Assembly (NCBI GenBank): GCA_964402695.1
Contig: CAYODK010000001.1
Location: 12,702 to 76,701 of the forward strand
Origin: an uncultured Verrucomicrobiota bacterium
GTDB taxonomy: Bacteria > Verrucomicrobiota > Kiritimatiellia > PWTM01
Length of the DNA stretch: 64,000 bases
Direction: 5' to 3'
Part shown: positions 1 through 64,000 of the stretch, piece by piece
Position numbering within the stretch: position 1 is the first letter of the stretch
Layout of the letters: each line of letters starts with the position of its first letter
Made by a program: the position numbers and the translations under genes
The notes under the pieces: model-generated
The model's input: the letters and a program-made list of their open reading frames with translations, nothing else
Told to the model about the DNA's origin: nothing
Database searches by the model: none

Positions 1-1122
1 CGCCAGCCCGCCCGCGTCGGCCGGCAGGTGCAACGAGCGCACCGCCGGCGGCGGGAAGGCCGGATCGACCAGGATGCCGTGCAGATCGGCGAGGTGCTCG
101 GACCCCAGGATGCGGTTCGCCCCGGCGCCGGCGGCGTGGACGCGGATGCGGTCGGCCGTGTGGTACGTCGAACTCCACGTCACGGTCGGCAGCACCCCGG
201 GGCCGTTGTCCGCCACGACCTGCAGCCCGCCCGTCTCGTGGTCGGCCGCGACGAGGATCAGCACGTCCTGCCGGCCGCCCGCCCACGCGACGGCGACGTC
301 GACCGCACGTTCGAACTCCAGCATCTCCCGGGTGCAGTACAGGATGGACTGCCCGTGGCAGGCCAGGTCGATCTTGCCGCCTTCGACCACCAGGAAGAAC
401 GGGGCGTCGTCCCGCCCGAGGAACTGCAGCGCGGCGTCGGTCATCTCCCGGAGGTGCGGCAGCGCGCCGTACCCGTCCACCTCGTAGGGCATGGTGGACG
501 TGCCGAAGATCCCCGCGAGCCGGGCCACCCCGGAGGTCGCCGCGGTGGCCATCGAGACGCGATCGGTGGCGACGGTGAACCCCGCGGTGGCGACCGCGTT
601 GGAATCCAGCAGGTAGCCGCCGCCCAGCAGGAGATCGGGACCGTTCGTGGCCAGGTAGTACGACGCGATGCCCCCGTAGTCGGCCCGCGTGTTCGCGTGG
701 GCGCCGAAGGCCGCCGGGGTGGCGTCGAGTAGATAGGAGGTCGTCACCAGCCCCGTCCGGCGGCCGCGGTCGCGGTAGAACTCGAGGGCCGTCGGCAGGT
801 CGGCGCCGTCGCCCGGAAGCGCCCGGCTGATGACCGAATTGAAGACCCGTCGCCCCGTCGCCATGGCCGTCGACGCCGCGGAGGAATCGGTGATGCCGCC
901 CTCCGCGGGTTCCGTGGCGATCACCGCCTCGAAGGGGAAGGCCTCGAAGTGGAGCGGCCGGCCGAGGAACGCGCGCGCGGCCGCCACCTGGCCCGTGCCC
1001 ATGCCGTCGCCGATGAACAGGACCACGACGGAGGGCGGTTCGGACGTCACGGCGGCGGCCACCGTTGCGCCGAGGCCCAGCGCAACCGCCACCGCCCGAT
1101 GGAGGACCGGCCTCATGGGGAT
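1..1122 (-). CDS. alkaline phosphatase (PhoA family); C-terminal end runs off the window start
   Basis: Absent from the ORF track because no stop falls inside the window; reverse-strand ATG at 1122 opens a frame that stays open to nt 1. Translation begins MRPVLHRAVAVALGLGATVAAAV (signal peptide) and contains VLFIGDGMG, DSSAASTAMATG, EGGKIDLACH and AADHETGG, the metal-ligand motifs of alkaline phosphatases. Confidence 0.8.
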   Translation of the reverse strand, partial: MPMRPVLHRAVAVALGLGATVAAAVTSEPPSVVVLFIGDGMGTGQVAAARAFLGRPLHFEAFPFEAVIATEPAEGGITDSSAASTAMATGRRVFNSVISRALPGDGADLPTALEFYRDRGRRTGLVTTSYLLDATPAAFGAHANTRADYGGIASYYLATNGPDLLLGGGYLLDSNAVATAGFTVATDRVSMATAATSGVARLAGIFGTSTMPYEVDGYGALPHLREMTDAALQFLGRDDAPFFLVVEGGKIDLACHGQSILYCTREMLEFERAVDVAVAWAGGRQDVLILVAADHETGGLQVVADNGPGVLPTVTWSSTYHTADRIRVHAAGAGANRILGSEHLADLHGILVDPAFPPPAVRSLHLPADAGGLA

Positions 1123-1125
1123 ACC

Positions 1126-1644
1126 CTACCGTATCGACCGGATTCCTTCGACAGTCGCGACCGATTGGATCCTCCACCCGTCGGGCGTCCGCCTCCAGCG
1201 CGTCTCGACCTCCTGGACCGCCGACTCGGGCAGGGCGCGGTGGGTGGCGGCGGCACGGGCGGTGAACCGGAGGGTCGCGGTCCCGCGATCCGGCGAGACG
1301 GTGATGGCCTCGTCGTGGAGGGTGATCCGCAGGTCGTCGAGCGCGCTCCGAATCTGGAAGACGGCCTGGCGAAGCTCGGTGCGGGATGCGACCGCGCCGA
1401 CTCCGGCCCGGTCGATCCGGACCTCGCAGTCCGCCAGGAACCAACCGGCCGCCCGCTCGGCGCGACGGGCGGACGCGACGGGCGATTCCGGCCCGGTCTT
1501 CTCCACGGCCGACACCAGGTCGGCCATCGCCGTTCGAATGCGCGACTCGTCGGATGGGACCAGAACCCACACCAGAACCCACACCACGGCGGCGGCTCCG
1601 GCCGCCAGGATGAACGCCCCCATGACCGTGCGCCGGTTCACCAT
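1126..1644 (-). CDS. hypothetical membrane-anchored protein (N-terminal TM helix, possible NTF2-like fold)
   Basis: An in-frame ATG (MVNRRTVMGAFILAAGAAAVVWVLVWVLV...) lies 7 nt upstream of the lepB stop, giving an ATGGTGA start/stop overlap; this is the C-terminal 173 aa of track ORF 1126..2343. It is followed 3 nt later by the phosphatase start. Confidence 0.5.
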   Translation of the reverse strand: MVNRRTVMGAFILAAGAAAVVWVLVWVLVPSDESRIRTAMADLVSAVEKTGPESPVASARRAERAAGWFLADCEVRIDRAGVGAVASRTELRQAVFQIRSALDDLRITLHDEAITVSPDRGTATLRFTARAAATHRALPESAVQEVETRWRRTPDGWRIQSVATVEGIRSIR

Positions 1645-2252
1645 GCCAGCCTCCCCTCGATGCGGTCGCGGGTCGTGACGCCCGCCATGTGCCGGGACAG
1701 CGGGGCGCTGCGGTTGTCGCCCGCCACCAGGTACTCGCCCGAGCCCAGGGGGATCGGCTCCGTCTGCCATGCCCCGGGCAGCCGGACATACGGCTCCGGG
1801 CGGCGCGTGCCGTCGATCCAGAGTTCGCCTGCCCGGAACTGCGCGGTCTCCCCGGGCACGGCAAGGATGCGCTTGAGATACATCACGCGCCGGCCGGCGA
1901 GGCGGACCATCACGACGTCGCCGACGCGGGGTTCGGCGAACGCGTAGGCGGTGAGCAGTCCGAAGCGGAAGGTGCCGTCGTGCACCGTCGGCTCCATGCT
2001 GATGCCGCTGACGCGAACCGGACGAAGGACGAGCCCGAAGACGACCAGGCAGGTGGCCGCCAGCACGGCGGTCCGGATCAGCGTCCGCCGGGGTCGGGCC
2101 CCGATGATCCATCTGGACCACGTTGTCACATCGCCACGATGCCCCCAACCGGCCCGCGCCGCAAGCAGTGCCGGGGACCGCGCGCCGGGGCGCGGGGAGG
2201 CGGGGGAACGCGCCGCGTGTGCGGGATTGGTCTGGCCCGGTCGACGGTCCAT
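1638..2252 (-). CDS. lepB: signal peptidase I
   Basis: Track ORF 1638..2252; contains a TM segment, the catalytic Ser box GISMEPT, KRILAVPGE and YLVAGDNRSAPLSR, all LepB signature boxes. The true start is probably internal to the ORF. Confidence 0.8.
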   Translation of the reverse strand: MDRRPGQTNPAHAARSPASPRPGARSPALLAARAGWGHRGDVTTWSRWIIGARPRRTLIRTAVLAATCLVVFGLVLRPVRVSGISMEPTVHDGTFRFGLLTAYAFAEPRVGDVVMVRLAGRRVMYLKRILAVPGETAQFRAGELWIDGTRRPEPYVRLPGAWQTEPIPLGSGEYLVAGDNRSAPLSRHMAGVTTRDRIEGRLAW

Positions 2253-2305
2253 GGTAAGATGAGGGGGGCCGTAGGAGCGGCCGCACAGGAGGACCGGGTC
2301 CGGCG

Positions 2306-2722
2306 ATGAAGAAAATCCTGATCGTGGACGATGACACGCTCATCGTGCGCCTTCTTCATCCGCACCTGAGGGCGGCCGGCTACGAGGTTCTTGCGGCGGC
2401 GGACGCCATCCAGGGCATCCAGTCGGCCATCAAGGACCGGCCGGATCTCATCCTCCTCGATCTCCAGATGCCGGCCGGAGGCGGCGCGGGCGTCTTCGAG
2501 GCCCTCCAGAAGAACATCCGCACGGCCCTCATCCCGATCATCTTCGTGACGGCCGTCGCGGATGGCGAGGTCCGGGAGGCGTGCCTTGCGTCCGGCGCGG
2601 CCGATTTCGTCACCAAGCCGGTCGAGCCCGCCGACCTCCTGGCCCGGATCCGGCGGATCCTCGGCGAAGCCGGACATGCGCCCCCGCAGGCCCCGGCCGG
2701 ACCGGGGGCCTCGGGGCTCTAG
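2306..2722 (+). CDS. stand-alone response regulator receiver (CheY-like) protein
   Basis: MKKILIVDDD...LILLDLQMP...DFVTKP: phospho-acceptor Asp and the conserved Lys are present; AGGAGG-like RBS (caggaggacc) sits 9 nt upstream. Confidence 0.85.
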   Translation: MKKILIVDDDTLIVRLLHPHLRAAGYEVLAAADAIQGIQSAIKDRPDLILLDLQMPAGGGAGVFEALQKNIRTALIPIIFVTAVADGEVREACLASGAADFVTKPVEPADLLARIRRILGEAGHAPPQAPAGPGASGL

Positions 2723-2782
2723 CCGGAACGATTCAGCTGGATCCCGGACGAGGACGGCACGGAAAGCGAATCGGTCCGGAAA

Positions 2783-2847
2783 AGGAAGGCAGAAGACTCC
2801 AAACTCCAAGGAAGTGGAAAGTCTGACGGAGAAGAAGGGAAGAAGGC
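2783..2847. repeat. solo (half) copy of the GAAACTCCAAACTCCAAGGAAGT MITE-like element arm
   Basis: ACTCCAAACTCCAAGGAAGTGG at ~2796-2817 plus GA-rich flank matches the left arm of the elements at 25351-25513 and 35751-35940. Confidence 0.6.
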
Positions 2848-2868
2848 CGGACGGCCTCCGTTTCGGGG

Positions 2869-2882
2869 TTCCAAGGGTTGGA
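2869..2882. promoter_or_regulatory. single TTCCAA-N3-TTGGA palindrome 35 nt upstream of the ychF-like gene
   Basis: ttccaagggttgga; same motif family as the tandem sites at 36014-36060 and 49640-49687. Confidence 0.35.
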
Positions 2883-2916
2883 CCCGGCCGGTATACTGCG
2901 CGGACGAGGCACATCC

Positions 2917-3981
2917 ATGGCACTGGCTCTCTACCTGATCGGAACGCCGCGATGCGGCAAGACGGCGGTCTTTGACGCGCTGACGAACACGCCGGCCGGC
3001 CCGAACTTCATGACCAAGGGCGGGCACCGCTACGGGACCGTCAAGGTCCCCGACACCCGGCTCGAGGCTCTCCGCGACCTCTTCAAGCCGAAGAAGTTCA
3101 CCCCGGCGGAGGTCACCTTCACCGACGTCGCCCCTCCGGGCGGCGAGGCGATCCACTTCGGCGACATGACCCCCGTGCTCGGCAATGCCGACGCGTTCGT
3201 CCTCGTCGTCCAGGCCTTTGGCGAGTTCGACTACGAGGGCAAGCCCCTCGACCCCGTCGCCCAGATGGAGTCGGTCATCCTCGAGATCACGGTGTCCGAC
3301 TTCGAACGCATCGAGAAGCGCATCGAGAAGGCCGTCACGGACAAGAAGCACGGCGGCAAGATGTCCGAACAGGAGATGAAGCTTCTCGAACGCTGCCGCG
3401 ACCATCTCGCGGCGGACAAGCCTCTCCGGACGATGGAGATGCGCGATGACGAGGAGAAGATCCTCCGCACCTACCAGTTCCTGTCGCAGAAGCCGCTGCT
3501 GGTCGTAGCGAACATCTCCGAGGACCGCATCCGCACCGGTGGCCTCGAGGCCCTCGACGCGGCGGCGAAGGAGCGCGGACTTGAGGTCCTGCAGTTCTGC
3601 GCGACGCTGGAGGCCGAGATCGCGACGCTCGATCCCGCCGCCCAGGTCGAGTTCCTCAAGGACTATGGCCTCGCCGAGCCCGCGCGCATCCGGCTCCTGC
3701 ACGCCGCCTACAAGGCCCTCCGGCTGATCAGCTTCTTCACCGTCGGCGAGGACGAGGTCCGGGCGTGGACGATCCACGAGGGCACCCACGCCCAGGCCGC
3801 CGCCGGCAAGATCCACACCGACATCGAGCGCGGCTTCATCCGCGCCGAGACCGTTCCCTCCGACGAACTGCTCCGCCAGGGCACCCTTGCGAAGTGCCGC
3901 GAACACGGCACGCTCCGCCTCGAGGGCAAGGAGTACATCGTCCGCGACGGCGAGGTCCTCCACTTCCGCTTCAGCGTGTGA
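2917..3981 (+). CDS. ychF: divergent YchF/Obg-like ATPase
   Basis: Track ORF 2878..3981; internal start MALALYLIGTPRCGKTAVFDALT (P-loop GxxxxGKT) and the C-terminal YchF/TGS signature GKIHTDIERGFIRAETV. The canonical NVGKST is replaced by RCGKTA. Confidence 0.7.
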   Translation: MALALYLIGTPRCGKTAVFDALTNTPAGPNFMTKGGHRYGTVKVPDTRLEALRDLFKPKKFTPAEVTFTDVAPPGGEAIHFGDMTPVLGNADAFVLVVQAFGEFDYEGKPLDPVAQMESVILEITVSDFERIEKRIEKAVTDKKHGGKMSEQEMKLLERCRDHLAADKPLRTMEMRDDEEKILRTYQFLSQKPLLVVANISEDRIRTGGLEALDAAAKERGLEVLQFCATLEAEIATLDPAAQVEFLKDYGLAEPARIRLLHAAYKALRLISFFTVGEDEVRAWTIHEGTHAQAAAGKIHTDIERGFIRAETVPSDELLRQGTLAKCREHGTLRLEGKEYIVRDGEVLHFRFSV

Positions 3982-4014
3982 TCCGGCACCCCGTCCCCGG
4001 TCGGCCGCGCGATG

Positions 4015-4049
4015 CAGGGGGACACACTTTATAAAGTCTGTCCCCCTGG
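4015..4049. terminator. bidirectional hairpin between the convergent ychF-like and RACo genes
   Basis: CAGGGGGACACA-ctttataaagt-CTGTCCCCCTGG forms a 10-11 bp GC-rich stem with an AT-rich loop. Confidence 0.55.
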
Positions 4050-4183
4050 TGGGCTCTTCCGGATCAGCGGGTCGATTCGAGCGAACCCCTGCCCGGGTCG
4101 GGCGCCCTGCCTGACAGGATGAGTCCGGCCGTTCCGAAACAGCTCGCCAGGAGCGCGCCCATGATGCGCGGTGTGATCCTCGA

Positions 4184-6100
4184 TCATCCCCGGGGAGGGG
4201 TCGCACGGGTGGACTGCCACATCTCCTGCGTTGCCGCCGCGAAGGCGGAGGGGTCGGCGTTGGGGAGGAGCATCGAGTCGATGTAGGCGGACTCGAACTC
4301 CGGGCGGAGGTTGAGTTCGACCGGTTCGGCGGCGCGGATAATGCGCTCGAACTCCGCGGCGGCGCCGGGGCCGCCGAGCGCGAGGACCGCGCCGGCGAGC
4401 GAGCCGTTGCCGATCACCTCGATCTTCCCGGCGGGCAGGTCGGGCAGCAGCCCCATCCACGCGGCGTGGCGCAGGTGAATGTAGCGTGCGAAGCCTCCGG
4501 CGAGGATCAGCGTGTCGAGATCCGCGACGGTGCGCCCGGCGGCGGCGAGCAGGGTCACGATGCCCGCGTGGATCGCGGCCTTGGCCTTCAGGATTTCGGC
4601 GACGTCCGCCTCGGAGACCGTCAGCGGGTGCCCGGCGGCGGTCGCCTCGGCGGGCACGACGCGGCAGGCGTGGATGTGCCGGCCTCGGTGGTCGACCCGC
4701 GCGTCGAGGCCGGCGGCGCGGAGCCGGTCCATGTCGAAGCGGCCGAGCGCGTCGAGGAGGCCGGACCGGAACGACTGGGCGACGAAGTCGACGATCGCCG
4801 ACCCGCAGAATCCGGCCGCCGGAGCGCCGCCGATCGTCGTCCATTCGGCCTCCGGCCCGTCCGTCCAGCGCACGTGGTCCACCGCGCCGTCGGCCGCGCG
4901 CATGCCGTGGCGCAGCCCCGCGCCCTCGAATGCCGGTCCCGCCGCAGTCGCCGCGCACAGGAGCCGGGCGCCGTCCCAGAGCAGGATTTCGCCGTTGGTG
5001 CCGATGTCGACCAGGGCCACGAGACCCTTGCGGTCGAGAAGCCGCGCCGCGCAGGCGTCCGCGACCAGGTCCCCGCCGACGTGCCCCGTCATCGAGGGCA
5101 GCACGTCGACGATCGCGTTCGGGTTCGCCGCGAGGCCCAGGTCGCGCGCGCGGCACTCCGGGTGGCGGCGGCGCACCGGCTGGAACGGCATCGCGCCGAT
5201 ACCCGCCGGGGTGAGCCCGAGAAACAGGTGCGCCATCACCGTGTTTCCGGCGGCGGTCACGCGAACGATCGCCTCCGGCGCGCAGCCGGCCTTCTCGCAC
5301 AGTTCGGCGGCCAGCCGGTTGATCGTGTCGCGCACGACGAGCGACTGCAGCTGGGCCAGCCCCCCGGGCGCCATGGAGACCGTGATCCGGGCGGCCACGT
5401 CGTCGCCCTTCCGCATCTGCGCGTTGTAGGCGGACGCGCGGCCGATCGCGGCGCCGGTGTCGAGATCGGCCAGCAGCGCGACGACGGTTGTGGTTCCGAT
5501 GTCGACGGCGAGCCCCAGGTGGCGGGTTGTCCCGGCCGGCGCGACCGCCGTAACGTCCACGCCCCCCCGGAACGGCCCCCATGAAACGTCCAGGCGGGGG
5601 GCTGCGGCCAGATGTCCCGGGAGTTCCCGCGCAACGTGGAGATCCGGAACCGCCCCCTCGGGACCCCCGGCCCCGGTGAGCGCGAGCGCGAGTCGTTCCA
5701 CGTCGGAGGAGGCGGTCTCCCAGGTGCCGCCGGAGACGGCGACCGTCGCGCGCCGCTGCACCGGTGTCCAGGCGAAGGCCGGAATCACGAAGTCGTCGGC
5801 GATGCTGGCCCGCTGCTCGACCAGCGACCGGTCCGGGATCTCCACCACGGCATCCGCGGAAGCGGGCCGCGTGCCGCAGGCCTGCGCCCGGCGCGGCGCG
5901 CCCGGCTCCACGCGCACCTCGGAGCCGCGGATGACAAACGCGCCCTCGTGGAGGATGACGGCGCAGCGGCCGCAGGCGCCGCGCGCGCCGCAGGCCGTGT
6001 TGAGCGGGATGCCGGCGGCGAACGCGAGATCCGCCAGCGTGGAACCGGGGGGGCCGTCCTGGATCCGGGTCTCGCCGCGGATCCGGAAGCGCACGCTCAT
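4184..6100 (-). CDS. corrinoid reductive activase (RACo-type: 2Fe-2S ferredoxin plus ASKHA ATPase domain)
   Basis: The N-terminus LNTACGARGACGRCAV is a plant-type ferredoxin Cys cluster. It is followed by a long ASKHA/DUF4445-like region (DIGTTTVV...VDIGTNGEI). It lies 22 nt downstream of a B12-binding protein gene on the same strand. Confidence 0.75.
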   Translation of the reverse strand: MSVRFRIRGETRIQDGPPGSTLADLAFAAGIPLNTACGARGACGRCAVILHEGAFVIRGSEVRVEPGAPRRAQACGTRPASADAVVEIPDRSLVEQRASIADDFVIPAFAWTPVQRRATVAVSGGTWETASSDVERLALALTGAGGPEGAVPDLHVARELPGHLAAAPRLDVSWGPFRGGVDVTAVAPAGTTRHLGLAVDIGTTTVVALLADLDTGAAIGRASAYNAQMRKGDDVAARITVSMAPGGLAQLQSLVVRDTINRLAAELCEKAGCAPEAIVRVTAAGNTVMAHLFLGLTPAGIGAMPFQPVRRRHPECRARDLGLAANPNAIVDVLPSMTGHVGGDLVADACAARLLDRKGLVALVDIGTNGEILLWDGARLLCAATAAGPAFEGAGLRHGMRAADGAVDHVRWTDGPEAEWTTIGGAPAAGFCGSAIVDFVAQSFRSGLLDALGRFDMDRLRAAGLDARVDHRGRHIHACRVVPAEATAAGHPLTVSEADVAEILKAKAAIHAGIVTLLAAAGRTVADLDTLILAGGFARYIHLRHAAWMGLLPDLPAGKIEVIGNGSLAGAVLALGGPGAAAEFERIIRAAEPVELNLRPEFESAYIDSMLLPNADPSAFAAATQEMWQSTRATPPRG

Positions 6101-6122
6101 GCGGGAATGACGGACGGCGCCG

Positions 6123-6752
6123 TCAGCCGGCGACGCCGAGGCACTTCTCGACGATGCCGACGGACGCGCCGGCGTCCTCGGCGTACCCGTGCGCGCCGAT
6201 CTCGTCGGCGTAGCCCTGCGTCACCGGCGCGCCGCCGATGATCACCTTCACGCCCGGCCGGGCCTTGAAGTGGTCGGCCACGGTCTTCATGTAGGGCATC
6301 GTCGTTGTCAGGAGCGCGCTCAGGAGCACCGCCTGGGCGCCGTCGTTGACGGCCTTCTCGAACTTCGCGACGTCGACGTTGACGCCCAGGTCGATGACCT
6401 TGAAGCCGGCGCCCTTGAGCATCATCGCGACGAGGTTCTTGCCGATGTCGTGCAGGTCGCCCTTCACCGTGCCGATGCAGATCGTGCCGAGGGGCTTGTG
6501 GCCGGCCTTGGCGACGAGCGGCTCCAGGATGTTCAGCCCCGCCTGCATCGCGCGCGCCCCGATCAGCATCTGCGGCACGTAGACCTCGTTGCGCGAGAAC
6601 CGCTCGCCGAGATCCCGCATGGCCGGGATCATCGACTCCATCAGGAGCTCGACGGGGTTGGCCCCCTTGGCGAGTTCCGACTGAACGATGTCCTCGACGT
6701 CCTTGCGCTGACCCGTGCTGACCGCCTTGAAGAGCGCCTCGTTCTTAGCCAT
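6123..6752 (-). CDS. B12-binding corrinoid protein (MtbC/MttC-like)
   Basis: DxHxxG motif in GDLHDIGKNLV; GFKVIDLG and SALLTTTMPYM form the B12-binding Rossmann fold; an N-terminal helical cap domain is also present. Confidence 0.8.
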   Translation of the reverse strand: MAKNEALFKAVSTGQRKDVEDIVQSELAKGANPVELLMESMIPAMRDLGERFSRNEVYVPQMLIGARAMQAGLNILEPLVAKAGHKPLGTICIGTVKGDLHDIGKNLVAMMLKGAGFKVIDLGVNVDVAKFEKAVNDGAQAVLLSALLTTTMPYMKTVADHFKARPGVKVIIGGAPVTQGYADEIGAHGYAEDAGASVGIVEKCLGVAG

Positions 6753-6777
6753 GACCGTCTCCTTTTCGGACTTCGTC

Positions 6778-7215
6778 CTACACCATGTCCCCGGGCTTCT
6801 CCACCGTGGTATCCTGCAGAATGTCGGTCATCCGGTCGAGGGCGGCCTGGATGGTGGCCATCTCCTCGCGGATCCGTTCGAAGCGGAGCGCATGGTCGAT
6901 CCGGAGCTTCTCGAGGTAGCGCTTCCGATCCAGCACCTCCTCCATGGTGACCTGGAGGCGCTCGACCTTCTCCTTGAGAATCTCCTCGGCGGAGGCATCG
7001 AGGCCGCCGGGGCCGACGAGCTCCGTGTCGGAGCCCGGCGGGCCGGACATGGTCTGCTCCTCCCGGGTGGGAACCTGCATGCGCTGGCCGCACTCGGTGC
7101 ATGTGACCACCAGCCCTGCGCCGCGTTCGTCGATGCAGAGGCTCTTCCCGCACTGCGGGCAGTCAAACAGGATGTCGCGTTCCGACACGTCGGTGGACGA
7201 GGCGTCATCGTTCAT
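6778..7215 (-). CDS. zinc-ribbon (CPxCG ... CxxCG) protein with coiled-coil C-terminus, hypothetical
   Basis: Real start MNDDASST... lies inside track ORF 6778..7773 and abuts the mvaD stop (7212-7214). Motifs FDCPQCGKSL...CTECGQ. Confidence 0.5.
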   Translation of the reverse strand: MNDDASSTDVSERDILFDCPQCGKSLCIDERGAGLVVTCTECGQRMQVPTREEQTMSGPPGSDTELVGPGGLDASAEEILKEKVERLQVTMEEVLDRKRYLEKLRIDHALRFERIREEMATIQAALDRMTDILQDTTVEKPGDMV

Positions 7216-8288
7216 GGTCCAGCCCTCTGATTCCGTGGCAAGGGTATCGCCGAACCTCCTGTCCCACAAGTCAAACCCGCCGGGTTCCGAAACGGATGCA
7301 GCACGCGGAGGCCGGGCACGGCCGCGCGGAGGGCCGCCTCCGAGCCGGACTCGAAGATCAGCTTGAGGTTGGGTCCGGCGTCCATGGTGAACCACACCGG
7401 GATGCCGTCCTCGCGCCATCGGGCCGCCTGGCGCATCGCGCGGACCGACTCCGGAAGCCAGTAGAGAACCGGCGGCCGCGCTGCAAGGGCGGTCGCGTGC
7501 ATCGCCATCGCGTTGCCTTCCGCCGCCGCCCCGAGGCGGGGCAGGTCGCGCGCGGCGATCGCGGACCGGACGTCCGCCAGATCCTGCTCCACGACGGCGG
7601 GCCACCCCGCGTACAGCGGCGACGACTCCACCGTGCGCCGCATGCCCTCGCGGGAGCCGGTCGCCTTCGGGGCGTCGCTCAGGACCCACAGGCCGATGCG
7701 CAGTTCCGGCCAGAGCGGGTCGAGCGGTACGCCGTGCGAATCGGAACCGTCGGGCGACGCCCCGGCGCGCCACTCGACGAAGCCGTCCCAGAGGGACCTG
7801 CAGGCGCTGCCGCTGCCCAGCCGGGCAAGAACCGACAGCCCCCTCGCGTCGAGGCTCCAGCCCAGCAGGCCGTCGAGGGCCCGCACGAGCGCGGCGAATC
7901 CCGAGGCGGACGAGGCCACGCCGGCCGCCGTGGGCACCGTGTTGGTGGATTCGACGGAGAAGCCCGGGCAGGCCGGGGTGCGGAAGAGGTCCAGAAACTG
8001 CGAGAGACGCACCGCGGCCGGGGCCGTCGGATCGACCGTCGCGCCGTTGAGGCGGAACGAGTCGCGGTCCGAGGCGCCCGCCGTGGTGCGGGTTCCGGCG
8101 TCGCCCAGCGACACCGAGAGGCTGCCTGTGACCGGCAGGTTCAGCTCCCCGTCGCGCTTGCCCCAGTACTTCACGAGCGCGATGTTGGCGGGCGCGAACG
8201 CGGTCGCCGGGGCGCCGGGGCGCGCGATGCGGCCCTGGAGGACGTCCCCGACGGCGGCGCGGCGGCGATCGGCACCGGAGGAACTCAT
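7212..8288 (-). CDS. mvaD: diphosphomevalonate decarboxylase
   Basis: C-terminal 358 aa of track ORF 7212..9131, starting MSSSGADRR...; signatures APANIALVKYWGKRD, GSLSVSL, ESTNTVPTAAGVASSASGFAALV and ARLGSGSACRS. Confidence 0.8.
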   Translation of the reverse strand: MSSSGADRRRAAVGDVLQGRIARPGAPATAFAPANIALVKYWGKRDGELNLPVTGSLSVSLGDAGTRTTAGASDRDSFRLNGATVDPTAPAAVRLSQFLDLFRTPACPGFSVESTNTVPTAAGVASSASGFAALVRALDGLLGWSLDARGLSVLARLGSGSACRSLWDGFVEWRAGASPDGSDSHGVPLDPLWPELRIGLWVLSDAPKATGSREGMRRTVESSPLYAGWPAVVEQDLADVRSAIAARDLPRLGAAAEGNAMAMHATALAARPPVLYWLPESVRAMRQAARWREDGIPVWFTMDAGPNLKLIFESGSEAALRAAVPGLRVLHPFRNPAGLTCGTGGSAIPLPRNQRAGP

Positions 8289-9208
8289 GCGCCGGTCTCC
8301 ACCACGAGGCCCTCGGCCCCGACCGCGACGCCGATCTCCCTCATCGCGGGATCGAGCCGCGCCGGCCGGCCGAGCGCGACGACACAGTCGCCCAGACCCG
8401 AGCCGGAGATCTTCGCGCCGAGCACCGCCGGATCCGCCCGCAGGGCGTGGACGAGGCCCGCGAGCGTCGCGTCGCTCACGCCGATCGCATCCATCAACCC
8501 CTGCGCGACGTTCATCAACGCGCCCACGCGCGTCCAGTTGGCCTGCTCGACCGCCGCCGTCGCCTCCTCCGCGACGCGGTTCATCGCCTCGTAGACGGCG
8601 TTGAAGACGGCCGGCATGGCGGCCCGCGAGGTCTCGACGCGGCGGATGACCTCGGGCGTCGGCGTCTTGTACCCCGCGTAGACCAGCGTCACCGGCGGCG
8701 CCTGCGCGATGCGGCGGATCGCGAGCGGGTCGGCGCGGTAGGCGACGACGCCTCCGAACGCGCTCGCCGCGGCGTCGGCGCCCGAACCCGCGCCCTGCAC
8801 ACCGCGGATCACGTCGCGCGCGATCCGCACGAGCGCCTCGCGGGACGGAGTCCGCCCGGCGTATGCCGCGAACGCCGCGAGGGAGGCGACCGTCACGGCG
8901 GCCGACGAGCCAAGGCCGACGGTCGGCGGGAACTCGGACTCGATCCGCAGGTCGAACCCGCCCGGGAGCGCCGCCGCCTCGCGCGCCAGCGAGGCCAGGA
9001 CGAAGCGGAAGGGCTCGGACGGTGCGGGCGCGTCCAGCGTCGTCTCGTGCCGTCCGAGCGCCGATTCGATCGTGACGATCCGGTCCGTCCGCGGCGCGAG
9101 CGTCGCCGTCAGCCGCGCCGACGCGGCGCACACCAGCGCCCGCTTGCCGTGCAGCACCGCGTGCTCGCCGAACAGCATGAACGACCCCGGAGCCGATGCG
9201 CGTATCAT
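8285..9208 (-). CDS. mvk: mevalonate kinase (GHMP kinase)
   Basis: Internal start MIRASAPGSFMLFGEHAVLHGKRAL (MVK N-terminal motif); GHMP motif PPTVGLGSSAAVTVA; its stop abuts the mvaD ATG. Confidence 0.75.
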   Translation of the reverse strand: MIRASAPGSFMLFGEHAVLHGKRALVCAASARLTATLAPRTDRIVTIESALGRHETTLDAPAPSEPFRFVLASLAREAAALPGGFDLRIESEFPPTVGLGSSAAVTVASLAAFAAYAGRTPSREALVRIARDVIRGVQGAGSGADAAASAFGGVVAYRADPLAIRRIAQAPPVTLVYAGYKTPTPEVIRRVETSRAAMPAVFNAVYEAMNRVAEEATAAVEQANWTRVGALMNVAQGLMDAIGVSDATLAGLVHALRADPAVLGAKISGSGLGDCVVALGRPARLDPAMREIGVAVGAEGLVVETGA

Positions 9209-9551
9209 GCGGGTCTTATACCACGCACGCCCTTCCTCCGCATCTTCCCTCGCCCCGCCCAGATCCTCGCCAAGCCGGATGTGCGCGGAAGGAATAGGCA
9301 TGAAGTACGCATGGTTACGGCCGCGACGGAGCGCGGCCCTCCAGTGCTCATCCAATCAACATGCGAGAGGACGGCTTTGGAGGGCGCCGCGGTGCCTGCC
9401 CTGCATAGCGTCTTCGCGAAGCAGGGTCGGCGCCGTGCAACAGACCCGCGGAGCAACGTTCGCCACCAATCACCGGGGCTTCGCCGAGGATTTGAGGCCC
9501 GGCTTCCGGGTTGCGCGCGCGATGCGGGGAGTGCATCGTCCCTTCCAGCGG

Positions 9552-10427
9552 ATGAACTCAGACCCGATGAACCGACGAGCGACCGTTCTTGCGGCGATCG
9601 CCATCGCGATGGGGCTGATCTGGGCGGGTTACCGGATCGGACGCGAGTCGCGCCCCGAGCCAGCCCCGCCTGCGTCGCGCGCACCGCACGCAACGGCGGG
9701 CACGCCGGTCCGCCCGCGGCCGGCAGCGCGGCGGGCGTCGCCCCCTCCGGCGCCTTCCCTGCAGCGCGGCAGTCTGCCGGCGGACGAGACGGCCCGGTCG
9801 ACCAACGCGACGGCATCCGATGAACGAAGCGTCGATGGTCTCGACTTCGACTGGTTCAACCTATTCCCCAAACCCATGTACGAGGGCGCCCCCGCATGGC
9901 TCCGCGAGTGGCCGGAGGGGACCGACCCCCGGGCGTGGAGGACCTTCGAGTTCTCCTTCGCCTTCAACCCCCGCAACCTCTCGCGCAACAAGCCGGTGAC
10001 CGCGAGCGATCCGATGCCGGTGATCGGTGAGTTGGAGATGCTGACCGACGGCGACAAACTCGCCGCGGACGGCAGTTGGGTGGAACTGGCGGAAGGCGCC
10101 CAGTACGTTCAAGTCGACCTGGAACGCGAGTGCGAGATCGTCGGGGTCGCGCTCTGGCATCTCTACGCTTCACCGCGGATCTACCACGACGTCCAGGTCT
10201 GGATCTCCGCCGACGAGACGTTCACGAACGCGGCCGCGGTCTTCAACAATGACAGCGACAACTCCCTGGGCAACGGCGTCGGAGACAACGCGCCGTACCT
10301 CGAGACCCATCGCGGCCTGTTCCGCTCATTCGAGCCGGTCACGGGCCGGTACGTGCGCGCGTACAGCCGCGGCAGCACGGCGAACGCGAAGAACCAATAC
10401 GTCGAGCTGGAGGTCTTCGGCCGATGA
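9552..10427 (+). CDS. membrane-anchored protein with Pro-rich linker and C-terminal discoidin (F5/8 type C)-like domain
   Basis: Start MNSDPMNRRATVLAAIAIAMGLIWAGY (single TM helix), then a PAPPASRAP... linker, then GSWVELAEGAQYVQVDLERECEIVGVALWH...YVRAY...QYVELEVFG, a jelly-roll discoidin pattern. Confidence 0.55.
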   Translation: MNSDPMNRRATVLAAIAIAMGLIWAGYRIGRESRPEPAPPASRAPHATAGTPVRPRPAARRASPPPAPSLQRGSLPADETARSTNATASDERSVDGLDFDWFNLFPKPMYEGAPAWLREWPEGTDPRAWRTFEFSFAFNPRNLSRNKPVTASDPMPVIGELEMLTDGDKLAADGSWVELAEGAQYVQVDLERECEIVGVALWHLYASPRIYHDVQVWISADETFTNAAAVFNNDSDNSLGNGVGDNAPYLETHRGLFRSFEPVTGRYVRAYSRGSTANAKNQYVELEVFGR

Positions 10428-12130
10428 GCGGGACGGACGATGCAACGGCCTTCCCGCTGCCCCCCGGCTCGACGGCGCTGAACCTGCTGGGGGTCGACTA
10501 CGCGCACGTAAAGACGGGCGACGGGGGCGATCTCTACCTGACCCGGTTCGGCGCGCCGTTCGCGGAGCACCTCAAGCCCGAGTCGTGGTTCGAGCCCGCC
10601 TGGTTCCGGCACAACCGCGAGAAGCTGGCGGGGACGAGCACGGTGTACCGCGTCCACACGCGGCCCCTCGACGGGCGCGGCAAGGACATCGTCGTGAAGT
10701 GGTGCCGCGTGGGCACCGAGATCCCCGTGGACACCTTCACGCTGACCAAGTTCGTCGAGGCCGAGTTCAACAGCCCCTACGAGGAGTTCGCCCTGGTCAT
10801 GGAACTTCGGGCCGAGCGGACCCGGCCGCGCCTGCGGACGCACAGGCCGCTCGCCATCTACGTTCCGGCGAAGCGGTTCAAGCCCTGGCAGATGCAGCGC
10901 ATCGAGTCGAAGATGGAGCGCAAGAAGGCCAAGTTCCGCGACATCGAACTCGACATCTTCCGCCAGTACATCCTGATCTACGAATGGGTCAAGGGGGTGT
11001 CGCTCCCCGAGGCGTTCCTGTCCGTGCAGGGCAGCGTTGAGGAGCGCCGCGCGGAGCTGCGGCGGCTCACGGACAAAGGGGTGCGCGACCTGGCGGAGAA
11101 GGGCTTCCGCGTGTTGGACATGAAGCCCGAGCACATGATCGTGCGCCCGGGGCCGGCCGGCCGGCTTCCGCGGCGCGACGGGAGGCTTGTCTACGCCCTG
11201 GTCGATTTCGAGCTGCTGCAGCGGACGCCGGAGCACGAGAGCGCCGTCGCGTCGCTGCGTCGCGCGGCCTACCTCAGGCACCAGAAGGACCGTTTTGCCG
11301 TGCCGGTGCACGCCCCCCTGCCGCCGCACCTGAAGGCCGCCAACGTGTTCGGCATCGACTATGTCTGCGGCCACTCCGAGAGCACCGGCGGTGAGCTGTG
11401 GGTGGTCGGCCGGGATCCCCAGCTGTTCGACTACTTCCTGCCCGAGCGCTGGCGGCGCACGCCGCGGACGAGGCTGTCGGAGGCCAACGAGGTCTGGCAG
11501 ACGCGCACGAAGGACCAGATCAACCTCGTCTGGAAGGTCTCGCGCGTCGGCGAGATCCCGGACCCGGATCCCGCGGACCCGCGCTCGGCGCGCATCCGCG
11601 AGCACGGGTTCAACAGCCCGTTCGAGGAGTTCGAGATCGCCATCCGCCTCGCGCGCGACGGCGTGCCGGTCGTCTATCCGCGCGCGGTCTACATGACGGG
11701 CCAGCCCGCCGCCGGCGCCGCGGCCTATGCCGCCGACACGCGCCGCTACGAGCGCGACGAGGGGATCCGGGGGCCGGACGGGCGGCCCGCCTTGCGCCGC
11801 GACCACAACTACATCACGGTGTGGGGCTATTGGAACGGGTCCGACGAGACCCTGGCGACGCGCGACGTCGCGGTTTGCTCGCCGCTCAGCCTGGCCAGGG
11901 CCCTGGAGGAGCACCGTCTGACCGGGCCCGAGCACGACGCCCTGCTGGCCGACGCCGCGGCTGCGCTGGCCCGGGCGGGCTACGAGGATCTCAACCTCCA
12001 GGGAGGCCACCTGCTGCTGTCGGTGCCGCCGCAGGGAGGCTTCCTGCGGGGCGATGACGGCCGCCCGCTCGTCCGCTGGTGCAACTTCAGCCTGATGCGG
12101 CCGGTGGCCGCGGCGTCACCGCCCGAGTGA
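10424..12130 (+). CDS. tandem protein-kinase-like fold protein (kinase-like N-terminal half plus degenerate C-terminal repeat)
   Basis: ATGA start/stop overlap with the upstream gene. Two homologous halves: GVDYAHV.../GIDYVCG..., FNSPYEEFALVMELRAE/FNSPFEEFEIAIRLARDG, and GRGKDIVVKW (G-loop plus Lys) in half 1. Half 1 also carries VLDMKPEHMIV (HRDLKPEN-like catalytic loop) and LVDFEL (DFG-like); half 2 has these degenerated (DLNLQGGH, NFS). Confidence 0.6.
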   Translation: MSGTDDATAFPLPPGSTALNLLGVDYAHVKTGDGGDLYLTRFGAPFAEHLKPESWFEPAWFRHNREKLAGTSTVYRVHTRPLDGRGKDIVVKWCRVGTEIPVDTFTLTKFVEAEFNSPYEEFALVMELRAERTRPRLRTHRPLAIYVPAKRFKPWQMQRIESKMERKKAKFRDIELDIFRQYILIYEWVKGVSLPEAFLSVQGSVEERRAELRRLTDKGVRDLAEKGFRVLDMKPEHMIVRPGPAGRLPRRDGRLVYALVDFELLQRTPEHESAVASLRRAAYLRHQKDRFAVPVHAPLPPHLKAANVFGIDYVCGHSESTGGELWVVGRDPQLFDYFLPERWRRTPRTRLSEANEVWQTRTKDQINLVWKVSRVGEIPDPDPADPRSARIREHGFNSPFEEFEIAIRLARDGVPVVYPRAVYMTGQPAAGAAAYAADTRRYERDEGIRGPDGRPALRRDHNYITVWGYWNGSDETLATRDVAVCSPLSLARALEEHRLTGPEHDALLADAAAALARAGYEDLNLQGGHLLLSVPPQGGFLRGDDGRPLVRWCNFSLMRPVAAASPPE

Positions 12131-12367
12131 CGCGACAACGGGCGGGGTTCTCCCGTCGGCGATGGACTCCGGACGCCTTCGGATCGCCAGGGCGGCGTCA
12201 CGAAGCCGGGCAGCCATGCGGATCTTCTCCGCCCATGGCAGCCCCGCCCGGGTTCTCTGCCACTCCGCCTGGCGACGGGCGATGTCGTCAACTCCCGGCA
12301 TGGAGAAACGCACGCGCGATCAGCGCCGAACCGGTCGCGGCGGCCAGCGGGGCCATTCCCACCGGCT

Positions 12368-13960
12368 TCAGGGCGTCTTTTTCTTCCCCTTGCCCTTCTT
12401 CTTCCCGCCGCCCGGGCCGGGCGCGGGCTTGACCTGGGCGCGCTCGGCCCAGGCCTCCCACGCGGCGGCCATCTCGCGGGCCTTCTCCGGCATCGCGGCG
12501 GCCAGGTCGTTGAGCTCGGTGCGGTCCTTTTTCAGATCGTAGAGCTCCCACGGACCGTTCGCGCCCTTGCGGACCAGCTTCCAGTCGCCGACGCGGATGG
12601 CGGCATTGCCCTCGTGCTCCCAGTAGAGCGCCTCGCGCGCGACCGGCTTGTCCGTGAACGCGGGCACCAGGCTGCGGCCCTCCATCGGCTGGATCGTGCG
12701 GTCGCCGATCTTCGCCGGGTAGGCGGCGCGGCCGACGTCGGCCACCGTCGCCATGATATCGACGAGGTGGCCCGGCTGGGCGCGCAACTCTCCCTTCGCG
12801 GCGATGCCGGCCGGCCAGTGCGCGATCAGGGGCGTCGCGATGCCGCCCTCGTGGTTGAAGTGCTTGTAGCGTCGGAACGGTGTGTTCTCGAGCACCGCCC
12901 AGGACTCGCCGCAGAACCAGTCGGAGTCCGCCTTCGTGGGGTCGCCGTTCGTCCTGCCGCCCGGCCCCGCCTCGGCGTTGCCGCCGTTGTCGCTCATAAA
13001 GAGGATCAGGGTGTTGTCGAGCAGGCCGCGCGCCTTCAGACCGTCGACGAACGTGCCCATCGCGCGGTCCATGCGCCAGACGACCGCCGCGTACACGGCC
13101 ATGATGTGGTCGAAACGGTCCTTCTCCTCCGCGGTGAGGCTGTCCCACGCCTTCACCGCGTCCGGCCGCGGCGACAGCGGCCAGGCCTTGTCGACGAGGC
13201 CCATCGCGATCTGGCGCCGGTGGCGCTCCTCGCGCAACCGGTCCCACCCGGCCTTGTACCTGCCGCGGAACCGGGCGATGTCGGCCTCGTCGGCCTGGAG
13301 CGGGAAGTGCGGCGCGTTGTGGGCGAGGTAGAGGAAGAACGGCTTCTTCGCGGCGACGGCCTCGTCGACGAACCGCAGCCCGAACCCGGCCCAGAGGTCG
13401 CTCGAGTACCAGTTCTTCGGCAGTTCGGGCGCCCCGCGGGGAAGCTCCCTGCCGTTCAGGAAGAGTGTCGCGCGCGGCGCGTCGGGCCGGTAGAAGCCGC
13501 CGGCCGCGGCGTTGAGGCTGCGGTCGAATCCGCGCTCCCACGGCACGACGCCGAGGTTCTGGCCGACATGCCACTTGCCGACCATCGCCGTGAAGTAGCC
13601 GGCCGGTCGCAGCACCTCGGCCATCGTTGCGCACCGGTCGTTGAGCCGGCCCTGGTAGCCCGGCTGGCCGCGGTCGTCGGTCATGTGGCCGACCCCCGCC
13701 TGGTGGGGATAGAGCCCGGTCAGCAGCGAGGCGCGTGTCGGGCAGCAGCGGCCCGTGTTGTAGAACTGCGTGAACCGGAGGCCGTTCGCGGCGAGCGCAT
13801 CGAGGGCGGGCGTCTCGATCTCGCCGCCGTAGCAGCCGAGGTCGGAGAAGCCCATGTCGTCGACGAGCACCACGGCGATGTTCGGCCGTGCCGGTTCCGC
13901 CGCGCACGCGGCGCCCGCGCCAAGCCCGATCGCCGCCATGAAACCCAGAAGCTTCTTCAT
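12368..13960 (-). CDS. arylsulfatase (formylglycine-dependent sulfatase)
   Basis: Start MKKLLGFMAAIGLGAGAACAA (signal peptide) after a GGAGGTG RBS; CCPTRASLLTG (C-x-P-x-R FGly motif); MVGKWH and SDNG sulfatase boxes; Lys-rich tail GGGKKKGKGKKKTP. Confidence 0.85.
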   Translation of the reverse strand: MKKLLGFMAAIGLGAGAACAAEPARPNIAVVLVDDMGFSDLGCYGGEIETPALDALAANGLRFTQFYNTGRCCPTRASLLTGLYPHQAGVGHMTDDRGQPGYQGRLNDRCATMAEVLRPAGYFTAMVGKWHVGQNLGVVPWERGFDRSLNAAAGGFYRPDAPRATLFLNGRELPRGAPELPKNWYSSDLWAGFGLRFVDEAVAAKKPFFLYLAHNAPHFPLQADEADIARFRGRYKAGWDRLREERHRRQIAMGLVDKAWPLSPRPDAVKAWDSLTAEEKDRFDHIMAVYAAVVWRMDRAMGTFVDGLKARGLLDNTLILFMSDNGGNAEAGPGGRTNGDPTKADSDWFCGESWAVLENTPFRRYKHFNHEGGIATPLIAHWPAGIAAKGELRAQPGHLVDIMATVADVGRAAYPAKIGDRTIQPMEGRSLVPAFTDKPVAREALYWEHEGNAAIRVGDWKLVRKGANGPWELYDLKKDRTELNDLAAAMPEKAREMAAAWEAWAERAQVKPAPGPGGGKKKGKGKKKTP

Positions 13961-14111
13961 CGCATCACCTCCGACGATGCCCGCATGATGGCGCATCCGC
14001 CGCCCTGCCGCCACGGGAAAACGCGGACGAAGACGCAGCGGGTGCCGGCGTTCGTTGTTCGGTGTTCGATGTTCGGTGTTCGGTGGTAGGATGCGGACGG
14101 GGATTCACGCC

Positions 14112-14315
14112 ATGGACTGCAAGAAGGATGCGAACCGGCGGCGCTGCAACTGCACCTACGAGCCCTGTTCCCGAAAGGGGGCCTGCTGCGACTGCCTCCG
14201 CTACCACCTGGCCGCCCGGGAACTGCCGGCATGCTGCTTCCCGGCCGGCGTCGAGCGCACGTTCGACCGCAGCTTCGAGCGGTTCGCGCAACTCGTGCAG
14301 TCCGGCGGCGTGTGA
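14112..14315 (+). CDS. small Cys-rich protein, hypothetical
   Basis: MDCKKDANRRRCNCTYEPCSRKGACCDCLRYHLAARELPACCFPAG: nine Cys in 67 aa. Internal ATG of track ORF 14055..14315. Confidence 0.4.
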   Translation: MDCKKDANRRRCNCTYEPCSRKGACCDCLRYHLAARELPACCFPAGVERTFDRSFERFAQLVQSGGV

Positions 14316-14779
14316 GCGCCCGACCGCCCAGCCTCCCGGACGCGGACCGCCGCTGGATCGTCGTCGACCGGCCGCCCTGGCCCGAACTCCTGCGCGCGCA
14401 CCTGCCCGGCGTCGTGATCGCCGGGCCGGTCCTGCTGGCGGCGCGGTTCTATCCGTTCCGGGAGCATCCCGTCATCACGTGCCAGTTCCGGAAGTGGACC
14501 GGCCATCCGTGCCCGGGCTGCGGCTTCACGCGCGCCTTCCAGTCGATCGCCCGCGGGCGCCCGGCGGACGCCGCGCGCGACGCCCCGGCCTCGCTGCTCC
14601 TGTTTGCCGGCGTGGCGCTCGTGCTGGCGTGGAACCTGGCCGCGCTCGCCCTGCGCCGCCGCCTCCGCCCCGGTCCGCGCCTGGTGCCCGGTCCGCGCGC
14701 GTGGCGCATCCTGATCGCGACGGGGGCGGTCATCCTGGCGGCGAACTGGATCTGGCGGATCGCGAACGGGCTTCAGTGA
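14312..14779 (+). CDS. DUF2752-like membrane protein
   Basis: In-frame GTG at 14312 overlaps the upstream stop (GTGTGA); the track alternative is ATG at 14231. Contains CQFRKWTGHPCPGCGFTRA (C...CPGCGxTRA motif) and two C-terminal TM helices. Confidence 0.55.
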   Translation: MSARPPSLPDADRRWIVVDRPPWPELLRAHLPGVVIAGPVLLAARFYPFREHPVITCQFRKWTGHPCPGCGFTRAFQSIARGRPADAARDAPASLLLFAGVALVLAWNLAALALRRRLRPGPRLVPGPRAWRILIATGAVILAANWIWRIANGLQ

Positions 14780-14833
14780 ATCCTTCCGGCGCTTGCCGCG
14801 AACCTCCGCCGCGCATAGTCTTGCCCCGCCTCC

Positions 14834-14910
14834 GGGCCCGTAGCTCAGTTGGTCAGAGCTGGAGACTCATAATCTCTAGGTCGCAGGTTCGAGCCCTGCC
14901 GGGCCCACCA
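14834..14910 (+). tRNA. tRNA-Met (anticodon CAT; elongator-type, could also be tRNA-Ile2/lysidine)
   Basis: GGGCCCGTAGCTCAGTTGGTCAGAGCTGGAGACTCATAATCTCTAGGTCGCAGGTTCGAGCCCTGCCGGGCCCACCA: 7-bp acceptor stem GGGCCCG/CGGGCCC, anticodon loop CTCATAA, T-loop GTTCGAGCC, encoded CCA. Confidence 0.9.
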
Positions 14911-15309
14911 TCCTTCGCTCGGCGCGGGGCGGCGAGCGAAGGATGGTGCCCTCCATAGCGCCGCTCCGCGGCGCGACGGAGGGCCCGTGGTCCGCTCCGC
15001 GCCGAGCTACGGATGGCAGGCCATGTTCTATACGTATGTCTTGGAAAGCGAGATCGAACCGTCCCGCCATTACATCGGCCATACTGCGGACCTGGCCCAG
15101 CGGCTGTTGGATCACAACGCCGGGACCTCGCCGCACACGACCAAGTACCGGCCCTGGCGCGTGAAGTTCCATGCGGCCTTTGAAACGATCGAACGGGCCC
15201 GGACCTTTGAGCGCTATCTGAAATCCGGATCCGGTCACGCCTTCGCTCACAAGCATCTCGGTTTCTGAAGCGCTCGGCGCGGAGCGGCGAGCGAAGGATG
15301 GTGCCCTCC
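14911..15309 (+). mobile_element. tRNA-adjacent GIY-YIG nuclease cassette bounded by ~38-bp direct repeats
   Basis: Direct repeats GCTCGGCGCGG(G/A)GCGGCGAGCGAAGGATGGTGCCCTCC at ~14917-14954 and ~15271-15309 flank one GIY-YIG gene; the left copy starts right after the tRNA 3' CCA. Confidence 0.6.
15023..15268 (+). CDS. GIY-YIG nuclease family protein (UPF0213-like)
   Basis: MFYTYVLESEIEPSRHYIGHTADLAQRLLDHN: GIY-YIG-type motifs (YVLES...YIGHT...R...HN). Confidence 0.75.
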   Translation: MFYTYVLESEIEPSRHYIGHTADLAQRLLDHNAGTSPHTTKYRPWRVKFHAAFETIERARTFERYLKSGSGHAFAHKHLGF

Positions 15310-15378
15310 GGCGGCATGTCTGGAGTTGCGGGCGCCGGATCCCGGCCGTAGGCTCGGACGGGCACCGGCCCCACGGGT

Positions 15379-15877
15379 CATGCCGATGAAGACCATCCTG
15401 ATCGGGATCTGTTGCGTGGCATTCCTCGCCAGCGTCGCCGGGGCGAAGCCGCCGGCCGAACGAGCCAACATCCTCGGGGTCAGGCCCTCCGCGCGCGCCG
15501 AAACCGGTGGGGCGGCCACGTTCACCTTCGAGGTCTTCGTCACGCAGGCCAACCTCTCGGGCAAGGGGACCGTCTGCACGCTGTACGTGGAATTTGCAGA
15601 CAGCGCCAAGCAGAAGTACCTCGCCACCGGCGAGTGCTCCCTGGACGAGTTCCCGGTGGGGAGGACCTTTGGTGTGATCTACCGGTTCTCCGTCTTCCAC
15701 GAGAAGGGGGCGGACCTGAAGCCCACCGCCTATGCCACCACCGTTCGTCTCGGCGGCTCGGCGTCCCTGCTGGATCAGAAGACGGACAAGGTGAAGTCGC
15801 TCGAATCGATGAAAGTCTCCACGCTGTCCCACGCGAAGCTCGAGTTCCAATCCTCCGCCCATGTCCAGGGCCGGTGA
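15379..15877 (+). CDS. secreted hypothetical protein
   Basis: MPMKTILIGICCVAFLASVAGA signal peptide; no recognisable domain. Confidence 0.45.
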
Positions 15878-15918
15878 GCGGGTGGGCGGGGCGACCCCCG
15901 AAGCGCGGTCGGCAACCC

Positions 15919-16545
15919 CTAGCGAGGCGGGGGCTCCCCGGCCGGCGCGTAGGAGTCGAGCACCTGGCGCAGCAGGGGTTCGAAGGCGGCGAGGCGTTCG
16001 CGCTTGGCGGCGAGTTGGAGGTGGTGGTTGGTGGTGCCCACCAGGAAATCGAGCGTGATGGCCTCCTTCTCGAAAAGCCGCATGCGGCGCTCGACCGCCG
16101 GCCGCCCCTTCCAGGTGACGATCCGGATGTTCTGGTTGACGCCGTAGGTCTCTTCGATCCGCCGGATCTCGTCCGCCAGGCGGTCGAATCGCTCGTGACC
16201 CAGGTCCGCCAGCCGGATCCAGACCTCGAGGCCCTGGGGGCCGCGCAGGATGAGGTCGTTCGGCGCGGCGCGTTCGCCCGTTCGCTCGGCCCAGGATGAG
16301 GGCACCGTGATCGCGAAGCGTCCGGCGGCGTCGACGACGCGCTTGTCCGAAAGCCCCAGGACGAGCGCGGAGGTGTCGTCGTCCGCCGGCACCTCGCCGC
16401 CCGGGCCCGCGGAGTCCTGCATTCGGCGAAGGACCTCGACGATGCCGAGGCCGGCCGCGAGCACGCCGACGGCCAGGGCGATCGCGAGAGCGGTTCGCTT
16501 CCCACCCCGGGGCCCGGGGTGGTCAGGCCTGGAACTGGAGATCAT
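15919..16545 (-). CDS. membrane-anchored hypothetical protein
   Basis: Track ORF; N-terminal TM RTALAIALAVGVLAAGLGIV; stop overlaps the ABC transporter gene region. Confidence 0.45.
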   Translation of the reverse strand: MISSSRPDHPGPRGGKRTALAIALAVGVLAAGLGIVEVLRRMQDSAGPGGEVPADDDTSALVLGLSDKRVVDAAGRFAITVPSSWAERTGERAAPNDLILRGPQGLEVWIRLADLGHERFDRLADEIRRIEETYGVNQNIRIVTWKGRPAVERRMRLFEKEAITLDFLVGTTNHHLQLAAKRERLAAFEPLLRQVLDSYAPAGEPPPR

Positions 16546-18280
16546 AGAGCCTCCGGTAGATGCCGCCGCGGTCGAGCAACTCCGCGTGCGTGCCCTCCTC
16601 GGCGACGACGCCGCGGTCCATGACCAGGATCCGGTCCGCGCCGGTGATGGTCGACAGCCGGTGCGCGATCACGAAGACGGTCCGGCCGGTCATGAGTTCG
16701 TCCAGCGCGGCCTGCACGAGACGCTCGCTCTCGGTGTCGAGCGCGCTCGTGGCCTCGTCGAGGATCAGGATCGGCGGGTTGCGCAGGATCGCACGCGCGA
16801 TGGCGAGCCGCTGGCGCTGGCCCCCGGACAGCCGCACCCCGCGCTCGCCGATGACGGTCTCGTAGCCGTCCGGGAGTTCGCGGATGAACCCGTCGGCCTG
16901 GGCGCGGCGGGCGGCGTCCTCGACGGCCGCGCGCGGCGTGTCGGGGCGGCCGTAGGCGATGTTGGCGGCGACGGTGTCGTTGAACAGAACGGTCTCCTGC
17001 GTCACGAGGCCCATCTGCGCGCGCAGCGACCGCAGCGTGAACTCCCGCGCGTCGCGGCCGTTGATCGTGATGCGGCCGCGCGTGGCGTCGAAGAACCGGG
17101 GGATCAGGCTGACCAGCGTGGTCTTGCCCGAGCCGGAGGCGCCGACGAGCGCGATCCGACGCCCCGCGGAGACCCTCGCGCGGATGCCGCGAAGCACCGG
17201 CTCGTCGCCGTAGGCGAAGTCGACATCCTCGAAGGCAACCTCGCGGACGGGGCCCTCGAACACCGCCGCGTCCGGCGCCTCGCGGACCGTGACCTCCGTG
17301 TCGAGGATCTCGAAGATGCGATCCGCGGCGGCCGCGCTGTGCTGGATGTTCATGTGAAGGTTGCCCAGCTTCTTCACCGGGTCGTACATGACCACCAGCG
17401 CCGCGACGAACGTCAGGAAATCCTGCACGGGCAGCTTCGCCCACCACGCGTACATCAGCAGCAGCGAGATCCAGATCACCGCGAACTCGACGATGATCGG
17501 TTCGACCGCGATCCGGGCCCTCGTCACACGCATGATCCGGCTGAAGACCGACGAGCTGCTCCGGTTGAAGCGGCCGCGCTCGTAGTCCTCCATCCCGAAC
17601 GCCTTGACCACCCGCACGCCGCCGATCGTCTCCTGCAGCAGCGAGACGAGGTCGGCCAGCCGCTGCTGCCCCTCGCGGGCGTACCGTCGCACGCGCCGGC
17701 CGAAGACCGCGATCGGCACCAGGCACACGGGGAACACGACGAGGCTCGCGAACGCCAGCTTCCAGTCGAGCCAGACCAGGTAGCCCGCGGCGCCCACCAG
17801 CACGAACGGCTGCTGCAGCAGGTCGGCCAGAACGGTGGACACGGCCCGCTCCACGAGCGAGGTGTCGTTCGACGTGCGCGAGATCAGCTCGCCCGTGCGG
17901 CTCTGCGTGAAGAACGAGAGCGACAGCTCCTGGAGCCGGTCGAAGATCGCGATGCGCAGGTCCATCACGACCCGGTTGCCCACCCACTCGACCAGGTAGC
18001 GGCTGACGTAGAATCCCAGCCCCCGCACGAGGGCGATCGCCGGCAGCAGCACGGCGATCCCGACGGCCGCTCGGAGGTTGTCGACCCGGTCGACGAAGAC
18101 CGTCTCGATGAGCTTCTTGACGACGAACAGCATGCCGGTCGTCGACCCGGCGAACAGGAGGCCGAAGACCACGCCGGTCGCCAGGCGGGCCCGGTGGGGG
18201 CGCACATACGTCAGCAACCGGCGATACGTGTCGCCCGCATGGGGATACGGCGCGCCCGCGGGCTGGGAGGGGCCGCTCAT
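16523..18280 (-). CDS. ABC transporter permease/ATPase, MsbA-like lipid exporter
   Basis: Start MSGPSQPAG... inside track ORF 16523..19855; six-TM domain followed by Walker A GASGSGKTT, signature LSGGQRQR and Walker B ILILDEATSALD; ATGA overlap with the trxB stop. Confidence 0.85.
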   Translation of the reverse strand: MSGPSQPAGAPYPHAGDTYRRLLTYVRPHRARLATGVVFGLLFAGSTTGMLFVVKKLIETVFVDRVDNLRAAVGIAVLLPAIALVRGLGFYVSRYLVEWVGNRVVMDLRIAIFDRLQELSLSFFTQSRTGELISRTSNDTSLVERAVSTVLADLLQQPFVLVGAAGYLVWLDWKLAFASLVVFPVCLVPIAVFGRRVRRYAREGQQRLADLVSLLQETIGGVRVVKAFGMEDYERGRFNRSSSSVFSRIMRVTRARIAVEPIIVEFAVIWISLLLMYAWWAKLPVQDFLTFVAALVVMYDPVKKLGNLHMNIQHSAAAADRIFEILDTEVTVREAPDAAVFEGPVREVAFEDVDFAYGDEPVLRGIRARVSAGRRIALVGASGSGKTTLVSLIPRFFDATRGRITINGRDAREFTLRSLRAQMGLVTQETVLFNDTVAANIAYGRPDTPRAAVEDAARRAQADGFIRELPDGYETVIGERGVRLSGGQRQRLAIARAILRNPPILILDEATSALDTESERLVQAALDELMTGRTVFVIAHRLSTITGADRILVMDRGVVAEEGTHAELLDRGGIYRRLYDLQFQA

Positions 18281-19200
18281 CCGTGCAGCGACTCGAGATA
18301 CCGCGTGGCCTCGAGCGCGGCCATGCAGCCCGATCCGGCGGCGGTGATCGCCTGCCGGTAGACCGGGTCCTGCACGTCGCCGCAGGCGAAGACGCCGGGG
18401 AGCGACGTCCGCGTGTTCTGCGTCACGAGGTAGCCGGCGTCGTTCACCGCGAGCTGGTCGCCGAGGGCCGCGGTGTTCGGCTGGTGGCCGATCGCGGCGA
18501 AGTAGCCCTGCACGTCGATCCGGGTCTTCTCGCCGGTCTTCACGTTGCGGACCGTGACGCCGGTGACCTTCTTCTGCGAGGGATCGTGGACCTCCTCGAC
18601 GGTGCTGTTCCAGAGGACCTTGATCTTCGGGTTTGCCAGCGCGCGGTCCGCCATGATCTTCGAGGCGCGGAACTGGTCCCGGCGATGGATCAGCGTGACC
18701 GACGAGGCGAAACGCGTGAGGAAGCAGGCCTCCTCCATGGCCGTGTCGCCGCCGCCGACGACGCAGACGGGCACGCCCTTGAAGAAGGCCCCGTCGCATG
18801 TCGCACAGGCGGAGACGCCATGGCCGATCAGGGCCTGCTCGCTCGGCACGCCGAGGTACTTCGCGCTTGCGCCGGTCGCGACGATCAGCGCGCGCGTCTC
18901 CAGCGTGTCGCCATTGTCCAGGGTCACCCGGATCGGCGACGCCCGCAGCTCGGTGGACACCGCGATCCCCGAGACCACGCGGGCGCCGAAGCGCTCGGCC
19001 TGCTGGCGCTGGAGGTGCATCAACTCGAAGCCGTCGATGCCCTTCGGGAAGCCCGGGAAGTTCTCGATCTCGGTGGTGGTGGTCAGCTGTCCCCCCGGCT
19101 GGGGCCCCTCGACGATCAGCGGCTCCAGGTTCGCGCGCGCCGCGTAGATTGCCGCCGTGTACCCCGCCGACCCCGTGCCCAGAACGATGATGTTCTCCAT
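18277..19200 (-). CDS. trxB: thioredoxin-disulfide reductase
   Basis: IVLGTGSAGYTAA FAD fold, redox-active CATCDG, GGGDTAMEEA NADPH site. Confidence 0.9.
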   Translation of the reverse strand: MENIIVLGTGSAGYTAAIYAARANLEPLIVEGPQPGGQLTTTTEIENFPGFPKGIDGFELMHLQRQQAERFGARVVSGIAVSTELRASPIRVTLDNGDTLETRALIVATGASAKYLGVPSEQALIGHGVSACATCDGAFFKGVPVCVVGGGDTAMEEACFLTRFASSVTLIHRRDQFRASKIMADRALANPKIKVLWNSTVEEVHDPSQKKVTGVTVRNVKTGEKTRIDVQGYFAAIGHQPNTAALGDQLAVNDAGYLVTQNTRTSLPGVFACGDVQDPVYRQAITAAGSGCMAALEATRYLESLHG

Positions 19201-19264
19201 GCGTCCCCTCCGACTGGCTTTGAACTCGCATTATAGCAGCCGAATCCCTACCCTGCACGGGCAA

Positions 19265-19672
19265 ATGCCGGAGGCGGCCATGGACGATGCCAAGCAGGAC
19301 TTTCTCGAGGCGATGTTCCACATGCAGGCGGAGCTGAACCGCCGGATCGGCGTCGACACGACGGCCCTTCCGGAGGAGGAGCAGCCGAAGTGGGTGCTCA
19401 ACTACTGCCGCGCCATGTCGCAGGAGACCGCCGAACTGATCGACAGCGTCCCGTGGAAGTGGTGGGCCAAGTACCAGACCTACGACAAGCAGAACGCCCG
19501 GATCGAGGTCGTCGACCTGTTCCACTTCCTGATCTCCCTCGCCCAGGTCGTCGGGCTGTCCGCCCAGGACGTCCACGACCTCTACATGAAGAAGAACAAG
19601 CTCAACTTCCAGCGCCAGGACACCGGCTACACGGTCAAGGACTCCGGGGACAACAAGGACCTGAAGGTCTAA
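19265..19672 (+). CDS. dimeric all-alpha dUTPase-like NTP pyrophosphatase (dUTPase_2/MazG-like)
   Basis: FLEAMFHMQAELNRRIG...AELIDSVPWKWWAKY...EVVDLFHFLISLA matches the all-alpha dUTPase family seen in phages and Firmicutes. Confidence 0.55.
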   Translation: MPEAAMDDAKQDFLEAMFHMQAELNRRIGVDTTALPEEEQPKWVLNYCRAMSQETAELIDSVPWKWWAKYQTYDKQNARIEVVDLFHFLISLAQVVGLSAQDVHDLYMKKNKLNFQRQDTGYTVKDSGDNKDLKV

Positions 19673-19799
19673 CCGCCGGAGGTCCGCGGGGACACGGCGC
19701 CGGAGGGTCCGGGCCCGCCCCGCCGCCGTCCCGTTCCGCCGGTCGCGCCCGGGGCCGGGCCCCGCCGCCAGCCCGGCGCCCGACCCCTCCCGAGGACGC

Positions 19800-19827
19800 T
19801 TGACACCCCCGCCGGACCCTGTAGCAT
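19800..19827 (+). promoter_or_regulatory. sigma70-like promoter for the GntR regulator gene
   Basis: TTGACA (19800-19805), a 16-nt spacer, then TAGCAT (19822-19827), about 45 nt upstream of the ATG at 19870. Confidence 0.4.
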
Positions 19828-19869
19828 GCGTCTGGAATCCCAGTGGCATTCCCATGACGCGGAGGCGCG

Positions 19870-20649
19870 ATGAACGGGACGACGCGGGTGGAGCAGGCGT
19901 ACCGGGGGATCCAGCAGCAGATCCTCGACGGGCGGCTGGAGCCCGGGGCGGTGATCTCGGAGGCGGAGCTGGCGCGGAAGCTGCGGATGAGCCGCACGCC
20001 CGTCGGCGAGGCGATCCGCCAGCTCGCCCAGGAGGGCCTGCTGGTGCAGGTGCCGCGCTTCGGCACGATGGTGCGCCGCATCGACCGTCGCGATCTCGTC
20101 GAGCTCTACGAGATGCGCCAGGCGCTCGAGAGCTTCGCCGCCGCGCGCGCCGCGGAGCGGATCGCGCCGGACGCCCTCGCGAGGCTCCAGGTGCTGTCGG
20201 ACGAGATGGAGCGCGTGGCTGACGACGCGCGGGGCGCCGGGCTGGACGCCCTCGATGCGGACCGGCTCCACCGCTTCCTCGCCGCGGACTACGCCTTCCA
20301 CATGCAGATCCTCGAAGCCGCGGGGAACCGCCAGATCATGCAGGCCGTGCAGGGCGGCCGGACGATCTCACGTATCTTCCGCATGCGCCGCCAGCGGCAC
20401 GACCGCGCGATCGTCGACGGCGCCCACCGGCACCACGAGCGGATCCTGCAGGCCCTCCGCAAGCATGACGCCGAGGCGGCGCGCATCCGCATGGCCGGGC
20501 ACATCGCGGACAGCCTGAGGGAGACGCTCGCCGATTTCGACCGCCTGGACGCCGTCGCGCCGCCCGCGGCGGCCGACGACCTGCCGCGCGAGGTTGCCGC
20601 GGCGCTGGACCGGCTGGAGCGAGAGGCGGCGGCGGAACCAAGACCATGA
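19870..20649 (+). CDS. GntR-family transcriptional regulator (FadR/FCD subfamily)
   Basis: wHTH SEAELARKLRMSRTPVGEAIRQLAQEGLL plus an all-helical FCD C-terminal domain. Confidence 0.85.
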   Translation: MNGTTRVEQAYRGIQQQILDGRLEPGAVISEAELARKLRMSRTPVGEAIRQLAQEGLLVQVPRFGTMVRRIDRRDLVELYEMRQALESFAAARAAERIAPDALARLQVLSDEMERVADDARGAGLDALDADRLHRFLAADYAFHMQILEAAGNRQIMQAVQGGRTISRIFRMRRQRHDRAIVDGAHRHHERILQALRKHDAEAARIRMAGHIADSLRETLADFDRLDAVAPPAAADDLPREVAAALDRLEREAAAEPRP

Positions 20650-22103
20650 GCGCGCCGCACCGTCCGTCCGCCGCGCTGGGAGCCTCGATCGGGGGCGTCC
20701 TGGCCGCCGGGGGCCTCGCCGCGGGCGGCGGGCCCGAGGCGGCGCACCCGGCCGCGGGACGCTGGGTCGAGCGGCAGGTCACCTCCGCGCCGCATGGCCA
20801 CATGCTGACGAACCTCGGCTGCTGGTCGGGGGACGGGAGGTGGCTCGTCTACGATGTGCGCGACGAGGACTCCGTCTTCCGCGGCACCCGCATCGAGGCC
20901 GTCGACGTCGCCACGGGCGACGTGCGCGTCCTTTTCGATTCGTCACCCGGCGCCTGCGGCGTGGTGACATGCGATCCCGGCTCCGATGCCTGCGTCTTCA
21001 TCCTCGGCCCGGAACCCCCGTCGCCCGACTGGACCTACGGCCCCGCCCGCCGCCGCGGCGCGATCGTCCGCGCCTCGCGCCCCGGCGCGGCCGCCGGTCT
21101 CGACGCACGATGCCTTGCGCCGCCGTTCGTCCCCGGCGCGCTGCGCGGCGGCACGCACCTTCACACGTTCAGCCCGGACGGGGCGGGCTGGGTCGCGAGC
21201 ACCTACGAGGACCACGTCCTCGACCTCGCCGCCGGCGCGGCGGGCGCCGAGCGCAACCAGCGCAACGTCGCCGTCAGCGTGCCGGCCGGGCCTGTCGCCG
21301 TGCCGCGCTCCCATCCGCAGAACCGCGACGGCTCGCACTTCACGGTGCTGGTCACGCGGACCCACGACGAGCCGCGCCCGGGGTCGGACGAAATCGCCCG
21401 CGCCTGCGAGGAGGGCTGGGTCGGAACGGCGGGCTACGTCCGCCCCGACGGCACCCGCCAGCTCCGCGCCATCGCATTCCAGGGCACGGTGACGGCCGCC
21501 GACGGACGCCCGGTGGCCGAGGCGTTCATCGTCGACCTTCCCGAGGACTCCCGCGCGATGACGGTGGCCGGCGGCGGTCCGATCGAGGGGACCGCGACGA
21601 CACGTCCCCGCCCGCCGCGCGGCGTCGTCCAGCGCCGCCTCACGCGGACGGCGGAACTGGCGAACCCCGGCCTCCAGGGCCCGCGCCACTGGCTGCGCGG
21701 TTCGCCCGACGGTTCGCGGATCGCGATGCTGCGGAAGGACGCGGACGGCATCGCGCAGATCTGGACGGTGTCGCCCTGCGCCGGCCTGCCCGGCGGCCCC
21801 GCGCCGGAGCCGGTTCAGTTGACGCGCAATCCGTGGCCGGTCGCATCGTCCTTCTCGTGGTCCCCCGACGGCCGCTGGATCGCGCTCGTCGCGGACAACA
21901 GCGTGATGGCGGCCGATGCGGCGACCGGCGCCACGCTGCGCCTCACGCCGCGGACGGAGGACGCCGCCGCGCCGCAGCCGTTCGCGTGCGTGGTTTCGCC
22001 CGACGGCCGGTCGGTCGCGTACCTGCGCGCGGTGAAGGCGCCCGGCGGCCGCGCCTTGGCCCAGATCTTCGTGAGTTCGTCCGCCCCGGAGGGAACCCGC
22101 TGA
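20646..22103 (+). CDS. TolB-like/PD40 beta-propeller protein (DUF3748 / oligogalacturonide-lyase-like)
   Basis: ATGA overlap with the regulator stop; repeated SPDG blades (FSPDGAGWVAS, GSPDGSRIAML, SWSPDGRWIALVA, VSPDGRSVAYL). Confidence 0.5.
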   Translation: MSAPHRPSAALGASIGGVLAAGGLAAGGGPEAAHPAAGRWVERQVTSAPHGHMLTNLGCWSGDGRWLVYDVRDEDSVFRGTRIEAVDVATGDVRVLFDSSPGACGVVTCDPGSDACVFILGPEPPSPDWTYGPARRRGAIVRASRPGAAAGLDARCLAPPFVPGALRGGTHLHTFSPDGAGWVASTYEDHVLDLAAGAAGAERNQRNVAVSVPAGPVAVPRSHPQNRDGSHFTVLVTRTHDEPRPGSDEIARACEEGWVGTAGYVRPDGTRQLRAIAFQGTVTAADGRPVAEAFIVDLPEDSRAMTVAGGGPIEGTATTRPRPPRGVVQRRLTRTAELANPGLQGPRHWLRGSPDGSRIAMLRKDADGIAQIWTVSPCAGLPGGPAPEPVQLTRNPWPVASSFSWSPDGRWIALVADNSVMAADAATGATLRLTPRTEDAAAPQPFACVVSPDGRSVAYLRAVKAPGGRALAQIFVSSSAPEGTR

Positions 22104-22104
22104 C

Positions 22105-23691
22105 ATGAGCCACCATCTCCACGTCCTCGACTGGGCCGTGCTCGCCGCGTACTTCGGCGGCACGATGCTGCTCGGCTTCCTGCTCGGCCGGAAAAGCCGG
22201 TCGACCGAGGGCTTCACGGCCGGCGGGCGGTCCGTACCCGGCTGGGTGTGCGGCCTGTCGATCTTCGCGACGTTCCTCAGCAGCATCAGCTTCCTCGCGA
22301 TTCCGGGCGGGGCCTACGCGACGAACTGGAACTGGTTCGTCTTCTCGCTGTCGCTGCCGCTGGCGACCTGGCTGGCGGTCCGGTTCTTCATGCCCTACTA
22401 CCGCCGCAGCGGCGAGGTGTCGGCCTATGCGCTGCTCGAGCACCGCTTCGGGCCGTGGGCCCGGATCTACGCGGGCGTGTTCTACCTGCTGACCCAGGTC
22501 GCGCGGATGGGGACGGTGACCTACCTGATGGCACTCTCGGTCTCCGTCCTCGCCGGCTGGGACATCCGCGCGGTGATCTGGGTGACCGGCGTCACGGTCA
22601 CGGCCTATGCCTTCGTCGGCGGGATCGTCGCGGTGATCTGGACCGACGCGCTCCAGGCCTTCGTCCTGATCGCCGGGGCGGTCGTGGCGCTGCTGGTCAT
22701 GATGTTCGGCCTGCCCGGGGGGCCGGCGCAGGTGTTCGCGATCGCCGCCGAGCACGGCAAGTTCTCGCTCGGCAGCTTCAGCCTGAAGGAGTGGGCCGCG
22801 CCGACGTTCTGGGTCGTGCTGCTGCACGGGCTCGCGATCAACCTGCAGAACTTCGGCATCGACCAGAACTACGTGCAGCGCTACATCGTGTCATCCAACG
22901 ACCGCGAGGCCCGCCGCAGCGTGTGGCTCGGCGGCCTGCTCTACGTGCCCGTCAGCGCGCTGCTGCTGCTGATCGGCACGTCGCTCTACGCGTGGTACCA
23001 GACGCATCCCGACGACCTCGCCGAGGTGCGCGCGGCGGTCGCGGAGCACAAGGTCGCGGCGACGGGTGTCGCCGCGACGGCGCCGGACTACGCGGAACGT
23101 CTGGCCGCGACCACGGCGGGGCTGACGGACAAGGACATCGGGGATCGCGCATTCCCGTACTTCATCGGGAAGCGTCTGCCGGCGGGCATCGTCGGGCTCG
23201 TGATCGCGGCGATCCTCGCGGCGGGCATGAGCACGATCGCCACCTCGCTGAACTCCTCGGCGACGCTCGTGATGACCGACTACTACAAGCGCTACATCCG
23301 CCGCGATGCGACCGACCGCCAGTGCATGCGGGTGCTTCACGGGTCGACGATCGTCTGGGGGGTCATCGGCACCGGCGTGGCCCTGCTGATGATCAACATC
23401 CAGGGCGCGCTGGACACGTGGTGGAAGCTCGCCAGCATCTTCAGCGGGGGCATGGGCGGGCTCTTCCTCCTCGGGATGATCGGCCGTCGAACGGGGAACC
23501 GCGCCGCCGCCGCCGCCGTGACGCTCGGCGTGCTGGTCATCGCGTGGATGACGCTTTCGCAGACGCCGATCTGGCCGGCCTCGCTGGCGCAGTTCAGGAG
23601 CGGCATCCACGGCTTCATGACGGTCGTCGTCGGCACCGCCGTGATCCTGCTCGCGGGCCTCCTGTTCGGCGGGACGAAGAGGGCGAAATGA
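22105..23691 (+). CDS. sodium:solute symporter (SSS family), probable sialic acid/sugar transporter
   Basis: 13-14 predicted TM helices, SSS-family spacing, GGR...FLSSISFLAIPG N-terminal signature. Confidence 0.8.
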   Translation: MSHHLHVLDWAVLAAYFGGTMLLGFLLGRKSRSTEGFTAGGRSVPGWVCGLSIFATFLSSISFLAIPGGAYATNWNWFVFSLSLPLATWLAVRFFMPYYRRSGEVSAYALLEHRFGPWARIYAGVFYLLTQVARMGTVTYLMALSVSVLAGWDIRAVIWVTGVTVTAYAFVGGIVAVIWTDALQAFVLIAGAVVALLVMMFGLPGGPAQVFAIAAEHGKFSLGSFSLKEWAAPTFWVVLLHGLAINLQNFGIDQNYVQRYIVSSNDREARRSVWLGGLLYVPVSALLLLIGTSLYAWYQTHPDDLAEVRAAVAEHKVAATGVAATAPDYAERLAATTAGLTDKDIGDRAFPYFIGKRLPAGIVGLVIAAILAAGMSTIATSLNSSATLVMTDYYKRYIRRDATDRQCMRVLHGSTIVWGVIGTGVALLMINIQGALDTWWKLASIFSGGMGGLFLLGMIGRRTGNRAAAAAVTLGVLVIAWMTLSQTPIWPASLAQFRSGIHGFMTVVVGTAVILLAGLLFGGTKRAK

Positions 23692-23726
23692 GACGGCCCC
23701 TCCCTTGCGCATCAGGATCCGTTCCG

Positions 23727-23802
23727 GCCGCGATCACCGATCGCGGCTACAGAAGGCGATGGGGTGAAACGGGCCGCTGCAGCCGCGACGGATCGTCGCG
23801 GC
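23727..23802. promoter_or_regulatory. two copies of palindrome GCCGCGA(C/T)(C/G)-N3-(G/C)(G/A)TCGCGGC upstream of FAD oxidoreductase 1
   Basis: gccgcgatc-acc-gatcgcggc (23727-23747, followed by tacag) and gccgcgacg-gat-cgtcgcggc (23782-23802, preceded by ctgca). Confidence 0.55.
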
Positions 23803-23869
23803 AATGCGTACGGGGGCGCAGGCCGGCCGGGACCACCGGTCCCGGCTACAGCAGATGGGGGACGATGCC

Positions 23870-25240
23870 ATGAGACGCCGCGGATTCCTCCAAACCGCCG
23901 CCGGGGCGACCGCCTGGGTCGCGTCGGGTCGCCGCGCATCCGCCGCCGCTGCGCCCACCGCGCCGGAGATCGCGTGGACGCGCCGGATCCCGGTGCGCTA
24001 CGAGGCGGACGTCGCGGTGATCGGCGGCGGCATGGCGGGGGTCGGCGCGGCCTGCGCGGCGGCGACGTCGGGTGCGAAGGTGATCCTCGTCGAGCGCTTC
24101 GCCGTCGCGGGCGGCATGCTGACGACCGGCGGCGTCGCCAACTTCTGCGGGCAGATGACGGGGCAGGGGGAGGTCTTCGACGAGATCCTCGCGGACCTCC
24201 GCGCGTGGAACGCCATCGGCCACGACCGCCGGGAGTCTGTGTTCCATCCCGAGGTCCTCGCCTTCGTCCTCCAGGAACTCCTGTTGCGGCGCGGCGTGAA
24301 GCTCCTGCTGCACGCGCGGTTCGCCGACGCGCGCGTCGACCGCGGCTGCATCACCGAGGCGGTGGTCTGTGGCAAGAGCGGTCCCGAGGCGCTGCGGGCG
24401 AGCCAGTTCATCGACTGCACCGGCGAGGCGGACGTCGCGCGGGCCGCCGGCTTCGCCGTGATGAAGGGGCGGCCGGAGGACGGCCTCCAGCTCCCGATGT
24501 CGATGATGTACTTCGTGCGGCACGTCCCGCCGGACGCTGCCGTGCCGGACCTGCCCGAGGGACGGTTGGACCGGATCGAGTCCGCGAAGGACCTGCCGAT
24601 GACCAGCATCTGGCCCGACGGCCCGGTCGGCAACGCGATCAAGATCAAGGTGCCGATGTTCGACTCGACGGACACGGAGAGCTTCACCGCCGGCGAGATC
24701 CAGGGCCGGCGCCGGATGATGCAGGTCATGGACTTCCACCGGCGCGTCCAGAAGCGCCCGTGGATGCTCGGCCACTGCTCGCCGGTCATCGGCATCCGCG
24801 AGGGCGCGCGGATCGCGGGCGACTACGTGCTGACGGTCGACGACCTCCGCGCCGGCCGCGCGTTCGACGACGCCGTCGCGCGCGGCACCTTCATGCTCGA
24901 CGGGCACAAGCCCGACGACGACAAGCGGACCTACATCCTGCCCGAGGACCAGCTCGCGGTGCCGCCGTACCAGATTCCGCTGCGGTGCCTCGTCGCGCGC
25001 GACGGAAAAAACCTCCTGATGGCCGGGCGGTGCATGTCCGCCGACCAGCTCGCGCTCTCCTCCGCCCGCGTCAGCACGACCTGCACGATGATGGGCCAGG
25101 CCGCCGGCATCGCCGCCGCGATGGCCGTGAAGAAGAACGGCTCCGTGCGGGACCTCGATCCGGCCGCGGTGCGGAAGATCGTCGAGGAACGCGGGGCCGA
25201 ACTTGCGGTCGGGAAGGCGAGGAAGGGTGGGACGACATGA
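23870..25240 (+). CDS. Tat-signal FAD-dependent oxidoreductase (FAD_oxidored/PF12831-like), paralogue 1
   Basis: MRRRGFLQTAAGATAWVASG (twin-Arg signal); DVAVIGGGMAGVGAACAAA (GxGxxG); three paralogues in this window share this architecture. Confidence 0.7.
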   Translation: MRRRGFLQTAAGATAWVASGRRASAAAAPTAPEIAWTRRIPVRYEADVAVIGGGMAGVGAACAAATSGAKVILVERFAVAGGMLTTGGVANFCGQMTGQGEVFDEILADLRAWNAIGHDRRESVFHPEVLAFVLQELLLRRGVKLLLHARFADARVDRGCITEAVVCGKSGPEALRASQFIDCTGEADVARAAGFAVMKGRPEDGLQLPMSMMYFVRHVPPDAAVPDLPEGRLDRIESAKDLPMTSIWPDGPVGNAIKIKVPMFDSTDTESFTAGEIQGRRRMMQVMDFHRRVQKRPWMLGHCSPVIGIREGARIAGDYVLTVDDLRAGRAFDDAVARGTFMLDGHKPDDDKRTYILPEDQLAVPPYQIPLRCLVARDGKNLLMAGRCMSADQLALSSARVSTTCTMMGQAAGIAAAMAVKKNGSVRDLDPAAVRKIVEERGAELAVGKARKGGTT

Positions 25241-25350
25241 ACCCCGAAACGCGGATCACGACGGATTGCACGGGTCGCACGGATGGGAGGGGCCGCCTCC
25301 AGAGGGCGCCATGCGGCGGTGCGGGTGGGCGGCGCCGAGGTTTCGTGCAC

Positions 25351-25513
25351 GGAAGTAGAGAAACTCCAAACTCCAAGGAAGTACGAAGAAAAGAAGGCCA
25401 AAGTCGGAGTGATTCCCGTGGGTACGTGCCCATCCAACCCGTGTTGCGGCCCCATCCTTCCCTACTTTCTCCTTTTCACTTCCTTGGAGTTTGGAGTTTC
25501 TTACTTTCCTTCC
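25351..25513. repeat. MITE-like element: ~45-bp imperfect inverted repeats with core GAAACTCCAAACTCCAAGGAAGT flanking ~58 bp
   Basis: Left arm ggaagtagagaaactccaaactccaaggaagt (25351-25382); right arm acttccttggagtttggagtttcttactttcc (25480-25511) is its reverse complement. Confidence 0.7.
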
Positions 25514-25530
25514 TCCGATCCATACCATCC

Positions 25531-27351
25531 GTGCAATCCGTGGCCCTCCTCTCCGCGGCGCTGCTGACCCTGTGCGCGGCGGGGCCGGGCGGCGTCCGGG
25601 CGGCGGAGATCGAGACCGACGTCTGCGTGTTCGGCGGAACCTCGGGCGGCGTCGCGGCGGGCGTGCAGGCGGCGCGGATGGGGAAGCGCGTCGTTCTCGC
25701 GGAACCCGGAAAGCACCTCGGCGGCATGACGTCGGGCGGTCTGAGCGCGGTCGACATCGGCGATCCGCGGACGGTCGGCGGGATCGCGCGGGAGTACTTC
25801 ACGCGGCTCGTCGCGTCGTACGGCAAGACGCTCGAGTGGGACCGCCCCTTCGTCGCCGCGGGCGGCGGCCCGGCGACCGGCGGGGCCTATGCGATCGAGC
25901 CCCGCGTGGCCGAGCGCGTTTTCGACGGCATGGCCCGCGAGGCCGGCGTGCGGGTCCTCCGCGGCGCCCGGCTCGCCTCGGTGCGCAAGGACGGCGCGCG
26001 GATCCGCGGGATCGCGATGGAGGACGGCACGGTCGTCCGCGCGAAGGTCTTCATCGACGCCACCTACGAGGGCGACCTGATGGCCGGGGCCGGCGTTTCC
26101 TTCACGCTGCTGCGCGAAGGCAACGCGAAGTACGGCGAGACCTACAACGGGATCCACTACAGCGACAAGTACCTTGCGCGCACGAACCACCTGAAGCCCG
26201 GTCCCCACGGCCGCGTGCCCGGCGGGCAGGGCGTGTGGGACCGCGACTTCCCGCTCGATCCGTACGTTGTGCCCGGAAATCCGGCGAGCGGGCTGCTGCC
26301 GCTGCTGAACCCCGGCGAACCCGGGACGCCCGGCGAGCCCGCCCCCGGCGTGCAGGCCTACTGCTACCGTCTGTGCCTGACGACCGATCCGACGAACCGG
26401 ATGCCGGTCGCCCCGCCCGCGGGCTACGATCCGAAGCGCTACGAGCTGGTCGCCCGCTTCATCGCCGCGTGCCTCGCGATCGGCGACGACATGGACCTGC
26501 GCTGGTTCTCCAAGCACGACCCGCTGCCGAACGCGAAGTGGGACTTCAACACCGCGACCTTCGGCGCCAACCTGCCCGGCGCGAGCTGGGAGTGGCCCGA
26601 GGCCTCCTACGCGCGCCGCGCGGAGATCGCGAAGGCGCACGAGGACCACATGCGCGGCCTGCTGCACTTCCTCGCGACCGACCCCCGCGTGCCGGCGAAG
26701 GTGCGCGACGACGTGAAGCGCTTCGGCCTGCCGCGCGACGAGTTTCCCGATACCGGCGGCTGGCCCCACCAGCTCTACGTCCGCGAGGCGCGCCGGATGG
26801 TCTCCGACCTCGTGATGACCGAGCACCACACGTTCGGCCGCGCCGTCGCGCCGGACTCCGTAGGCCTCGGCTCCTACGGCACGGACACGCACGAGATCCG
26901 CCGCATCGTGAAGGACGGCGTCGTGCAGCGCGAGGGCAAGACCGCGACCGGCCGCGACGGCGCGCCGCCGTATCCGGTCGGCTACGGCGCGATCGTGCCG
27001 AAGACCGCGGAGTGCGACAACCTGCTCGTCACGTTCGCGCTCGCCGCCAGCCACACCGCCTTCAGCAGCATCCGCATGGAGCCGGTGCTGATGATCCTCA
27101 GCCAGTCCGCCGCGACCGCGGCGTGCCTGGCGATCGACGACGGCGTCGCGGTGCAGAAGGTCGACCGGCACCGCCTGCGCGAGCGGTTGCTGAAGGACGG
27201 ACAGATTCTCGATTGGGCCGCTGTAGCCGCGACCGCCGGTCGCGGCAATGCGCCCGTGGACGCAAGCCGGCCGGGGTCGACGCCCCCGGCTCCAGAAGAT
27301 GGCGGGCGCGGCATGGGAGACTTTGCGAAGAACGGAAGGACGGGACCATGA
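25531..27351 (+). CDS. secreted FAD-dependent oxidoreductase (PF12831-like), paralogue 2
   Basis: In-frame GTG start (VQSVALLSAALLTLCAAG signal peptide) just after the MITE; [19 protein letters not shown] Rossmann motif; this is the downstream half of track ORF 23764..27351. Confidence 0.65.
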   Translation: MQSVALLSAALLTLCAAGPGGVRAAEIETDVCVFGGTSGGVAAGVQAARMGKRVVLAEPGKHLGGMTSGGLSAVDIGDPRTVGGIAREYFTRLVASYGKTLEWDRPFVAAGGGPATGGAYAIEPRVAERVFDGMAREAGVRVLRGARLASVRKDGARIRGIAMEDGTVVRAKVFIDATYEGDLMAGAGVSFTLLREGNAKYGETYNGIHYSDKYLARTNHLKPGPHGRVPGGQGVWDRDFPLDPYVVPGNPASGLLPLLNPGEPGTPGEPAPGVQAYCYRLCLTTDPTNRMPVAPPAGYDPKRYELVARFIAACLAIGDDMDLRWFSKHDPLPNAKWDFNTATFGANLPGASWEWPEASYARRAEIAKAHEDHMRGLLHFLATDPRVPAKVRDDVKRFGLPRDEFPDTGGWPHQLYVREARRMVSDLVMTEHHTFGRAVAPDSVGLGSYGTDTHEIRRIVKDGVVQREGKTATGRDGAPPYPVGYGAIVPKTAECDNLLVTFALAASHTAFSSIRMEPVLMILSQSAATAACLAIDDGVAVQKVDRHRLRERLLKDGQILDWAAVAATAGRGNAPVDASRPGSTPPAPEDGGRGMGDFAKNGRTGP

Positions 27352-30300
27352 AGCGAATCATCCTGGGGGCGGGGCTGGCGGCGATGGCGTGGGCCGGCGG
27401 CGCGGGCGCGGCGGACAACGGCTGCCGGCGGACGACGGTCTTCGAGAGCGGCAGGGACGGCTACAACACGTACCGGATCCCGTCGATCGTCGCGACGGCG
27501 AAGGGCACGCTGCTCGCGTTCTGCGAGGGGCGGCGCCACGGCAGCGGCGACGCGGGCGACATCGACCTGCTGCTGAAGCGCTCCACCGACGGCGGGGCGA
27601 CGTGGTCGGCCGCGCAGGTCGTCTGGGACGACGGCGCCAACACCTGCGGCAACCCGTGCGCGGTGGTCGATGGCGCGTCGGGCACCGTCCGCCTGCTCCT
27701 GACCTGGAACCGCGGCGACGACCGCGAGTCGCAGATCATCGACGGCACAAGCAAGGACACGCGGCGCGTGTTCGTGACGTCCTCGAAGGACGACGGCCGC
27801 ACGTGGGACAAGCCGCGCGAGATCACGGCGGACGTGAAGAAGACCAACTGGACCTGGTACGCGACCGGTCCCGGCGCGGGGATCCAGATGGAGCAGGGGC
27901 CGCACAAGGGCCGGCTCGTGATCCCGTGCGACCACATCAAGGCGGGCACGAAGGCGTACGATTCGCATGTGCTGCTCTCCAACGACGGCGGCGCGACGTG
28001 GTGGCTCGGCGGATCCACGGTCCACGGCAAGGTCAACGAGTGCGAGGTCGCCGAACTGCCCGGCGGCCGGCTGATGCTCAACATGCGCAACTACGACCGC
28101 GCGCAGAAGGTGCGGCGGGTTGCGTTCAGCGACGACTGGGGGGCGACGTGGGGCAAGGTCGGGGCCGACGAGGCGCTGATCGAACCGGTCTGCCAGGCCA
28201 GCCTGCGGCGGATCGCGTGGGGCGCGGACGGCAAGGAGGGGCTGCTCGCGTTCTCGAACCCTGCGAGCACCTCCGGCCGGGTCAACATGGCGGTGAGGCT
28301 CAGCCGCGACGGCGGCCGCACGTGGCCGGCCCTGCGGACGCTGCACGCGGGTCCGGCGGCCTACTCGTGCCTCGTCGCGCTGCCCGGCGGCGACATTGGC
28401 TGCCTCTACGAGGCGGGGGCGCGGAGCCCGTACGAGTCGATCGTCTTCGCGCGCTTCACGCCGGCGTGGGTCGACGAGGGGCGCATGGACGTCATCCGCC
28501 GGCAGCCCGGCTACGTGTCCTCCGAGTTCATCTACGAGTCCGCGCCGTTCCCTTCGTGCCACGCATCGACCGTCATCGAGACGGGCGACGGCGCCCTCGC
28601 CGCGGCGTGGTTCGGGGGAACGGCGGAGAAGAACCCCGACGTGTGCATCTACGTCGCGCGCCGCGAGGCCGGGCGGTGGACCGCGCCCGTCGAGGTCGCC
28701 AACGGCGTGCAGGCCGACGGCACGCGCCATCCCTGCTGGAACCCGGTTCTGTTCCAGCCGCGGGGTGGGCCGCTGATGCTCTTCTACAAGGTCGGCCCCG
28801 ACCCGCGCACGTGGTGGGGCATGCTGCGGACCTCGACCGACGGCGCCCGCACGTGGAGTGACGCGCGCCGTCTGCCCGACGGCATCCTCGGTCCGATCAA
28901 GAACAAGCCGGTGCAGCTCGCCAGCGGCGACATCCTCGCGCCGACCAGCAGCGAGCACGACGGATGGCGCGTCCACTTCGAGCGCAGCGCCGACGGCGGC
29001 GCGACGTGGGCCGCCACGCCCGCGATCAACGACGGCAGGGAGATCGGCGCGATCCAGCCGAGCATCCTCTTCCCCGGCGGCGACCGGCTCCTCGCGGTCG
29101 GCCGCACGCGGCAGGCGAAGGTTTTCCGGATCGAGTCCGCCGACCTCGGGAAGACCTGGGGGACGATGACGCTCACCGACCTGCCCAACCCGAACTCGGG
29201 GACGGATGCGGTGACGTTGAAGGACGGCCGGCATCTGCTGGTCTACAACCACACCGCGAAGGGGCGCTCGCCGCTCAACGTCGCGGTCTCGTCCGACGGC
29301 GCGACGTGGAAGCACGCGCTCACCCTCGAGGACGAGCCGCGGGCGGAGTTCAGCTACCCCGCCGTCATCCAGGCGCGCGACGGCCTCGTCCACATCACCT
29401 ACACGTGGAAGCGGCAGAAGGTGCGGCACGTCGTGGTCGACCCGGCGAAGCTGCAACTGACCGACATCCCCGGGCCGCCGAACCTGGCGGTCAAGGGCCG
29501 CGGCTGGACCTTCGCGAAGCTGGCCAACGGGGAGAAGGCGTTCTCGAACCGGCCCTACGTCTGGGACGGCGTGCCGGCGGCGTTCCGCGACTGGCGGATC
29601 ACGCAGATCGCGGGCGGCGAGCCGTACGAGACCCGCGTGACGGCGCGGAATGCGACGCGGATCCATGCGGCCATGGTTTCGTCGAAGAGCGCGACGGCGT
29701 TCTCGGGGTGGACGATGGAAGACGGGGTCGAGTTCCGCTACACCGACGGCGGCAAGACGCGCATGCAGGTGTGGTCGCGCGAGCTGAAGGCGGACGAGGA
29801 GGTCGCGCTGCCCAAGGGCGGCTGGGCGGGGACGCTGCTGATGGTGCCGCCGGACGCGAAGGTCACCGTCACCGAGGCGCCGCTGCCGTCGGCGCAGACG
29901 CTGACTCGGCTGCCATACAACAACCCCGGGCTCGTCGTCGATCTCGGCGTCGGCCTGTGGGCCTGGCCGCTGCCGGTCGACTACGACGGCGACGGCGACC
30001 TCGACCTCGTCGTCAACTGCCCCGACAAGCCCTACAACGGGCTCTACTTCTCCCCTAAGCCGGGGGGGGGGCAGGTGCGTTCGTCGGCCGGGCGCGCACC
30101 CAACGATTTGGGGCAGACAGGAGTGTCTGCCCCACGGGGGGGGGTGGGGCAGGCACTCCTGCCTGCCCGGAGTCAGCCCCAGATAGAGGGGTCTGCCCCG
30201 CTGCCGGTCTTCAAGCCCGGACGACGGGTCAGCAAGGGCATGCAGAACGTCCAGATCAGCACCGTCGACGGCAGGCCGCGCGTGCTGTCGCCGGGGACGG

Positions 30301-31958
30301 AGCACCCGGACTTCCTCAAGACGGGTCTCGAGAACGGCGTGAAGCTGCCGCTTCCGGCGAACATCCATCCGAACAAGGTTCGCGCGAACATGTGGCGCAT
30401 CGTCGACTACGACGGCGACGGCGCGCAGGACCTCGTTGTCGGCGTCGGCGACTGGACCGACTACGGCTGGGACAACGCGTACACGGCGGACGGGACGTGG
30501 ACGAACGGTCCGCTGCGCGGCTTCGTTTACGTTGCGCGAAACAAGGGCACGACGGCGAAGCCGGACTACGAGGCGCCCGTGAAGGTGGAGGCTGCGGGCA
30601 AGGCCGTCGAGGTGTTCGGCTGGCCCTCGCCGAACTTCGCGGATTGGGACGGCGACGGCGATCTCGACCTTCTCTGCGGCGAGTTCCTCGACGGGTTCAC
30701 CTACTTCGAGAACCAGGGGACGCGCAAGGCCCCGGCGTACGCCGCCGGCCGGCGAGTACGGACGCCGGATGGGAAGCCGCTGGCAATGGACCTGCAGATG
30801 ATCACGCCGACGGCGATCGACTGGGACGGGGACGGCGACCAGGACCTGATCGTCGGCGACGAGGACGGCCGCGTGGCGTTCGTCGAGAACGTGAGCGACG
30901 TGGGGCAGACACTCCTGTCTGCCCCAAACCGGACCCCTTCCGTGGCGCAGGACGGGGCAGACAAGAGTGTCTGCCCCACGACGCCGGGTTTCCTCCCCCC
31001 CCGCTACTTCCGGCAGGAGGCGGAGAGCGTGAAGTTCGGCGCGCTCGCGACGCCGTGCGGGTTCGACTGGGACGGCGACGGCGACACCGACATCGTCAGC
31101 GGCAACACGGCCGGCTACATCGCGTTCATCGAAAACCTGAGCGGCCCGAAGGTGGCGACGCCGAAATGGGCGGAGCCGGAGTATCTCGAGGCCGATGGCA
31201 GGATCCTCCGCATCATGGCCGGCCCCAACGGCAGCATCCAGGGGCCGTGCGAGGCAAAGTGGGGCTACACGACGCAGACAGTCGCGGATTGGGACGGCGA
31301 CGGCCTGCCGGACATTGTCGCCAACTCGATCCTCGGCAAGGTGCACTGGTATCGCAACACCGGCACGCGGACGTCGCCGAAGCTCGCGGCGGCGCAGCCG
31401 GTCGAGGTCGAGTGGAACGGTCCGCAGCCCGCGCTGGCCTACGGCTGGCTGCGCCCTCAGGGCAAGGCGCTGCTGACGCAGTGGCGCACGACGCCGGTCG
31501 CGGTGGACTGGAACCGCGACGGCCTGACCGACCTTGTGATGCTCGACCAGGAGGGCTACCTCGCCTTCTTCCAGCGCGCGCGGCGCGACGGCCGGCTGGT
31601 GCTGCTGCATCCGCGGCGCGCGTTCTGCGACGACACCGGCGCGGCGCTGCGGATGAACGCGGGGATCGCGGGGCGGAGCGGGCGGCGGAAGCTGTGCGTC
31701 GTCGACTGGGACGGCGACGGGAAGCTCGACATCCTCGCCAACGCCGCCAACGCGCGGTTTCACCGGCAGGTCGGAGAGAAGGACGGCACGTGGCTTTTCA
31801 AGGACATGGGCCTGCTCGTCGAGCACAACATCGAGGGCCACGACGTGAGCCCGACGGTCGTCGATTTCGACGGCAACGGCATCCCCGACTTCCTCGGCGG
31901 CGCCGAAGACGGCCACTTCTACTTCCTCCCCAATCCCCGCGCCCACCTGATGCGCTGA
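27348..31958 (+). CDS. giant exo-alpha-sialidase (GH33) plus second BNR/sialidase-like domain plus beta-sandwich plus FG-GAP/VCBS repeat domain
   Basis: ATG 27348 (ATGA overlap) gives MKRIILGAGLAAMAWAGGAGA signal. YRIPSI (RIP motif) and five Asp-boxes (STDGGATWS, SKDDGRTWD, SNDGGATWW, SDDWGATWG, SRDGGRTWP). A second BNR set follows (STDGARTWS, SADGGATWA, ADLGKTWG, SSDGATWK). Then nine DxDGDGxxD FG-GAP/VCBS repeats. This is the in-frame part of track ORF 25491..31958. Confidence 0.7.
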   Translation: MKRIILGAGLAAMAWAGGAGAADNGCRRTTVFESGRDGYNTYRIPSIVATAKGTLLAFCEGRRHGSGDAGDIDLLLKRSTDGGATWSAAQVVWDDGANTCGNPCAVVDGASGTVRLLLTWNRGDDRESQIIDGTSKDTRRVFVTSSKDDGRTWDKPREITADVKKTNWTWYATGPGAGIQMEQGPHKGRLVIPCDHIKAGTKAYDSHVLLSNDGGATWWLGGSTVHGKVNECEVAELPGGRLMLNMRNYDRAQKVRRVAFSDDWGATWGKVGADEALIEPVCQASLRRIAWGADGKEGLLAFSNPASTSGRVNMAVRLSRDGGRTWPALRTLHAGPAAYSCLVALPGGDIGCLYEAGARSPYESIVFARFTPAWVDEGRMDVIRRQPGYVSSEFIYESAPFPSCHASTVIETGDGALAAAWFGGTAEKNPDVCIYVARREAGRWTAPVEVANGVQADGTRHPCWNPVLFQPRGGPLMLFYKVGPDPRTWWGMLRTSTDGARTWSDARRLPDGILGPIKNKPVQLASGDILAPTSSEHDGWRVHFERSADGGATWAATPAINDGREIGAIQPSILFPGGDRLLAVGRTRQAKVFRIESADLGKTWGTMTLTDLPNPNSGTDAVTLKDGRHLLVYNHTAKGRSPLNVAVSSDGATWKHALTLEDEPRAEFSYPAVIQARDGLVHITYTWKRQKVRHVVVDPAKLQLTDIPGPPNLAVKGRGWTFAKLANGEKAFSNRPYVWDGVPAAFRDWRITQIAGGEPYETRVTARNATRIHAAMVSSKSATAFSGWTMEDGVEFRYTDGGKTRMQVWSRELKADEEVALPKGGWAGTLLMVPPDAKVTVTEAPLPSAQTLTRLPYNNPGLVVDLGVGLWAWPLPVDYDGDGDLDLVVNCPDKPYNGLYFSPKPGGGQVRSSAGRAPNDLGQTGVSAPRGGVGQALLPARSQPQIEGSAPLPVFKPGRRVSKGMQNVQISTVDGRPRVLSPGTEHPDFLKTGLENGVKLPLPANIHPNKVRANMWRIVDYDGDGAQDLVVGVGDWTDYGWDNAYTADGTWTNGPLRGFVYVARNKGTTAKPDYEAPVKVEAAGKAVEVFGWPSPNFADWDGDGDLDLLCGEFLDGFTYFENQGTRKAPAYAAGRRVRTPDGKPLAMDLQMITPTAIDWDGDGDQDLIVGDEDGRVAFVENVSDVGQTLLSAPNRTPSVAQDGADKSVCPTTPGFLPPRYFRQEAESVKFGALATPCGFDWDGDGDTDIVSGNTAGYIAFIENLSGPKVATPKWAEPEYLEADGRILRIMAGPNGSIQGPCEAKWGYTTQTVADWDGDGLPDIVANSILGKVHWYRNTGTRTSPKLAAAQPVEVEWNGPQPALAYGWLRPQGKALLTQWRTTPVAVDWNRDGLTDLVMLDQEGYLAFFQRARRDGRLVLLHPRRAFCDDTGAALRMNAGIAGRSGRRKLCVVDWDGDGKLDILANAANARFHRQVGEKDGTWLFKDMGLLVEHNIEGHDVSPTVVDFDGNGIPDFLGGAEDGHFYFLPNPRAHLMR
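30062..30071. repeat. homopolymeric G10 tract inside the coding sequence
   Basis: ccggggggggggcagg; a second G9 tract lies at ~30136-30144 and a C8 tract at ~30995-31002. Confidence 0.8.
30110..30168. repeat. pair of 24-nt palindromic hairpins GGGGCAGACA-N4-TGTCTGCCCC and GGGGCAGGCA-N4-TGCCTGCCC inside the sialidase gene
   Basis: ggggcagacaggagtgtctgcccc (30110-30133) and ggggcaggcactcctgcctgccc (30146-30168), both translated in-frame (GQT...SAP). Confidence 0.8.
30902..30977. repeat. second pair of the same palindromic hairpins, 0.8 kb downstream in the same gene
   Basis: ggggcagacactcctgtctgcccc (30902-30925) and ggggcagacaagagtgtctgcccc (30954-30977). Confidence 0.8.
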
Positions 31959-31970
31959 TAAGAAGAGGAC

Positions 31971-32922
31971 GACAACCGAATGGGGACAACCGAATGATGA
32001 GGGAAGTAGGACAAGGTTGGTAGCGCTGGAAAGAGGCTGTTGACGATGTCGATTCAGTGTTCCATTCCGGTGCGAGACTTGAGCAAGGGCGAGTTCGACG
32101 AACGCGACGCCGTCGTGATGCGCTGCGCCTATGCATCCCAGAACTGCCTGGGAAGGCTCTGCGACGAGCAGGTCTATGAGAATGATCTGGCATTGCGCCT
32201 GAAAGCCGAGGGATTCTGCGAGATTCACACGCAGGTGCCGGTTGTCGTCACTCATGAGGGGTTTGAGAAGACCTATCGATTGGACCTCCTGGCCGACGAT
32301 GCGCTGTACGAGTTGAAGACGGTTGCGGCGCTGACCGCCGAGCATGACGCCCAATCGTTGCACTACGCCATGCTGCTGGGAGTCCGGCATTCGAAACTGC
32401 TGAACTTCAGGACGCCAAGGGTGCAGGGGCGGTTGAGATTCAACGCGATCGATCCAAGCCAAAGGATGAGGGTTACGTGGAGTACTTCGAAGTGGTGTCC
32501 GCTGTCCGATTCATGCGTTCACCTTAAAGAGTGGATTCAGGCCATGGTCTCCGACTGGGGCGCCTTTCTGGACTCCCACCTGTACGAAGAGGCGTTGATC
32601 CACTTCTGCGGCGGCGAGTTGAACTGCGTTCGCCGCGTGCCGGTGCTCCGAGAAGGTCGGCAACTGGGCACGCAGAGGGTCCAATGTCATGACGATGGCC
32701 TCTGCTTCCTCGTGACCGCCATGACGGCCGATGTTGAGCGATTTGCGGGGCATCTCCAACGCCTGCTTGCATTGACCCGGCAGCGCGGAATGCAATGGAT
32801 GAATCTCGATCGCGAACGTGTCCATCTGAACACCATTCGTCCCGAGGAAGTACATAGGACTTCATCATGAACAGGCATCATCCCTCCCTTCGGCACTATT
32901 CGGTTGTCCCCATTCGGTTGTC
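31971..32922. mobile_element. ~0.95-kb low-GC cassette with perfect 25-bp terminal inverted repeats carrying one PD-(D/E)XK-family gene
   Basis: Left TIR gacaaccgaatggggacaaccgaat at 31971-31995. Right TIR attcggttgtccccattcggttgtc at ~32898-32922 is its exact reverse complement. The interior is visibly AT-richer than its flanks. Confidence 0.7.
32040..32870 (+). CDS. GxxExxY / PDDEXK_3 (PD-(D/E)XK nuclease-like) family protein with extra C-terminal domain
   Basis: EQVYENDLALRLKAEGF...VPVVVTHEGFEKTYRLDLLADDALYELKTVAALTAEHDAQSLHYAMLLGVRHSKLLNF matches the GxxExxY family pattern; TTG start per the track, first ATG at 32046. Confidence 0.65.
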   Translation: MTMSIQCSIPVRDLSKGEFDERDAVVMRCAYASQNCLGRLCDEQVYENDLALRLKAEGFCEIHTQVPVVVTHEGFEKTYRLDLLADDALYELKTVAALTAEHDAQSLHYAMLLGVRHSKLLNFRTPRVQGRLRFNAIDPSQRMRVTWSTSKWCPLSDSCVHLKEWIQAMVSDWGAFLDSHLYEEALIHFCGGELNCVRRVPVLREGRQLGTQRVQCHDDGLCFLVTAMTADVERFAGHLQRLLALTRQRGMQWMNLDRERVHLNTIRPEEVHRTSS

Positions 32923-34120
32923 ATTCCGTTCGGCTGCCGCCGCTCTTTTCGCGGTGGCGTCTTCATCGGTCGCGGCGGAGGCTCCCCGGGCATCCGGGAC
33001 GAACATCACCAACCACGCCGAGTGGAGGAACGGGCGGCCGGTCGGTCTGCCGGGGGCGGTGACGGCGAGGGTCGAGACAGCCTTCGTCTACCGGCCCGAC
33101 GCCGACTCCGCGTGGGCCTACTCGCATCACCAGAGCCTCGCATGGTTCACGGGCCGCTGGTTCGCGATCTGGTCCAACGGCCGCGTGAACGAGGACGACC
33201 GCGGGCAGCGCGTGCTGCTCTCGACCTCGAAGGACTTCCTGACCTGGTCCGAGCCCCGCCCGCTCGCCGTGCCCGACCGCGACGGCTCCGGCGGGGAGCG
33301 CGTGCTGACCGCGGCCGGCTTCCACGAGCACGACGGCACGCTCGTCGCCTATTTCGGCAACTACGGCTTCCGCAAGGAGACCACGCACCTGCAGGCCGTG
33401 ACGACGACGGACGGCGACCGCTGGAGCGAGCCGCTCGAGATCGGCGTCCCCGTGAACCCGAACCACGGGCCGCAGCGGACCGCGTCCGGCCGGCTCATCA
33501 TCAGCGGCAACATCTCGTTCCCATGGACCGACGACCCCGCCGGCCTCACCGGCTGGCGCATGACCGGGATCCATCCCGCGAGCCTCAACTTCACCATCAA
33601 GGACGATCCATCCTCCTTCCACGACCTCGCGACGATGCAGGGCTGGCCGGCCGGGCTGTGCGAGGGCTCGTTCTACCAGACCGACGACCGCGTCCTCCAC
33701 ATGCTCCTGCGCAGCACCGGCCGCCCGCACGACGGCCGCCTGTGGATCAGCGAGAGCCGCGACGACGGCGCGACGTGGTCCGCGCCCGTCCCGACCGCGT
33801 TCAGCGACACCAATGCCAAGTTCCACTTCGGCCGCCTGCCCGACGGCCGCTTCTTCTACGTCGGCAACCCGGTCGGCGGCGGCCGGATCCCGCTTGTTCT
33901 GTCGCTCTCGCGCGACGGCGCATCGTTCGACCGGCACTTCATCCTCGGCGCGACGCCGTACGAGAAGCGGAAGGCCGGAACGCACAAGGGCGGCCACTAC
34001 GGCTACCCGCACACGCTGGTCCGCGACGGCTTCCTCCACGTGATCGTCTCGCGCCAGAAGGAGGCGGTCGAGGTGCTGCGCGTGGCGCTGTCGGAACTGA
34101 ACGAAGAGAGGGCGCGATGA
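32867..34120 (+). CDS. BNR-repeat sialidase-like glycoside hydrolase
   Basis: Asp-box-like STSKDFLTWS, TTDGDRWS, SRDDGATWS, SRDGASFD. The first 18 codons are encoded by the right TIR of the upstream cassette; an in-frame TTG at ~32918 gives a cleaner signal peptide (LSFRSAAAALFAVASSSVAA). Confidence 0.65.
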   Translation: MNRHHPSLRHYSVVPIRLSFRSAAAALFAVASSSVAAEAPRASGTNITNHAEWRNGRPVGLPGAVTARVETAFVYRPDADSAWAYSHHQSLAWFTGRWFAIWSNGRVNEDDRGQRVLLSTSKDFLTWSEPRPLAVPDRDGSGGERVLTAAGFHEHDGTLVAYFGNYGFRKETTHLQAVTTTDGDRWSEPLEIGVPVNPNHGPQRTASGRLIISGNISFPWTDDPAGLTGWRMTGIHPASLNFTIKDDPSSFHDLATMQGWPAGLCEGSFYQTDDRVLHMLLRSTGRPHDGRLWISESRDDGATWSAPVPTAFSDTNAKFHFGRLPDGRFFYVGNPVGGGRIPLVLSLSRDGASFDRHFILGATPYEKRKAGTHKGGHYGYPHTLVRDGFLHVIVSRQKEAVEVLRVALSELNEERAR

Positions 34121-34143
34121 GGGCAAGGATCGTGTGCGCCAGA

Positions 34144-34264
34144 GCCGCGACCAGCGGTCGCGGCTGCAGAAGAGGAACGCGAGGCATGTCCGACTGTAGC
34201 CGCGACGGGTCGTCGCGGCGACCTTGCCTCTACGAACGTACTGCCGCGACCAGCGGTCGCGGCC
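34144..34264. promoter_or_regulatory. three tandem copies of palindrome GCCGCGACC-N3-GGTCGCGGC upstream of FAD oxidoreductase 3
   Basis: Copies at 34144-34164, 34199-34219 and 34244-34264; the same palindrome is also at 23727, 23782 and 27227. Confidence 0.6.
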
Positions 34265-34277
34265 ACAGGGGACTCCG

Positions 34278-35663
34278 ATGACAACCATGAACCGGCGGAA
34301 TGCGATCAAGGGTCTGGCGCTCGGCGCCGCGGCGGGGTGGGGGGCATCGGCACGCGCGGAGGCCGCGCCGTCACCGCGGGCGGCGAAGCCGGCGGCCTGG
34401 CCGGCCGTTGACGTGCTCGTGTGCGGCGGGGGCCCGGCGGGCATCGCGGCGGCGCTGATGGCGGCGCGCGCGGGACGGAAGACGCTGCTGGTCGAGCGCT
34501 ACGGCCGGCTCGGCGGCATGGCGGTCCAGGCGATGGTCGGCCCGCTGATGGGCAGTGTGCGCAGCGCGCGTGTCGACGAGATCCTCGCGGCTCTGGGCGG
34601 GCGCAACGTCGACTACGAGTTCATCGACCTGACGTACACGGAGCTCCTCGAGAAGGCCGGCTGCCGGATCCTGCTCCACGCGTGGGCCGCGGAGCCGCTG
34701 ATGGACGGCCGGCGCGTCGCCGGGGCGCGGCTGGTCACCAAGCAGGGGCCGATCGACGTGTCCGCGCGCGTGACGGTCGATGCGACCGGAGACGGCGACC
34801 TCGCGGCCGGCGCCGGCGCCGCGTTCGACCAGGGCCGCGACAAGGGGCCGACCTGGGAGGCCGACGGCCTCGTCCAGCCGATGACCATCATGTTCCGCGT
34901 CTCCGGCGTGAAGCACGAGGAGACGATGGAGGCCAACCGCGGCCGGAAGGCGTTCCGGACCGCCGACGGCCGCACGTGGAACCAGTTCTGCAAGGACTCG
35001 TGCCTCGCCGGCGACCTCCCGCCGAACGTCGGGATGCTGCGGACCTACCTGTCGCACCGGCCCGACCAGCGCGTGATCAACGCGACGCAGATCAACGGAG
35101 TCGACGGCACGAAGGTCGAGGACCTCACGCGGGCCGAGCTGGAGGCCCGCCGCCAGGTGCGGCGGGTGATGGACTTCCTCCGCAAGCACGCGCCGGGCTT
35201 CAAGGACGCCTACGTCAGCGGCATGCCCGCCGTCATCGGCGTGCGCGAGACGCGGCGCATCCGCGGCGTCGAGACGTTGACGGTCGACGACCTCTTCGCG
35301 GGCCGCACGTGGCCGACCGCGGTCGTGCGCGGGGCGTCGTTCCCGGTCGACATCCACAATCCGACCGGGATGGGGCAGGCGCAGGGCGTCTCCGCGGCCC
35401 ATCCGCTCGGCAAGGACCCGAAGGTGAAGCCCTACGAGATCCCGTACGGCTGCCTCGTCCCGCGCGAGACCGACGGCCTGCTCGTCGCCGGCCGCTGCAT
35501 CAGCGGCACGCACGAGGCGATGGCCTCCTTCCGCGTCCAGGTCATCGCGATGGGCATCGGCCTCGCCGCCGGAACCGCGGCGGCGCAGGCGGTCGCGCAG
35601 GGCGTCGAACCGCGCGCGGTCGACGTGGAGGCGGTGCGGAAGGTCGTGTTGGCGGAGGCGTAG
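34278..35663 (+). CDS. Tat-signal FAD-dependent oxidoreductase (PF12831-like), paralogue 3
   Basis: MTTMNRRNAIKGLALGAAAGWGASARA twin-Arg signal; DVLVCGGGPAGIAAALMAA Rossmann motif. Confidence 0.7.
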   Translation: MTTMNRRNAIKGLALGAAAGWGASARAEAAPSPRAAKPAAWPAVDVLVCGGGPAGIAAALMAARAGRKTLLVERYGRLGGMAVQAMVGPLMGSVRSARVDEILAALGGRNVDYEFIDLTYTELLEKAGCRILLHAWAAEPLMDGRRVAGARLVTKQGPIDVSARVTVDATGDGDLAAGAGAAFDQGRDKGPTWEADGLVQPMTIMFRVSGVKHEETMEANRGRKAFRTADGRTWNQFCKDSCLAGDLPPNVGMLRTYLSHRPDQRVINATQINGVDGTKVEDLTRAELEARRQVRRVMDFLRKHAPGFKDAYVSGMPAVIGVRETRRIRGVETLTVDDLFAGRTWPTAVVRGASFPVDIHNPTGMGQAQGVSAAHPLGKDPKVKPYEIPYGCLVPRETDGLLVAGRCISGTHEAMASFRVQVIAMGIGLAAGTAAAQAVAQGVEPRAVDVEAVRKVVLAEA

Positions 35664-35750
35664 GCGCATGAGGACGGCGGCCCCCCCTATCCCATACGAT
35701 CCGGTTCGGACCCGGGATGGGACGGGGTGTGAATGCGAGTCGTCCAGCAT

Positions 35751-35940
35751 GGAAGTGAGAAACTCCAAACTCCAAGGAAGTGGGAAGTGCAACGAAGGAG
35801 AAGGAGGGAAGTCCGGACGAGTCGCAGGTGGGGAACCGGTTCGTCGGAGTCCGGTGCTTTTCGAAACGGCCTTGGATTTCCACCCGGGGGCTCTCCGACT
35901 TCCCTTCTTCTTCCTTGGAGTTTGGAGTTTCCCTACTTCC
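35751..35940. repeat. second full MITE-like element (inverted arms GGAAGTGAGAAACTCCAAACTCCAAGGAAG)
   Basis: Left arm at 35751-35812; right arm gacttcccttcttcttccttggagtttggagtttccctacttcc at 35897-35940 is its reverse complement. Confidence 0.7.
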
Positions 35941-36013
35941 GGCTCGACGTCGACGGGTTCCCGTGAGAGACGATCAACCGCATTGCTCCGGCCCCGCTTC
36001 ACGAGGCGGGGTG

Positions 36014-36060
36014 TCCAACCCTTGGAAGCCTGCGGCTTCCGGTCTTCCAAACCTTGGAAG
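36014..36060. promoter_or_regulatory. tandem CTTCCAA-N3-TTGGAAG palindromes 32 bp apart, immediately upstream of the 36070 gene
   Basis: gtccaacccttggaag (36014-36028) and cttccaaaccttggaag (36044-36060). Confidence 0.5.
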
Positions 36061-36069
36061 TTCCAGGTC

Positions 36070-37041
36070 GTGGCGCTTCTGCTGGCAGCCGCGCTGCCAC
36101 TGCGGGCTGCGGAGTGGGCGCAGACGAACGCGCCGCTCTGGGGGTTGGAAAAGGGTCTGCGGTTCGCCCTTCATCCCGCCGGGTTCGGTCCCGGCGCCGG
36201 CGGGCCGCGCGGACTCATCCGCATCGGCGCCCCGGTGCTTCCCGGCGGCGGGCATGCGCTGGTGAACTTCATCGCTGTCGAACCGGTGGTGAAGGGGACG
36301 CGCGGGTACAGCGAGATGGAACGGAGTCCGCTCGATGCGCAGCCCGGGCTGCGGATGATCTCCGGCGAACCAGCGCGATCGACGCCGTCGCCCGGCGTGG
36401 AACAGGTCGACGTGCCGGTGGAGGTCGAGCCGTTCGCCAACGGTGCGAGGGTCCGCCTGGTTCTCACGCAGCGCAGCGACGCGCCGGACGAACTCCGCTG
36501 CGCCGTGTTCACCCGTCCCGGCAGCGCGCCGGTGGACGACGTCATCCTCACCGCCACGATGGGCAACATGGTCCGCACGCGCCGGCTGTGGCTGGCCGAC
36601 GGGGTCCTCCACTGCCGCGCTCTCTACCCGGATTTCCGCGGCAACCGGTTCGCCCCGCACCGCGAGTTCCCGCTGGCCCGGATCGCCCGGACCGCGGAGG
36701 GCGACGCGATCGCGGCGGTCACCGGCGACGAGCCGGATCCGGCCACGGTCGTGCCGTTCCCGGACCGGCCGTTCTGGCACTATGCCGGCGTGCCGGTCAC
36801 CCAGTACTGGAAGGTGCCGGAGGCCGGGGTCGCGCCCGACCTGCGGGTCCTCGTCAACGCGCGCGCCGAATACTGGATGAGCCGGCATCCGATCCCCGGC
36901 GGCCCTGCATTCGAGAATTTCGAGATGCGGACGCGGTTCCGCGAGGGGCAGGTCTTCATCTTCGGGGTGACGAAGCGCGCGCCGGTCGATCTCATGCCGG
37001 GTGGCCGCGCGGCGAACGTGGAGTGGAGGGACGATCCATGA
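36070..37041 (+). CDS. secreted hypothetical protein
   Basis: In-frame GTG start (VALLLAAALPLRAAEW signal peptide) inside track ORF 35668..37041; no recognisable domain; stop overlaps the next gene's ATG. Confidence 0.45.
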   Translation: MALLLAAALPLRAAEWAQTNAPLWGLEKGLRFALHPAGFGPGAGGPRGLIRIGAPVLPGGGHALVNFIAVEPVVKGTRGYSEMERSPLDAQPGLRMISGEPARSTPSPGVEQVDVPVEVEPFANGARVRLVLTQRSDAPDELRCAVFTRPGSAPVDDVILTATMGNMVRTRRLWLADGVLHCRALYPDFRGNRFAPHREFPLARIARTAEGDAIAAVTGDEPDPATVVPFPDRPFWHYAGVPVTQYWKVPEAGVAPDLRVLVNARAEYWMSRHPIPGGPAFENFEMRTRFREGQVFIFGVTKRAPVDLMPGGRAANVEWRDDP

Positions 37042-38348
37042 ACCGGAGGGGTCTTCGGACAGCTGCGCTGTCGGCGCTTGCGGCGGCTTGTGCCGGGGCG
37101 TCCGCGCAGGCGGTGCGGCCGCTGGCGCAGGAGCACGTGGTCGTCTGCGAGTCGCCCTCGCCGGCGGACATCCATTGCTACACGCCCGGCATCGTGCGCC
37201 TCGACGGCGGGCGGCTGGTGGCGACGATGGATTTCGGCGGCAAGGGGATGAAGAAGACGGAGCCGCACGGGCGGGTGTTCACGTCCGACGACCACGGCGC
37301 CACATGGACCCTGCGGACGAAGTTCCCGTTCGTCCACGCGCGGCCGTTTGCGGCGGGGCCGTCCGTCTACGTGCTGGGGCACTCGGGCGATCTCGACGTG
37401 ATCCGGTCGGACGACGGTGGCACGACGTGGGGGCCGGTCGCGAGCCTGACGAAGGGGCAGTCGTGGCACCAGTCCGCCTGCAACGTCCATTACGCCCGCG
37501 GCTGCGTCTACCTCGTGATGGAGCGCCGCGTGTCCGCGAACATCCGGAGCTGGCCGGTCGGCGAACTGGCGCCGGTGCTGATGCGCGGCCGGGTCGACGC
37601 GGACCTCACGCAGGCGACGAACTGGACCTTCGCGTCCGAGCTGTCGTTCGCCGGGACGATCCCGAACCTTGCGACCGAGCCGGCGATCGACTTCTTCGGC
37701 GTGCCGTTCTACCCGGCGGGCTATCCGAGCGGCTGCGTTCCCGCCCCCGGCCGCGGCAGCGCGCCGCTCGGCTGGCTCGAGACGAACGTCATCCAGATCG
37801 AGGATCCCGACCACGTCTGGTTCGACCCCTCGGGGAGGACCTTCCACCTCTGGGCGCGCGCCCATACCGGCGGCACCGGCTATGCGGCGGTCGCGAAGGT
37901 TGTCGAGAACGAGGACGGCACGATGACCACGATGCTGGAACGCGTGCCGTCAGGCCGCCGTGCGCTCTTCCTGCCGTGCCCCGGCGGGCAGATGCGGTTC
38001 CATGTCCTGTACGACAGGCCGACCAGGCTCTACTGGCTGCTCAGCTCGCAGGCGACGGACTCGATGACGCGCGCCGACCGGTTGCCGGAAGACCGCTACA
38101 ACCTGCCGAACAACGAACGGCACCGCCTGCAGCTCCATTTCTCCCGGAACATGGTCGACTGGTGCTTCGCCGGGCTCGTGGCGGTGGGCGGCACGCCGCG
38201 CGAGGCCAGGCACTACGCGAGCCTGGCGGTCGACGGCGACGATCTCGTGGTGCTCTCGCGAAGCGGCGACGCACGCGCGAAGTCGGCGCACGACGGCAAC
38301 CTGATCACCTTCCACCGCGTGAAGAACTTCCGTGGACTGGTCTACTGA
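37038..38348 (+). CDS. BNR-repeat sialidase-like glycoside hydrolase
   Basis: MNRRGLRTAALSALAAACAGASAQA signal; Asp-boxes SDDHGATWT and SDDGGTTWG; this is the in-frame C-terminal half of track ORF 36054..38348. Confidence 0.7.
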   Translation: MNRRGLRTAALSALAAACAGASAQAVRPLAQEHVVVCESPSPADIHCYTPGIVRLDGGRLVATMDFGGKGMKKTEPHGRVFTSDDHGATWTLRTKFPFVHARPFAAGPSVYVLGHSGDLDVIRSDDGGTTWGPVASLTKGQSWHQSACNVHYARGCVYLVMERRVSANIRSWPVGELAPVLMRGRVDADLTQATNWTFASELSFAGTIPNLATEPAIDFFGVPFYPAGYPSGCVPAPGRGSAPLGWLETNVIQIEDPDHVWFDPSGRTFHLWARAHTGGTGYAAVAKVVENEDGTMTTMLERVPSGRRALFLPCPGGQMRFHVLYDRPTRLYWLLSSQATDSMTRADRLPEDRYNLPNNERHRLQLHFSRNMVDWCFAGLVAVGGTPREARHYASLAVDGDDLVVLSRSGDARAKSAHDGNLITFHRVKNFRGLVY

Positions 38349-38460
38349 GGCGCCCCGAATGAATACCACGGATGGCACGGATGAAGGCCGGCGCGGAGTC
38401 GTGGGGAGCGGTTTCGCTGCGCCGGCTACAGAGCGGCGCAATGAGTCCGGCGCGGGAACG

Positions 38461-39948
38461 ATGCGCTGTCCGATCCGTGTGATCCGTGGAATCCGTAGCG
38501 CAGCCTGCCGCTCGGCGGCAGTCGCCCTGGCCCTTGCGGCTGCGGCCGCGGCGGCGGAGCGGCCGGGTATCGTCCTCATCCTGGCCGACGACCTCGCGTG
38601 GAGCGACCCCGCGTGCTACGGCAGCCGCTGGCACGACACGCCGAACCTGGACCGGCTGGCGCGGGAGGGCATGCGCTTCACCCAGGCCTACGCGGCCGCG
38701 CCGATCTGCTCGGCCTCGCGCGCGGCGATCCTCACGGGCCGCTCGCCGGCGCGGCTCGGCTTCGAGTTCGTCACGAAGGCCGGGCCGGGGCGACAGGACC
38801 TCGGGCAGCCGCTTCTCCCGCCGCCGTTCACGCTGGACCTCCCGCTGGAGGAGGTGACGCTCGGCGAGATGCTCGCCGGAACGGGATACGCGACCGGCTT
38901 CTTCGGCAAGTGGCACGTCAGCCGCCACCATGGCGGCTACCTCGGATGGTCCCCGACGCACGGCCCCCTCCGGCAGGGGTTCGCCGCGGGCGACGCGGAC
39001 TTCGGCTGTCATCCGTACGGCTACCGGAAGGGCGCGGACGCGGACCGCGCCGAGGTGCCGGACGGCGCCTTCCCGCCGGACGCGCTCACGGACCGGGCGG
39101 TCGCGTTCCTGCGCGGCGCGAAGAGACCCTTCTTCCTGTACCTGTCGCACTACTTCGTCCACGACCCGGTCCACACGCGCTGCCGCTGGCTGGCGGACAC
39201 GGTCCGGCGGCGGCTGCCGGCCGGCGCGTCCGCGGCGCGTGCGGACTACGGCGCGATGGTGGAGACGCTCGACCACCTCGTCGGCCGCGTGATGGACGCG
39301 CTGGACCGGGCGGGCCTTGCGAAGGACACGCTCGTCGTGTTCACGTCCGACAACGGCGGCCACCCGGTCTACGCCGCAAACGGACCGCTGCGCGGCAGCA
39401 AGTGGAACCTCTACGAGGGCGGCATCCGGGTCCCGCTGATCGTCCGGTGGCCCGGCCGCGTCGCCGCGGGCTCGACGAACGACTCGGTCGTCACCGGGTG
39501 CGACTTCTTCGCCACGTTCGCGGAGCTGGCCGGGGCGGCGGCGGACGGCATCGCGCGCGACGGGACGAGCCTCGCGCCGCTGCTGCGCGACGCCGCGGCG
39601 CGGCTGCCGGAGCGGCCGCGGGTCTGGCACTTCCCGTACTACCATCCTGAGACGGGGTTCGACGCGGCGCCGGCCCGCATCGGCATCGATGATTTCGTCA
39701 CCAGCCGGACGCGGCCGCATTCAGCGGTGCGTCTCGGCAACTGGAAGCTGGTGCATTTCCACGAGAACGACCGCGACGAGCTGTACAACCTGCGTGCCGA
39801 TCCGTCGGAGCAGGAAGACCTCGCGCAGGCGGAGCCCGTTCGCCGTCGCGAGCTGCGGGCCCTTCTGGACGAGCAGCTCAAGGGAGCGTCCGCCCGCCTG
39901 CCCGAACCGAACCCGGACGCCCCGTCCACCCAGCGGAGGAAGCCATGA
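38461..39948 (+). CDS. sulfatase
   Basis: MRCPIRVIRGIRSAACRSAAVALALAAAAAAA signal; ILADDLAWSD; CSASRAAILTG (C-x-A-x-R FGly motif); FFGKWH; FTSDNGG. Confidence 0.8.
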   Translation: MRCPIRVIRGIRSAACRSAAVALALAAAAAAAERPGIVLILADDLAWSDPACYGSRWHDTPNLDRLAREGMRFTQAYAAAPICSASRAAILTGRSPARLGFEFVTKAGPGRQDLGQPLLPPPFTLDLPLEEVTLGEMLAGTGYATGFFGKWHVSRHHGGYLGWSPTHGPLRQGFAAGDADFGCHPYGYRKGADADRAEVPDGAFPPDALTDRAVAFLRGAKRPFFLYLSHYFVHDPVHTRCRWLADTVRRRLPAGASAARADYGAMVETLDHLVGRVMDALDRAGLAKDTLVVFTSDNGGHPVYAANGPLRGSKWNLYEGGIRVPLIVRWPGRVAAGSTNDSVVTGCDFFATFAELAGAAADGIARDGTSLAPLLRDAAARLPERPRVWHFPYYHPETGFDAAPARIGIDDFVTSRTRPHSAVRLGNWKLVHFHENDRDELYNLRADPSEQEDLAQAEPVRRRELRALLDEQLKGASARLPEPNPDAPSTQRRKP

Positions 39949-41447
39949 TCCCGAATCCCACGGTTCACCGATCCCGACGGCGCGCCCGCCGTGCCGGTCC
40001 TGCGGCCGGCCTGGCCCTGCTCGCCTGGGTCACCGCGGCGTCCGCGGCGGGGCCGGATCGTCCGAACGTGCTGTTCCTTGCGGCGGACGACCTCCGCAAC
40101 GACCTGGGGTGCTACGGGCATCCGATGGTGAGGACGCCGAACCTCGATGCGCTCGCCGCGCGCGGCGTGCTGTTCGAGCGCGCCTACTGCCAGCAGGCGC
40201 TGTGCAATCCGTCGCGCGCCTCGCTGATGACCGGGCGCCGGCCGGACACGCTGCGGCTGTGGAACCTGACGAAGCACTTCCGCGACGAGATCCCGGACGT
40301 CGTGACGATGCCACAGCATTTCCGCGCCGCCGGCTACTTCGCGCAGAACGTCGGCAAGATCTTCCACAACTTCCGCCAGGAGATTCAGGGCGACCCGGCC
40401 TCGTGGAACGTGCCGGCCGTGATGCACTACGGCAATCACAACGACGACCGGCCGGCCGTGGACGGCGAGCCGCCGCCCAACCTGGCGAAGGATCCGAAAT
40501 GCCAGTGCTACGACGTGCCCGACGAGGCCTACTACGATGGGCGCGTCGCGAAGCTGGCGATCGAGGCGTTGCGCGAGCGCGCCGCGAAGCCGGAGCCGTT
40601 CTTCCTCGCGGTCGGCTTCTGGAAGCCCCACTCGCCGTTCAACGCGCCGAAGCGCTACTGGGACCTCTACCGCCGCGAGGACGTCCCGATGCCCGCCAAC
40701 GCGGAGTGGCCGGCGGACGCCCCGCGCATCGCGTGGCACAACAGCCGCGAGATCCTCGGCGAGCCGGCGCGGACGCTGACGCCGGAGGCCGTCCGCGAGA
40801 TCCGCCACGGCTATCTGGCGAACATCAGCTTCCTCGACGCGCAGGTCGGCAGGGTGCTCGGCGAACTGGACCGGCTCGGGCTGGCGGACCGGACCATCGT
40901 GGTGTTCTGGTCCGACCACGGCTACCACCTCGGCGAGCAGACGCTCTGGGCCAAGACGTCCAACTTCGAGCTCGACGCGCGCGTGCCGCTGATCGTCGCG
41001 GCGCCGGGCCTCCGCGGCGGGGTGCGGACGCGGGCGCTCGCGGAACTGCTCGACCTCTATCCGACGCTGGCCGAGCTGGCAGGGTTGCCGCGGCCCGCGG
41101 GGGTGGATGGCGTGAGCCTCGTTCCGGTCCTGAAGGACCCGGCGGCGTCGGTCAAGCCGGCGGTGCTGACGCAGCATCCGCGGCCTGCGTATTACAAGGA
41201 GGCGCCGGAGGCGATGGGCTACTCGCTCCGCACCGACCGTCACCGCTACGTCGAGTGGCGCGACGGGACGAACGGCGCGGTCGTTGCGCGCGAGCTGTAC
41301 GACCACCGGGCGGACCCGGCGGAAACCCGCAACGTCGCGGGCGATCCCGCCAACGCGGTGGCGATCGCCGGGGCCGCGGAGTTGTTGAAGACATTCAAGC
41401 CGGTCGCGGGAACGCTCCCGCGGCGGGCGCGAAAGGGCGCGCAATGA
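39945..41447 (+). CDS. sulfatase (iduronate-2-sulfatase-like)
   Basis: ATGA overlap; LFLAADDLRNDLGCYG; CNPSRASLMTG (C-x-P-S-R); WSDHGYHLGE. Confidence 0.85.
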   Translation: MIPNPTVHRSRRRARRAGPAAGLALLAWVTAASAAGPDRPNVLFLAADDLRNDLGCYGHPMVRTPNLDALAARGVLFERAYCQQALCNPSRASLMTGRRPDTLRLWNLTKHFRDEIPDVVTMPQHFRAAGYFAQNVGKIFHNFRQEIQGDPASWNVPAVMHYGNHNDDRPAVDGEPPPNLAKDPKCQCYDVPDEAYYDGRVAKLAIEALRERAAKPEPFFLAVGFWKPHSPFNAPKRYWDLYRREDVPMPANAEWPADAPRIAWHNSREILGEPARTLTPEAVREIRHGYLANISFLDAQVGRVLGELDRLGLADRTIVVFWSDHGYHLGEQTLWAKTSNFELDARVPLIVAAPGLRGGVRTRALAELLDLYPTLAELAGLPRPAGVDGVSLVPVLKDPAASVKPAVLTQHPRPAYYKEAPEAMGYSLRTDRHRYVEWRDGTNGAVVARELYDHRADPAETRNVAGDPANAVAIAGAAELLKTFKPVAGTLPRRARKGAQ

Positions 41448-42364
41448 AGACACCGCTGGCGGGCATCATCCCGCCGATCGTCACGCCGCTGAAGGACCGC
41501 GACACGCTCGATGCGGAAGGCTTCGAACGCCTCGTCGAGCGCGAGATTGCAGGCAGGGTCCACGGCCTGTTCATCCTCGGCACGACGGGCGAGGGGCCCG
41601 GCCTGGGCTACCGTCTGCGCCGGGAGGTCGTCGACCACGCGTGCCGCCTTGTGAATGGCCGCGTGCCGGTTCTCGTCGGCATCACCGACACGGCGTTCGT
41701 CGAGTCCGTCGCCCTGGCCCGCCACGCCGCCGCCGCCGGGGCGGACGGAGTCGTCGCGGCGCCGCCCTACTACATGCCCGAAGGCCAGCCCGAGCTGGTC
41801 GAGTACCTGCAACACCTCGTGCCGGAGCTGCCGCTTCCGCTGTACCTCTACAACATGCCGATGATGACCAAGGTCAGCTTCGCGCCCGAGACGGTGAAGC
41901 AGGCGATGGATATCGCGGGCATCGCGGGCATCAAGGACAGCTCCGGCGACATGGACTACTTCCGCACCGTCTGCGCGATCGCGAAGGAGCGGCGGCCGGA
42001 GTGGTCGCTGCTGATGGGGTCGGAGATCCTGCTCGCGCCGGCGGTCGCGTGCGGCGCGCACGGGGGCGTCTGCGGCGGGGCCAACGTGGCGCCACGGGTC
42101 TTCGTCGATCTCTACGAGGCGGCGGTCTCGGGCGATGCGGACCGGATCAAGGCCGCGGAGGCGCGGGCCGAGGCGCTGTCGCGGATCTACCGCGTCGGCA
42201 GCCACCCGTCGACCGGCATCAAGGGCATCAAGTGCGCGCTCTCGCTGCTCGGCGTGTGCGACGACTTCATGGCCGAGCCATTCCGCCGCTTCCGGGCCCC
42301 GGAGCGGGAGAAGGTGGCGCGCATCCTGGCGGAACTGGGGCTTGGTGCCGCCGGGCACGTGTAA
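41444..42364 (+). CDS. DHDPS-family aldolase, probable N-acetylneuraminate lyase
   Basis: ATGA overlap; GLFILGTTGEGPGL (GTTGE motif); Schiff-base Lys context GIKDSSGD; embedded among sialidases. Confidence 0.75.
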   Translation: MKTPLAGIIPPIVTPLKDRDTLDAEGFERLVEREIAGRVHGLFILGTTGEGPGLGYRLRREVVDHACRLVNGRVPVLVGITDTAFVESVALARHAAAAGADGVVAAPPYYMPEGQPELVEYLQHLVPELPLPLYLYNMPMMTKVSFAPETVKQAMDIAGIAGIKDSSGDMDYFRTVCAIAKERRPEWSLLMGSEILLAPAVACGAHGGVCGGANVAPRVFVDLYEAAVSGDADRIKAAEARAEALSRIYRVGSHPSTGIKGIKCALSLLGVCDDFMAEPFRRFRAPEREKVARILAELGLGAAGHV

Positions 42365-42403
42365 CATTAGCCGATGCGACCGCATCCGATAATGTTACAC
42401 CTG
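42364..42403. other. 40-nt nested palindrome (11-bp perfect arms GTGTAACATTA/TAATGTTACAC around a palindromic spacer)
   Basis: gtgtaacattagccgatgcgaccgcatccgataatgttacac directly after the lyase stop; AT-rich for this genome. Confidence 0.6.
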
Positions 42404-42405
42404 AG

Positions 42406-44196
42406 ATGCGGGAGGATCAGGATGTGAAGACGTGGTCAGGGTTGATCGGATCGGCGGCCCTGCTGCTGGCGGCAAGCACGGCGTCTGCACAGACCGTTGC
42501 GTCGCGGTGGAATGTCGCGGCGGCCGGGGCCGTGGGCGACGGGCAGGCGGACGGCACCGCGATCTTCCAGCGCCTGCTGGACGAGGCCGGGAAGGCGGGC
42601 GGCGGAGTCGTCGAGGTCCCGGCGGGGCGGTTCCGGATCGCGGGCCACCTTGCGATCCCGGCGAACGTGACGTTGCAGGGCATCTACCGCACGGCGCCGC
42701 TGACGCCGACGGCGCGGCACGGCGGGGGTGAAGTCGGCGGCTCGGTCCTGCTCGCCTTCGAGGGCCGCGGCTCGACGAACGGCGCGCCGTTCATCGACCT
42801 GGCGGGGCACAACGCGGTGGTCGCAGGGCTGGTGGTCCGCTATCCCGAGTGGAGGCAGACCGACGTGCCGCCGGTGCCGTATCCGCCGTGCGTGGCGTCG
42901 GACGACACGGAGAACACCGGCGTCCTCGAATGCCTGCTGCTGAATCCGTACGAGGCGATCCGGCTTGTGCGGGCGCACCGGCATCTCGTTCGCAATGTGA
43001 CGGGCTATCCGTCGTGGCGCGGCCTCTACGTCGACATGTGCGGCGACATCGGCCGCGTGGAGAACGTCCACTTCTGGCCGTTCGGCGTCCACTACAAGCC
43101 GGACGATCCCTACTGCCGGTGGGTGAACACGCAAGGCACCGCCTTCGAGTTCGCGCGGACGGACTGGGAGTACGTGCTCAACACGTTCTGCTTCGGCTAC
43201 GGCGCGGGCTACAGGTTTTCCGAATCAAAGGACGGCTGCGCCAACGGCAACTTCGTCGGGCTCGGCGCGGATTCGTGCGAGCGGGCGGTGGTGGTCGAGC
43301 AGGCGCAGCCGCCGGGGCTGCTGATCTCCAACGGCGAGTTCGTCGGGCGGTGGAGCGGCACCGAGTCGGTGTGCGTCGACATCGGTCCGGACGTCGGCGG
43401 GAAGGTCAGCCTCGTCAACTGCGCGTTCTGGGGGCCGATCGACCGGTGCGTGCGGATGCGCAGCACGAACGGCCAGTTCACGGCCAGCGCGTGCCATTTC
43501 GTGAACTGGGACAACCGCGGCGCGGGCTCGGCGGCCGTGCAGATCGACGCAGGCAGGGCGATCGTGCAGGGCTGCACGTTCATGGAGGACGGCCTCCACG
43601 TCGAGGTCGGCCCGGCGGTGGCCTCGGCGATCCTGACGGCGAACCAGGCGGCCGGCGGCTTCCGCGTCGAGAACGCAGCCGGCGCGCGGACGCAGGCGGC
43701 GCTGAACGAGGCGGACCCGGTGCAGTGGACCGACGCGGCGCGGGCGCACTACCGGCTCGCCGTCGGCGTCTCCGGCGACGGGCGCTACCTGCGGGGCTGG
43801 CACGGCGCCGAGCGCGGTCCGCCGCCGTATCGCTGGAGCATGGCGCGGTCACAGTTGGTCCTGCCGGCGCCGGTGGGGAAGGCGTGCACGGTCGAACTGG
43901 GACTTTCCGTGCCGGCGCATGCGGTGGGGCCGGAGTCCGGGTTGTACCTTGGCGACGCGCGGCTTGCGCCGCTGCTCGCCGGCACGAATCTCACGGCGCG
44001 GCTGCCGGCGACGACGGAGGATCGTTACCGGCTTGAGTTGCGCTGCGCCGGGTGGGTGCCGAAGAAGTTGAACCCCGCGTCGCAGGACGACCGCGAACTG
44101 GGCGTGCAACTGCGGTCCATCACGCTGCGCGCGGACGGCGCGGGACCGGCGGTGTTCGATGCGAACACGGGGCGGCCGCAGGAGAATAGCCAATAG
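42406..44196 (+). CDS. right-handed beta-helix (pectate-lyase-fold) glycoside hydrolase
   Basis: Signal peptide, then AAGAVGDGQADGTAIFQRLLDEAGKAGGGVVEVPAGRFRI (Pectate_lyase_3-type N-terminus) and repeated beta-helix rungs; an alternative GTG start at 42424 sits 8 nt after GGAGGA. Confidence 0.65.
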   Translation: MREDQDVKTWSGLIGSAALLLAASTASAQTVASRWNVAAAGAVGDGQADGTAIFQRLLDEAGKAGGGVVEVPAGRFRIAGHLAIPANVTLQGIYRTAPLTPTARHGGGEVGGSVLLAFEGRGSTNGAPFIDLAGHNAVVAGLVVRYPEWRQTDVPPVPYPPCVASDDTENTGVLECLLLNPYEAIRLVRAHRHLVRNVTGYPSWRGLYVDMCGDIGRVENVHFWPFGVHYKPDDPYCRWVNTQGTAFEFARTDWEYVLNTFCFGYGAGYRFSESKDGCANGNFVGLGADSCERAVVVEQAQPPGLLISNGEFVGRWSGTESVCVDIGPDVGGKVSLVNCAFWGPIDRCVRMRSTNGQFTASACHFVNWDNRGAGSAAVQIDAGRAIVQGCTFMEDGLHVEVGPAVASAILTANQAAGGFRVENAAGARTQAALNEADPVQWTDAARAHYRLAVGVSGDGRYLRGWHGAERGPPPYRWSMARSQLVLPAPVGKACTVELGLSVPAHAVGPESGLYLGDARLAPLLAGTNLTARLPATTEDRYRLELRCAGWVPKKLNPASQDDRELGVQLRSITLRADGAGPAVFDANTGRPQENSQ

Positions 44197-44255
44197 CCGA
44201 TCGCCAATAGCCGATGGCCGATTGCCAAGGGCGAAAGGCGGAGCCGGGAGGTCCG

Positions 44256-45323
44256 ATGAAGCGGATTGTTGCGGGGTGTGTGCTGGTGGCGGCGATGGGT
44301 GCCGCGGGGGTGGAGACGGAGAACGTCACCGTCTTCAAGGAGCCGGGGCGCTACGGCGGATGGCCGGCGAACCACGGGATCTGGGGATGGGGGGACGAGA
44401 TCGTCGTCGGGTTCACGGCGGCGTGGTACAAGCCGGCGACGAACGACCACGCGATCGACCGCGCGAAGGCGTCTGAGGTGTGGCAGGCGCGGAGCCTCGA
44501 CGGCGGGCGGACGTGGTCCGTCGAGAAGCCGCCCGAGCTTGCGAAGCCGGCTCGTCCGGCCGACCTCCCGCCGCTGCCCGGCCCGCTCGACTTCACCGCG
44601 CCGGACCAGGCGTTGATGTTCCGTTTCGGCAGCCTGCATGTCGGGCCGTCGTGGCTGTACGTCTCCGGCGACCGCTGCCGCACGTGGCGTGGCCCGTACG
44701 CGTTCCGCGCCGAAGGCATCGACAAGGTCGCCGCGCGCACCGATGTCGTCGTGCTCGGTCCGCGCGAGGCGCTGATGTTCGCCAGCGCCGCGAAGGCGGA
44801 CAACAAGGAGGGGCGCGCCTTCTGCGCGCGCACGGCGGACGGCGGCCTGACATGGAAGCTCGCCGGCCTCATCGGACCGGTTCCCGAGGGCTACACCATC
44901 ATGCCGTCCAGCGCGCGGCTGGCGGACGGCTCGCTCCTGACGACGATCCGTCACGTCGACAAGGGGCGGCCCGCGACAATCGACGCGTATCGCAGCGCCG
45001 ACGGCGGCGCAACGTGGGAATCGCTCGGCGAGGCCGCGCACGACAACGGCGGCAACCCGCCGAGCCTGGTGACGCTGAAGGACGGCCGCCTGTGTGTGAC
45101 CTACGGCTGCCGCCGCAAGCCGTTCGGCATCCGGGCACGGATCAGCGCCGACGGCGGGCGCTCGTGGGGGCCGGAGATCCTGCTGCGCGACGACGGGCTC
45201 ACCGGCGATCTAGGCTATTCGCGGAGCATCGTCCGCCCCGACGGCCGCGTGGTCACCGTCTACTACTTCAACGGCCCCCGCGACGAGGACCGCGCCATCG
45301 AGGCGACGATCTGGACGCCGTGA
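44256..45323 (+). CDS. BNR-repeat sialidase-like protein
   Basis: MKRIVAGCVLVAAMGAAG signal; Asp-boxes SLDGGRTWS, TADGGLTWK, SADGGATWE, SADGGRSWG. Confidence 0.7.
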   Translation: MKRIVAGCVLVAAMGAAGVETENVTVFKEPGRYGGWPANHGIWGWGDEIVVGFTAAWYKPATNDHAIDRAKASEVWQARSLDGGRTWSVEKPPELAKPARPADLPPLPGPLDFTAPDQALMFRFGSLHVGPSWLYVSGDRCRTWRGPYAFRAEGIDKVAARTDVVVLGPREALMFASAAKADNKEGRAFCARTADGGLTWKLAGLIGPVPEGYTIMPSSARLADGSLLTTIRHVDKGRPATIDAYRSADGGATWESLGEAAHDNGGNPPSLVTLKDGRLCVTYGCRRKPFGIRARISADGGRSWGPEILLRDDGLTGDLGYSRSIVRPDGRVVTVYYFNGPRDEDRAIEATIWTP

Positions 45324-45329
45324 TTCCGG

Positions 45330-46403
45330 CTACTGCGCCGCGATTTTGCTGCGGTAGGACTCGACCTCCCAGTTGTCGATGAAGTCGCGGGCGCGGTCGG
45401 CCAGGTAATGGATCCCTCCGAAGGCGGAGGCGAGCTGCTCGACGAGGGCGCCGTCCTGCGCGAACTCCAGCGCCAGCGCCGCGTTCTTCGCGTTCGTGCC
45501 GACGCCCCACACCGCGCCGCCGGCCGCGACGACCTTCGGCGCGTAGCCATGCTTCGCCTTGTACCGGGCGACCGCGTTCGGCGTGGGCGCCGTGCGCAGC
45601 GGGTAGGACTTCGAATAGACGATGTGGTCCGGGCTGATCGGTCCGGCCGGGACGGGGATCGCCCCGCCCGCGGCAACGCCGGCCGCGTCGGGCCCGAGCG
45701 AGGCCTGGAGCTGCGCCGTCATGGCCGCAACGTCCGCGGCGGCCGGCGGCGGGCCCATCTTGAGGATCGTGGATACGCGGGCCTTCCGGTACTCGGCCGC
45801 CAGCGCGGTCATGACGCGGGCGTAGGCGTTGCGCACGCCGGCGGCGGTGTCGGCCGCGACGAAGACGCCGTGGTTCTCGAGGAAGAGCAGCTCCGGCTCG
45901 CGGCCGTCGCGCGCGACGCACGCCTTCAGCGCCTTGCGGACCTCCATGCACAGCGTGTAGCCGGGGTCGACGTAGGGCATCCACAGCGCATCGGGGAACA
46001 GGCGGCGGCACGCGGCCTCGCCGTCACGCCCGCAGGTCATGCCGTTGACGAGGGCGGGGTGGGTGTGGACGACGTAGCGTGCGGCGAACGTGTCGTGCAG
46101 CGGAGCCTCGACGGACGGACGCCCCTTCGAGGCCGGCCGCACGGCGGCGGCCATCATGTCCTTCACCAGCGCCTCTCGCGCGGCGGGGGCGGAGGGAGTC
46201 GGCACGGCGTAGAGGCGGGCCAGCTTCGCGCGGTCCATCGCGACCATCGTCTGCGCCGTCAGCCCGGCCAGCGTCGTGCCGGAGGGCTTCACCCACAGCG
46301 TATCCGCGTTCTTCGCCGACGTGTTCCCGCCGCCGCCCTTCACGTAGTCCGGCGTTCCGAACTCGTGCGACAGCCCGATGATCGTGTCCAACAGCCGCGT
46401 CAT
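45330..46403 (-). CDS. class II aldolase/adducin-family protein
   Basis: Internal start MTRLLDTIIGLSHEFGTPDYVKGGGGNTSAK...LWVKPSGT: class II aldolase N-terminal signature. Confidence 0.65.
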   Translation of the reverse strand: MTRLLDTIIGLSHEFGTPDYVKGGGGNTSAKNADTLWVKPSGTTLAGLTAQTMVAMDRAKLARLYAVPTPSAPAAREALVKDMMAAAVRPASKGRPSVEAPLHDTFAARYVVHTHPALVNGMTCGRDGEAACRRLFPDALWMPYVDPGYTLCMEVRKALKACVARDGREPELLFLENHGVFVAADTAAGVRNAYARVMTALAAEYRKARVSTILKMGPPPAAADVAAMTAQLQASLGPDAAGVAAGGAIPVPAGPISPDHIVYSKSYPLRTAPTPNAVARYKAKHGYAPKVVAAGGAVWGVGTNAKNAALALEFAQDGALVEQLASAFGGIHYLADRARDFIDNWEVESYRSKIAAQ

Positions 46404-46507
46404 GGTGTGCTCCCGTCGTGCCGGCGCCGGATCCTCCGGCGGGCGACGATCCGCACACACTGGCCGAGGCGGGCGGAAAACGCAAACGCGAACAACAACG
46501 CGAACGG

Positions 46508-46921
46508 CTACCAGACGGTCGTCACGTGCGGATACGCGCGGATCAGCCCGTCCGAGGTCACCAGGCGGGCGCCGTAACGGCGGGCCAGGGCCACAATGAT
46601 CCGGTCGGCCGGGTCGCGGTGGAAATCCCCGGGAAGCTGGGTGCTGGCGATGGCGTCGGCCGGACCCACGGGCTCCACATCGAGCCCGGGATAGCCGGAC
46701 GCGCGGCGGTACCACTCGCCGATCTCCATCGGCAGCGACAGCTTGCCCATGGCCACCTTGATGGCGATCTCCCACACGGAAATTGCGGATACCTTCAGTT
46801 CGCCGGCCTTCTCGGCGGCCTCGATGGCCGTCCGGGCGGTCCGGCTGAGACGTGACGGGTCGTGAAGCCACCAGATCCAGGCCTGGGTATCCAGGACCGT
46901 CAAGGCTGCAACTCCTGCCAC
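46508..46921 (-). CDS. vapC: PIN-domain toxin (VapC-like)
   Basis: LTVLDTQAWIWW...VSAISVWEI...LVTSDG: PIN acidic residues are present. Confidence 0.7.
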   Translation of the reverse strand: MAGVAALTVLDTQAWIWWLHDPSRLSRTARTAIEAAEKAGELKVSAISVWEIAIKVAMGKLSLPMEIGEWYRRASGYPGLDVEPVGPADAIASTQLPGDFHRDPADRIIVALARRYGARLVTSDGLIRAYPHVTTVW

Positions 46922-47136
46922 AGGTCGGGCATCGGCCGGTCGAAATCCTCCGTGACGCGGACAGGCAGGCCCCGGAGGGACCGGTTTCCGGGCGCGCCCG
47001 CATCCAAACGGTGGGGGACGATGTCCACCAGTGGAACCCCGCGCCGTCCGATCGACAGGCGCTGCGGGCTCCGGAGCACGCGATCGACGATGGACGGCAG
47101 CGACCGACGGGCCTCGGAGATGTTCAGGATGGTCAT
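46900..47136 (-). CDS. Phd/YefM-type antitoxin
   Basis: 78-aa MTILNISEARRSLPSIVDRVLRS...; overlaps the toxin start by 22 nt; a TGTACA/GTGTACAC palindrome cluster lies in its promoter region (47145-47171). Confidence 0.65.
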   Translation of the reverse strand: MTILNISEARRSLPSIVDRVLRSPQRLSIGRRGVPLVDIVPHRLDAGAPGNRSLRGLPVRVTEDFDRPMPDLWQELQP

Positions 47137-47209
47137 GGGAAACCTTGTGTACACATCATATGTACAACATGAGCTGCCCATGTGCAACTCCGAAAGCGGC
47201 CGGAAAGCG

Positions 47210-47241
47210 AAAACCCCCGCGGGTTGCCCCGCGGGGGTTTT
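47210..47241. terminator. bidirectional rho-independent terminator
   Basis: AAAACCCCCGCGGG-ttgc-CCCGCGGGGGTTTT: a perfect 10-bp GC stem with A and T tails, sitting between the hppA 3' end and the TA promoter. Confidence 0.85.
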
Positions 47242-47261
47242 CTGGAATCCGAGGCCCCGGG

Positions 47262-49337
47262 TTACTTCAGGAGCGGGGTGACGGTCTTGAGCACGGGCGC
47301 GATGACCAGCGCGACGACGCTCATGAGCTTCATCAGGATGTTCAGCGACGGGCCGGCGGTGTCCTTGAAGGGATCGCCCACGGTGTCGCCGACGACCGCC
47401 GCCTTGTGCGCCGCGGAGCCCTTGCCGCCGAGCGCGCCGCCCTCGATGTGCTTCTTGGCGTTGTCCCACGCGCCGCCGGCGTTGGACATGAAGAGCGCCA
47501 TCATGACGCCCGACACGGTCACGCCCGCGAGCAGGCCGCCGAGCATCTCCTTGCCGAAGACGAAGCCGACGAGGACCGGCGTGATGACGCCCAGCAGCGC
47601 CGGGACGGTCATCTTCTTGATCGCCGCCGCGGTCGAGATGTCGACGCAGCGGGCGTAGTCGGCCTTGACGCCTTCCTTGCCTTCCAGCAGGCCCGGGATC
47701 GACTTGAACTGGCGGCGGACCTCCTCAACCATCGCGAAGGCGGCCTGGCCGACCGCGTTCATCGCGAAGGCCGAGAAGAGGAAGGGCATCATCGCGCCGA
47801 CGAGCAGGCCGGCGCAGACGTTCGGGTCCATGACGTCGATGCGCTCGAGGCCGACGGTCTGTCCGAACGCCGCGAAGAGCGCGAGCGCCGTCAGCGCGGC
47901 GGAGCCGATCGCGAAGCCCTTGCCGATCGCGGCGGTGGTGTTGCCGCAGGCGTCCAGCTTGTCCGTGCGCTGGCGGACTTCCTTCTCCAGGTGCGACATC
48001 TCGGCGAGGCCGCCGGCGTTGTCGGCGATCGGGCCGTAGGCGTCGACTGCGAGCTGGATTCCCGTCGTCGCGAGCATGCCGAGGCCGGCGATCGCGATGC
48101 CGAAGAGGCCGGCGGTCTTGTAGGCCACCACGAGGGCGGCCGCGAGGACGAGCGTCGCGATGCCCGTCGAGAGCATGCCGTTGCCGAGGCCGGCGATGAT
48201 GTTCGTCGCCGCGCCGGTGGTCGAGGCGTCCGCGATGCGGTTCGACGGGCCCTTGCCCTCGGCCGTGTAGTACTCGGCCAGCAGGCCGATCACGACGCCG
48301 GAGGCGAGGCCGGCGATCGTCGCCCAGAACACGCCCATCGCCTTGAAGACCGTTCCACCCATCGTGTACTCGGCCGGGCAGAACTTGACGATGACAAAGT
48401 AGGAGACGACGGCGGTCGCGACGGCGGCCGCAATGGTGCCCATGTTGAGCGCGGTCTGCGGGTTGCCGCCCTCCTTCGTCTTCACGAAGAAGGTGCCCGA
48501 GATCGAGAAGATGATGCCGACCGCCGAGAGGACGATCGGGAGGAAGACCAGCTTCAGGTGCTGGGCGTTGTCCGCCATCGTCGCCGTGGCCGCGAGGACC
48601 ATGGCGCTGACGATCGCGCCGACGTAGGACTCAAAGAGGTCCGCGCCCATGCCCGCGACGTCGCCGACGTTGTCGCCGACGTTGTCCGCGATGACGGCGG
48701 GGTTGCGGGGGTCATCCTCCGGGATGCCCGCCTCGACCTTGCCGACGAGATCCGCTCCGACGTCCGCGGCCTTCGTATAGATGCCGCCGCCGACGCGGGC
48801 GAAGAGGGCGATCGAGCTGGCGCCCATCGAGAAGCCCGTCACGATCGGGAGGACCGTCGAGGCCACCGTCGCGGCTTCGCTGCCGAACATCTTGAGGAAG
48901 ACGACCGTCAGGGTCGACAGGCCGAGCAGGCCGAGGCCGACCACGCACATGCCCATGACCGAGCCGCCCGCGAAGGCGACTTCCAGCGCCTGGGGCAGGC
49001 CCTTGCGCGCCGCGTTGGTCGTCCGCATGTTGGCCGCCGTCGCCACGCGCATGCCGAAGTAGCCCGACAGCGCCGAGCAGAACGCGCCGACCACGAAGGC
49101 GACCGCCACCAGCCGGACCGAGCCCTTGTTGATGCCGGCCAGGATCGCGGCCACGACGATGATGAACACGGAGAGGACCTTGTACTCGCGGGCGAGGAAT
49201 GCCATCGCGCCCTCGCGAACGGCCGCGCCGATCTCGCGCATCCGCTCGGTGCCCGGATCCAGCTTGTTGATCCAGGACGTCTTCCAGAAGGCATAGATCA
49301 GCGCCAATACGCCGCACCCGATGCCTGCATAGATCAT
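47262..49337 (-). CDS. hppA: membrane-bound proton/sodium-translocating pyrophosphatase
   Basis: 692 aa and about 16 TM helices; GGG(I)[16 protein letters not shown] and DNVGDNVGD signatures; this is the C-terminal part of track ORF 47262..50957. Confidence 0.9.
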
Positions 49338-49639
49338 CTGCTCTGCGTTCACGTGTGCCTTTCCCTTCTTCTGGTCTTCTGGTGATCTCGGACCGGCGGG
49401 CTCCCTGCCTCCCCGTCGCCGAAAAAAAGTGCGCATACTGTAGATCAAACGGTCACCCGGAGTCAAGGGCGAATCCGCCGCGCAGAAGTGGATGGAAGCT
49501 GCTGGAGAATAGACAGATACATTATGAGCTGGTCTCGGGCCGGGGCCGGGCGCGGGGCGGGCGCCCCGGCCCGTCCACCCTGCGGCCCTCGGTACGCCTT
49601 CCGTGCGCCCTCTGTACGCCGGTGTGCCGGCGGGTGTAC

Positions 49640-49687
49640 CTTCCAACCCTTGGAAGCCCGGCGGGTGGATCTTCCAAGCCTTGGACG
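49640..49687. promoter_or_regulatory. tandem CTTCCAA-N3-TTGGAAG palindromes 31 bp apart upstream of the DUF5060 hydrolase gene
   Basis: cttccaacccttggaag (49640-49656) and cttccaagccttggacg (49671-49687). Confidence 0.5.
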
Positions 49688-49718
49688 TACGCGACCCGCC
49701 CGGGGGAGGGTTCCGCGC

Positions 49719-51671
49719 ATGGGCGGAGTGGACAGGGGCAGGCCGGGGCGTCCCGCGCGTCCCTCCCGGGGCCGCGCGTCGCTGGTCGCAGCCGGTTGCG
49801 TGCTGGCCTCCGCCGTGTCGGAGGCCGCGCCGACGCTGGAGGCGGCGACGAACCGCGTCGGCCGTTTCGAGACCCTCGAATTCCGCCTCGATCCGGGGGC
49901 GGCCTACACGAACGTCTTCGACCCGGCCGAGGTGGATCTCCGGCTGGAGGTTCGCGGCCCCGGCGGCGGGGTGACGACCGTCCCGGCGTTCTGGACGGCC
50001 CCGCACGCGCTGCGGACGCCCCCGCAGGGCGAACGCCGCCGCGAATGGGCCGAGCCGGACGGGGCCCCGGGCTGGCGCGCCCGCTTCGCGCCGGCGGAGA
50101 CCGGCCGCCACAGCGCCGTCGCCCGGCTCCATGACCGGCGCGGGGAGGCGGTGTCCGGCGCGGTCGCCTTCGAGGCCGTTGTCTCGACGAACCGCGGTTA
50201 TGTCCGCGTGTCGAAGCGCGATCCGCGCTTCCTCGAACTCGACGACGGAACCCCGTTCTTTGCGATCGGGCAGGACGTCGCCTTCATCGGCCCGATGCAG
50301 CACGTCACCCCCGGCCGCGTCGGCGGCGTCTTCCGGCGGATGGCGGAGCACGGCGCGAACTACGCCCGCATCTGGACCTGCTGCGGCGACTGGGCGATGA
50401 GCCTCGAGCCGGGCCGCGGGGGGGCGGGGCCCTCGGACGGGCGGCCCCGCGCCGCCCCTGCGCCGGACACGCCGCGGGGCATGGGCGTCTACAACCAGCC
50501 CGACGCCGCCATTCTCGACCGCGTTGTCGCCGACGCCGAAGCGGCGGGCATCCGGCTGCAGCTCTGCCTGCTTACGCGCGACCGCTACATGGGGCGGCTC
50601 AGGCACCCGGACGGGCCGGATTACGCCGCCGCGATCCGCGACGCGAGGAACCTGTTCCGTTACGCCATCGCCCGCTGGGGCGCCTCGACCGCGGTCGCCG
50701 CGTGGGAATACTGGAATGAGCAGGATCCGGGCCTCCCCGCGGGACGATTCTACAAGGAATTGGGCGAGTATCTCGCGGAGACCGACCCGTACCGGCACCT
50801 GCGGTCGACCAGCGCATGGGGCCCGGCGCCGAAGGACTGGGCCCACCCGGCCCTCGACGTCGCCGATCTCCATTGGTACCTGCGCCCGAACTGGAGCGAA
50901 CTGTGGAAGGACGCCGCCGCGGCCGTGGCCGACCGCGCCGCGTTCCTCCGCTCCCACGCACCCGCGCGGCCCGCCCTGCTGAGCGAATTCGGCCTGGCCG
51001 ACGAGAAATGGGGTCTAAGTCCCTTCATGAAGCAGGACCGCGACCTCCTTCATTTTCACGACGCGCTGTGGGCGTCGGCGCTGTCCGGCCTCTCGGGCAC
51101 CGCGATGTTCTGGTGGTGGGAGCGGCTGGACGAGATGGACGGCTACCGCCACTACCGTCCGCTGGCGGACTTCGTCGCCGGCATCCCCTGGACCACCGGC
51201 CGCCTCCGGCTCACCGACGCCGCCGTCACACCGGCCCCGCGCGTGCGCGTTGCCGGTCTCCAGGGTGGCGGCGGTGCTTGGGCATGGCTCTCCGACGCCG
51301 ACGCGGCCTGGTGGAACGTCGTCGTCGATGGCCGGATGCCGCAGGAGGTGCGTGATGCGGCGCTGTCGTTCGCGGGGCTCGCGGACGGCGAGTACGCCGC
51401 CGACTGGTGGGACACCACCGCCGGCCGCGTCCTGCGCGAGGACCGCGCCACCGCCCGCGGGGGCCGTCTCGCTCTCGCCGTTCCACCCTTCCGCCGCGAC
51501 ATCGCCGTGCGCGTTCGTGCCTCCCCGCCGGCATCGGGGCTTCCGCCCGGCCGCGCCGGAGAGAGGGTCGCCGGCCCCGGCGACCGCACCCACGGTGCCG
51601 GAGTGGCGGGGCCCTTCGCCGCGGCCGGTTCCGATCCGCCCATCCGCCGGCCCGCGGCACTCGTACCTTGA
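49719..51671 (+). CDS. DUF5060-domain glycoside hydrolase-like protein (TIM-barrel GH-A-like)
   Basis: [14 protein letters not shown]...[17 protein letters not shown]...TVPAFW matches the DUF5060 N-terminal beta-sandwich; followed by a cellulase-like barrel (NYARIWT). Confidence 0.55.
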
Positions 51672-51701
51672 ACGGCCCGGCAAAAGGGCCACAATGGCGG
51701 C

Positions 51702-53657
51702 ATGAAAAAGGCGGGTCGATTCAATGTGAAGAACCAGCCCGGCCGGGTCCCCCACCAGGCCCGGAAAGGCCGGCCGCGATCCTCGTGGATTCGAATCGCC
51801 GTTGCAGCCGTGTTCCTGGTCGCCGCCGTTCCGTCCCCCGCCCGCATGGAGGGCGGCGGGGAGGCGGAGGCGCTGAAGGCGTTCAAGGACGACCCCGAGG
51901 CCGCCGGCAAGGCGGCGGTGTCGCGGTCGACGTCCGACACGCTGGCGCGGACCGCCTTCGCGCACTTCGTCATGGGGACGCATTCCCTTCGCACCGCGGA
52001 TTCCATGAAGGTCATCCTGGGCTTCGCCGCGCGCGAAGGCATGTTCACGTCCGCCAGCTGCCACCTCGGGCTGTGCGGCCAGCGCGACACCGTCGTGCAG
52101 GCGCTGGCCGGCGACGGCCGCCCGGAGGCGAAGCGGCTGGCCGCCGGAGCGCTGCTCTTCGCGGCGCTGGCCGATCATCTTGACGAGGCGCGCGAGGCCG
52201 CGTTCGAGGCATGGAAGAAGGCCGCCGCGGAGGCGCAGTCCGACGGCGAGGGAGATACGGGCGTGTCCGGCGGCGCGAAGAAGAGGGGCGGGAAAGGAAA
52301 GGGGAAGGCCGCCGGCGCGGCCGGCAAGGGCGCCCGCGCGGCCCACGAGGCGCGGCCGGACAACGGCCCCGTGGTGGTGCCGGCCGCGCTGCTCCAGGGC
52401 GCCGCGCCGGCGACCGTCTCGATGGCGATCCGCGCCGCGGCCTACGCGAAGGACGGGTCCGTGTCCGACGCCGTCGCGGGCTGCACGACGAACGAGCCGC
52501 ACGTTGCGGGCGCGCGGCTGCTCTACGCGGCGCGCATGGGCCTGCCGCTCCCGGACGACGCGCTCGCCGCGGCATTCGCCCCGCCCCCGCGGGCGCCGGC
52601 CGCGCTCCCTCCGCCGGGCGCGCGCGGTCCGCGCGGTCCGGCGGACAACGTGCCCGACGCCCTCGACGTGCCCGGGCTCTGCCCGGCGATCGAGGCCCTC
52701 GGCCTCGCGGGCGATCCGCAGCACCTGCCGAGGATCCTGCAGGCCGCGACACACGAGGACCCGCGGGTGCGCCTCGAGGCCGCGCGCGCCCTGCGCCGCT
52801 TCGAGTCCGACGAGGCCCAGGCCTTCATGGGGCGCTGGCTGCAGGCCTGCGACGGGCCGGTGGCGGTGGAACTGGCCGATGCGATCGGCGCGCGACCGGA
52901 CAAGCGGATGGTCCCGGCCCTGATCGAACGGCTGCGGAAGGAGCAGGGGAGGCTCCGGATGGACCTCGTCCACGCGCTCAGTTCCATCGCCGGCGAGCAG
53001 AAGGCGCAGACGGCCGAGGCCTGGGCCGGATGGTGGACGACCAACGGTCCCTCGTTCGAGGTCGACGCGGCGGCGAGCGCGGCCTACCGCGCCCGCATCC
53101 CGGTGCAGCGCGTGGACCTGGTCGCGCTGGGGTTCTTCTACTCGCTGCCGATCCAGAGCGACCGCATCTGCTACGTCGTCGACTCGTCCATGTCCATGAA
53201 GGGCGACCGCATCGCGTCGCTGCGCCGCAACCTGGCCGAGTCGATCGACGGTCTTGCGAAGCATGTGCGGTACGACATCGTCGACTTCGGCGGCGAGGTC
53301 GTCGTGCTGGAGGCCGACGGACTTCTCGAGGACCGGCGCAAGGGGGTGAAGCGGGCCGAGGACATGCCGCTGTCCCTCGGCACGCGCGCGTACGACGCGA
53401 TGGAGCGCGCGGCCCGCATCCCCGCCGTCGACACGCTGCTGTTCCTCTCCGACGGCGCCCCCGTGCGCGGCCAGTTCAACGCGTGGGCGGACATCCTCCG
53501 CGTCCTGTCCGTGATGCACCGCTACGCGCCGATCGCGATCCACAGCGTGAACTTCGACCCCCATCCCGCGAACGCCGCCGCGATGCGCAAGCTCGCCGCG
53601 TGCCGCGCCGGACGCAACGCGGACGTCGACGCCGGCGAGGCGGCGGACGAGTGGTGA
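51702..53657 (+). CDS. HEAT-repeat protein with C-terminal vWA domain
   Basis: N-terminal signal-anchor; HEAT/PBS-like repeats (DPRVRLEAARALRRF...); MIDAS-type motif ICYVVDSSMSMKG. Confidence 0.5.
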   Translation: MKKAGRFNVKNQPGRVPHQARKGRPRSSWIRIAVAAVFLVAAVPSPARMEGGGEAEALKAFKDDPEAAGKAAVSRSTSDTLARTAFAHFVMGTHSLRTADSMKVILGFAAREGMFTSASCHLGLCGQRDTVVQALAGDGRPEAKRLAAGALLFAALADHLDEAREAAFEAWKKAAAEAQSDGEGDTGVSGGAKKRGGKGKGKAAGAAGKGARAAHEARPDNGPVVVPAALLQGAAPATVSMAIRAAAYAKDGSVSDAVAGCTTNEPHVAGARLLYAARMGLPLPDDALAAAFAPPPRAPAALPPPGARGPRGPADNVPDALDVPGLCPAIEALGLAGDPQHLPRILQAATHEDPRVRLEAARALRRFESDEAQAFMGRWLQACDGPVAVELADAIGARPDKRMVPALIERLRKEQGRLRMDLVHALSSIAGEQKAQTAEAWAGWWTTNGPSFEVDAAASAAYRARIPVQRVDLVALGFFYSLPIQSDRICYVVDSSMSMKGDRIASLRRNLAESIDGLAKHVRYDIVDFGGEVVVLEADGLLEDRRKGVKRAEDMPLSLGTRAYDAMERAARIPAVDTLLFLSDGAPVRGQFNAWADILRVLSVMHRYAPIAIHSVNFDPHPANAAAMRKLAACRAGRNADVDAGEAADEW

Positions 53658-54011
53658 CGGTCATTTGACAACGCGCGGAACGGGGGTAGGGTCAAGTCGG
53701 GCAGCGTGCGTTTTCTCTGGGTTCTCCACCCAACCTCCTTGGCGCGCGCTGCCCTTCGCGTTTTCTCCGCGCGAAGGCCGGGAGGGCCCGCGCGTGCCCG
53801 CCGTAGCCGTGGCGAAGGCGGGGCCCCGCGGGCCGTACGACGAACCCCCAATCGGTGATTCGGCCGCCGGGGCCGGCGACCCTCCCGGCGCATGGGGAAA
53901 GGGGCGGAGGAGTCCGGGCTCCCAGCAGTTCGCCCCTCCAGCCCGCGGCCGGTGCGGAAAAGGCGAATGGCCGGGGGTCGCCCCGGCCATTCGTGCGCCA
54001 TCCGGGTGCGC

Positions 54012-54968
<957 letters not shown>

Positions 54969-54979
54969 GGTCGTGTCTC

Positions 54980-56134
54980 CTACTCCGACAGGGCCCCGAG
55001 GAGATCGCCCTCCAGGTCCTTCACGTTTTCGATTCCAACCGAGATTCTCAACAGGGTCTCACGGATTCCCCGCGCATGGCGCTCCTCCGGCGTGAGCGCT
55101 CCGTGGCTCATGCGCGGGGGATAACAGATGAGCGATTCCACGCCGCCGAGGCTCTCGGCGAGGATGAAGACCTTCAGGCGCGACAGGAACCGCTCGATCG
55201 CCGCGAAGTCGCCGGCGAACTCGACGCTGAACGTGCCGCCGAAGCCTTCCATCTGCCGCGCCGCGAGCGCGTGCTGCGGATGGGAGGCGAGGGCGGGGTG
55301 GTGGACCCGAGAGATCCGCGGGTGATTCTCGAGCAACTGCGCCAGGTGCCGCGCGTTCCGGTCGTGCTCGCGCATGCGCACCGCCAGCGTCCGCAGGCCG
55401 CGCAGCACGAGCCAGCAGTCCCACGGCGCGGGCACGGCGCCCATGCCGTTCTGGACGAACTTGAGGGACTCGAACAGCGCGTCGTCGCGCACGACGATCG
55501 CGCCGCCGATCACGTCGCTGTGGCCGCCGAGGTACTTCGTCGCGCTGTGGACGATGATGTCCGCGCCGAGCTCCAGCGGCCGCTGGAAGAGCGGCGTCGC
55601 GAACGTGTTGTCCACGACCAGCTTCGCGCCGCCGCGGTGCGCCGCCTCCGCGACGGCCTTCAGGTCGGCGATGCGAAGCAGGGGATTGGTCGGCGACTCG
55701 ACCCAGACCAGTTTCGTATTCGGCTTCATCTTCGCCGCGAAGTCGGCCGGGTCTTCGACCGTCGCGTACGAGAAGTCCAGCCCCCACGGCCGGTAGATGC
55801 GCTCGAACATGCGGATCGTGCCGCCGTAGAGGTCCTCGCCCGCGACGATGTGGTCACCGGGACGGAGCGTGTGGAGGACCGCCGCCATCGCGGCGGAGCC
55901 CGAGGCGAACGCCAGTCCGTGCCGCCCGCTCTCGAGGGAGGCAAGGGCCTCCTCGAGGGCCTTGCGCGTCGGGTTTCCGGTGCGCGTGTACTCGAAGCCC
56001 CGGTTCCGGCCGATGCCGTCCTGCTGGAACGTCGAGGTCTGGTAGACGGGCACGACGACGGCCCCGGTCTTCGGGTCCGGCGCCTGCCCGTCTCGAATGG
56101 CTCGTGTTTCGAATCTCATGGGTGCCTGCTCCAC
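54980..56134 (-). CDS. cystathionine gamma-synthase/beta-lyase family PLP enzyme
   Basis: YTRTGNPT...SGSAAM...[12 protein letters not shown]: PLP-lysine region of the Cys/Met-metabolism family. Confidence 0.8.
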
Positions 56135-56192
56135 GGCGTCCGCGGTGCGGGAGGGCGGGCCCCGGCGGCCCGCCGCCCCCTGCGCGCGCCGG

Positions 56193-58014
<1,822 letters not shown>

Positions 58015-58025
58015 CTCTTCTTTTC

Positions 58026-58070
58026 CGCCCCTCGTCCCTCGTCCCTCGCCCCTCGCCCCTCGCCCCTCGT
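58026..58070. repeat. six tandem CCCTCG(T/C) heptamers (G-rich on the coding strand: GAGGGGC x n, G-quadruplex-capable)
   Basis: ccctcgtccctcgtccctcgcccctcgcccctcgcccctcgtcc; a related 23-nt GGGGCGAGGGTCGAGGGGCGGGG occurs at 57567-57589 and again at 61755-61777. Confidence 0.75.
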
Positions 58071-58071
58071 C

Positions 58072-58512
58072 CTAGATCGCAAAATCCATCGCCGGTCGCT
58101 TGCCTCTCGCCCGGTGCTGGTCCGCGAGGGCCTCGAGTGTGATGGCCTCCAGGGCCTTCTCGAACCCCTCGCCGGCCGCGCGCCAGGCGTCGCGCATCAC
58201 ACCGGCGGCCACGCGGTCCGTTCCCACGGGTTCCGCGCGATCCGCCGGGTCCACCTCGCCGTCGAGGGCTGACACCACGTCCCTCAACGTGATGCTCCGC
58301 AGGGTGCGTGCCAGCCGGTAGCCGCCCGCCGCCCCCCGCACCGCCTCGACCAGTTGAGCCGTCTTCAGCGCCGCCGCGACCTGCCAGAGGTACTTCTCCG
58401 ACACGCCCTGCCGCGCCGCCGTCGCCCCGAGCGACACCGCCCCCTTCCCGCCGTGGATCGCCAGATCCAGCAGCAGCCGGGCCCCATATCGACTCCGCGT
58501 TGACAGCTTCAT
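58072..58512 (-). CDS. Rrf2-family transcriptional regulator (IscR/CymR-like)
   Basis: MKLSTRSRYGARLLLDLAIH...VSLGATAARQGVSEKYLWQVAAALKTAQLVEAVRGAAGGYRLAR: Rrf2 wHTH. Confidence 0.75.
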   Translation of the reverse strand: MKLSTRSRYGARLLLDLAIHGGKGAVSLGATAARQGVSEKYLWQVAAALKTAQLVEAVRGAAGGYRLARTLRSITLRDVVSALDGEVDPADRAEPVGTDRVAAGVMRDAWRAAGEGFEKALEAITLEALADQHRARGKRPAMDFAI

Positions 58513-58677
58513 GATCTCCACCAAGTCAATCGAGATAAGAGATAATACGTCTCTTCGGTCCCATGTCAAGGCCGGCCGGCAGTTTCGAATCCCGCCGACA
58601 TCATCCGCTGCCCGTTCCCTGGCAACCCGTGCGGACTTCGATAGCCGATGGCGGGTGTTCGGCGTTTGAGGTCCGCC

Positions 58678-58923
58678 TCAAATCCCGCCGCCCTGTCCGT
58701 CGGCGGGGCCCGGCTCCGCGAGCCCCCACTTCACCTTGTGCCATGCGCGTTCGTGAACGTAGAAGCCGAAGACCTTGATCGCGGAGTCGACGAGGCTGAT
58801 CCCCAGCCCGGTCTTCAGCGATCCGGTGACCATCCAGCCGACAAGGCAGGTTCCGATCGTGCCCATGGCGCGCCAGGTCACGGCCTTGACGATGCTCCGC
58901 CGGTGCAGTTCGACTCCCGTCAT
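58678..58923 (-). CDS. DUF2061 small membrane protein
   Basis: MTGVELHRRSIVKAVTWRAMGTIGTCLVGWMVTGS...KVFGFYVHERAWHKVKWG; this family commonly accompanies cysN/cysC. Confidence 0.6.
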   Translation of the reverse strand: MTGVELHRRSIVKAVTWRAMGTIGTCLVGWMVTGSLKTGLGISLVDSAIKVFGFYVHERAWHKVKWGLAEPGPADGQGGGI

Positions 58924-60731
58924 ATGCAGTACTCCAGGATCACGTGCCGGTCCCGGAGCAACTCGACCGCGCGCGCGACGCCGGTCTCGATGGCCCCGGC
59001 CGGATCGAGGCGCAGGCTGGTGGCGCGGTCCTCCTCCCCGTCGCCGCCGATCCGGACGGTGAGGATCTCGTTCGGGTGGTTGAGCTGCTCGAGGATCCGC
59101 AGGTCGTCCGCGTCGGCGCCGGCGAGCGAGGTGATGAAGATCAGGCCCGACCCCGTCAGAATGCGCGCCAGTTCGCCGAGGCGCCGGATGTGGTCGTCGC
59201 GGGCGTCCTCGCCGAGGTCCGCGTCGAGCCCCCGTTCGAGGCTCTCCATCCCGACGTAGTACGCCTTGAATCCGCGGTCGAACAGCGCCCGCTCCAGCGC
59301 CCGCGCGTGGGCGTCGGCGGCGCCGTCCGCGGGACCGGTGAAGACCACGAACTTGGCGCCGTGGCCGAAGGCTTGCGTGCGCTCGGCCGCCGCGATGGCG
59401 CTCGGCTTCCACGCGATCTCGCGGGCGCGCACGTGCTCCTGCAGCGTCGACTCGGCCGACTCGACCGCGGCCAGCACAATGCCCGCGGCTGCGATCTCGT
59501 GGTGGTCGACGATCACCAGCCGCCCGGTGGCCTCCAGGTCGGTGACGAGGTCGAAGGCGACCGGCTTGGGCGTTTCCAGCACGCACTCGGCGACGTCGTG
59601 CCGGTCCACCTGCTGCTTGTTGGCGACCGTCGTCAGCTCCGTCGCGTCGAGGACGGCCCGCACCTCGACGAGCTGGACGGGCGACCGCGTGGCGCCCAGC
59701 TTCAGCTTGTAGGTCTTGCCGCGGACCATCGGGTCGCGTCCCATCCAGAACAGGTTCGCGCGGAACCGCGTCGCGGTCCTCATTGGCGGCTCGCCCGCCT
59801 TCACCATCCATTCCCCGGGGCGGATGTAGATCTGCGTCGTCAGCGTGAACCCGGGCGCCTCGCCGGCGGCGGCCGCGTCCCGGGGCGGGCGGTTGAAGGT
59901 CTCGATCGACTTCACGGTCGACGTCTTGCCGGAGGGCTGGAAAACGACGGCGTCGCCGGCGCGGATCGTGCCCGTTTCGATCGTGCCGGCCACGATCCGC
60001 CGGTCGTCGCCGCGGGCGGTGAACTTGTAGACGTCCTGCACCGGCAGCCGGAACGGGAGCGATTCCGGGAACTCGCGCCGCTGGAAGGCGTCGATCTGCT
60101 CCAGCACCGTCGGGCCGTCGTACCACGCGGTCTCCTGCGACCGCGCCGCGATGTTCGCGCCCTGCATGCCGCTGACGGGGATGAAGCTGACCGGGCGGAT
60201 GCCGAGATGGCCCAGGAAGGCCTCGTACTCGGCGCGGATGCGGCGGAAGGCCGCCTCGTCGTAGCCGACGAGGTCCATCTTGTTGACGAGGACGGAGACC
60301 TGCCGCAGACCGAGCATCGAGAGCATGTAGCCATGGCGCTTCGTGTTCTCGCGGATGCCCTCCTTCGCGTCGATCACCAGCAGCGCGGCCTCGGCGCGCG
60401 AGGCGCCGGTGATCATGTTCTTGAGGAACTCGATGTGGCCGGGGGCGTCGATCAGGATGTAGCGGCGCTTCGCGGTGCGGAAGAAGCAGCGCGCGGCGTC
60501 GATCGTGATGCCCTGCGACTGCTCGTCCTTCAGCGCGTCGAGCAGGAACGCGTACTCGAAGGGCTTGGAGTTCCTCCGGCACGTCTCGCGCACCTGCTCG
60601 AGCCGCCCTTGGGGCAGGGCGCCGGCCTCCACCAGCAGCCGGCCGATGACCGTGCTCTTGCCGTGGTCGACGTGTCCGGCCATCACGATGCTGAGTTGCT
60701 GTTCGTCCGTCGTGGGATTCATGGGGTTCAT
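58920..60731 (-). CDS. cysN: sulfate adenylyltransferase subunit 1 (CysN GTPase) fused to a degenerate APS-kinase-like domain
   Basis: GHVDHGKST, DAPGH and NKMD GTPase motifs; C-terminal ~170 aa resemble CysC, but the P-loop reads FTGPADGAADAH with no GKS/T. Confidence 0.85.
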   Translation of the reverse strand: MNPMNPTTDEQQLSIVMAGHVDHGKSTVIGRLLVEAGALPQGRLEQVRETCRRNSKPFEYAFLLDALKDEQSQGITIDAARCFFRTAKRRYILIDAPGHIEFLKNMITGASRAEAALLVIDAKEGIRENTKRHGYMLSMLGLRQVSVLVNKMDLVGYDEAAFRRIRAEYEAFLGHLGIRPVSFIPVSGMQGANIAARSQETAWYDGPTVLEQIDAFQRREFPESLPFRLPVQDVYKFTARGDDRRIVAGTIETGTIRAGDAVVFQPSGKTSTVKSIETFNRPPRDAAAAGEAPGFTLTTQIYIRPGEWMVKAGEPPMRTATRFRANLFWMGRDPMVRGKTYKLKLGATRSPVQLVEVRAVLDATELTTVANKQQVDRHDVAECVLETPKPVAFDLVTDLEATGRLVIVDHHEIAAAGIVLAAVESAESTLQEHVRAREIAWKPSAIAAAERTQAFGHGAKFVVFTGPADGAADAHARALERALFDRGFKAYYVGMESLERGLDADLGEDARDDHIRRLGELARILTGSGLIFITSLAGADADDLRILEQLNHPNEILTVRIGGDGEEDRATSLRLDPAGAIETGVARAVELLRDRHVILEYCI

Positions 60732-60740
60732 CCGCCGGGC

Positions 60741-61622
60741 CTACATGTAGCCGCCGCGCCGCAGGGTCTCGAGGCCGCCGCCGTCCTCCTGGTCCTGCGC
60801 GCGCCCCGAGCGCTCCGCGACGTTCGCGAAACGGCCGGTCCTCAGTTCCTCGACGATGTCCGCGACGTTGCAGGCCGGCGACTGCACGCAGCCGGTGCAG
60901 GGGTGGCAGCCGAGCGAGCGGTAGCGCGTGCCGCCGCCGCGGTCGAAATAGAGCGGGATGATCGGGATCGACTCGCGCCCGATGTACTCCCAGATGTTCA
61001 GCTCCGTCCAGTCCAGCAACGGGTGCACGCGCACGTGCGTCCCCGGCGCGAAGTCGGTCTTGTACTGCTTCCACAGCTCCGGCGGCTGGTCGCCGACGTC
61101 CCACTCGTTCTGGCGGTCGCGCGCCGAGAAGTAGCGCTCCTTCGACCGGCTGCCCTCCTCGTCCGCCCGCACCCCGACGATCACGCCGGTGAACGCCTCG
61201 CGCACCGCCTCGGGCTCGAGGACGCCCGTCGCGTGGTTCAGCCGGCGGCGCGGCCACTCGCCGGACAGCGTGTGCTTGAGCGCCTCGCTCTTCAGCGCCT
61301 TGCAGCAGTCGACGCGCGACAGGGCCCCGTCCGGAAACGTCTGCTTCGCCTCCAGCGCCGCCGTGTTCTGCCCGACGATCAGGTCCAGCCCCCACTCGCG
61401 CGCGATCCGGTCGCGGTAGGCGATCATCTCCGGGATCTTGAAGCCCGTGTCGATGTGCATCAACGGGAAGGGGACGTGACCGAAGAAGGCCTTCCGCGCC
61501 AGCCACAACAGCACCGTGCTGTCCTTCCCGATCGACCAGAGCATCACCAGGCTCTTGAACTCCCGGTACGCCTCCCGAAGGATGTGCACGCTATGCGCTT
61601 CCAGCCTTTCCAACGTGTCCAT
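60741..61622 (-). CDS. cysD: sulfate adenylyltransferase subunit 2
   Basis: PAPS-reductase-fold motif [12 protein letters not shown]; the C-terminal region is typical of CysD. Confidence 0.9.
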
Positions 61623-61897
61623 TCAAAGCCTCTCGTCCTAAATCACTAGCACGTCCATGGAGATACTACTCTATCACGCCGCGCCCGCTTGTCAAATCGG
61701 GCCAAGGCCGGCTCGGGGAATGGCGACCGAATGGCGACAAGCGAATGGGAAGAGGGGCGAGGGTCGAGGGGCGGGGAAGAGCGGCCGGGGGCGCGTGTCG
61801 TGTCGGATCGGATGCTGCCCGCCGTTCGGCGTTCGTGTTCCGCTGGTGGACGCCATGCGGGTTCGGGTGCATGCTTTGCGGAATGGGCGGGGACGAC

Positions 61898-63229
61898 ATG
61901 CGGGTGGCGATGGTGCCGGGCGCGGACGGGCTCGACCGTCTCCGCGCCGACCTCCCCGCCTGTGTCTGGCTTCCCGTGGATGGCGGGGGAGATCCGCTTG
62001 CGGCCCTTGCCTCCGGCGAGGCCCGGTTCGCCCTCGCGCCGGACCTCCCGGGCAACCCGGCGCTGGACGGCTTTCTCCTGCCGGATGCGCCGCGCGCGGC
62101 CTTCGTCTTTCGAGCCGGCGATCCCGCCGGCCGGCTCGCCCGCGGGCTCTACGTCCGCACCGTCGTCTTCGCCGGCGCGGGCTGCGGCCGGGCGGGCTCC
62201 TGTACGCTGGATGCGGCGCGCGCCCTCCGACGCTGCGAGGTCTGCCTCCACGACGCGTTGATCGATCCGGCGCTCCTGGACCTCGTTCCCGCCGGTGCGG
62301 AGGTGCTCGATGTTGGCAAGCGCCGGGGCTGTCATCACGCGCAGCAGTCGGCGATCACGGCGGCCCTGCTCGACCGCGCGCGCCGCGGCCTCCGAGTGGT
62401 GCGCCTCAAGGGCGGCGACCCGGGGCTCTTCGGACGTCTCGCGGAGGAGACCTCGGCCCTGGAGGCGTCCGGGCTCCCGTATCGCGTGCTGCCGGGCGTC
62501 AGTGCGCTGAGCGCGGCGACAACCGCGACGGGACTCCTCCTCACGCGCCGCGGCGTGTCGCGCGGCTTCTGCGCCATCACGCCGCGGACGCACGAGGGCG
62601 GTGTGGCGCCGGTCGACGCATCCGCGCGCGCCGCGCAGCCCGTCGTGCTGTTCATGGCCGTCGGCGCGGTTGCCGGGGTCGTGGCGCAGCTTCGCGCGGA
62701 AGGCATGCCGTCCTCAACGCCGGCCGCGATGGTCTTCCACGCCGGCGCGCCGGAGGAGAGGGTGCTGCAGGGCACGCTGGACGATATCGCCGCGAAGACG
62801 GCCGGACTTCTGGCCGCGCGTCCGCCCGGCGCCCATCTCCCGCCGGGCGTGCTGATCGTCGGCGGGGTGGCCGGCGCGGCCCTGCCGCAGCCTGCCGGCG
62901 CGCTGGCCGGCGCGGCGGTACGGCTGGAGGGCGATGCGGCGATGCTCGACGCCCTCGAGGACCTCGTGTTCGACCTCGGCGGCCGCCCGCTCCGTCCGCC
63001 GCGTCCCGGCGGCACTCCCGTCCCCGGATTCACGGATGCCCCTGCAGTCGCCGGCGAAGCGGATGTCTTTGCCCTCGCACGCACCCACGTGAACGCAGCG
63101 CTGAAGCGCGCGGCGCATCTGGATCGCATCGTGGCGAAGCCATGGACGCCGGAGGAGATGGACGGCATTCTCGACCCCGCCCACGATCTCTCCGCCCTGC
63201 GGGCCATGGACAGGCCGGCCGCCCGATGA
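61898..63229 (+). CDS. cobA: uroporphyrinogen-III C-methyltransferase (siroheme branch) with N- and C-terminal extensions
   Basis: VVFAGAGCG...LKGGDPGLFGRLAEETSALEASGLPYRVLPGVSALSAA: tetrapyrrole methylase signatures; start chosen at MRVAMVP, the fourth in-frame Met of track ORF 61745..63229. Confidence 0.7.
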   Translation: MRVAMVPGADGLDRLRADLPACVWLPVDGGGDPLAALASGEARFALAPDLPGNPALDGFLLPDAPRAAFVFRAGDPAGRLARGLYVRTVVFAGAGCGRAGSCTLDAARALRRCEVCLHDALIDPALLDLVPAGAEVLDVGKRRGCHHAQQSAITAALLDRARRGLRVVRLKGGDPGLFGRLAEETSALEASGLPYRVLPGVSALSAATTATGLLLTRRGVSRGFCAITPRTHEGGVAPVDASARAAQPVVLFMAVGAVAGVVAQLRAEGMPSSTPAAMVFHAGAPEERVLQGTLDDIAAKTAGLLAARPPGAHLPPGVLIVGGVAGAALPQPAGALAGAAVRLEGDAAMLDALEDLVFDLGGRPLRPPRPGGTPVPGFTDAPAVAGEADVFALARTHVNAALKRAAHLDRIVAKPWTPEEMDGILDPAHDLSALRAMDRPAAR

Positions 63230-63268
63230 TCCTCGCCGCCGCGGCCTCCGGTCAGCCTGTGGCGGGCG

Positions 63269-64000
63269 TCACGTCGCCAGATCGACGGTCGCGGTGCCGT
63301 CGGCGGCGCGGACGGTGCGGAGGCTGACGCGCTGCACGCTGATCGCGTCGACGGGGCAGGCCTCGACGCAGGCGTTGCAGCGGATGCAGTCCGCCTGGTT
63401 GATCCAGATCAGCTTCGTCGCCTCCGTGGACTGCGCCGGGCTGTGGGTGACGATGCGGCCCTCGCGGTCGTGGACGAGATCCGCGGCCTTCACGATGCAG
63501 TTCGGCCTCGGCTTCGCCTTGATGCACCAGTCGCAGAAGATGCACCGGTCCGGGTCGATCTCGTACTTGAAGTGACAGAGGTAGCAGCGCTGCGTCTCCT
63601 CGGCCGCGGCCGCGCGGTCGAACCCCCGTTCGACCTCGGCGGTCAGCGTGCGGCCCTCCGCCGGAAGCGAGGGCATCGGCTGGCGCGGCACGTAATCCAT
63701 CTCGCGAATGCGGCCCGTGGACTCGACGTCCTCGATCCGCGCCACCTCGCGCAGCCGCTCGGCGCCCGTCAGAAACGCGTCGACCCTTCTCGCGCAGTCC
63801 TTGCCGTGCGCGATCGCCTGGATGAGCGTGCTTGCGCCGGTCGCGAAGTCGCCGGCGACAAACAGCTTCTCCAGCGCCGTGCGGGCGCTCTTCCCGCTCT
63901 TCAGCCAGCCGTCGCGGTCGACCAGCCCGGCCTGCAGCTCCGCGTCGATCCATGCCGCGTCGGGGAACTGGCCCGTCGCCAGCAGCACCGTGTCGGCCGG
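63269..64000 (-). CDS. Fe-S/FAD pyridine-nucleotide oxidoreductase (glutamate-synthase-beta/sulfide-dehydrogenase-like); N-terminus beyond window end
   Basis: Two CxxCxxCxxxCP ferredoxin motifs (CIFCDWCIKAKP, CIRCNACVEACP) and a C-terminal FAD-binding tail VAGDFATGASTLIQAIAHGKD; the frame stays open to nt 64000. Confidence 0.6.
   Translation of the reverse strand, partial: PADTVLLATGQFPDAAWIDAELQAGLVDRDGWLKSGKSARTALEKLFVAGDFATGASTLIQAIAHGKDCARRVDAFLTGAERLREVARIEDVESTGRIREMDYVPRQPMPSLPAEGRTLTAEVERGFDRAAAAEETQRCYLCHFKYEIDPDRCIFCDWCIKAKPRPNCIVKAADLVHDREGRIVTHSPAQSTEATKLIWINQADCIRCNACVEACPVDAISVQRVSLRTVRAADGTATVDLAT

Follow-up and report, generated by a model that had tools for sequence, protein, structure and literature searches.

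Three exported PF12831 flavoproteins in a predicted sialic/ulosonic-acid utilisation locus of an uncultured PVC-group bacterium

What do three exported FAD-type flavoproteins do in a gene cluster that otherwise resembles the machinery of sialic-acid utilisation? An initial annotation of the window (the whole 64-kb stretch of DNA analysed here) proposed an undescribed periplasmic oxidation of sialic-acid derivatives or sulfated sugars. Its gene list (GntR regulator, propeller, SSS transporter, three PF12831 proteins, BNR proteins, lyase, beta-helix protein and aldolase) was largely borne out by Pfam and GC3 frame plots, which delimit a glycan-utilisation span of about 26 kb. Sixteen co-directional, tightly packed genes (g01-g16, 19870-45323) are followed by one convergent aldolase gene:

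g01, 19870..20649, plus strand: GntR/FCD-family transcription regulator (Pfam GntR 4e-15, FCD 6e-20; GC3 frame plot)
g02, 20646..22103, plus strand: DUF3748 and PD40 beta-propeller protein (Pfam DUF3748 9e-43)
g03, 22105..23691, plus strand: sodium:solute symporter (Pfam SSF 1e-40)
g04, 23870..25240, plus strand: PF12831 flavoprotein, type 1 (Pfam 2.5e-91)
g05, 25531..27351, plus strand: PF12831 flavoprotein, type 2, 606 aa (Pfam 3e-97)
g06, 27348..31958, plus strand: exported protein, 1,536 aa (Pfam BNR/FG-GAP)
g07, 32046..32870, plus strand: PD-(D/E)XK_3 nuclease-like gene (Pfam 4e-16)
g08, 32867..34120, plus strand: BNR_2 propeller (Pfam BNR_2 2e-27, Beta-prop_BT_1020)
g09, 34278..35663, plus strand: PF12831 flavoprotein, type 3 (Pfam 4e-105)
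g10, about 36000..37041, plus strand: secreted protein, start approximate
g11, 37038..38348, plus strand: divergent BNR-like propeller with two Asp-boxes (weak BNR_2)
g12, 38461..39948, plus strand: S1-type sulfatase (Pfam Sulfatase 3e-57)
g13, 39945..41447, plus strand: S1-type sulfatase (Pfam Sulfatase 3.5e-50)
g14, 41444..42364, plus strand: DHDPS/NAL-superfamily pyruvate aldolase/lyase (Pfam DHDPS 1.5e-53)
g15, 42406..44196, plus strand: exported right-handed beta-helix protein, N-terminus weakly GH28/epimerase-like
g16, 44256..45323, plus strand: BNR_2 propeller (Pfam BNR_2 4e-18)
g17, 45330..46403, minus strand: class II aldolase, convergent (Pfam Aldolase_II 2e-16; NCBIfam)

Nan clusters, the reference for sialic-acid utilisation, comprise a GH33 sialidase, a sialate O-acetylesterase, SiaT/NanT, NanA, a NanR-type GntR regulator and NanM. 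This locus likewise gathers, in one co-directional cluster, a GH33 domain (RIP motif, Asp-boxes), a lyase of the DHDPS/NAL family, an SSS transporter resembling SiaT and a GntR regulator of the FCD type. Together with the sulfatases, these genes support the annotated glycan-degradation locus, read here as an operon with a sialic/ulosonic-acid theme. The stop of g01 overlaps the start of g02, and the nearest solved relative of g03 is the sialic-acid transporter SiaT (PDB 5NV9, E = 1.6e-63). Unlike Nan clusters, the locus contains none of NanK, NanE, NagA and NagB. The lyase had been called NanA-like; its DHDPS/NAL family is confirmed, but g14 scores under both the NanA and DapA cut-offs of NCBIfam (its PDB matches are led by 4XKY, 9e-102, followed by YagE/DapA) and is not demonstrably NanA. 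Further differences are four additional non-GH33 propeller domains, two sulfatases, the beta-helix protein and the three flavoproteins. None of these is part of a described Nan pathway, as the annotation had stated for the flavoproteins. Two of the three sulfatases originally counted lie in the span, while the third lies outside it (12368-14104, minus strand).

The five annotated sialidase/BNR proteins reduce to one true GH33 domain, the other four propeller domains being of the non-GH33 BNR_2 kind and one of these GH143-like. The GH33 domain spans residues 30-375 of g06 with a YRIP motif and five Asp-boxes, and PDB sialidases match g06 (1e-47) over these residues only. It is followed by a second BNR_2 propeller (residues 383-707), for which a PDB search gave no relative. 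An FG-GAP/VCBS region, into which palindromes are inserted in frame, makes up the rest of the protein (residues ~880-1536). The propeller g08 is related to the N-terminal GH143 (Dha hydrolase) domain of BT1020, a GH143 and GH142 protein of a Bacteroides rhamnogalacturonan-II locus (PDB 5MQR, E = 4.4e-10). This partial, low-identity match suggests a further putative ulosonic-acid glycosidase beside GH33; unlike in BT1020, the GH142 domain and the remaining RG-II apparatus are absent here. g16 is related to the uncharacterised protein Dfer_1899 (PDB 5HX0, 6e-20).

The closest relatives of the locus are found in metagenome-assembled genomes labelled Verrucomicrobiota or Lentisphaerae. The whole arrangement is kept at ~90% amino-acid identity in three of them (L001, L006 and L007) and partly, at 60-76% identity, in five further metagenome-assembled genomes (L008, L010, L011, L014 and L030), so the clustering of these genes is not due to chance. 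Retention extends to g10, which matches nothing in Pfam or NCBIfam (L001, L006), and to g17, which resembles the rhamnulose-1-phosphate aldolase domain and keeps its position in L001. In distant relatives, g11 also adjoins DHDPS/DUF3748 genes (L004, L008, L014 and L070), and g02 orthologues lie close to DHDPS and g11 genes (L004 and L017). The nuclease-like g07 is far less conserved in relatives (58% identity) than the genes flanking it (~90%), has lower GC3 and is bordered on both sides by 49-nt inverted repeats; it is probably an inserted selfish element outside the pathway. Both g07 and g10 were absent from the initial annotation. In overall build, the locus resembles the sulfatase-rich polysaccharide-utilisation clusters of Planctomycetota, Verrucomicrobiota and Kiritimatiellota. 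It shares with them an operon-like organisation that lacks SusC/D, a genome of PVC type with high GC, S1 sulfatases that are exported, giant proteins with FG-GAP and BNR repeats, and accessory enzymes that leave by the Tat route. The searchable literature on those clusters does not discuss PF12831 flavoproteins, whereas here three of them form a conserved part of the locus.

We compared the three flavoproteins with each other and with their homologues. The annotated export signals are present, g04 (RRRGFL) and g09 (NRRNAIKGL) carrying Tat signals and g05 a Sec/lipoprotein-like one. The Tat signals of g04 and g09 are conserved; proteins folded around a cofactor before they leave the cytoplasm usually take this pathway. 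The canonical GxGxxG motif (GGGMAG in g04, GGGPAG in g09) and the acidic residue ending strand beta-2 are retained in g04 and g09, while g05 has the variant GGTSGG. The g04 family is single-domain and 67-91% identical, with a Tat motif in 91 of 106 members; among g05 homologues GGTSGG is conserved in 110 of 111 and Tat occurs in 4 of 92; g09 orthologues occur in at least 563 species genomes at 48-91% identity. Paralogy had been offered as evidence for the proposed oxidative step, but the three proteins are mutually only 27-34% identical, and each falls into a separate orthologous group whose members share 65-80% identity across phyla. Judged by sequence, they are members of three old, anciently separated subfamilies rather than recent paralogues. 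Structure modelling, suggested earlier as a check, gave a g09 AF2 model with a pLDDT of 84.6 and a g05 model of moderate confidence (66.6). PDB matches of the flavoproteins, including those of the g09 model, cover the generic FAD-binding domain alone (TM 0.15-0.45). As far as sequence and structure searches tell, they have no solved or characterised homologue, and the annotated view that their role is undescribed stands.

Fusions and gene neighbourhoods tie these proteins to glycan degradation. Of the 120 g05 homologues that are closest among the matches listed, 20 (about 17%) are fused to another domain: 11 to an alpha/beta-esterase with its nucleophile motif GGSAGG intact, two to GH33 (one in each domain order, both keeping YRIP), three to a beta-helix, and one each to an SGNH (GDSI) domain, a lectin-like domain, PF16227 and an unassigned extension. 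In Roseimicrobium a NanM gene adjoins the g05-type fusion gene, a further likeness to Nan clusters. Genes of the g04 and g09 types adjoin BNR_2 propellers in Limihaloglobus, a Sedimentisphaerales contig and a groundwater Verrucomicrobia genome, and one g04-type gene has PL8/PL14 lyases and a sulfatase as neighbours. Based on the conserved synteny, the GH33 fusions in both orders, the esterase fusions and the NanM neighbour, we conclude that the link between the PF12831 proteins and glycan degradation is a functional one.

The alternative that the flavoproteins are hitch-hikers, placed by chance or REP-mediated rearrangement, or serve an unrelated housekeeping task such as periplasmic sulfatase maturation (formylglycine formation), draws in part on the REP-like hairpins, listed here with a further repeat of the locus:

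23727..23846, upstream of g04: triplet of REP/BIME-like hairpins (copies at 23727, 23782 and 23826)
25350..25506, between g04 and g05: inverted pair of the low-GC repeat CTTCCTTGGAGTTTGGAGTTTC
34144..34263, upstream of g09: second triplet of REP/BIME-like hairpins (copies at 34144, 34199 and 34243)

The hairpin unit is GCCGCGAC-N5-GTCGCGGC, with alternating orientations within the triplet upstream of g04. Hairpins also lie in the 3′ end of g05 (27226-27290, palindrome copy at 27226), where they extend its reading frame. The palindrome taken initially for a shared operator does exist, but it is a REP/BIME-like hairpin dispersed across same-lineage contigs, where it also lies beside RtcB, LarC, epimerase, GH32 and sulfatase genes, and we rejected it as a locus-specific operator. 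Besides these flanking and internal repeats, the hitch-hiker alternative can point to the heterogeneous contexts of distant g09 types, some with housekeeping neighbours, to sulfatases as frequent neighbours (g13-like in 15 of 80 loci) and to proteins combining an FGE domain with BNR_2 that adjoin g04 and g09 types. Against it stand the independent fusions to GH33 and esterases, synteny retained down to 60-76% identity, the co-occurrence of g04 and g09 types in several genomes and the majority of loci with no sulfatase nearby, and we regard it as very improbable.

If the flavoproteins act on glycans, they could be O2-using periplasmic oxidases dedicated to sialic-acid derivatives or sulfated sugars, as first proposed. 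Their FAD-binding fold, export signals and association with GH33, esterases and NanM are compatible with this, as is the existence of flavin glycoside 3-oxidases (PMC10646112). Many g05-type carriers are Verrucomicrobia from aerobic genera, e.g. Prosthecobacter, Roseimicrobium and Chthoniobacteraceae. However, orthologues of g09 and g04 with 50-70% identity turn up often in lineages labelled Sedimentisphaerales and Brocadiaceae, in termite-gut and anaerobic-digester bins and in Limihaloglobus sulfuriphilus, and the occurrence of many g09-type orthologues in strictly anaerobic lineages argues against an O2-consuming oxidase. RACo and corrinoid proteins, as typically found in anaerobes, are also encoded in the window itself. 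At 48-68% identity, g09-type orthologues have no fixed partner gene and lie beside GH94, GH43, GH95, fucosidase, rhamnosidase, sulfatase or unrelated genes. With contexts so varied and carriers so often strict anaerobes, a sialic-acid-specific, O2-dependent step is unlikely.

Electrons could instead pass to cytochrome c or quinone, as in a respiratory-type periplasmic sugar dehydrogenase like glucoside 3-dehydrogenase, with separate hydrolases or lyases processing the keto-products. The Tat export of g04 and g09 fits such enzymes, and the gene immediately before a g05-type gene of GCA_000172155.1 encodes 3-keto-disaccharide-hydrolase, GDSL and cytochrome-c domains in one protein. That case stands alone: a census of 287 neighbouring genes revealed no recurrent cytochrome-c, DUF1080 or TIM-barrel partner, Pfam found none in the locus of this window, and g09-type neighbourhoods outside the nearest clade are not enriched for DUF1080, xylose-isomerase-like TIM barrels or cytochrome c. 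We consider this route unlikely.

A non-redox role, in which the FAD-type fold would be a scaffold that binds glycans or supports hydrolysis or lyase reactions with no flavin redox, net or transient, would apply especially to the g05 type, whose cofactor status is uncertain given its non-canonical dinucleotide motif and Sec-type export. In its favour are the strict conservation of GGTSGG, the near absence of Tat signals, the way g05 joins catalytic domains at either of its ends, as a CAZyme module does, and the presence of the flavoprotein families in anaerobes. Yet g04 and g09 retain the canonical motif, the acidic residue and Tat export, and enzymes typically show such conservation of the core (65-80% across phyla). 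We consider a scaffold role unlikely.

The reading that we prefer, at a probability of roughly 40%, is that an uncultured PVC-group bacterium uses this operon-like locus to exploit glycans and that the three PF12831 proteins are exported accessory carbohydrate-active enzymes performing O2-independent, flavin-assisted sugar dehydrogenation. On sequence grounds, the GH33 domain, the four other propeller domains (one GH143-like), the two sulfatases and the beta-helix protein would remove terminal 2-keto-3-deoxy acid sugars from sulfated glycans that are probably also O-acylated. These sugars would be of the sialic-acid family, perhaps Kdn, Kdo or Dha-like ones. The SiaT-like symporter would take up the freed sugar, and the DHDPS/NAL-family lyase would cut it into pyruvate and an aldose, with the FCD-type GntR protein as the putative regulator. 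The flavoproteins, we infer, may use a bound flavin to dehydrogenate a sugar position, e.g. the C4-OH of an ulosonic acid or the C3-OH of another glycoside. A keto/enone intermediate formed in this way would render a glycosidic bond or substituent labile, after which the hydride would be returned or handed to a non-oxygen acceptor. Several points count against this reading. PDB matches of the flavoproteins stop at the FAD-binding domain, g09-type neighbourhoods beyond the nearest clade are mixed and not enriched for keto-glycoside partners, and g05 has an uncertain cofactor status and a model of moderate confidence. The lyase is not clearly NanA, with NanK and NanE missing from the locus, and the classical alcohol-oxidising flavoenzyme families are GMC and VAO, PF12831-type folds not being among them.

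The flavoproteins would thus parallel, in the periplasm and without O2, the NAD-dependent NanOx/YjhC, GH4/GH109 and the 3-keto-glycoside pathway. NanOx (YjhC, NanY), an NAD-dependent 2,7-anhydro-Neu5Ac oxidoreductase associated with sialic-acid transporters, uses a tightly bound cofactor to oxidise C4 of sialic acid transiently, allowing elimination/hydration at C2 via a 4-keto-2,3-dehydro-Neu5Ac intermediate before the cofactor is regenerated (PMC7535918). The analogy is mechanistic only: NanOx is cytoplasmic, with a different Rossmann fold and homology to short-chain dehydrogenases (PMC7535918), whereas the window flavoproteins are exported, of PF12831 FAD type and have no detectable homology to NanOx. 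Oxidation-assisted cleavage systems, in which oxidation near the scissile bond makes it labile (GH4/GH109, glucoside 3-dehydrogenase/glycoside 3-oxidases and the 3-keto pathway), likewise place exported or periplasmic cofactor-bound oxidoreductases in glycan-degradation loci; gut bacteria run a non-Koshland 3-keto pathway (bioRxiv 10.1101/2024.03.25.586180), and flavin-dependent glycoside 3-oxidases are known (PMC10646112). Their enzymes are NAD-dependent GH4/GH109, Gfo/Idh/MocA or GMC-family flavoproteins with dedicated lyase or hydratase partners, in contrast to PF12831, a different fold family for which we found no conserved partner. Under flavin-assisted dehydrogenation, the g05 type would share sialoglycan substrates with GH33 sialidases and acetyl-esterases, and the g04 and g09 types would serve a wider glycan range. 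The locus places widespread, highly conserved families of exported flavoproteins inside a glycan-harvesting system, one of them, the g05 type, being repeatedly fused elsewhere to sialidases and acetyl-esterases.

Raw open reading frame (ORF) lists of the window are crowded with spurious frames because its G+C content is ~70%, and genes were called from a third-position GC frame plot with inspection of start codons. Sixteen co-directional genes, mostly overlapping or separated by short gaps, occupy 19870-45323 and are followed by one convergent gene. Pfam scans bear out most of the gene content that the initial annotation had assigned to this span.

Genes of the locus, in order along the window (families from Pfam scans; the three PF12831 matches have E-values of 1e-91 to 1e-105)
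g01, co-directional, GntR/FCD regulator
g02, co-directional, DUF3748/PD40 propeller
g03, co-directional, SSS symporter
g04, 23870-25240, co-directional, PF12831 protein
g05, 25531-27351, co-directional, PF12831 protein
g06, 27348-31958, co-directional, BNR/FG-GAP protein of 1,536 aa
g07, co-directional, PD-(D/E)XK_3 gene, absent from the initial list
g08, co-directional, BNR_2 protein
g09, 34278-35663, co-directional, PF12831 protein
g10, co-directional, secreted protein without a Pfam match, absent from the initial list
g11, co-directional, weak BNR_2 match
g12, co-directional, sulfatase
g13, co-directional, sulfatase
g14, co-directional, DHDPS-family lyase
g15, co-directional, beta-helix protein
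g16, co-directional, BNR_2 protein
g17, 45330-46403, reverse strand, class II aldolase

Three sulfatases had been counted in the span; it holds only g12 and g13, and the third lies outside, at 12368-14104. The proposed boundaries are about right, since housekeeping genes stand on both flanks (thioredoxin reductase, PIN toxin, H+-pyrophosphatase, Cys/Met and sulfate-assimilation genes). Glycan-utilisation loci of the PVC group are already known, and this locus is one variant of them; the question of real interest is the role of its three abundant flavoprotein families.

The flavoproteins g04, g05 and g09 match the PF12831 model over its full length at 307, 327 and 353 bits, respectively, against a cut-off of 27. 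Their pairwise identity is 27-34% and each belongs to its own orthologous group, so the three are not the recent paralogues they had been taken for. Homologue searches returned from 1,200 to nearly 8,000 relatives for each, out of at most 8,000 scored candidates. The g09 type (48-91% identity) is present in at least 563 species-representative genomes of Verrucomicrobiota, Lentisphaerae, Planctomycetota, Hydrogenedentota, Armatimonadota, Kiritimatiellia and some Bacteroidota. Identity within the g04 type is 67-91%, and within the g05 type, which is found chiefly in Verrucomicrobia, 74-94%; across phyla the flavoprotein families share 65-80%.

The GxGxxG dinucleotide-binding motif is canonical in g04 (GGGMAG) and g09 (GGGPAG), whose families carry GGGxAG. 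In g05 a non-canonical motif, GGTSGG, stands in its place and is strictly conserved in the family (110 of 111 homologues). Residues invariant in g09 include R323-E324-x-R326-R327, D358/H360 and H412/R419; arginines of this cluster, if they face the isoalloxazine ring, would suit a carboxylated sugar. Taking S/T-R-R-x-F-L-K followed by a hydrophobic stretch as the twin-arginine (Tat) criterion, we found the motif in g04 and g09 themselves, in 91 of 106 g04-type and in at least 56 of 105 g09-type homologues, a motif-level indication that g04 and g09 are Tat exported. Within the g05 family it occurs in 4 of 92 members; g05 itself lacks it, and Sec or lipoprotein-type signals are found instead. 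A non-redox scaffold is a rival reading of these proteins, especially of g05.

AlphaFold models of g09 and g05 have pLDDT values of 84.6 (good) and 66.6 (mediocre), and Foldseek searches of the PDB with them returned only generic two-domain FAD-fold proteins (TM 0.15-0.45). Sequence matches of the flavoproteins in the PDB and NCBIfam are confined to the Rossmann motif, and the literature on PF12831 proteins, nonulosonic-acid catabolism and PVC omics yielded no characterisation of them. A 'xanthan lyase' annotation as a lead for Planctomycetes PF12831 proteins found no support and was dropped.

The flavoproteins are genuinely associated with the breakdown of sialoglycans and sulfoglycans, most strongly in the case of the g05 type. 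This much of the initial interpretation stands, but to speak of an 'oxidative step on sialic acid' draws it too narrowly. The whole arrangement is kept at ~90% amino-acid identity in three related stretches (L001, L006 and L007). In five further genomes (60-76%), the g09 type accompanies propellers of the g06-mid/g08 kind, g11, a DHDPS-family lyase and a sulfatase, often together with the g04 type.

Multi-domain fusions make up 20 of the 120 closest g05 homologues. Eleven of them bear a C-terminal alpha/beta-hydrolase esterase with its nucleophile elbow intact (GGSAGG), three a beta-helix, and one each an N-terminal SGNH domain (GDSI), a lectin-like domain, PF16227 and an unassigned extension. 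The remaining two are fused to a GH33 domain with an intact YRIP motif, N-terminal in P0164 and C-terminal in P0122, and are independent events because GH33 sits at opposite ends. An ORF in L001 likewise joins the flavoprotein to a GH33 domain (a '952-aa fusion') and has hairpin repeats inside it; reading such a join as a read-through artefact across a repeat is countered by the independent, opposite-order P0164.

Gene neighbourhoods show similar ties. Roseimicrobium has a flavoprotein-esterase gene with a NanM-type mutarotase and another PF12831 gene in its vicinity, g09 or g04 types directly adjoin BNR_2 propellers in Limihaloglobus and a Sedimentisphaerales contig, and one g04-type gene is next to PL8/PL14 lyases and a sulfatase. 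Separately, fusions of an FGE-sulfatase (formylglycine-generating-enzyme-like) with a BNR_2 propeller lie directly beside g09- or g04-type genes in a groundwater Verrucomicrobia genome and a Sedimentisphaerales contig (L004:3321-5333 and L164:9445-13517).

We then compared the locus with known sialic-acid (Nan) catabolism, the theme initially proposed for it. A GH33 sialidase was recognised by a six-bladed propeller with F/YRIP, repeated Asp-boxes (SxDxGxTW) and homology to characterised sialidases. Residues 30-375 of g06 form a true GH33 domain, with YRIP at residue 42, five Asp-boxes and E~1e-47 to the PDB sialidases 1EUR, 4FJ6 and 4BBW. The RIP motif is absent from the second domain of g06 and from g08, g11 and g16, and judged by that motif and by significant similarity to characterised GH33 enzymes none of these four can be shown to be a sialidase. 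The g06 second domain and g11 have nothing better than E~0.03 in the PDB and are without a solved relative. The nearest PDB relative of g16 is Dfer_1899, an uncharacterised structural-genomics protein, with 1EUR at only 1e-5; that of g08 is the GH143 domain of BT1020, which in work on rhamnogalacturonan-II reportedly hydrolyses Dha.

The lyase g14 scores 82-98 bits against NanA models with cut-offs of 281-382, falls below the curated family thresholds of both NanA and DapA, and best matches a Bacteroides DHDPS-family protein in the PDB, followed by YagE and DapA. Neither NanK/NanE nor the alternative AGE and RokA route is encoded by the 17 genes of the locus or in its annotated flanks, though these genes may lie elsewhere in the genome. 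The symporter g03 has the sialic-acid transporter SiaT as its nearest solved relative (5NV9, E=1.6e-63), with no equivalog-level family assignment. The sialic-acid theme is borne out in part. Most cautiously put, the locus takes 2-keto-3-deoxy acid sugars from sulfated glycans, among them the sialic-acid family and perhaps further ulosonic acids.

A shared palindrome had been taken as an operator linking the flavoprotein genes. The motif, GCCGCGAC-N5-GTCGCGGC(TRCAG), is real and within the window is confined to this locus.

Hairpin clusters
23727-23846, triplet, upstream of g04
27226-27290, pair, within the g05 ORF at its 3′ end
34144-34263, triplet, upstream of g09

The pair in g05 appears to have extended its ORF by about 40 codons. 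Copies alternate in orientation, their stems carry compensatory changes (GCCGGGAC/GTCCCGGC, GCCGCGAT/ATCGCGGC), and relatives keep hairpins at the same sites, with further members of the family in L001, L002, L006, L007 and L088-L142. The exact GCCGCGAC-N5-GTCGCGGC pattern is found in 75 metagenomic stretches, including contigs from Lake Tanganyika, ~70% GC, that have other repeats in common with the window; the hairpin's neighbours there are genes for a sulfatase, GH32, RtcB, an epimerase, LarC, a TIM barrel and an FAD-linked oxidase. From these sequence features, and because the adjoining genes are unrelated, the palindrome is best classed not as an operator but as a repeat of the REP/BIME kind. 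A GntR/NanR-type operator would be expected at regulon promoters, to which the hairpin is not specific: it adjoins unrelated genes in contigs of the same lineage and lies within the end of the g05 ORF. Being a dispersed REP-like repeat, it says nothing on co-regulation.

Other repeats populate the locus. The palindrome GGGGCAGRCA-N4-TGYCTGCCCC occurs in frame within the FG-GAP region of g06 (30110, 30146, 30902 and 30954), at the exact break points of its alignment to the L001 and L006 orthologues, and six copies are present in L006, some intergenic; REP-like elements appear to be tolerated within this coding sequence. In the stretch 31962-32931, the gene g07 has lower third-position GC and lies between 49-nt inverted repeats of GACAACCGAATGG units, which recur in L130, L139 and L142 as arrays spaced ~121 nt apart. 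Its counterpart in L001, L002 and L007 is 58% identical, against ~90% for flanking genes, and g07 looks like a mobile or fast-evolving selfish insertion. A low-GC repeat, CTTCCTTGGAGTTTGGAGTTTC, forms intergenic inverted pairs upstream of g05 (25350-25506) and g10 (35741-35949) and occurs once far upstream (2793-2814), giving five copies against none expected. In the 90%-identical relative L001, an extra 479-aa gene without a Pfam match (12458-13897) lies between the g10 and g11 orthologues, the g12 sulfatase is missing, and g15 and g16 (window 42406-45323) are reduced to C-terminal remnants (17900-18722). Judged by this comparison, the locus periphery is in fast turnover.

To ask what accompanies the g09 type, the two nearest genes on either flank were taken from 80 g09-type loci, 287 genes altogether, for an unbiased Pfam census. 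BNR_2 neighbours occur in the nearest clade only (12 genes, all on the upstream side). Other neighbours are GH94, GH43, GH95, GH29, GH2, GH106, GH78, GH127, GH130 and apiosidase-like proteins, together with sulfatases, AraC regulators and unrelated genes, and among these no partner recurs. A fixed flavoprotein and BNR_2 pair as a universal module was rejected, since BNR_2 neighbours are limited to the clade of at least 70% identity and a few distant cases. Hitch-hiking, or a part in sulfatase maturation, is a rival explanation for the flavoproteins.

The census shows no enrichment of DUF1080, of xylose-isomerase-like TIM barrels or of cytochrome c, which counts against the rival reading of a respiratory-type dehydrogenase. 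The window locus likewise contains none of the 3-keto-glycoside partners (DUF1080 hydrolase, xylose-isomerase-like lyase, cytochrome c), and a keto-glycoside pathway with conserved partners was set aside, with one g05-type example to its credit. There (L162:4250-7918, GCA_000172155.1), a 1,222-aa protein with 3-keto-disaccharide hydrolase (DUF1080), GDSL esterase, DUF7133, HEAT and cytochrome-c domains is encoded immediately upstream of a g05-type gene, the sole hint of an electron-transfer partner.

Many carriers come from Sedimentisphaerales, Brocadiaceae, termite guts and anaerobic digesters; Sedimentisphaerales and Brocadiaceae are strictly anaerobic lineages. The window itself encodes RACo (reductive activator of corrinoid proteins) together with a B12-binding protein (4184-6827, reverse strand), suggesting that the organism has an anaerobic corrinoid methyltransferase system. 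An O2-dependent, sialic-acid-specific oxidase role is unlikely for the g04 and g09 types because g09-type neighbourhoods are varied, many carriers belong to anaerobic lineages or habitats, and RACo and a corrinoid protein are encoded in the window. The oxidative step as first conceived was probably wrong with respect to oxygen.

The flavoproteins are predicted to be exported, have an FAD-type fold, show strong conservation and sit within glycan loci. They probably act on glycan-bound or newly released sugars. We favour the hypothesis of an O2-independent, flavin-assisted dehydrogenation that would make a bond or substituent labile, because many carriers are anaerobic, no redox partner is fixed and Tat export would carry the cofactor already bound. 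Such chemistry has precedents: NanOx/YjhC proceeds through a 4-keto-2,3-dehydro-Neu5Ac intermediate with NAD regenerated (PMC7535918), gut bacteria have a 3-keto 'non-Koshland' pathway (bioRxiv 10.1101/2024.03.25.586180), and some glycoside 3-oxidases are flavin-dependent (PMC10646112). The three PF12831 subfamilies, foremost the g05 type with its GH33 and acetyl-esterase fusions, may form a new class of flavin-dependent carbohydrate-active enzymes that use transient, O2-independent flavin redox to cleave or deprotect glycosides, such as modified sialosides or other ulosonic-acid linkages, in thousands of PVC-group, Hydrogenedentota and Armatimonadota genomes, a proposal to which we give roughly one chance in four. 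What GH4, GH109 and NanOx do would then have a periplasmic counterpart based on FAD.

Much of the degradation of sulfated and acidic glycans in soils, lakes, oceans, digesters and guts is the work of PVC-group bacteria, and a large part of their enzyme repertoire is unannotated. Should the flavoproteins prove to be ordinary dehydrogenases, the locus would keep its use as a clearly bounded sialoglycan/sulfoglycan operon from outside Bacteroidota. Should they be carbohydrate-active, models of glycan turnover would gain an enzyme class that they now lack, the release of modified sialic or ulosonic acids without O2 might be explained, and glycobiology would acquire new tools.

Follow-up and report, generated by a model that had tools for sequence, protein, structure and literature searches.

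Hairpins in two propeller loops of a Verrucomicrobiota sialidase gene are probably REP/REPIN elements tolerated in frame

Introduction

Palindromes and homopolymer runs inside an intact coding sequence raise the question of where they came from and whether they vary the encoded protein. We addressed this question for a sialidase/FG-GAP gene (27348-31958, + strand) in a 64-kb stretch of DNA from an uncultured Verrucomicrobiota bacterium, the whole of which is referred to here as the window. A first-pass annotation had described two pairs of hairpins in this gene, accompanied by G10, G9 and C8 runs, as in-frame insertions of a family that it did not recognise. It had likened them to Rickettsia palindromic elements (RPE) and Neisseria Correia elements, and had proposed that they could make a surface glycosidase phase- or length-variable. 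The analysis below identifies the family as REP/REPIN elements headed by GTAG/GTGG; in the sister metagenome-assembled genome (MAG), a cognate RAYT transposase gene adjoins the orthologue. We put at roughly 0.85 the probability that the hairpins are GTGG-headed REP/REPIN elements that were moved by a RAYT, landed in frame in two loops and were tolerated there.

The hairpins are oriented REP units

The host gene is an intact open reading frame encoding a secreted-type protein of 1,536 aa, in which two BNR/sialidase regions are followed by a C-terminal FG-GAP/VCBS beta-propeller (Pfam BNR_2, 3e-128; BNR_3, FG-GAP_3 and FG-GAP). An exact look-up found no identical protein on record. Searching the 64 kb with the pattern GGGCAGRCA-N4-TGYCTGCCC recovered all four annotated hairpins (30111-30132, 30147-30168, 30903-30924 and 30955-30976), each 24-26 nt long in full. 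Shuffled versions of the window are expected to hold 0.02 matches, and none of 100 shuffles reached four; with up to three mismatches allowed, no further credible copy was found elsewhere in the window.

The hairpins share a REP unit of the form GTGG-GGCAGRCA-YTCY-TGYCTGCC, with a stem (GGCAGRCA/TGYCTGCC) of about 8-11 bp and a loop of 4 nt, the core of which can be searched as GTGGGGCAGRCA-N4-TGYCTGCC. As single-stranded DNA the individual units fold with energies of -11.8 to -13.4 kcal/mol (z -3.9 to -7.1). Units 2 and 3 carry the GTGG head and units 1 and 4 its complement, CCAC. Two pairs are indeed present, but because the head marks only one side of each unit they are more precisely inverted doublets, or REPINs.

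At the first site, unit 1 (30110-30135, + strand; GGGGCAGACA-GGAG-TGTCTGCCCCAC; -13.4 kcal/mol, z -7.1) lies in reverse orientation with its head on the right. It is followed by a damaged doublet, REPIN B (30144-30201, + strand), which consists of unit 2 (30144-30168, + strand; GTGGGGCAGGCA-CTCC-TGCCTGCC), the conserved spacer CGGAGT..AGAG and a decayed right arm (30186-30201, + strand) with a deletion of about 12 nt. A further degenerate unit may be present at about 30066-30089. The second site holds a complete REPIN (30900-30979, + strand) with heads facing outward, made up of unit 3 (30900-30925, + strand; GTGGGGCAGACA-CTCC-TGTCTGCCCC), a 28-nt spacer and unit 4 (30954-30979, + strand; GGGGCAGACA-AGAG-TGTCTGCCCCAC). 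Its arms form an inverted repeat (I2) of 31 nt with 94% complementarity, and the doublet folds into one long hairpin (-38.9 kcal/mol, z -9.0).

Intact units are free of stop codons in all six frames. The host reading frame is open across both segments, as first annotated, and the translated peptides include GQTGVSAP, GQALLPA, GQTLLSAP and ADKSVCP.

The two loops differ in REP occupancy among relatives

We compared the two sites with about 120 aligned homologues out of about 7,200 detected. The usual lengths, 24 aa for the first loop (96 of 122 homologues) and 25 aa for the second (101 of 122), compare with 62 and 47 aa in the window protein. Both segments are thus expanded, as the annotation had stated, although its sizes of about 150 and 108 nt need revision: the non-homologous segments measure ~156 and ~99 nt, and the net gains over the family consensus are 114 nt (38 aa) and 66 nt (22 aa), respectively. 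At site 1 the REP-derived segment (30048-30203, + strand) stands in place of a native loop of ~42 nt, FFEN-xSGDTAKNKM-PVFKPG, whose conserved FEN motif is gone here (FSPK).

The insertions lie in frame in loops between FG-GAP repeats, and close relatives lack them or carry different versions. Orthologues that are 92-93% identical differ in REP presence or absence. DNA comparison, which at site 1 covered L010, L116 and L117, showed that site 2 is empty in contigs L116 and L127 and holds a single REP in L010, the closest (sister) MAG, whose site 1 carries a different REP (GTAGGGCCGG...). The right-arm-deleted form of REPIN B is also found in L116 and L127, and L116 preserves a hairpin stem through compensatory changes within coding sequence. 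The native-loop codons for G-D-T-A (GGCGACACGGCG) are one indel away from the REP arm GGCAGACAC, which occupies the same position in filled alleles. Comparison of filled with empty alleles yielded no clean insertion junction or target duplication; because filled alleles replace part of the native loop, the insertion event is beyond reconstruction.

Two other carriers, P0006 and P0030, have closest relatives with normal loops (masked pairwise identities, average-linkage clustering). Their insertions are therefore independent, and at least two other lineages gained the same REP at these loops. A single ancient insertion common to all carriers is ruled out by the normal loops of those nearest relatives.

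The inserts are predicted to be tolerated as disordered loops

Relative to the L010 orthologue, dN/dS is 0.16 when the entire gene is counted and 0.09-0.10 in the part that follows the inserts. For the stretches between and after the inserts, values of 0.088-0.14 were obtained. Purifying selection thus acts on the part of the gene beyond the inserts (dN/dS about 0.09-0.14). AlphaFold predicts the propeller with a pTM of 0.84 and places the inserts as low-confidence coil between strands, with a pLDDT of 28-36 for the coil at site 1. Both inserts are thus modelled as disordered loops on a confident propeller, and the inserted peptides are probably selectively neutral.

A cognate RAYT gene adjoins the orthologue in the sister MAG

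Directly 3' of the stop codon of the L010 orthologue lies a gene for a RAYT-type Y1 transposase (L010 4742-5344). It matches a profile that we built from the RAYT alignment in the supplement of PMC3733652 (E 9.5e-16) as well as Pfam Y1_Tnp (25.7 bits, cut-off 23). Its best NCBIfam match is REP_Tyr_transpos, at 56.8 bits below the equivalog cut-off of 80. The protein has the HUH (NHVH) and Y..NP motifs, and a regular expression for the RAYT C-terminal motif (NPxxAxL..WxWSS) found no match in six-frame translations. The gene is flanked by a REPIN (4631-4706) and by REPs (5374-5479) built from the same units as those in the window, and alignment A2 shows that REPIN B shares its conserved spacer with the full REPINs around this RAYT.

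A search for homologues of the L010 protein found 943, many of them named RayT and most on contigs of 1-3 kb. The five homologues whose loci were retrieved have inverted REPs on their flanks, the stems of which co-vary, and the REPs flanking related RAYTs are headed GTGA, GTAG or GTAA. Several homologues occur in a conserved archease-CobW-RtcB synteny, as expected for vertical inheritance of RAYTs.

The same REP unit occurs in other genomes

A scan of a genome collection for the unit found more than 115 loci among the matches listed, in Planctomycetota, Verrucomicrobiota and other MAGs, and 59 of 121 matches listed have the GT/AC extension together with a YTCY or RGAR loop. The GTGG head is present in most of ~100 copies from other genomes, in which doublets of a GTGG-headed unit, a spacer and a CCAC-ended unit are common. 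The stem co-varies: at stem position 6, 104 copies comprise 64 A-T, 34 G-C and 6 other pairs. The identical 24-nt unit occurs in MAGs assigned to several phyla. A heuristic in-gene test placed ~93 of 102 copies outside genes, and a second in-frame intragenic copy of the same family lies in a planctomycete biotin ligase gene. Further copies of the hairpin therefore exist in other genomes, mostly extragenic, which argues against the possibility raised by the first-pass annotation that the segments are conserved repeats with no copies elsewhere.

The sister MAG CAYRFK01 has copies at nine or more loci and several planctomycete MAGs at five or more. All four copies in the window lie in one gene, and pattern and profile searches found no extragenic copy of the family and no RAYT in these 64 kb. 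For the rest of this genome, copy number and transposase would be expected to resemble those of the sister MAG, from which we extrapolate.

Homopolymer runs and alternative explanations

The annotated runs have exactly the coordinates first given (G10, 30062-30071; G9, 30136-30144; C8, 30995-31002; all + strand), and they are the only runs of eight or more in the window. The C8 run encodes Leu-Pro-Pro-Arg (CTC CCC CCC CGC) in a conserved FLPPRYF motif, of which P384 is invariant in alignment A1. It is also C8 in L116 and L127, is C7 in L010 through a base substitution and is C6 in L117. Because L116 and L127 keep C8 with site 2 empty, this run lies outside the element and is ancestral coding sequence, not a tract of the inserted segment as had been thought. 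The G9 run forms the spacer between units 1 and 2, its last G being the first base of the unit-2 GTGG head; its counterpart in a tail-to-head pair of L010 is the spacer GGGATGGTGC. The G10 run (GGGGGGGGGGCAGG) probably began as the head of a REP unit that has since mutated and decayed, to judge from its counterpart GGGGGTGGGGCAGG at 30140-30153 (repeat family D15, 93% identity). Neither G run is explained by the family consensus, and both are missing from the 92-93%-identical orthologues in L010 and L116. Poly-G as a trait of the REP family is ruled out by a count over 458 kb, in which 1 of 26 G or C runs of at least 7 lies near a REP.

We considered whether slippage at these runs could nevertheless turn the C-terminal propeller on or off, or alter the length of the loops, in a phase-variable surface glycosidase. 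G10 and G9 are the sole runs of nine or more in 64 kb and lie 65 nt apart inside the reading frame, in a sequence that has three runs of at least 8 where ~20 would be expected under an independent-base model, real sequence avoiding such runs. A -1 slip at either would bring in a stop at codon 945 and truncate the protein, whereas paired -1 and +1 slips would leave the frame intact and change no more than 22 aa. However, C8 is ancestral Pro-Pro coding of equal length in L116 and L127, the closest orthologues do without G10 and G9, these runs sit at codons 905 and 930 of 1,536, not close to the start or promoter, and elsewhere this REP family shows no link to poly-G. Anchored on the left side of site 1, a metagenome scan retrieved nothing besides the L116 contig and its near-identical variant L127; it brought up no same-species contig, and no length-variant allele was found. 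The contingency-locus proposal of the first-pass annotation is therefore quite unlikely, and for G10 and G9 an origin in the G-rich heads and spacers of REPs is more plausible than a role in phase variation.

The stability of the hairpins, and the L116 stem that has been kept through compensatory changes despite its coding context, could instead point to co-option: as an internal structure that stabilises the mRNA or is targeted by RNase, as a site between propeller blades at which transcription or translation pauses, or as a DNA site of the gyrase or IHF type. Di Nocera et al. contend, in the text of PMC3733652, that many REPs act as RNA elements. Such a role is hard to square with site-1 units of which half are decayed or deleted, with a site 2 that has no insert in L116 and L127 and has shrunk to a single unit in L010, and with ~100 of 120 aligned homologues that manage without any such structure. 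Stem covariation is expected anyway when copies come from an active master family. No Rfam family reached threshold: a search of 29800-31300 (E up to 10) gave only sub-threshold miRNA-like hairpins, the best at 42 bits against a gathering score of 74. We regard co-option as very unlikely. Finally, the palindromes or poly-G runs might be mis-assembled, with compensating homopolymer errors holding the frame open. Homopolymer lengths are error-prone on several platforms and RAYT/REP regions often break assemblies, as the short contigs of most RAYT homologues illustrate; moreover, all three frames are open between G10 and G9, so a compensating pair of errors would pass unnoticed. Yet related REP states are present at the same loops in independent assemblies from other samples (L010, L116, L127, L117 and L130), and both flanking stretches run colinear with orthologues, with purifying selection acting on them in the same frame, which makes an artefact extremely improbable.

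Discussion

Our preferred explanation is that REP/REPIN elements entered the two loops in frame and were tolerated. The units would be non-autonomous, and a RAYT-type HUH/Y1 tyrosine transposase would recognise their hairpin in single-stranded DNA. On this view, copies inserted time and again into two stretches that code for loops of the FG-GAP propeller, with selection retaining only stop-free, frame-preserving insertions into surface loops. These would be translated as disordered loop extensions that later decay by point mutation and small in-frame deletions. RAYT-mediated transposition would be the route of insertion; the differences in REP presence among the 92-93%-identical orthologues bear on mobilisation indirectly.

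Known palindromic elements resemble these insertions to differing degrees. Correia elements measure 100-155 bp, end in inverted repeats of 26 bp, have a TA target duplication and an IHF site, and hardly ever lie outside intergenic DNA. The units described here are likewise small, non-autonomous, multi-copy and hairpin-forming in transcripts, but neither site has a 100-155-bp body, such terminal repeats or an IHF site, and filled and empty alleles show no TA duplication, so the proposed likeness to Correia elements does not hold.

A closer parallel involves ASPIC/UnbV proteins, which we take to be of the FG-GAP/VCBS type. In Opitutus terrae, these proteins, listed by annotation, and glycoside hydrolases are among the targets of intragenic REPs, of which ~70 lie in frame according to the text of Di Nocera, De Gregorio and Rocco 2013 (BMC Genomics 14:522; PMC3733652). 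As that text describes them, such REPs occur in O. terrae and other bacteria as single units or inverted dimers, sometimes twice per ORF, add ~7-30 aa each and are read as tolerated loop or linker insertions; GTGG variants of the GTAG head are also noted (PMC3733652). The units in the window match this description as GT[AG]G-headed short palindromes in frame in a verrucomicrobial host, and the site-1 REP of L010 resembles GTAG-18 (VGPALAAG) of the same article. By contrast, the stem GGCAGRCA with its YTCY loop and the peptides GQTxxSAP, GADxxVCP and WGRxxCLP are absent from its intragenic-REP table, although its family-consensus figure may list the family. Exact 20-mers of the units did not occur in a full-text literature search, and 10-12-mers matched only unrelated primers. 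Because in-frame intragenic REPs in Verrucomicrobia were published in 2013 (PMC3733652), the present case is a clear example and not a new element type.

As in REPIN-RAYT systems (Nunvar et al. 2010; Bertels and Rainey 2011, PMC3116915), inverted REP doublets enclose a spacer, a Y1/HUH transposase gene lies between its own REPs and stems co-vary with the RAYT lineage. Classic REPINs, however, are described as extragenic and lineage-specific, whereas the copies in the window are intragenic and the unit occurs in several phyla. The comparison with Rickettsia RPE (Ogata et al. 2000) holds in part. Both involve palindromic selfish DNA that is inserted in frame and translated as extra surface peptide with the protein preserved, but the sequence families differ: RPE-1 is by its description ~100-150 bp and confined to Rickettsia, whereas the window units are 26 nt, GTGG-headed and RAYT-associated. 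RPE-4 and RPE-6 are, in the account of Di Nocera et al. (PMC3733652), CGTC-tagged REPs without a dedicated transposase, and so differ from the units here in their head.

The same two loops have been hit in independent lineages, and random insertion followed by selection accounts only partly for this recurrence. Repeated arrival in at least three lineages (the window with L010 and L116, P0006, and P0030) could in addition reflect a target preference or homology-assisted capture, beyond survivorship, although we think this unlikely. If it were true, then with a RAYT next door in one genome REPINs would serve to diversify the surface loops of a secreted glycosidase, and the G10/G9 pair of this genome would contribute through slippage that recodes 22 aa of a loop.

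The gene thus offers a well-documented case of REP/REPIN elements absorbed into coding sequence. Because filled, empty, collapsed and decayed alleles exist in close relatives, with the presumed transposase adjoining in one, it provides a useful natural series for following how selfish palindromes become protein loops. For annotation, such segments should not be taken for contingency loci or novel domains. More broadly, the presence of one REP unit in MAGs of several phyla bears on the view of REPIN-RAYT systems as strictly lineage-bound.

In-frame hairpins in a sialidase gene are REP elements

The host gene (27348-31958, forward strand) encodes a 1,536-aa protein with Pfam matches to BNR_2 (3e-128), BNR_3, FG-GAP_3 and FG-GAP. 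The first-pass annotation had described four hairpins inside this gene with an open frame, and both a pattern search and a reading of the ORF bear this out. The pattern GGGCAGRCA-N4-TGYCTGCCC has four matches in the 64-kb window (30111-30132, 30147-30168, 30903-30924 and 30955-30976), against a chance expectation of 0.02 from shuffles, and the reading frame is open across both inserted segments, which occupy two FG-GAP propeller loops (site 1, 30048-30203; site 2, 30900-30979). No credible further copy was found in the window with three mismatches allowed.

The hairpins are short palindromic repeats (REPs). The units are asymmetric, reading GTGG-GGCAGRCA-CTCC-TGYCTGCC(CC) or the reverse complement with a CCAC end, and intact units contain no stop codons in any of the six frames. 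At site 2, units 30900-30925 and 30954-30979 form a doublet with heads outward and a 28-nt spacer; as single-stranded DNA the doublet folds into one long hairpin (-38.9 kcal/mol, z -9.0), and folding energies of individual units range from -11.8 to -13.4 kcal/mol. Site 1 comprises unit 1 (30110-30135) in reverse orientation, a G9 run (30136-30144) as the spacer to unit 2 (30144-30168), and a right arm (30186-30201) that has a ~12-nt deletion and is preceded by a conserved spacer. Unit 2, the conserved spacer and the deleted arm make up an inverted doublet, REPIN B, which aligns with full REPINs of L010, a locus of the sister MAG CAYRFK01 (alignment A2). The G10 run at site 1 looks like a mutated REP head (GGGGGGGGGGCAGG versus GGGGGTGGGGCAGG), from which it may derive.

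The family is widespread and has a cognate transposase

Scanning one genome per species for GGGGCAGRCA-N4-TGYCTGCCCC gave matches at at least 115 loci. Many are ordinary terminator-like hairpins; the GT/AC extension together with a YTCY or RGAR loop is present in 59/121 among the matches listed. A slightly looser core recovers at least 102 family copies, for which [GTGG..]-spacer-[..CCAC] doublets are a very common arrangement, so that the copies in other genomes sought at the first pass do exist (102 among the matches listed). Their hosts, among the matches listed, are mainly Planctomycetota (Gemmataceae, Isosphaeraceae, Planctomycetaceae and Tepidisphaeraceae) and Verrucomicrobiota, with Acidobacteriota and a few other MAGs, and some copies are on megabase contigs. 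Also among the matches listed, stem position 6 covaries (A-T 64, G-C 34, other pairs 6) and ~93 of the 102 copies lie outside genes by a heuristic ORF and GC3 test.

Two further genes carry the family within the ORF. A biotin protein ligase gene (BPL_LplA_LipB and BPL_C; L088 1459-2313, Planctomycetaceae MAG CAWDLR01) has an in-frame REPIN within its WPNDVYV...DRKLSGILVE region, and at locus L117 a BNR sialidase-like gene (3072-5573, BNR_2), neighbour of the homologue P0006, holds a unit at 4676.

A profile of RAYTs, the Y1/HUH transposases linked to REPs, built from the alignment in the supplement of PMC3733652, found no RAYT in the 64-kb window and had a sole match among all loci searched, at L010 4280-5344 (E 9.5e-16). 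This Verrucomicrobiota locus carries an orthologue of the window gene, and the match begins immediately past the orthologue's stop codon. The protein scores 25.7 bits against Pfam Y1_Tnp (cut-off 23); among NCBIfam models it matches REP_Tyr_transpos best, with a score of 56.8 bits where 80 are required for an equivalog. It has HUH (YALMPNHVHAIL) and tyrosine (YRAYIDANPRKAGL) motifs. On its two sides lie a REPIN of the window's family (4631-4706) and three units (5374-5479). It has 943 homologues at E <= 1e-10, many of them annotated as 'REP element-mobilizing transposase RayT' and the majority on very short contigs. Five homologues examined are each bracketed by inverted REPs of like design with co-varying stems, among them GTGA-CGCAGACA-ATCC-TGTCTGCG, GTAG-CGCGGACA-CTCC-TGTCCGCG and GTAA-TCGGGGCA-GGAA-TGCCCCGA. 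A RAYT bracketed by its own inverted REPs is the defining REP-RAYT arrangement. The element family left unrecognised at the first pass is thus of the REP/REPIN type and has a cognate RAYT.

Homologues at loci L118, L120 and L122 share a neighbourhood, with archease, CobW and RtcB on one side and an HtrA-like protease on the other, which points to a single-copy RAYT locus passed on by vertical inheritance. The L010 RAYT is located elsewhere.

The same two loops are filled in independent lineages

The C-terminal 702 aa of the host protein have ~7,200 homologues, of which the top 120 were aligned for loop length (counts over 122 sequences). Site 1, from NGxYF to PVFKPG, spans 24 aa in 96/122 and 62 aa in the window; site 2, from RVAFVEN to FLPPRYF, spans 25 aa in 101/122 and 47 aa in the window. 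The alignment proposed by the first-pass annotation therefore does reveal orthologues without the inserted segments.

Three sequences share 92-93% identity: those of the window, L010 and P0001 (locus L116). In L116 and another close relative, L127, site 2 is empty and site 1 holds only REPIN B, decayed and with compensatory stem changes. In L010, site 2 has a single collapsed unit, and site 1 (2790-2860) carries another REP doublet (..CCGGCCCTAC / GTAGGGCCGG..) that is similar to O. terrae GTAG-18. As this doublet is unlike the window's family, one loop has accepted two unrelated REP families. Outside this group, P0006 (L117) has doublets of the window's family at both sites and P0030 (L130) one unit at site 1. 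The nearest relatives of both (86% identity) have normal loops, so REPs arrived independently in the same loops in at least three lineages.

In filled alleles the insert takes the place of some native loop sequence, so clean insertion junctions are not definable. When empty-site loci L128 and L129 are compared with filled L117 and L130, the native codons GGC GAC ACG GCG (G-D-T-A) resemble REP arm GGCAGACAC and occupy its exact place. The likeness may be fortuitous or may point to a target preference. The reuse of the same two loops in independent lineages is a residual oddity.

The host protein is constrained and accommodates the inserts

In comparison with L010, dN/dS is 0.088 for the stretch between the inserts and 0.095 for the sequence following insert 2; the corresponding values against L116 are 0.136 and 0.14. 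AlphaFold (63 sequences) predicts the propeller confidently (pTM 0.84), and long coils of low confidence are confined to model residues 77-108 and 360-373, which fall in inserts 1 and 2 respectively, each between beta-strands.

At 30048-30059, where nearly every one of the 120 aligned homologues has an FFEN motif, the window reads FSPK, and a conserved structural motif of this blade is lost; an 8-nt stretch immediately 5' of G10 is unlike L010 and L116. In L116, the closest metagenomic relative, the gene is called as two products (3-1232 and 1229-4666) of 409 and 1145 aa. Divergence from the window (27348-30000) is far greater over the N-terminal 890 aa (dN/dS 0.42, dS 0.61) than over the propeller, and this sialidase part may have a separate history.

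Other elements lie near the gene. REPs of another, GTAG-headed family, (T)GTAG-CCGCGACC-nnn-GGTCGCGGC, occupy ordinary extragenic positions (23727-23750, 23826-23849, 27226-27246, 34144-34169, 34199-34219 and 34243-34263). One of these copies precedes the sialidase start by ~100 nt, and three are clustered at 34144-34263; the genome thus has several REP families. Downstream, a lower-GC segment (0.53-0.63; 31962-32931) adjoins the gene. Here a GxxExxY/PDDEXK_3 gene (32046-32870) lies between 49-nt inverted repeats (core GACAACCGAATGGGGACAACCGAAT), an arrangement that resembles a small mobile unit. The cassette recurs in L116 (4604-5585), where the inverted repeats are 42 nt long; its slot in L010 is taken by the RAYT and associated REPs.

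Homopolymer tracts

G10 (30062-30071), G9 (30136-30144) and C8 (30995-31002), reported at the first pass, are confirmed at exactly these positions and lengths and are the only runs of at least 8 in the window. They had been read as contingency tracts. This does not hold for C8 as a tract tied to the insert: it codes for L-P-P-R of the conserved FLPPRYF motif, has the same length in L116 and L127, both with an empty site 2, and is C7 in L010 via a substitution, all of which identifies it as ancestral coding sequence. At G10 and G9, a computed -1 slip at either tract leads to a stop at codon 945, and a -1 slip at one paired with +1 at the other would recode 22 aa. Neither tract is present in close relatives, and of 26 G/C runs of at least 7 in REP-bearing loci totalling 458 kb, a single one is near a REP, namely the orthologous C7. 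A contingency role is therefore unsupported, though conceivable, for G10 and G9, and the pair is a residual oddity.

Relation to known intragenic REPs

REPs have been sorted into GTAG- and CGTC-tagged superfamilies, with GTGG head variants noted (Di Nocera et al. 2013, PMC3733652). The same study describes intragenic REPs as singles and dimers, at times twice in one ORF, in targets that include ASPIC/UnbV proteins and glycoside hydrolases, and reads them as tolerated loop insertions. The window's inserts are likewise in-frame, two per ORF and in loops, but the peptides of their family are missing from that study's table of intragenic REPs. The exact unit sequence had no occurrence in a full-text literature search, and no Rfam family matches the REP segments. 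In summary, the hairpins belong to a REP/REPIN family that has a cognate RAYT, and they are tolerated in-frame in two propeller loops. This kind of element is already known, and the window case is a clear new member.

Follow-up and report, generated by a model that had tools for sequence, protein, structure and literature searches.

A gene for a long-form GxxExxY/PDDEXK_3 protein, together with the inverted short repeats on either side of it, forms a real and evolutionarily coherent cassette in the 64-kb stretch of DNA analysed here (the window), and nearly every homologue of the gene is surrounded in the same manner. On balance, we lean towards reading this unit as part of a repeat-plus-enzyme system that resembles REPIN/RAYT but relies on a PD-(D/E)XK nuclease, with the cassette as its resident 'master' locus. 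The enzyme would be a PD-(D/E)XK endonuclease, monomeric yet pseudo-dimeric in build, in which the N-terminal domain is active and its C-terminal copy degenerate, and the cognate DNA site of the enzyme would be the 12-nt unit G-R-C-A-R-N-N-G-A-A-T-G, arranged as tandem doublets. The nuclease is envisaged to bind and cut at these doublets, and the cutting may drive copying, excision or gene conversion of gene-less elements, promoting their spread or turnover. Protein and repeat would co-evolve, the nuclease gene keeping one chromosomal position for long periods while evolving faster than its neighbours, and in the lineage of the window a distant allele appears to have taken the place of the whole repeat-bounded block.

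Anatomy of the cassette, its protein and its neighbours

The left arm of the cassette, GACAACCGAATGGGGACAACCGAAT, was located by repeat search at positions 31971–31995 (feature 31971..31996, forward strand) and consists of two GACAACCGAATG units split by a GG spacer, giving a 14-nt period, while the right arm, at 32898–32922 (feature 32897..32922, reverse strand), is its reverse complement and hence has the same internal duplication. The match between the arms is perfect over 25 of 25 nucleotides (25/26 with the next base counted), and a weaker inverted repeat of 78% identity surrounds them at 31962–32010 and 32883–32931. A perfect 25-nt inverted pair at most 1 kb apart is expected by chance about 6e-8 times per 64 kb (computed as 64000 x 1000 / 4^25). 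GC content is 0.57–0.61 over 31750–32950 and 0.68–0.73 on either side. The perfect inverted repeat, the tandem duplication within each terminal repeat and the AT-richer interior had all been described in an earlier note on this DNA, and each is confirmed. A search for a target-site duplication, which that note had proposed as a check, found none at the arms, whose outer flanks (...AGAGGAC and ATTCCGT...) contain no direct repeat, and no second copy of the nuclease gene is present within the 64-kb window. An Rfam search of the cassette gave no match at E<=1, and nine repeat-bearing loci yielded only unrelated tRNA, cobalamin and SRP matches, so that the repeat is unexplained by known RNA families.

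The other 63 kb of the window contain one further doublet, a diverged and gene-less copy at 61722..61747 on the forward strand (GGCGACCGAATG-GC-GACAAGCGAATG), after which come simple repeats of the GGGCGAGGG type in DNA that looks non-coding. Its composite layout matches that of copies in the Lentisphaerae MAG loci L023, L029 and L066. With one diverged extra doublet per 64 kb the repeat is sparse in the window, an observation that counts against a REPIN/RAYT-like reading.

The cassette holds a single long open reading frame (32046..32870, forward strand), identified as a long-form GxxExxY/PDDEXK_3 gene by Pfam and NCBIfam matches and by alignment with homologues. The length of 276 aa given in the earlier note corresponds to a TTG start at 32040; the ATG at 32046, yielding 274 aa, is the likelier start, as homologues begin with MPIxCPI and the NCBI copy of this protein has 274 aa. 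The family named in that note is upheld, residues 25–127 matching both PF13366 (PDDEXK_3, E 4e-16, 59.8 bits against a cut-off of 22) and TIGR04256 (GxxExxY, E 4e-15, 56.1 bits against a cut-off of 35), with no other Pfam match in the protein. Residues E43, E47, D82, Y90 and K93 are invariant across 46 aligned sequences, in which position 91 is E or D (276-aa numbering). The high-confidence predicted structure comprises two tandem PD-(D/E)XK folds, and the model thus displays the restriction-endonuclease-like fold that defines the PD-(D/E)XK superfamily. Catalytic residues are intact in the N-terminal domain (32046..32459, forward strand), and the C-terminal domain of the same fold (32460..32867, forward strand) is without the D...ExK motif and is probably a degenerate internal duplicate. 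Judged from this model, a fused pseudo-dimer with a single active site is the probable form of the protein, for which nuclease activity is predicted. Profile search against PDB sequences gave no match. A role in anti-phage defence or as a phage gene was considered and dropped, as the protein matched no PADLOC or PHROGs family and neither the 25-mer nor the gene was found on any viral contig.

On its upstream side the cassette adjoins a gene for a 1536-aa protein with BNR_3, two BNR_2 and FG-GAP profile matches, ending at 31958, and on its downstream side a 417-aa BNR_2 (sialidase-like) gene at 32867..34120 on the forward strand, identified by profile match and by an identical 417-aa NCBI protein. 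The annotated start of the latter, ATG 32867, shares bases with the nuclease stop codon (ATGA) and lies about 30 nt ahead of the right arm, which forms approximately codons 11–19. The earlier note had placed the right repeat inside the N-terminus of this protein, and correctly so, but had also credited it with supplying the ATG; as that codon precedes the arm, the repeat contributes N-terminal codons and not the ATG itself. The BNR frame reads through the right arm as ..(L)HSxxPIRL.. in the window and in the related loci L084, L174 and L098, and any remodelling of the gene's start, as that note had envisaged, must hence be old.

No terminator-like site was seen between the nuclease gene and the downstream BNR gene, and as the cassette lies in an operon-like gene string the arms are probably transcribed. 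Together with the position of the arms some 20–26 nt from the start and stop codons, this placement would suit a non-mobile host function, in which the protein is a sequence-specific DNA/RNA-binding or processing factor (in transcript processing, nucleoid organisation or repair, for example), the doublets act as operators or processing sites for it, and those beside its own gene serve autoregulation. We regard such a role as improbable, one reason being that the invariant catalytic residues argue for cleavage over mere binding.

The gene family and its flanking doublets

The long form of the protein (265–275 aa) constitutes a well-defined family, with 369 homologues at E<=1e-5 in a clustered database, mostly 50–65% identical, and 353 clusters (50% identity, E<=1e-30) among 1.84 billion representatives. 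The flanks of 77 distinct homologue loci, 64 of them with 100 nt or more of flank on each side, were surveyed for doublets of the form CA-NNN-GAAT, 4–7 nt, CA-NNN-GAAT. Over the 77 loci, doublets number 7.3/kb in the 200 nt next to the gene and 0.15/kb at greater distance, and the gene itself contains none. Within this 200-nt distance, doublets are present in 63 of the 64 loci, upstream in 55, downstream in 60, on both sides in 52 and on neither side in one. The 12-nt unit has the consensus G-[G/A]-C-A-[A/G]-[A/G]-[C/G/A]-G-A-A-T-G, also written G-R-C-A-R-N-N-GAAT-G, and the spacer within the doublet is 2 nt in 167 of 212 cases. Median distances of the nearest arm are 20 nt upstream of the start codon and 26 nt downstream of the stop codon. 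That the repeats are merely abundant intergenic elements that would flank any gene is hardly credible: some loci do show hairpins in several neighbouring intergenic gaps, but doublets are 50 times denser beside the gene than elsewhere on the same contigs and accompany it almost without exception, and the remainder of the window, as noted above, has only the one diverged copy.

The arrangement of the doublets bears on a second alternative, the strong form of the idea put forward in the earlier note, that the cassette is an autonomous mobile or homing element which moves or converts alleles as a whole unit, its PD-(D/E)XK protein acting as transposase or homing nuclease and the gene-less hairpins being internally deleted (MITE-like) derivatives. 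The perfect terminal inverted repeats of the window are what such an element would show, and the layout found there, a + arm, the gene and a - arm, recurs in 18 of the 64 loci and equals a common + - hairpin with the gene in its loop. However, in the layout seen most often (25/64 loci) the gene stands between two full hairpins and not between one pair of terminal repeats, and neither the window nor any locus or contig examined has more than one copy of the nuclease gene, so that the further gene copies proposed as a check did not materialise. These findings, and those on the history of the locus given below, make an autonomous mobile cassette unlikely in our view.

In all of the 42 loci compared, the gene has a lower GC content than its flanks, the mean difference being 5.3 points and that in the window 12.9 points, and its GC tracks that of the host with r 0.72. 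Low GC is therefore a trait of the family and provides no evidence for recent arrival; the drop described in the earlier note is not peculiar to this locus, and low GC as a mark of recent transfer was dropped.

Protein and repeat vary together across the family. A neighbour-joining tree of the proteins has three clades, corresponding to flanking units of the types xxG-GAAT, xxA-GAAT and xxC-GAAT. At variable positions, the agreement between the upstream and downstream units of a locus is 78%, compared with 53% between loci, a within-locus level reached by none of 2000 permutations, and in 104 of 108 units belonging to distant doublets on a contig the class equals that of the doublets flanking the gene. 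At L149 and L134 hairpins occupy successive intergenic gaps of genes adjoining the nuclease gene. This co-variation, which would be in keeping with recognition of the doublets by the protein, could also be accounted for by shared descent alone. In a related Lentisphaerae MAG the master gene is flanked by GGCAAACGAATG, yet at least 12 exact GACAACCGAATG doublets are present, so that either the cognate match is loose or the doublets reflect a past allele. Should the favoured repeat-plus-enzyme reading be correct, the pairing of protein clades with variants of the 12-nt site would provide a natural series for studying the evolution of sequence specificity.

History of the locus

Four syntenic metagenome loci were found, and the cassette occupies the same position in all of them. 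At L084 the flanking proteins are 85–92% identical to those of the window, the cassette protein is 94% identical and the arms are identical. Corresponding values at L174 are 76–82% for the flanks and 69% for the cassette protein, with the repeat GTCAACCGAATGGGGACAACCGAATG; at L098, 85–89% and 58%, with GGCAAACGAATG; and at L175, 83–91% and 58%, with GGCAAGCGAATG / GGCAAACGAATG. The L098 locus is also represented by L096 and L099, and probably belongs to the Lentisphaerae MAG VGWF01 (protein MBM4156681.1). At the more distant L087 the cassette lies in a related FG-GAP/BNR neighbourhood. Its presence in all four syntenic relatives indicates that the cassette has long occupied this site, and the earlier suggestion of a fresh insertion between sialidase genes is not sustained. 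No empty site was found among the four syntenic relatives or the homologues of the downstream BNR gene, the latter (about 70% identity) lying in unrelated contexts and being uninformative on this point.

In the family as a whole, 72 loci fall into nine synteny groups and 30 singletons. Within the nine groups position is kept even at 40–60% protein identity, and in pairs with both flanks homologous the identity of the cassette is usually lower than that of the flanks. The singletons, representing many genomic contexts, speak for a mobile cassette, whereas the synteny groups, the lack of an empty site and the lack of a target-site duplication at the arms speak against it. Long-term vertical retention is likewise what a host function would predict, but evolution faster than that of the neighbouring genes, and the dimorphism described below, would be unusual in a housekeeping factor.

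L084 and the window share the left arm with 100% identity, against 73–80% for the adjacent spacers, a pattern that suggests selection on the arms. Sliding nucleotide identity over four syntenic loci, the window being one of them, also identified a dimorphic block with two allele classes at 31940..33015, which roughly coincides with the repeat-bounded unit. In a four-way alignment of the window, L084, L098 and L175 the flanks are about 93% identical, with nucleotide values of mostly 88–98% in the pairings compared, and the block separates {window, L084} from {L098, L175}, with 32–78% identity between classes; the window has 0.77–1.00 identity to L084 and 0.32–0.78 to L098 or L175. The nuclease proteins of the two classes are 58% identical, each class has its own repeat variant, and the classes are about as distant from each other as either is from family members on unrelated contigs. 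The repeat-bounded block has thus apparently been replaced at least once by a distant allele, to judge from these alignments, the alternative being extremely uneven rates of change. Alleles so far apart within nearly identical flanks suggest replacement of the unit as a whole and to this extent favour a mobile cassette, but ordinary homologous recombination through the conserved flanks could also swap alleles.

Gene-less copies and known repeat systems

An exact-match scan for the 25-mer in a 596-Gb collection, with one genome per species, identified 83 loci, where about 0.001 would be expected by chance. The loci, in MAGs labelled Planctomycetota/Ca. Kuenenia, Lentisphaerae (Lentisphaerota) and Verrucomicrobiota, are intergenic hairpins or arrays, and neither tblastn nor the family HMM detected a nuclease relative in any of them. 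The further copies of the terminal repeat that the earlier note had proposed to look for therefore exist, and are gene-less. In MAGs with a GC content near 55% (labelled Ca. Kuenenia, Planctomycetota and, doubtfully, Chitinophaga) the element is a perfect hairpin, in which about 20 nt of loop separate CATTCGGTTGTCCCCATTCGGTTGTC from GACAACCGAATGGGGACAACCGAATG, and is present in dozens of intergenic copies, sometimes extended to three to eight or more tandem 14-nt units; L035 provides an example of tandem expansion of the 14-nt unit. Hairpin-rich MAGs include JAYUVA01 and CAZFDW01. In MAGs of 65–73% GC (Lentisphaerae, Verrucomicrobiota) it is a solo doublet, usually following GGAGGAT-like purines and placed within composite simple-repeat modules, which sometimes form tandem arrays of about 110 nt. 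Both arm orders (+- and -+) are seen among the hairpins, and these, together with the solo doublets in tandem composite arrays, are not predicted by one simple transposition mechanism, a point against the favoured reading. An attempt to define a hairpin insertion site from L149, L134 and L159 was abandoned, the upstream genes proving not to be orthologous.

The dispersed copies also bear on a host function. REP elements have a known role in mRNA stability, and hairpins between operon genes would resemble them in this respect, but repeat populations that vary between and within genomes and undergo 14-nt tandem expansions look more like the product of selfish spread. Under the favoured repeat-plus-enzyme reading, the label 'non-autonomous' that the earlier note had attached to the cassette is unfitting, since the cassette itself carries the likely enzyme, and it is the gene-less hairpins elsewhere that would be the non-autonomous partners.

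Of bacterial repeat populations linked to an enzyme gene that is single copy and inherited vertically, REP/REPIN with the RAYT (REP-associated tyrosine transposase) genes are, to our knowledge, the only one that has been studied well. In that system an enzyme gene is found with its associated repeat family (PMC3116915, PMC3337134), the REP itself being an imperfect palindrome of 20–40 nt with a GTAG or CGTC tag (PMC3733652). The resemblance is that a single-copy, largely vertical enzyme gene is flanked by inverted short repeats, and that each such gene has its own repeat variant. Dispersal of the repeat as hairpin-forming extragenic elements is seen on contigs of relatives and probably in the related Lentisphaerae MAG, the window having one diverged doublet besides the cassette. 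In contrast to RAYT, an HUH/Y1 (IS200/IS605 TnpA-like) protein, the enzyme here is a tandem PD-(D/E)XK protein; the repeat is a non-palindromic 12-mer in a doublet of 14-nt period, its GACAACCGAATG unit having neither the GTAG nor the CGTC tag; the system resides in PVC bacteria; and its master cassette is dimorphic among close relatives. As both the HUH/Y1 protein and the tagged palindrome are absent, the system is not filed as a member of REPIN/RAYT, and the analogy that we find closer is with a REP-associated enzyme gene bearing its own flanking repeats rather than with an insertion sequence.

Comparison with a MITE and its autonomous insertion sequence rests on short non-coding elements that share inverted repeats with a longer, gene-bearing element. 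However, the cassette has no DDE, HUH, serine or tyrosine transposase, its protein matching PDDEXK_3 only, and no target-site duplication, and its gene-bearing unit is single copy and syntenic. Among the features of an insertion sequence, terminal repeats are present, a transposase of a known family and a duplication are absent, and no further copy or empty site was found in the loci examined. The proposal in the earlier note of a mobile element using a PD-(D/E)XK protein is partly supported, by the repeat-bounded differing block and the gene-less copies, and weakened by the search results on duplication, empty site and second gene.

At the level of the protein, the N-terminal domain is a clear member of the short GxxExxY proteins (TIGR04256/PF13366, about 120 aa), sharing both their motif and their D...(E/D)xK residues. 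Unlike these, the long sub-family adds a degenerate second PD-(D/E)XK domain, for a total of about 265–275 aa, and has a constant link with flanking doublets, the flank survey covering long forms alone. PD-(D/E)XK proteins take part in DNA mobility and cleavage as Tn7 TnsA, free-standing homing endonucleases and monomeric or nicking type II restriction enzymes. The present protein differs from these in having no partner transposase or methyltransferase and no intron or intein context, and is related to them at the level of the fold only, with no relation in sequence. Its PDDEXK_3/GxxExxY family is listed as of unknown function (PMC3424549), and our literature search, of incomplete coverage, found no account of PD-(D/E)XK proteins tied to extragenic repeats, nor of the repeat sequence.

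More tentatively, the long GxxExxY proteins may represent a second, mechanistically unrelated class of repeat-associated enzymes, of PD-(D/E)XK type, which would recognise 12-nt doublets and generate and maintain hairpin populations in Planctomycetota, Verrucomicrobiota and Lentisphaerota, with a master cassette exchangeable between genomes. If so, the system would be convergent with REPIN/RAYT, using a different nuclease fold in different phyla, and this life-style would have arisen more than once. It would also offer a first clue to the function of the large GxxExxY/PDDEXK_3 family, whose long members might be programmable or nicking nucleases, and would account for one class of the abundant intergenic repeats that fragment assemblies of PVC genomes and disturb the annotation of gene starts.

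Two further observations concern the gene-less elements themselves. The identical 25-mer is common to MAGs assigned to different phyla, at 55% as well as 70% GC, and an ungapped consensus of the Planctomycetota-type element has a rough conserved core of about 125 nt.

Cassette repeat arms and neighbouring genes

In the relatives checked, the right arm of the cassette repeat is read through in an open frame by the downstream BNR ORF (window 32867-32925; about 5480-5560 in L098 and about 1426-1500 in L174, both metagenome loci sharing the flanking genes of the window), which here encodes ..(L)HSxxPIRL.., N-terminal to a hydrophobic signal-peptide core. The upstream FG-GAP ORF of L098 does not have the stop codon found in the window and continues through the left arm. 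Thus, from the BNR frame on one side and the FG-GAP read-through on the other, there are genomes in which the repeat arms supply codons to both flanking genes. In L087, a more distant relative with a flank identity of 59%, the nuclease gene follows a different BNR_2 gene, and the FG-GAP, BNR_2 and nuclease genes are set apart by hairpins (3730-3770 and 4907-4953 of that locus). The association of the nuclease gene with a sialidase/FG-GAP neighbourhood predates the exact gene order.

The window has a second low-GC intergenic stretch (35741-35949), with a hairpin-type repeat unlike that of the cassette. The arms of this hairpin, 40 nt long and with 80% complementarity (..GGAAGTGAGAAACTCCAAACTCCAAGGAAG / CTTCCTTGGAGTTTGGAGTTTCCCTACTTCC..), include an AAACTCC tandem doublet, and there is a nested inverted repeat of 15 nt. 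The two repeats are alike in architecture, both having doublet arms, but differ in sequence.

Gene-less hairpins and composite arrays

The exact 25-mer that forms the arms in the window is present both in MAGs of ~55% GC and in Lentisphaerota-type genomes of 70% GC. Hairpins of the former, found among the loci in which the 25-mer occurs in the absence of the nuclease gene (L001-L083; for example L007 102-171 and L035 3497-3600), share a conserved core of ~125 nt and run from reverse arm through loop to forward arm, the opposite of the order in most hairpins adjoining the nuclease gene family; their 14-nt unit can be expanded to at least 8 tandem copies. The Planctomycetota- and Lentisphaerae-type MAGs have the same repeats and flanking consensus as MAGs of ~55% GC assigned to 'uncultured Chitinophaga sp.' and of 70% GC assigned to 'uncultured Bacteroidales'; the latter two, represented among L005-L083 by contigs CAZFDW01 and CAZRFL01, have taxonomic labels or binning that look doubtful.

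In the Lentisphaerae MAG the doublets are carried by tandem composite arrays (L060 6590-7060, L064 4870-5360 and the whole of L053) of up to about 330-690 nt, all units lying in a single orientation. Each composite unit of ~110 nt comprises a GGAGGAT lead, a doublet, and either a GC-rich stem-loop or heptad repeats (CACGGAT, TTTCAGG, CAACAACC and others), and different variants of the doublet occur together in a single array. The window itself holds a solo diverged doublet, GGCGACCGAATG-GC-GACAAGCGAATG, followed by the simple repeats GGGCGAGGGTCGAGGGGCGGGG and GTGTCGTGTCGGATCGG (61722-61810) in non-coding-looking surroundings, a composite module that is also that of Lentisphaerae MAG loci L023, L029 and L066.

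Doublet variants in VGWF01

In the related Lentisphaerae MAG VGWF01, a master gene, i.e., the resident nuclease gene (L096/L098), appears to be present, with GGCAAACGAATG doublets flanking it. Despite this, loci L023-L067 of the same MAG carry at least 12 exact copies of the GACAACCGAATG doublet, the variant of the window, perhaps as remnants from an allele that has since been replaced, or perhaps because specificity is loose.

Follow-up and report, generated by a model that had tools for sequence, protein, structure and literature searches.

Tandem NrdR boxes, two 16-bp palindromes whose centres are about 31-32 bp apart, lie upstream of ribonucleotide reductase genes and are recognised by an oligomeric repressor. 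The sopC centromere of the F plasmid consists of 43-bp repeats with a whole-turn period, and a dimer binds the palindrome in each repeat. Mycobacterial MIRU are intergenic tandem units. Sites of the Lrp family are palindromes of 13-15 bp, clustered two to four helical turns apart on one face of the helix, and their cooperative occupation wraps the DNA (PMC2995911, PMC3597646); FL11, a member of this family, binds a 13-bp palindrome (PMC2995911). Here, we analysed palindromes of the form CTTCCAA-N3-TTGGAAG in a DNA stretch of 64,000 nucleotides from a Kiritimatiellota MAG (referred to as the window) and compared them with matching sites in a genome collection.

The window holds exactly five matches to CTTCCAANNNTTGGAAG at up to three mismatches, against a chance expectation of 0.65, and none of 100 shuffles reached five. 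Within the window, the strict core CCAA-N3-TTGG is confined to these five sites, all of which lie outside Pfam-supported coding sequence (Table 1). These data confirmed the five sites where the original prediction had placed them, as well as the same geometry within its two pairs, with centre-to-centre distances of 32 bp for pair 1 and 31 bp for pair 2. As read in this 70% GC genome, the motif is CTTCCAA-NCC-TTGGAAG.

Table 1. Palindromic sites and the linkers between them in the window
Feature	Positions	Strand	Remarks
Single site GTTCCAAGGGTTGGACC	2868-2884	no strand	3 mismatches; motif scan
Pair 1, distal site TGTCCAACCCTTGGAAG	36012-36028	no strand	2 mismatches
Pair 1 linker, 15 bp between 17-mers	36029-36043	no strand	orthologue comparison
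Pair 1, proximal site CTTCCAAACCTTGGAAG	36044-36060	no strand	0 mismatches, perfect
Pair 2, distal site CTTCCAACCCTTGGAAG	49640-49656	no strand	0 mismatches, perfect
Pair 2 linker	49657-49670	no strand	yields 31-bp spacing
Pair 2, proximal site CTTCCAAGCCTTGGACG	49671-49687	no strand	1 mismatch

Pair 1 precedes the gene at 36070-37041, which encodes a conserved secreted hypothetical protein and whose GTG at 36070 starts 9 nt past the end of the pair. An in-frame TTG at 36022 falls within the distal site, and gene callers start the orthologue in locus L119 there. This TTG could be the true start of the gene, in which case the proximal site of pair 1 would code for a portion of the signal peptide n-region. 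Pair 2 stops 31 nt short of the ATG at 49719; this start codon has a GGAGG Shine-Dalgarno sequence and begins a plus-strand gene of the DUF5060 family. The plus-strand open reading frame at 47031-49385 before pair 2 was rejected as spurious, being antisense of hppA (H+/Na+-pyrophosphatase, 47262-49337, minus strand), and pair 2 therefore lies in the divergent intergenic region between hppA and the DUF5060-family gene. The product of the window hppA shares 99% identity with a protein from a 'Lentisphaerae bacterium' and 76-83% with Kiritimatiellia proteins. The ATG (2917) of ychF, assigned by PF06071, follows 32 nt after the end of the single site, and a TATACT hexamer lies at 2892-2897, 8 nt downstream of the site.

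The genome-collection scan revealed the same core in at least 118 loci (8-kb fragments of MAGs) from about 54 assemblies, with the consensus TTTCCAA-TSA-TTGGAAA; the search pattern itself fixed the TCCAA/TTGGA core, so that its invariance across these genomes is partly by construction. Among the matches listed, 20 assemblies carry explicit Kiritimatiell- (any ending), Tichowtungia or Pontiella labels, and most of the others are labelled Lentisphaerae or Verrucomicrobia. Arrays at the listed loci hold 2-7 sites. With spacings of 18-48 bp permitted in the count, those found at the 118 listed loci were almost only 31-32 bp (153 cases, 77 of 31 bp and 76 of 32 bp), 21-22 bp (13 cases, 2 and 11, respectively) and 42-43 bp (10 cases, 8 and 2, respectively), corresponding to three, two and four helical turns, and any other spacing occurred 0-4 times. 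Different numbers of turns are mixed within single arrays, as in L038 (22-31-31-30-22) and L026 (31-42-31-42-42-42). In the viral-contig control, the identical pattern gave a broad spacing distribution.

Alignment of 375 sites demonstrated that the two-fold symmetry reaches the central triplet T-S-A and extends into the flanks, with T at -1 in 345 sites and A at +13 in 351; on both strands, the sites carry 5' T-runs and 3' A-runs. An RNA hairpin could not pair at the central TSA, and the symmetry there supports the binding geometry of a dimeric protein. The AT-rich core is kept even in genomes of 70-75% GC. Taken together, the existence of the family, its phasing, its taxonomic range and its mostly intergenic location in any gene orientation are established. 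Arrays multiply in tandem, with linkers common within one genome: within-genome linkers are alike (12.3 versus 11.1 +/- 0.16 identities out of 17), and L018, with alternating linkers, and L032, with near-identical units, show tandem duplication. Site density differs more than 10-fold between lineages.

Both window pairs are kept in close relatives, in which about 2 of 72 core positions differ, compared with about 37% of linker positions. The pair 1 linker is conserved in length (32-bp spacing) but strongly divergent in sequence in the orthologues L119 and L122; the pair 2 linker is one base longer in the relative L211, which gives 32 bp, and spacing switches between 31 and 32 bp from one orthologous pair to another. 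The presence of arrays also differs between orthologues. The sites are decayed in L124, and L125 and L126 lack them at the orthologous position; the more distant orthologue in L126 is missing the pair upstream, though arrays occur elsewhere in that locus.

The genes beside the arrays are unrelated, and many are housekeeping genes, such as purM, a kpsF-like gene, lysA, icd, murJ, mntP, ybeY and phoH. No recurring gene family was found among the 203 genes neighbouring the listed arrays, nor did a regulator family recur beside them. Among 40 classified arrays, 28 lie between unidirectional, 8 between convergent and 4 between divergent genes, with background shares of 67%, 17% and 16%, respectively; in this small sample, 4 of 40 against 16% indicates no clear depletion between divergent genes. 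Four arrays are located between Pfam-verified convergent genes, the kind of orientation that the original prediction had itself named as speaking against its regulator and promoter proposals.

The scatter across the phylum and the whole-turn spacing make it more likely that the sites are docking places for a putative general DNA-binding protein than switches for two glycan genes. In our preferred reading, which we hold tentatively and with slightly less than even confidence, the five sites are members of a short dispersed repeat family across Kiritimatiellota, and a dimeric protein binds the palindromes of this family and oligomerises along one face of the DNA, in the geometry of Lrp/AsnC or NrdR sites. 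The repeat unit is a two-fold symmetric palindrome of 15-17 bp followed by a linker. Each palindrome would bind a dimer of a conserved, putative helix-turn-helix-type protein, and adjacent dimers would touch and build, on non-coding DNA, a cooperative nucleoprotein array in which the DNA is possibly wrapped. Such an array would have a general role (architectural element, insulator, roadblock or local repressor) instead of switching one regulon. In the window, arrays would occupy the 5' edges of the 36070 and DUF5060 genes, plus the -35 region of a possible ychF promoter. A tblastn search with E. coli Lrp as the query gave no significant match in about 1 Mb of related loci. Working against the preferred reading, the common linkers, the more than 10-fold range of density, the variable presence in orthologues and the copies in coding regions look more like a spreading repeat than selected operators, some arrays are transcribed ahead of an intrinsic terminator, and the fixed spacing of 31-32 bp could partly reflect the length of the duplicated unit. 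A broader proposal, which we regard as possible yet rather unlikely, is a genome-punctuation system of Kiritimatiellota, wherein a putative conserved protein would oligomerise on tens to hundreds of phased intergenic arrays, insulating transcription units or organising the nucleoid. If this is true, wrapped or filament-like complexes would be the bacterial equivalent of insulators or chromatin-boundary elements, with binding sites that spread like a repeat family.

Alternatively, the arrays may act as REP-like elements of RNA or single-stranded DNA, transcribed as hairpins in 3' UTRs or between cistrons, where they would stabilise or punctuate mRNAs; a dedicated (RAYT-like) enzyme would spread the repeats, and 31-32 bp would be the length of the repeat unit. 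We consider this unlikely while giving it serious weight. Arrays frequently begin 1-10 nt past a stop codon and occupy short intervals between co-directional genes; those of L038 and L099 lie between the stop codon and a hairpin with a T-run (an intrinsic terminator), so that such arrays are transcribed, and in L105 a GC-rich stem followed by Ts encloses one of the sites. When folded as RNA, the sites form 7-bp hairpins, and the linkers in common, the tandem amplification and the lineage-variable copy number fit as well. Some copies lie inside coding regions, in tolerant stretches, as known for REPs (PMC3733652). However, the sites have no GTAG or CGTC tag, while genuine GTAG-tagged REPs (GTAGCCGCGAC...GGTCGCGGC) occur in the window as a separate family; imperfect stem pairs show no G-U excess on the sense strand (8 G-U versus 9 A-C, a small sample); and arrays are also found in divergent promoter regions (window pair 2, L126 and L020). 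Moreover, the symmetry includes loop positions incapable of pairing, spacing variants are almost only whole helical turns mixed in single arrays, and the core is conserved phylum-wide, whereas REPs are species- or genus-specific. In scans of three window regions, no terminator-like site, with a GC-rich hairpin and a U-tract directly behind it, overlaps the sites. It seems improbable that the family is a dispersed minisatellite, selfish or neutral, whose 31-32 bp unit amplifies by slippage and recombination and survives at any tolerant place, with neither a host function nor a dedicated binding protein. The duplications in L018 and L032, the density differences between lineages, the decay in L124 and the absence from the orthologous position of L125 and L126 are all consistent with it, but length and sequence would be expected to drift in a neutral repeat, and what is found instead are whole-turn spacings, an AT-rich core retained despite strong GC pressure across about 54 assemblies, and cores of orthologous pairs that are far better conserved than their linkers.

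The two proposals made originally for the window fare worse. Operators of a dimeric regulator controlling secreted glycan-degradation genes would explain why both pairs lie directly at the 5' ends of secreted glycan-locus genes, a position retained in close relatives; in addition, a possible -35 region coincides in part with the ychF site, and a GntR/FCD gene lies in the locus (19870-20649). GntR operators usually show a GT...AC signature, which the motif lacks. Together with the unrelated, often housekeeping neighbours in other genomes, the verified convergent locations and the missing pair upstream of the L126 orthologue, this makes such operators very unlikely. What stands of the regulator idea is the cooperative dimer-binding geometry, supported by the whole-turn spacing and central symmetry; its assignment to glycan genes is not supported in view of the phylum-wide distribution and the unrelated neighbours. 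An unusual promoter, with TTGGAA as the -35 box and the next site as the -10 box 16-17 nt away, or a target of an alternative sigma factor, we regard as extremely improbable. The gap from TTGGAA to the next TTCCAA equals the sigma-70 spacer length, and a scan of their regions found no canonical promoter upstream of the three window genes. However, a -10 box of TTCCAA or TCCAAT would be without the invariant A at position 2, and promoters of the lineage are canonical (TTGAC-N17/18-TAnnnT) and free of the motif, including the hppA promoter TTGACT-N18-TACAGT, conserved in L207-L210. The hppA promoter was the only one detected by sigma-70 scans of three window regions, in which the two hexamers had to be 16-18 nt apart and the -10 box had to carry A at position 2 and T at position 6; the sites are not involved in it and form no sigma-70-like promoter themselves. 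Several arrays have a separate canonical promoter downstream of them, and neither the 22- and 42-bp spacings nor the convergent locations fit a promoter role.

If the arrays bind a conserved oligomerising protein, they would represent a new DNA-protein system acting genome-wide in a phylum of glycan degraders that is both ecologically important and little studied, and since the site is sharp and abundant, the putative system should be directly findable by pull-down or DAP-seq. Even as mere repeats, arrays mislead ORF callers, for which the TTG in TTGGAA creates false starts and spurious 'SNDWK' ORFs, and they probably break assemblies. As a taxonomic signature, they also mark Kiritimatiellota contigs that carry Lentisphaerae, Spartobacteria or Verrucomicrobia labels. 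More generally, conserved palindromes before two genes should not be read as a local operator when a single window has been seen.

Among the known systems, NrdR boxes resemble the arrays in their paired palindromes at a matching centre distance, but they have another sequence, are found in nrd operons only and form no dispersed repeat family. The likeness to sopC lies in the dimer-bound palindrome of each unit and the whole-turn period; sopC, however, is a single plasmid locus bound by the ParB-type protein SopB and not a genome-wide family. MIRU likewise fill operon gaps but are not palindromic. REP/BIME elements are also numerous short palindromes, mostly intergenic and single, paired or clustered with fixed spacing, often near stop codons, occasionally in genes and variable in copy number between lineages (PMC3733652). 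In contrast to REP/BIME elements, the sites described here carry no GTAG/CGTC tag and show T/A runs in the flanks of 375 sites; their palindrome is 15-17 bp long and nearly perfect, whereas that of REPs is 20-40 bp and imperfect. REPs are moved by RAYT (Y1/HUH) transposases, favour unidirectional and convergent gene pairs over divergent ones and often have G-T pairs in their stems. The arrays are not excluded from divergent regions and show no G-T pair excess, their core is phylum-wide and not that of one species, and their spacing is quantised in helical turns. Sites of Lrp/AsnC proteins (FL11, Ss-LrpB) are degenerate, few and located in control regions, whereas those described here have a sharply conserved sequence, run to tens to hundreds of copies per genome and are also found between convergent genes and in 3' UTRs before terminators. 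The arrays nevertheless share with Lrp/AsnC sites a palindrome with a 5-3-5 core (TTCCAA-TSA-TTGGAA) and the clustering of sites with centres two, three or four helical turns apart.

The window contains five matches to the palindrome CTTCCAANNNTTGGAAG when up to three mismatches are allowed, against a mean of 0.65 in shuffled sequence (none of 100 shuffles reached five), and the strict core CCAA-N3-TTGG does not occur in it beyond these five sites. Because the window is about 70% GC, the AT-rich palindrome cores stand out. Four of the sites form two pairs with centre spacings of 32 bp (pair 1) and 31 bp (pair 2), confirming the tandem sites with conserved spacing described in the original prediction. 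The fifth is a single site located 32 nt 5' of ychF and 8 nt 5' of a TATACT hexamer. Products encoded in the locus around the sites include a GntR/FCD regulator and an SSF transporter, together with BNR proteins, FAD oxidoreductases and sulfatases.

The gene before pair 1 encodes an FAD-dependent oxidoreductase (PF12831; 34224-35663) and the gene after it a conserved hypothetical protein that is secreted; the segment of about 306 bp between pair 1 and the upstream gene is a window-specific insertion. The ORF of the secreted protein has two possible starts, GTG 36070 or the in-frame TTG 36022 in site 1, an ambiguity that arises because the TTG of TTGGAA offers an ORF start. We do not regard the shared frame of TTG 36022 and the gene downstream as significant, since the 32-bp spacing automatically holds the frame open through site 2. 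ORF finders likewise placed spurious starts at this TTG in many of the related loci compared with the window (for example L034 844, L047 2872 and L096 2781), where the next site is read as SNDWK.

The plus-strand ORF said to precede pair 2 (47031-49385, 784 aa) proved spurious: it is the antisense of minus-strand hppA, which encodes a pyrophosphatase (PF03030, E = 4e-270; 100% identical to a 691-aa database protein). Therefore, pair 2 is located in a divergent region, with about 300 nt between it and the start of hppA on one side and 31 nt between it and the start of a DUF5060-family gene (ATG 49719, with a GGAGG Shine-Dalgarno sequence) on the other. The hppA promoter is canonical (TTGACT-N18-TACAGT at minus-strand positions 49466-49437, with a T7 run after it), and a canonical promoter of this type is also present in four relatives. 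At NCBI, a 99% identical HppA carries the label 'Lentisphaerae bacterium', and the relatives that come next have the label Kiritimatiellae or Kiritimatiellia; judged by these hppA homologues, the window organism belongs to Kiritimatiellota.

Palindromes and other repeat features of the window
Feature	Positions	Sequence, context or count
Palindrome, single site	2868-2884	Pattern scan, at most 3 mismatches
Palindromes, pair 1	36012-36028; 36044-36060	Pattern scan, at most 3 mismatches
Palindromes, pair 2	49640-49656; 49671-49687	Pattern scan, at most 3 mismatches
GTAG REP clusters	23727-23850; 27223-27249; 34141-34266	GTAGCCGCGACC-N-GGTCGCGGC, orientation alternating
Long imperfect hairpins, about 160-210 bp	25350-25511; 35741-35949; half copy 2784-2853	
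Near-perfect hairpins	30110-30169; 30902-30977	GGGGCAGACA-N4-TGTCTGCCCC; 7 matches vs 0 expected
PD-(D/E)XK nuclease gene (PF13366)	32040-32870	Region 31962-32931
49-nt inverted repeats flanking the nuclease gene	31962-32010; 32883-32931	Tandem GACAACCGAATG units
Intergenic short tandem repeat	14050-14087	GTGTTCG heptads, upstream of sulfatase gene
Intergenic short tandem repeat	58029-58072	CCCTCG(T/C) units

In close relatives (identity of 82-88% at the amino-acid or 86-94% at the nucleotide level), both window pairs are found at matching positions of the syntenic loci. With the central triplet left out, the cores differ at about 2 of 72 positions, compared with about 37% in the linkers and about 12% in coding DNA. 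One site has decayed in the relative L124 (75% identity), and the pair is absent from this position in L125 and L126, whose orthologues are 64% identical; L126 has arrays in other gaps.

The element is not particular to the window but a general, repeat-like component of non-coding DNA across the phylum. Scanning one genome per species for two TCCAA-N3-TTGGA motifs separated by a gap of 5-35 nt yielded at least 118 paired-motif stretches from at least about 54 assemblies. Among the matches listed, 20 assemblies have an explicit Kiritimatiell-, Tichowtungia or Pontiella label, the last two representing two classes of the phylum Kiritimatiellota; the remaining ones are mostly labelled Lentisphaerae, Verrucomicrobia or 'Spartobacteria', and five bear unrelated labels. 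The 375 sites among these matches gave the consensus (T)TTTCCAA-T(G/C)A-TTGGAAA(A). Beyond the positions fixed by the pattern, T was found at -1 in 345/375 sites, A at +13 in 351/375, and a T-S-A centre was favoured; thus, the site is a 17-bp dyad. The core sequence is kept in genomes of 45-75% GC, its TCCAA/TTGGA part being fixed by the search pattern. No published description of the element was found in the literature on the motif sequence, on Kiritimatiellota palindromes or promoter motifs, or on Verrucomicrobia REPs (repetitive extragenic palindromes). Tandem GTTCCAA-N3-TTGGAAC arrays spaced at 21-22 bp were also observed in L041 (3494-3552), L049 (3292-3372) and L051 (334-411), which are low-GC MAGs labelled Prevotellaceae or unclassified; either these MAGs are wrongly labelled Kiritimatiellota from the rumen, or motifs related to this one also occur beyond the phylum.

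With all centre distances between 18 and 48 bp permitted, the spacings among the matches listed fell at 31 bp (n=77), 32 bp (n=76), 22 bp (n=11), 21 bp (n=2), 42 bp (n=8) and 43 bp (n=2), with 0-4 cases for each other distance. The preferred spacings correspond to 3, 2 or 4 turns of about 10.5 bp, and between close relatives the spacing toggles between 31 and 32 bp. Among these matches, an array holds 2-7 sites, and turn numbers are mixed inside one array (22-31-31-30-22 in L038; 31-42-31-42-42-42 in L026). The same pattern applied to viral contigs gave a broad spacing distribution, except in about a dozen Kiritimatiellota-like contigs. Several TTCCAA arrays with 31-32 bp spacing were observed in the viral-classed L191/L168 (IMGVR_UViG_3300035698_006241) and about ten others, at 51-66% GC; such contigs could represent Kiritimatiellota prophages or host DNA that was assigned wrongly.

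Abundance varies from 0 to about 16 extra arrays per 100 kb depending on the MAG. Among loci chosen without regard to the motif, L209 had no array in 22 kb and L126, at the other extreme, about one every 7 kb; the 64-kb window carries two pairs plus a single site. At L028 (6495-7200), a truncated minus-strand ORF (6626-7057), which by eye we take to be like an IS5-type transposase, has a 3-site array on one side and a 2-site array on the other, and the flank GGTCAT-TTCCAAT is common to four arrays of this locus.

Gene context was analysed with a rough gene caller. For 40 arrays the genes to the left and right could both be called with confidence; these genes were co-directional in 28 cases, convergent in 8 and divergent in 4, against background gene-pair classes of 67%, 17% and 16%, respectively. 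A Pfam check of five convergent arrays found four solid (between Wzy_C and MurJ, MntP and a beta-CASP RNase, UxaE and an FAD oxidoreductase, and Icd and a PATR protein). Arrays also lie next to housekeeping genes such as purM, a kpsF-like isomerase, lysA, ybeY and phoH, and clustering of 203 flanking proteins revealed no recurrent family beside arrays. Six-site arrays in L038 and L099 lie between the stop codon and a hairpin plus T-run, that is, in a 3' UTR position, while L020 and L046 have a separate canonical promoter downstream of their arrays. A few copies fall within genes, in stretches that tolerate insertion: one pair is in the linker of a Pkinase-FGE-sulfatase protein (L080 4098-4143) and another at the junction between TAT signal peptide and mature sulfatase (L016 1405-1451). 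The open frame through these copies reads S-N/K-x-W-K; the window orthologue of the L016 sulfatase (12368-13960) is without the pair. The longest open frame across arrays, compared with random positions, did not discriminate coding status in these GC-rich genomes.

These gene-context data indicate that the motif does not mark the promoters or operators of a regulon: convergent locations and diverse neighbours contradict the original prediction of a regulatory element for two secreted glycan-locus genes, and arbitrary orientation relative to genes is what that prediction itself had named as refuting it. An operator of the glycan genes is thus very improbable in our estimate. So is a promoter with TTGGAA as -35 box and the next site as -10: such a -10 box would be without its invariant A, spacings of 22 and 42 bp do not suit the arrangement, and promoters of canonical type are present elsewhere. 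A terminator was rejected since the U-tract is missing after the sites, and an IHF-like core since it requires CAA-N4-TTG and the spacing here is CAA-N3-TTG. Rfam at gathering thresholds, applied to the window and 14 array-rich loci, gave no match at arrays; its only matches were a tRNA, a cobalamin riboswitch and a borderline abiF, all away from arrays.

What stands of the earlier model is the geometry, whose helical-turn spacing fits cooperative dimer binding, and we tentatively place first, at somewhat less than even confidence, a phased array of putative protein-binding sites. The sites also behave as a repeat family. Linkers are duplicated in tandem within arrays (alternating in L018, near-identical units in L032), and the 32-bp unit TTCCAATSATTGGAA + GTTTGCGCGGCGGTCAT recurs in MAG AM-2014_bin-1020, in which linkers across loci share 12.3 identities per 17 vs 11.1 +/- 0.16 in a column-shuffled null. 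A minisatellite without function, which we consider quite improbable, would be in keeping with the tandem duplication; the near-invariant cores point the other way. The asymmetric linker follows the direction of transcription in 2 and opposes it in 4 of only six cases.

A REP-like hairpin element is unlikely, though less so than a minisatellite. REPs are 20-40 bp palindromes with a GTAG or CGTC tag and frequent G-T stem pairs, located mostly between unidirectional and convergent genes and linked to RAYT transposases (PMC3733652). The TTCCAA palindromes resemble them in abundance, intergenic habit, clustering and the occasional in-gene copy. Unlike REPs, however, they carry no tag and no G-T signal, are shorter and nearly perfect, and combine phylum-wide conservation with helical phasing. 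Moreover, genuine GTAG-tagged REPs are also present in the window (12 matches vs 0.14 expected), and the two are therefore distinct families.

Several further repeats were observed in the window. The long hairpin has purine-rich arms of tandem heptads, in which GAGAAACTCCAAACTCCAAGGAAGT pairs with its reverse complement, and no exact match among the 118 related loci listed. It looks MITE-like, because the 35741-35949 copy sits inside the insertion of about 306 bp that is lacking in the close relatives L119 and L122. TTCCAA palindromes lie just 3' of two of its three copies. The GGGGCAGACA/TGTCTGCCCC hairpins fall within a long BNR/FG-GAP ORF and may be repeats inserted in the gene; the L119 alignment breaks at the first cluster. 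The PD-(D/E)XK nuclease gene has a low GC content (59%) and occupies the same location in L119.

As RNA, the sites could form 7-bp hairpins or pair site to site. Nevertheless, we favour double-stranded DNA as the form that would be recognised, by a symmetric dimer contacting its neighbours, because the spacing is quantised in helical turns, the symmetry reaches centre positions unable to pair in a hairpin (the first and third centre bases are complementary in about half of the sites), G-U-compatible mismatches on the sense strand show no excess (8 vs 9), arrays are also present in divergent regions, and the core is kept across 45-75% GC. A tblastn search with E. coli Lrp found no homologue in about 1 Mb of related loci, and the small genes 3' of arrays included only isolated GntR-, Fur- and IclR-like binder candidates, none recurrent. 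Tandem NrdR boxes are spaced by 31-32 bp, a distance they have in common with the palindrome arrays. The nearest known geometry is that of Lrp/AsnC operators, in which 13-15 bp palindromes are clustered 2-4 turns apart on one face and are bound cooperatively by regulators that wrap the DNA (PMC2995911; PMC3597646).
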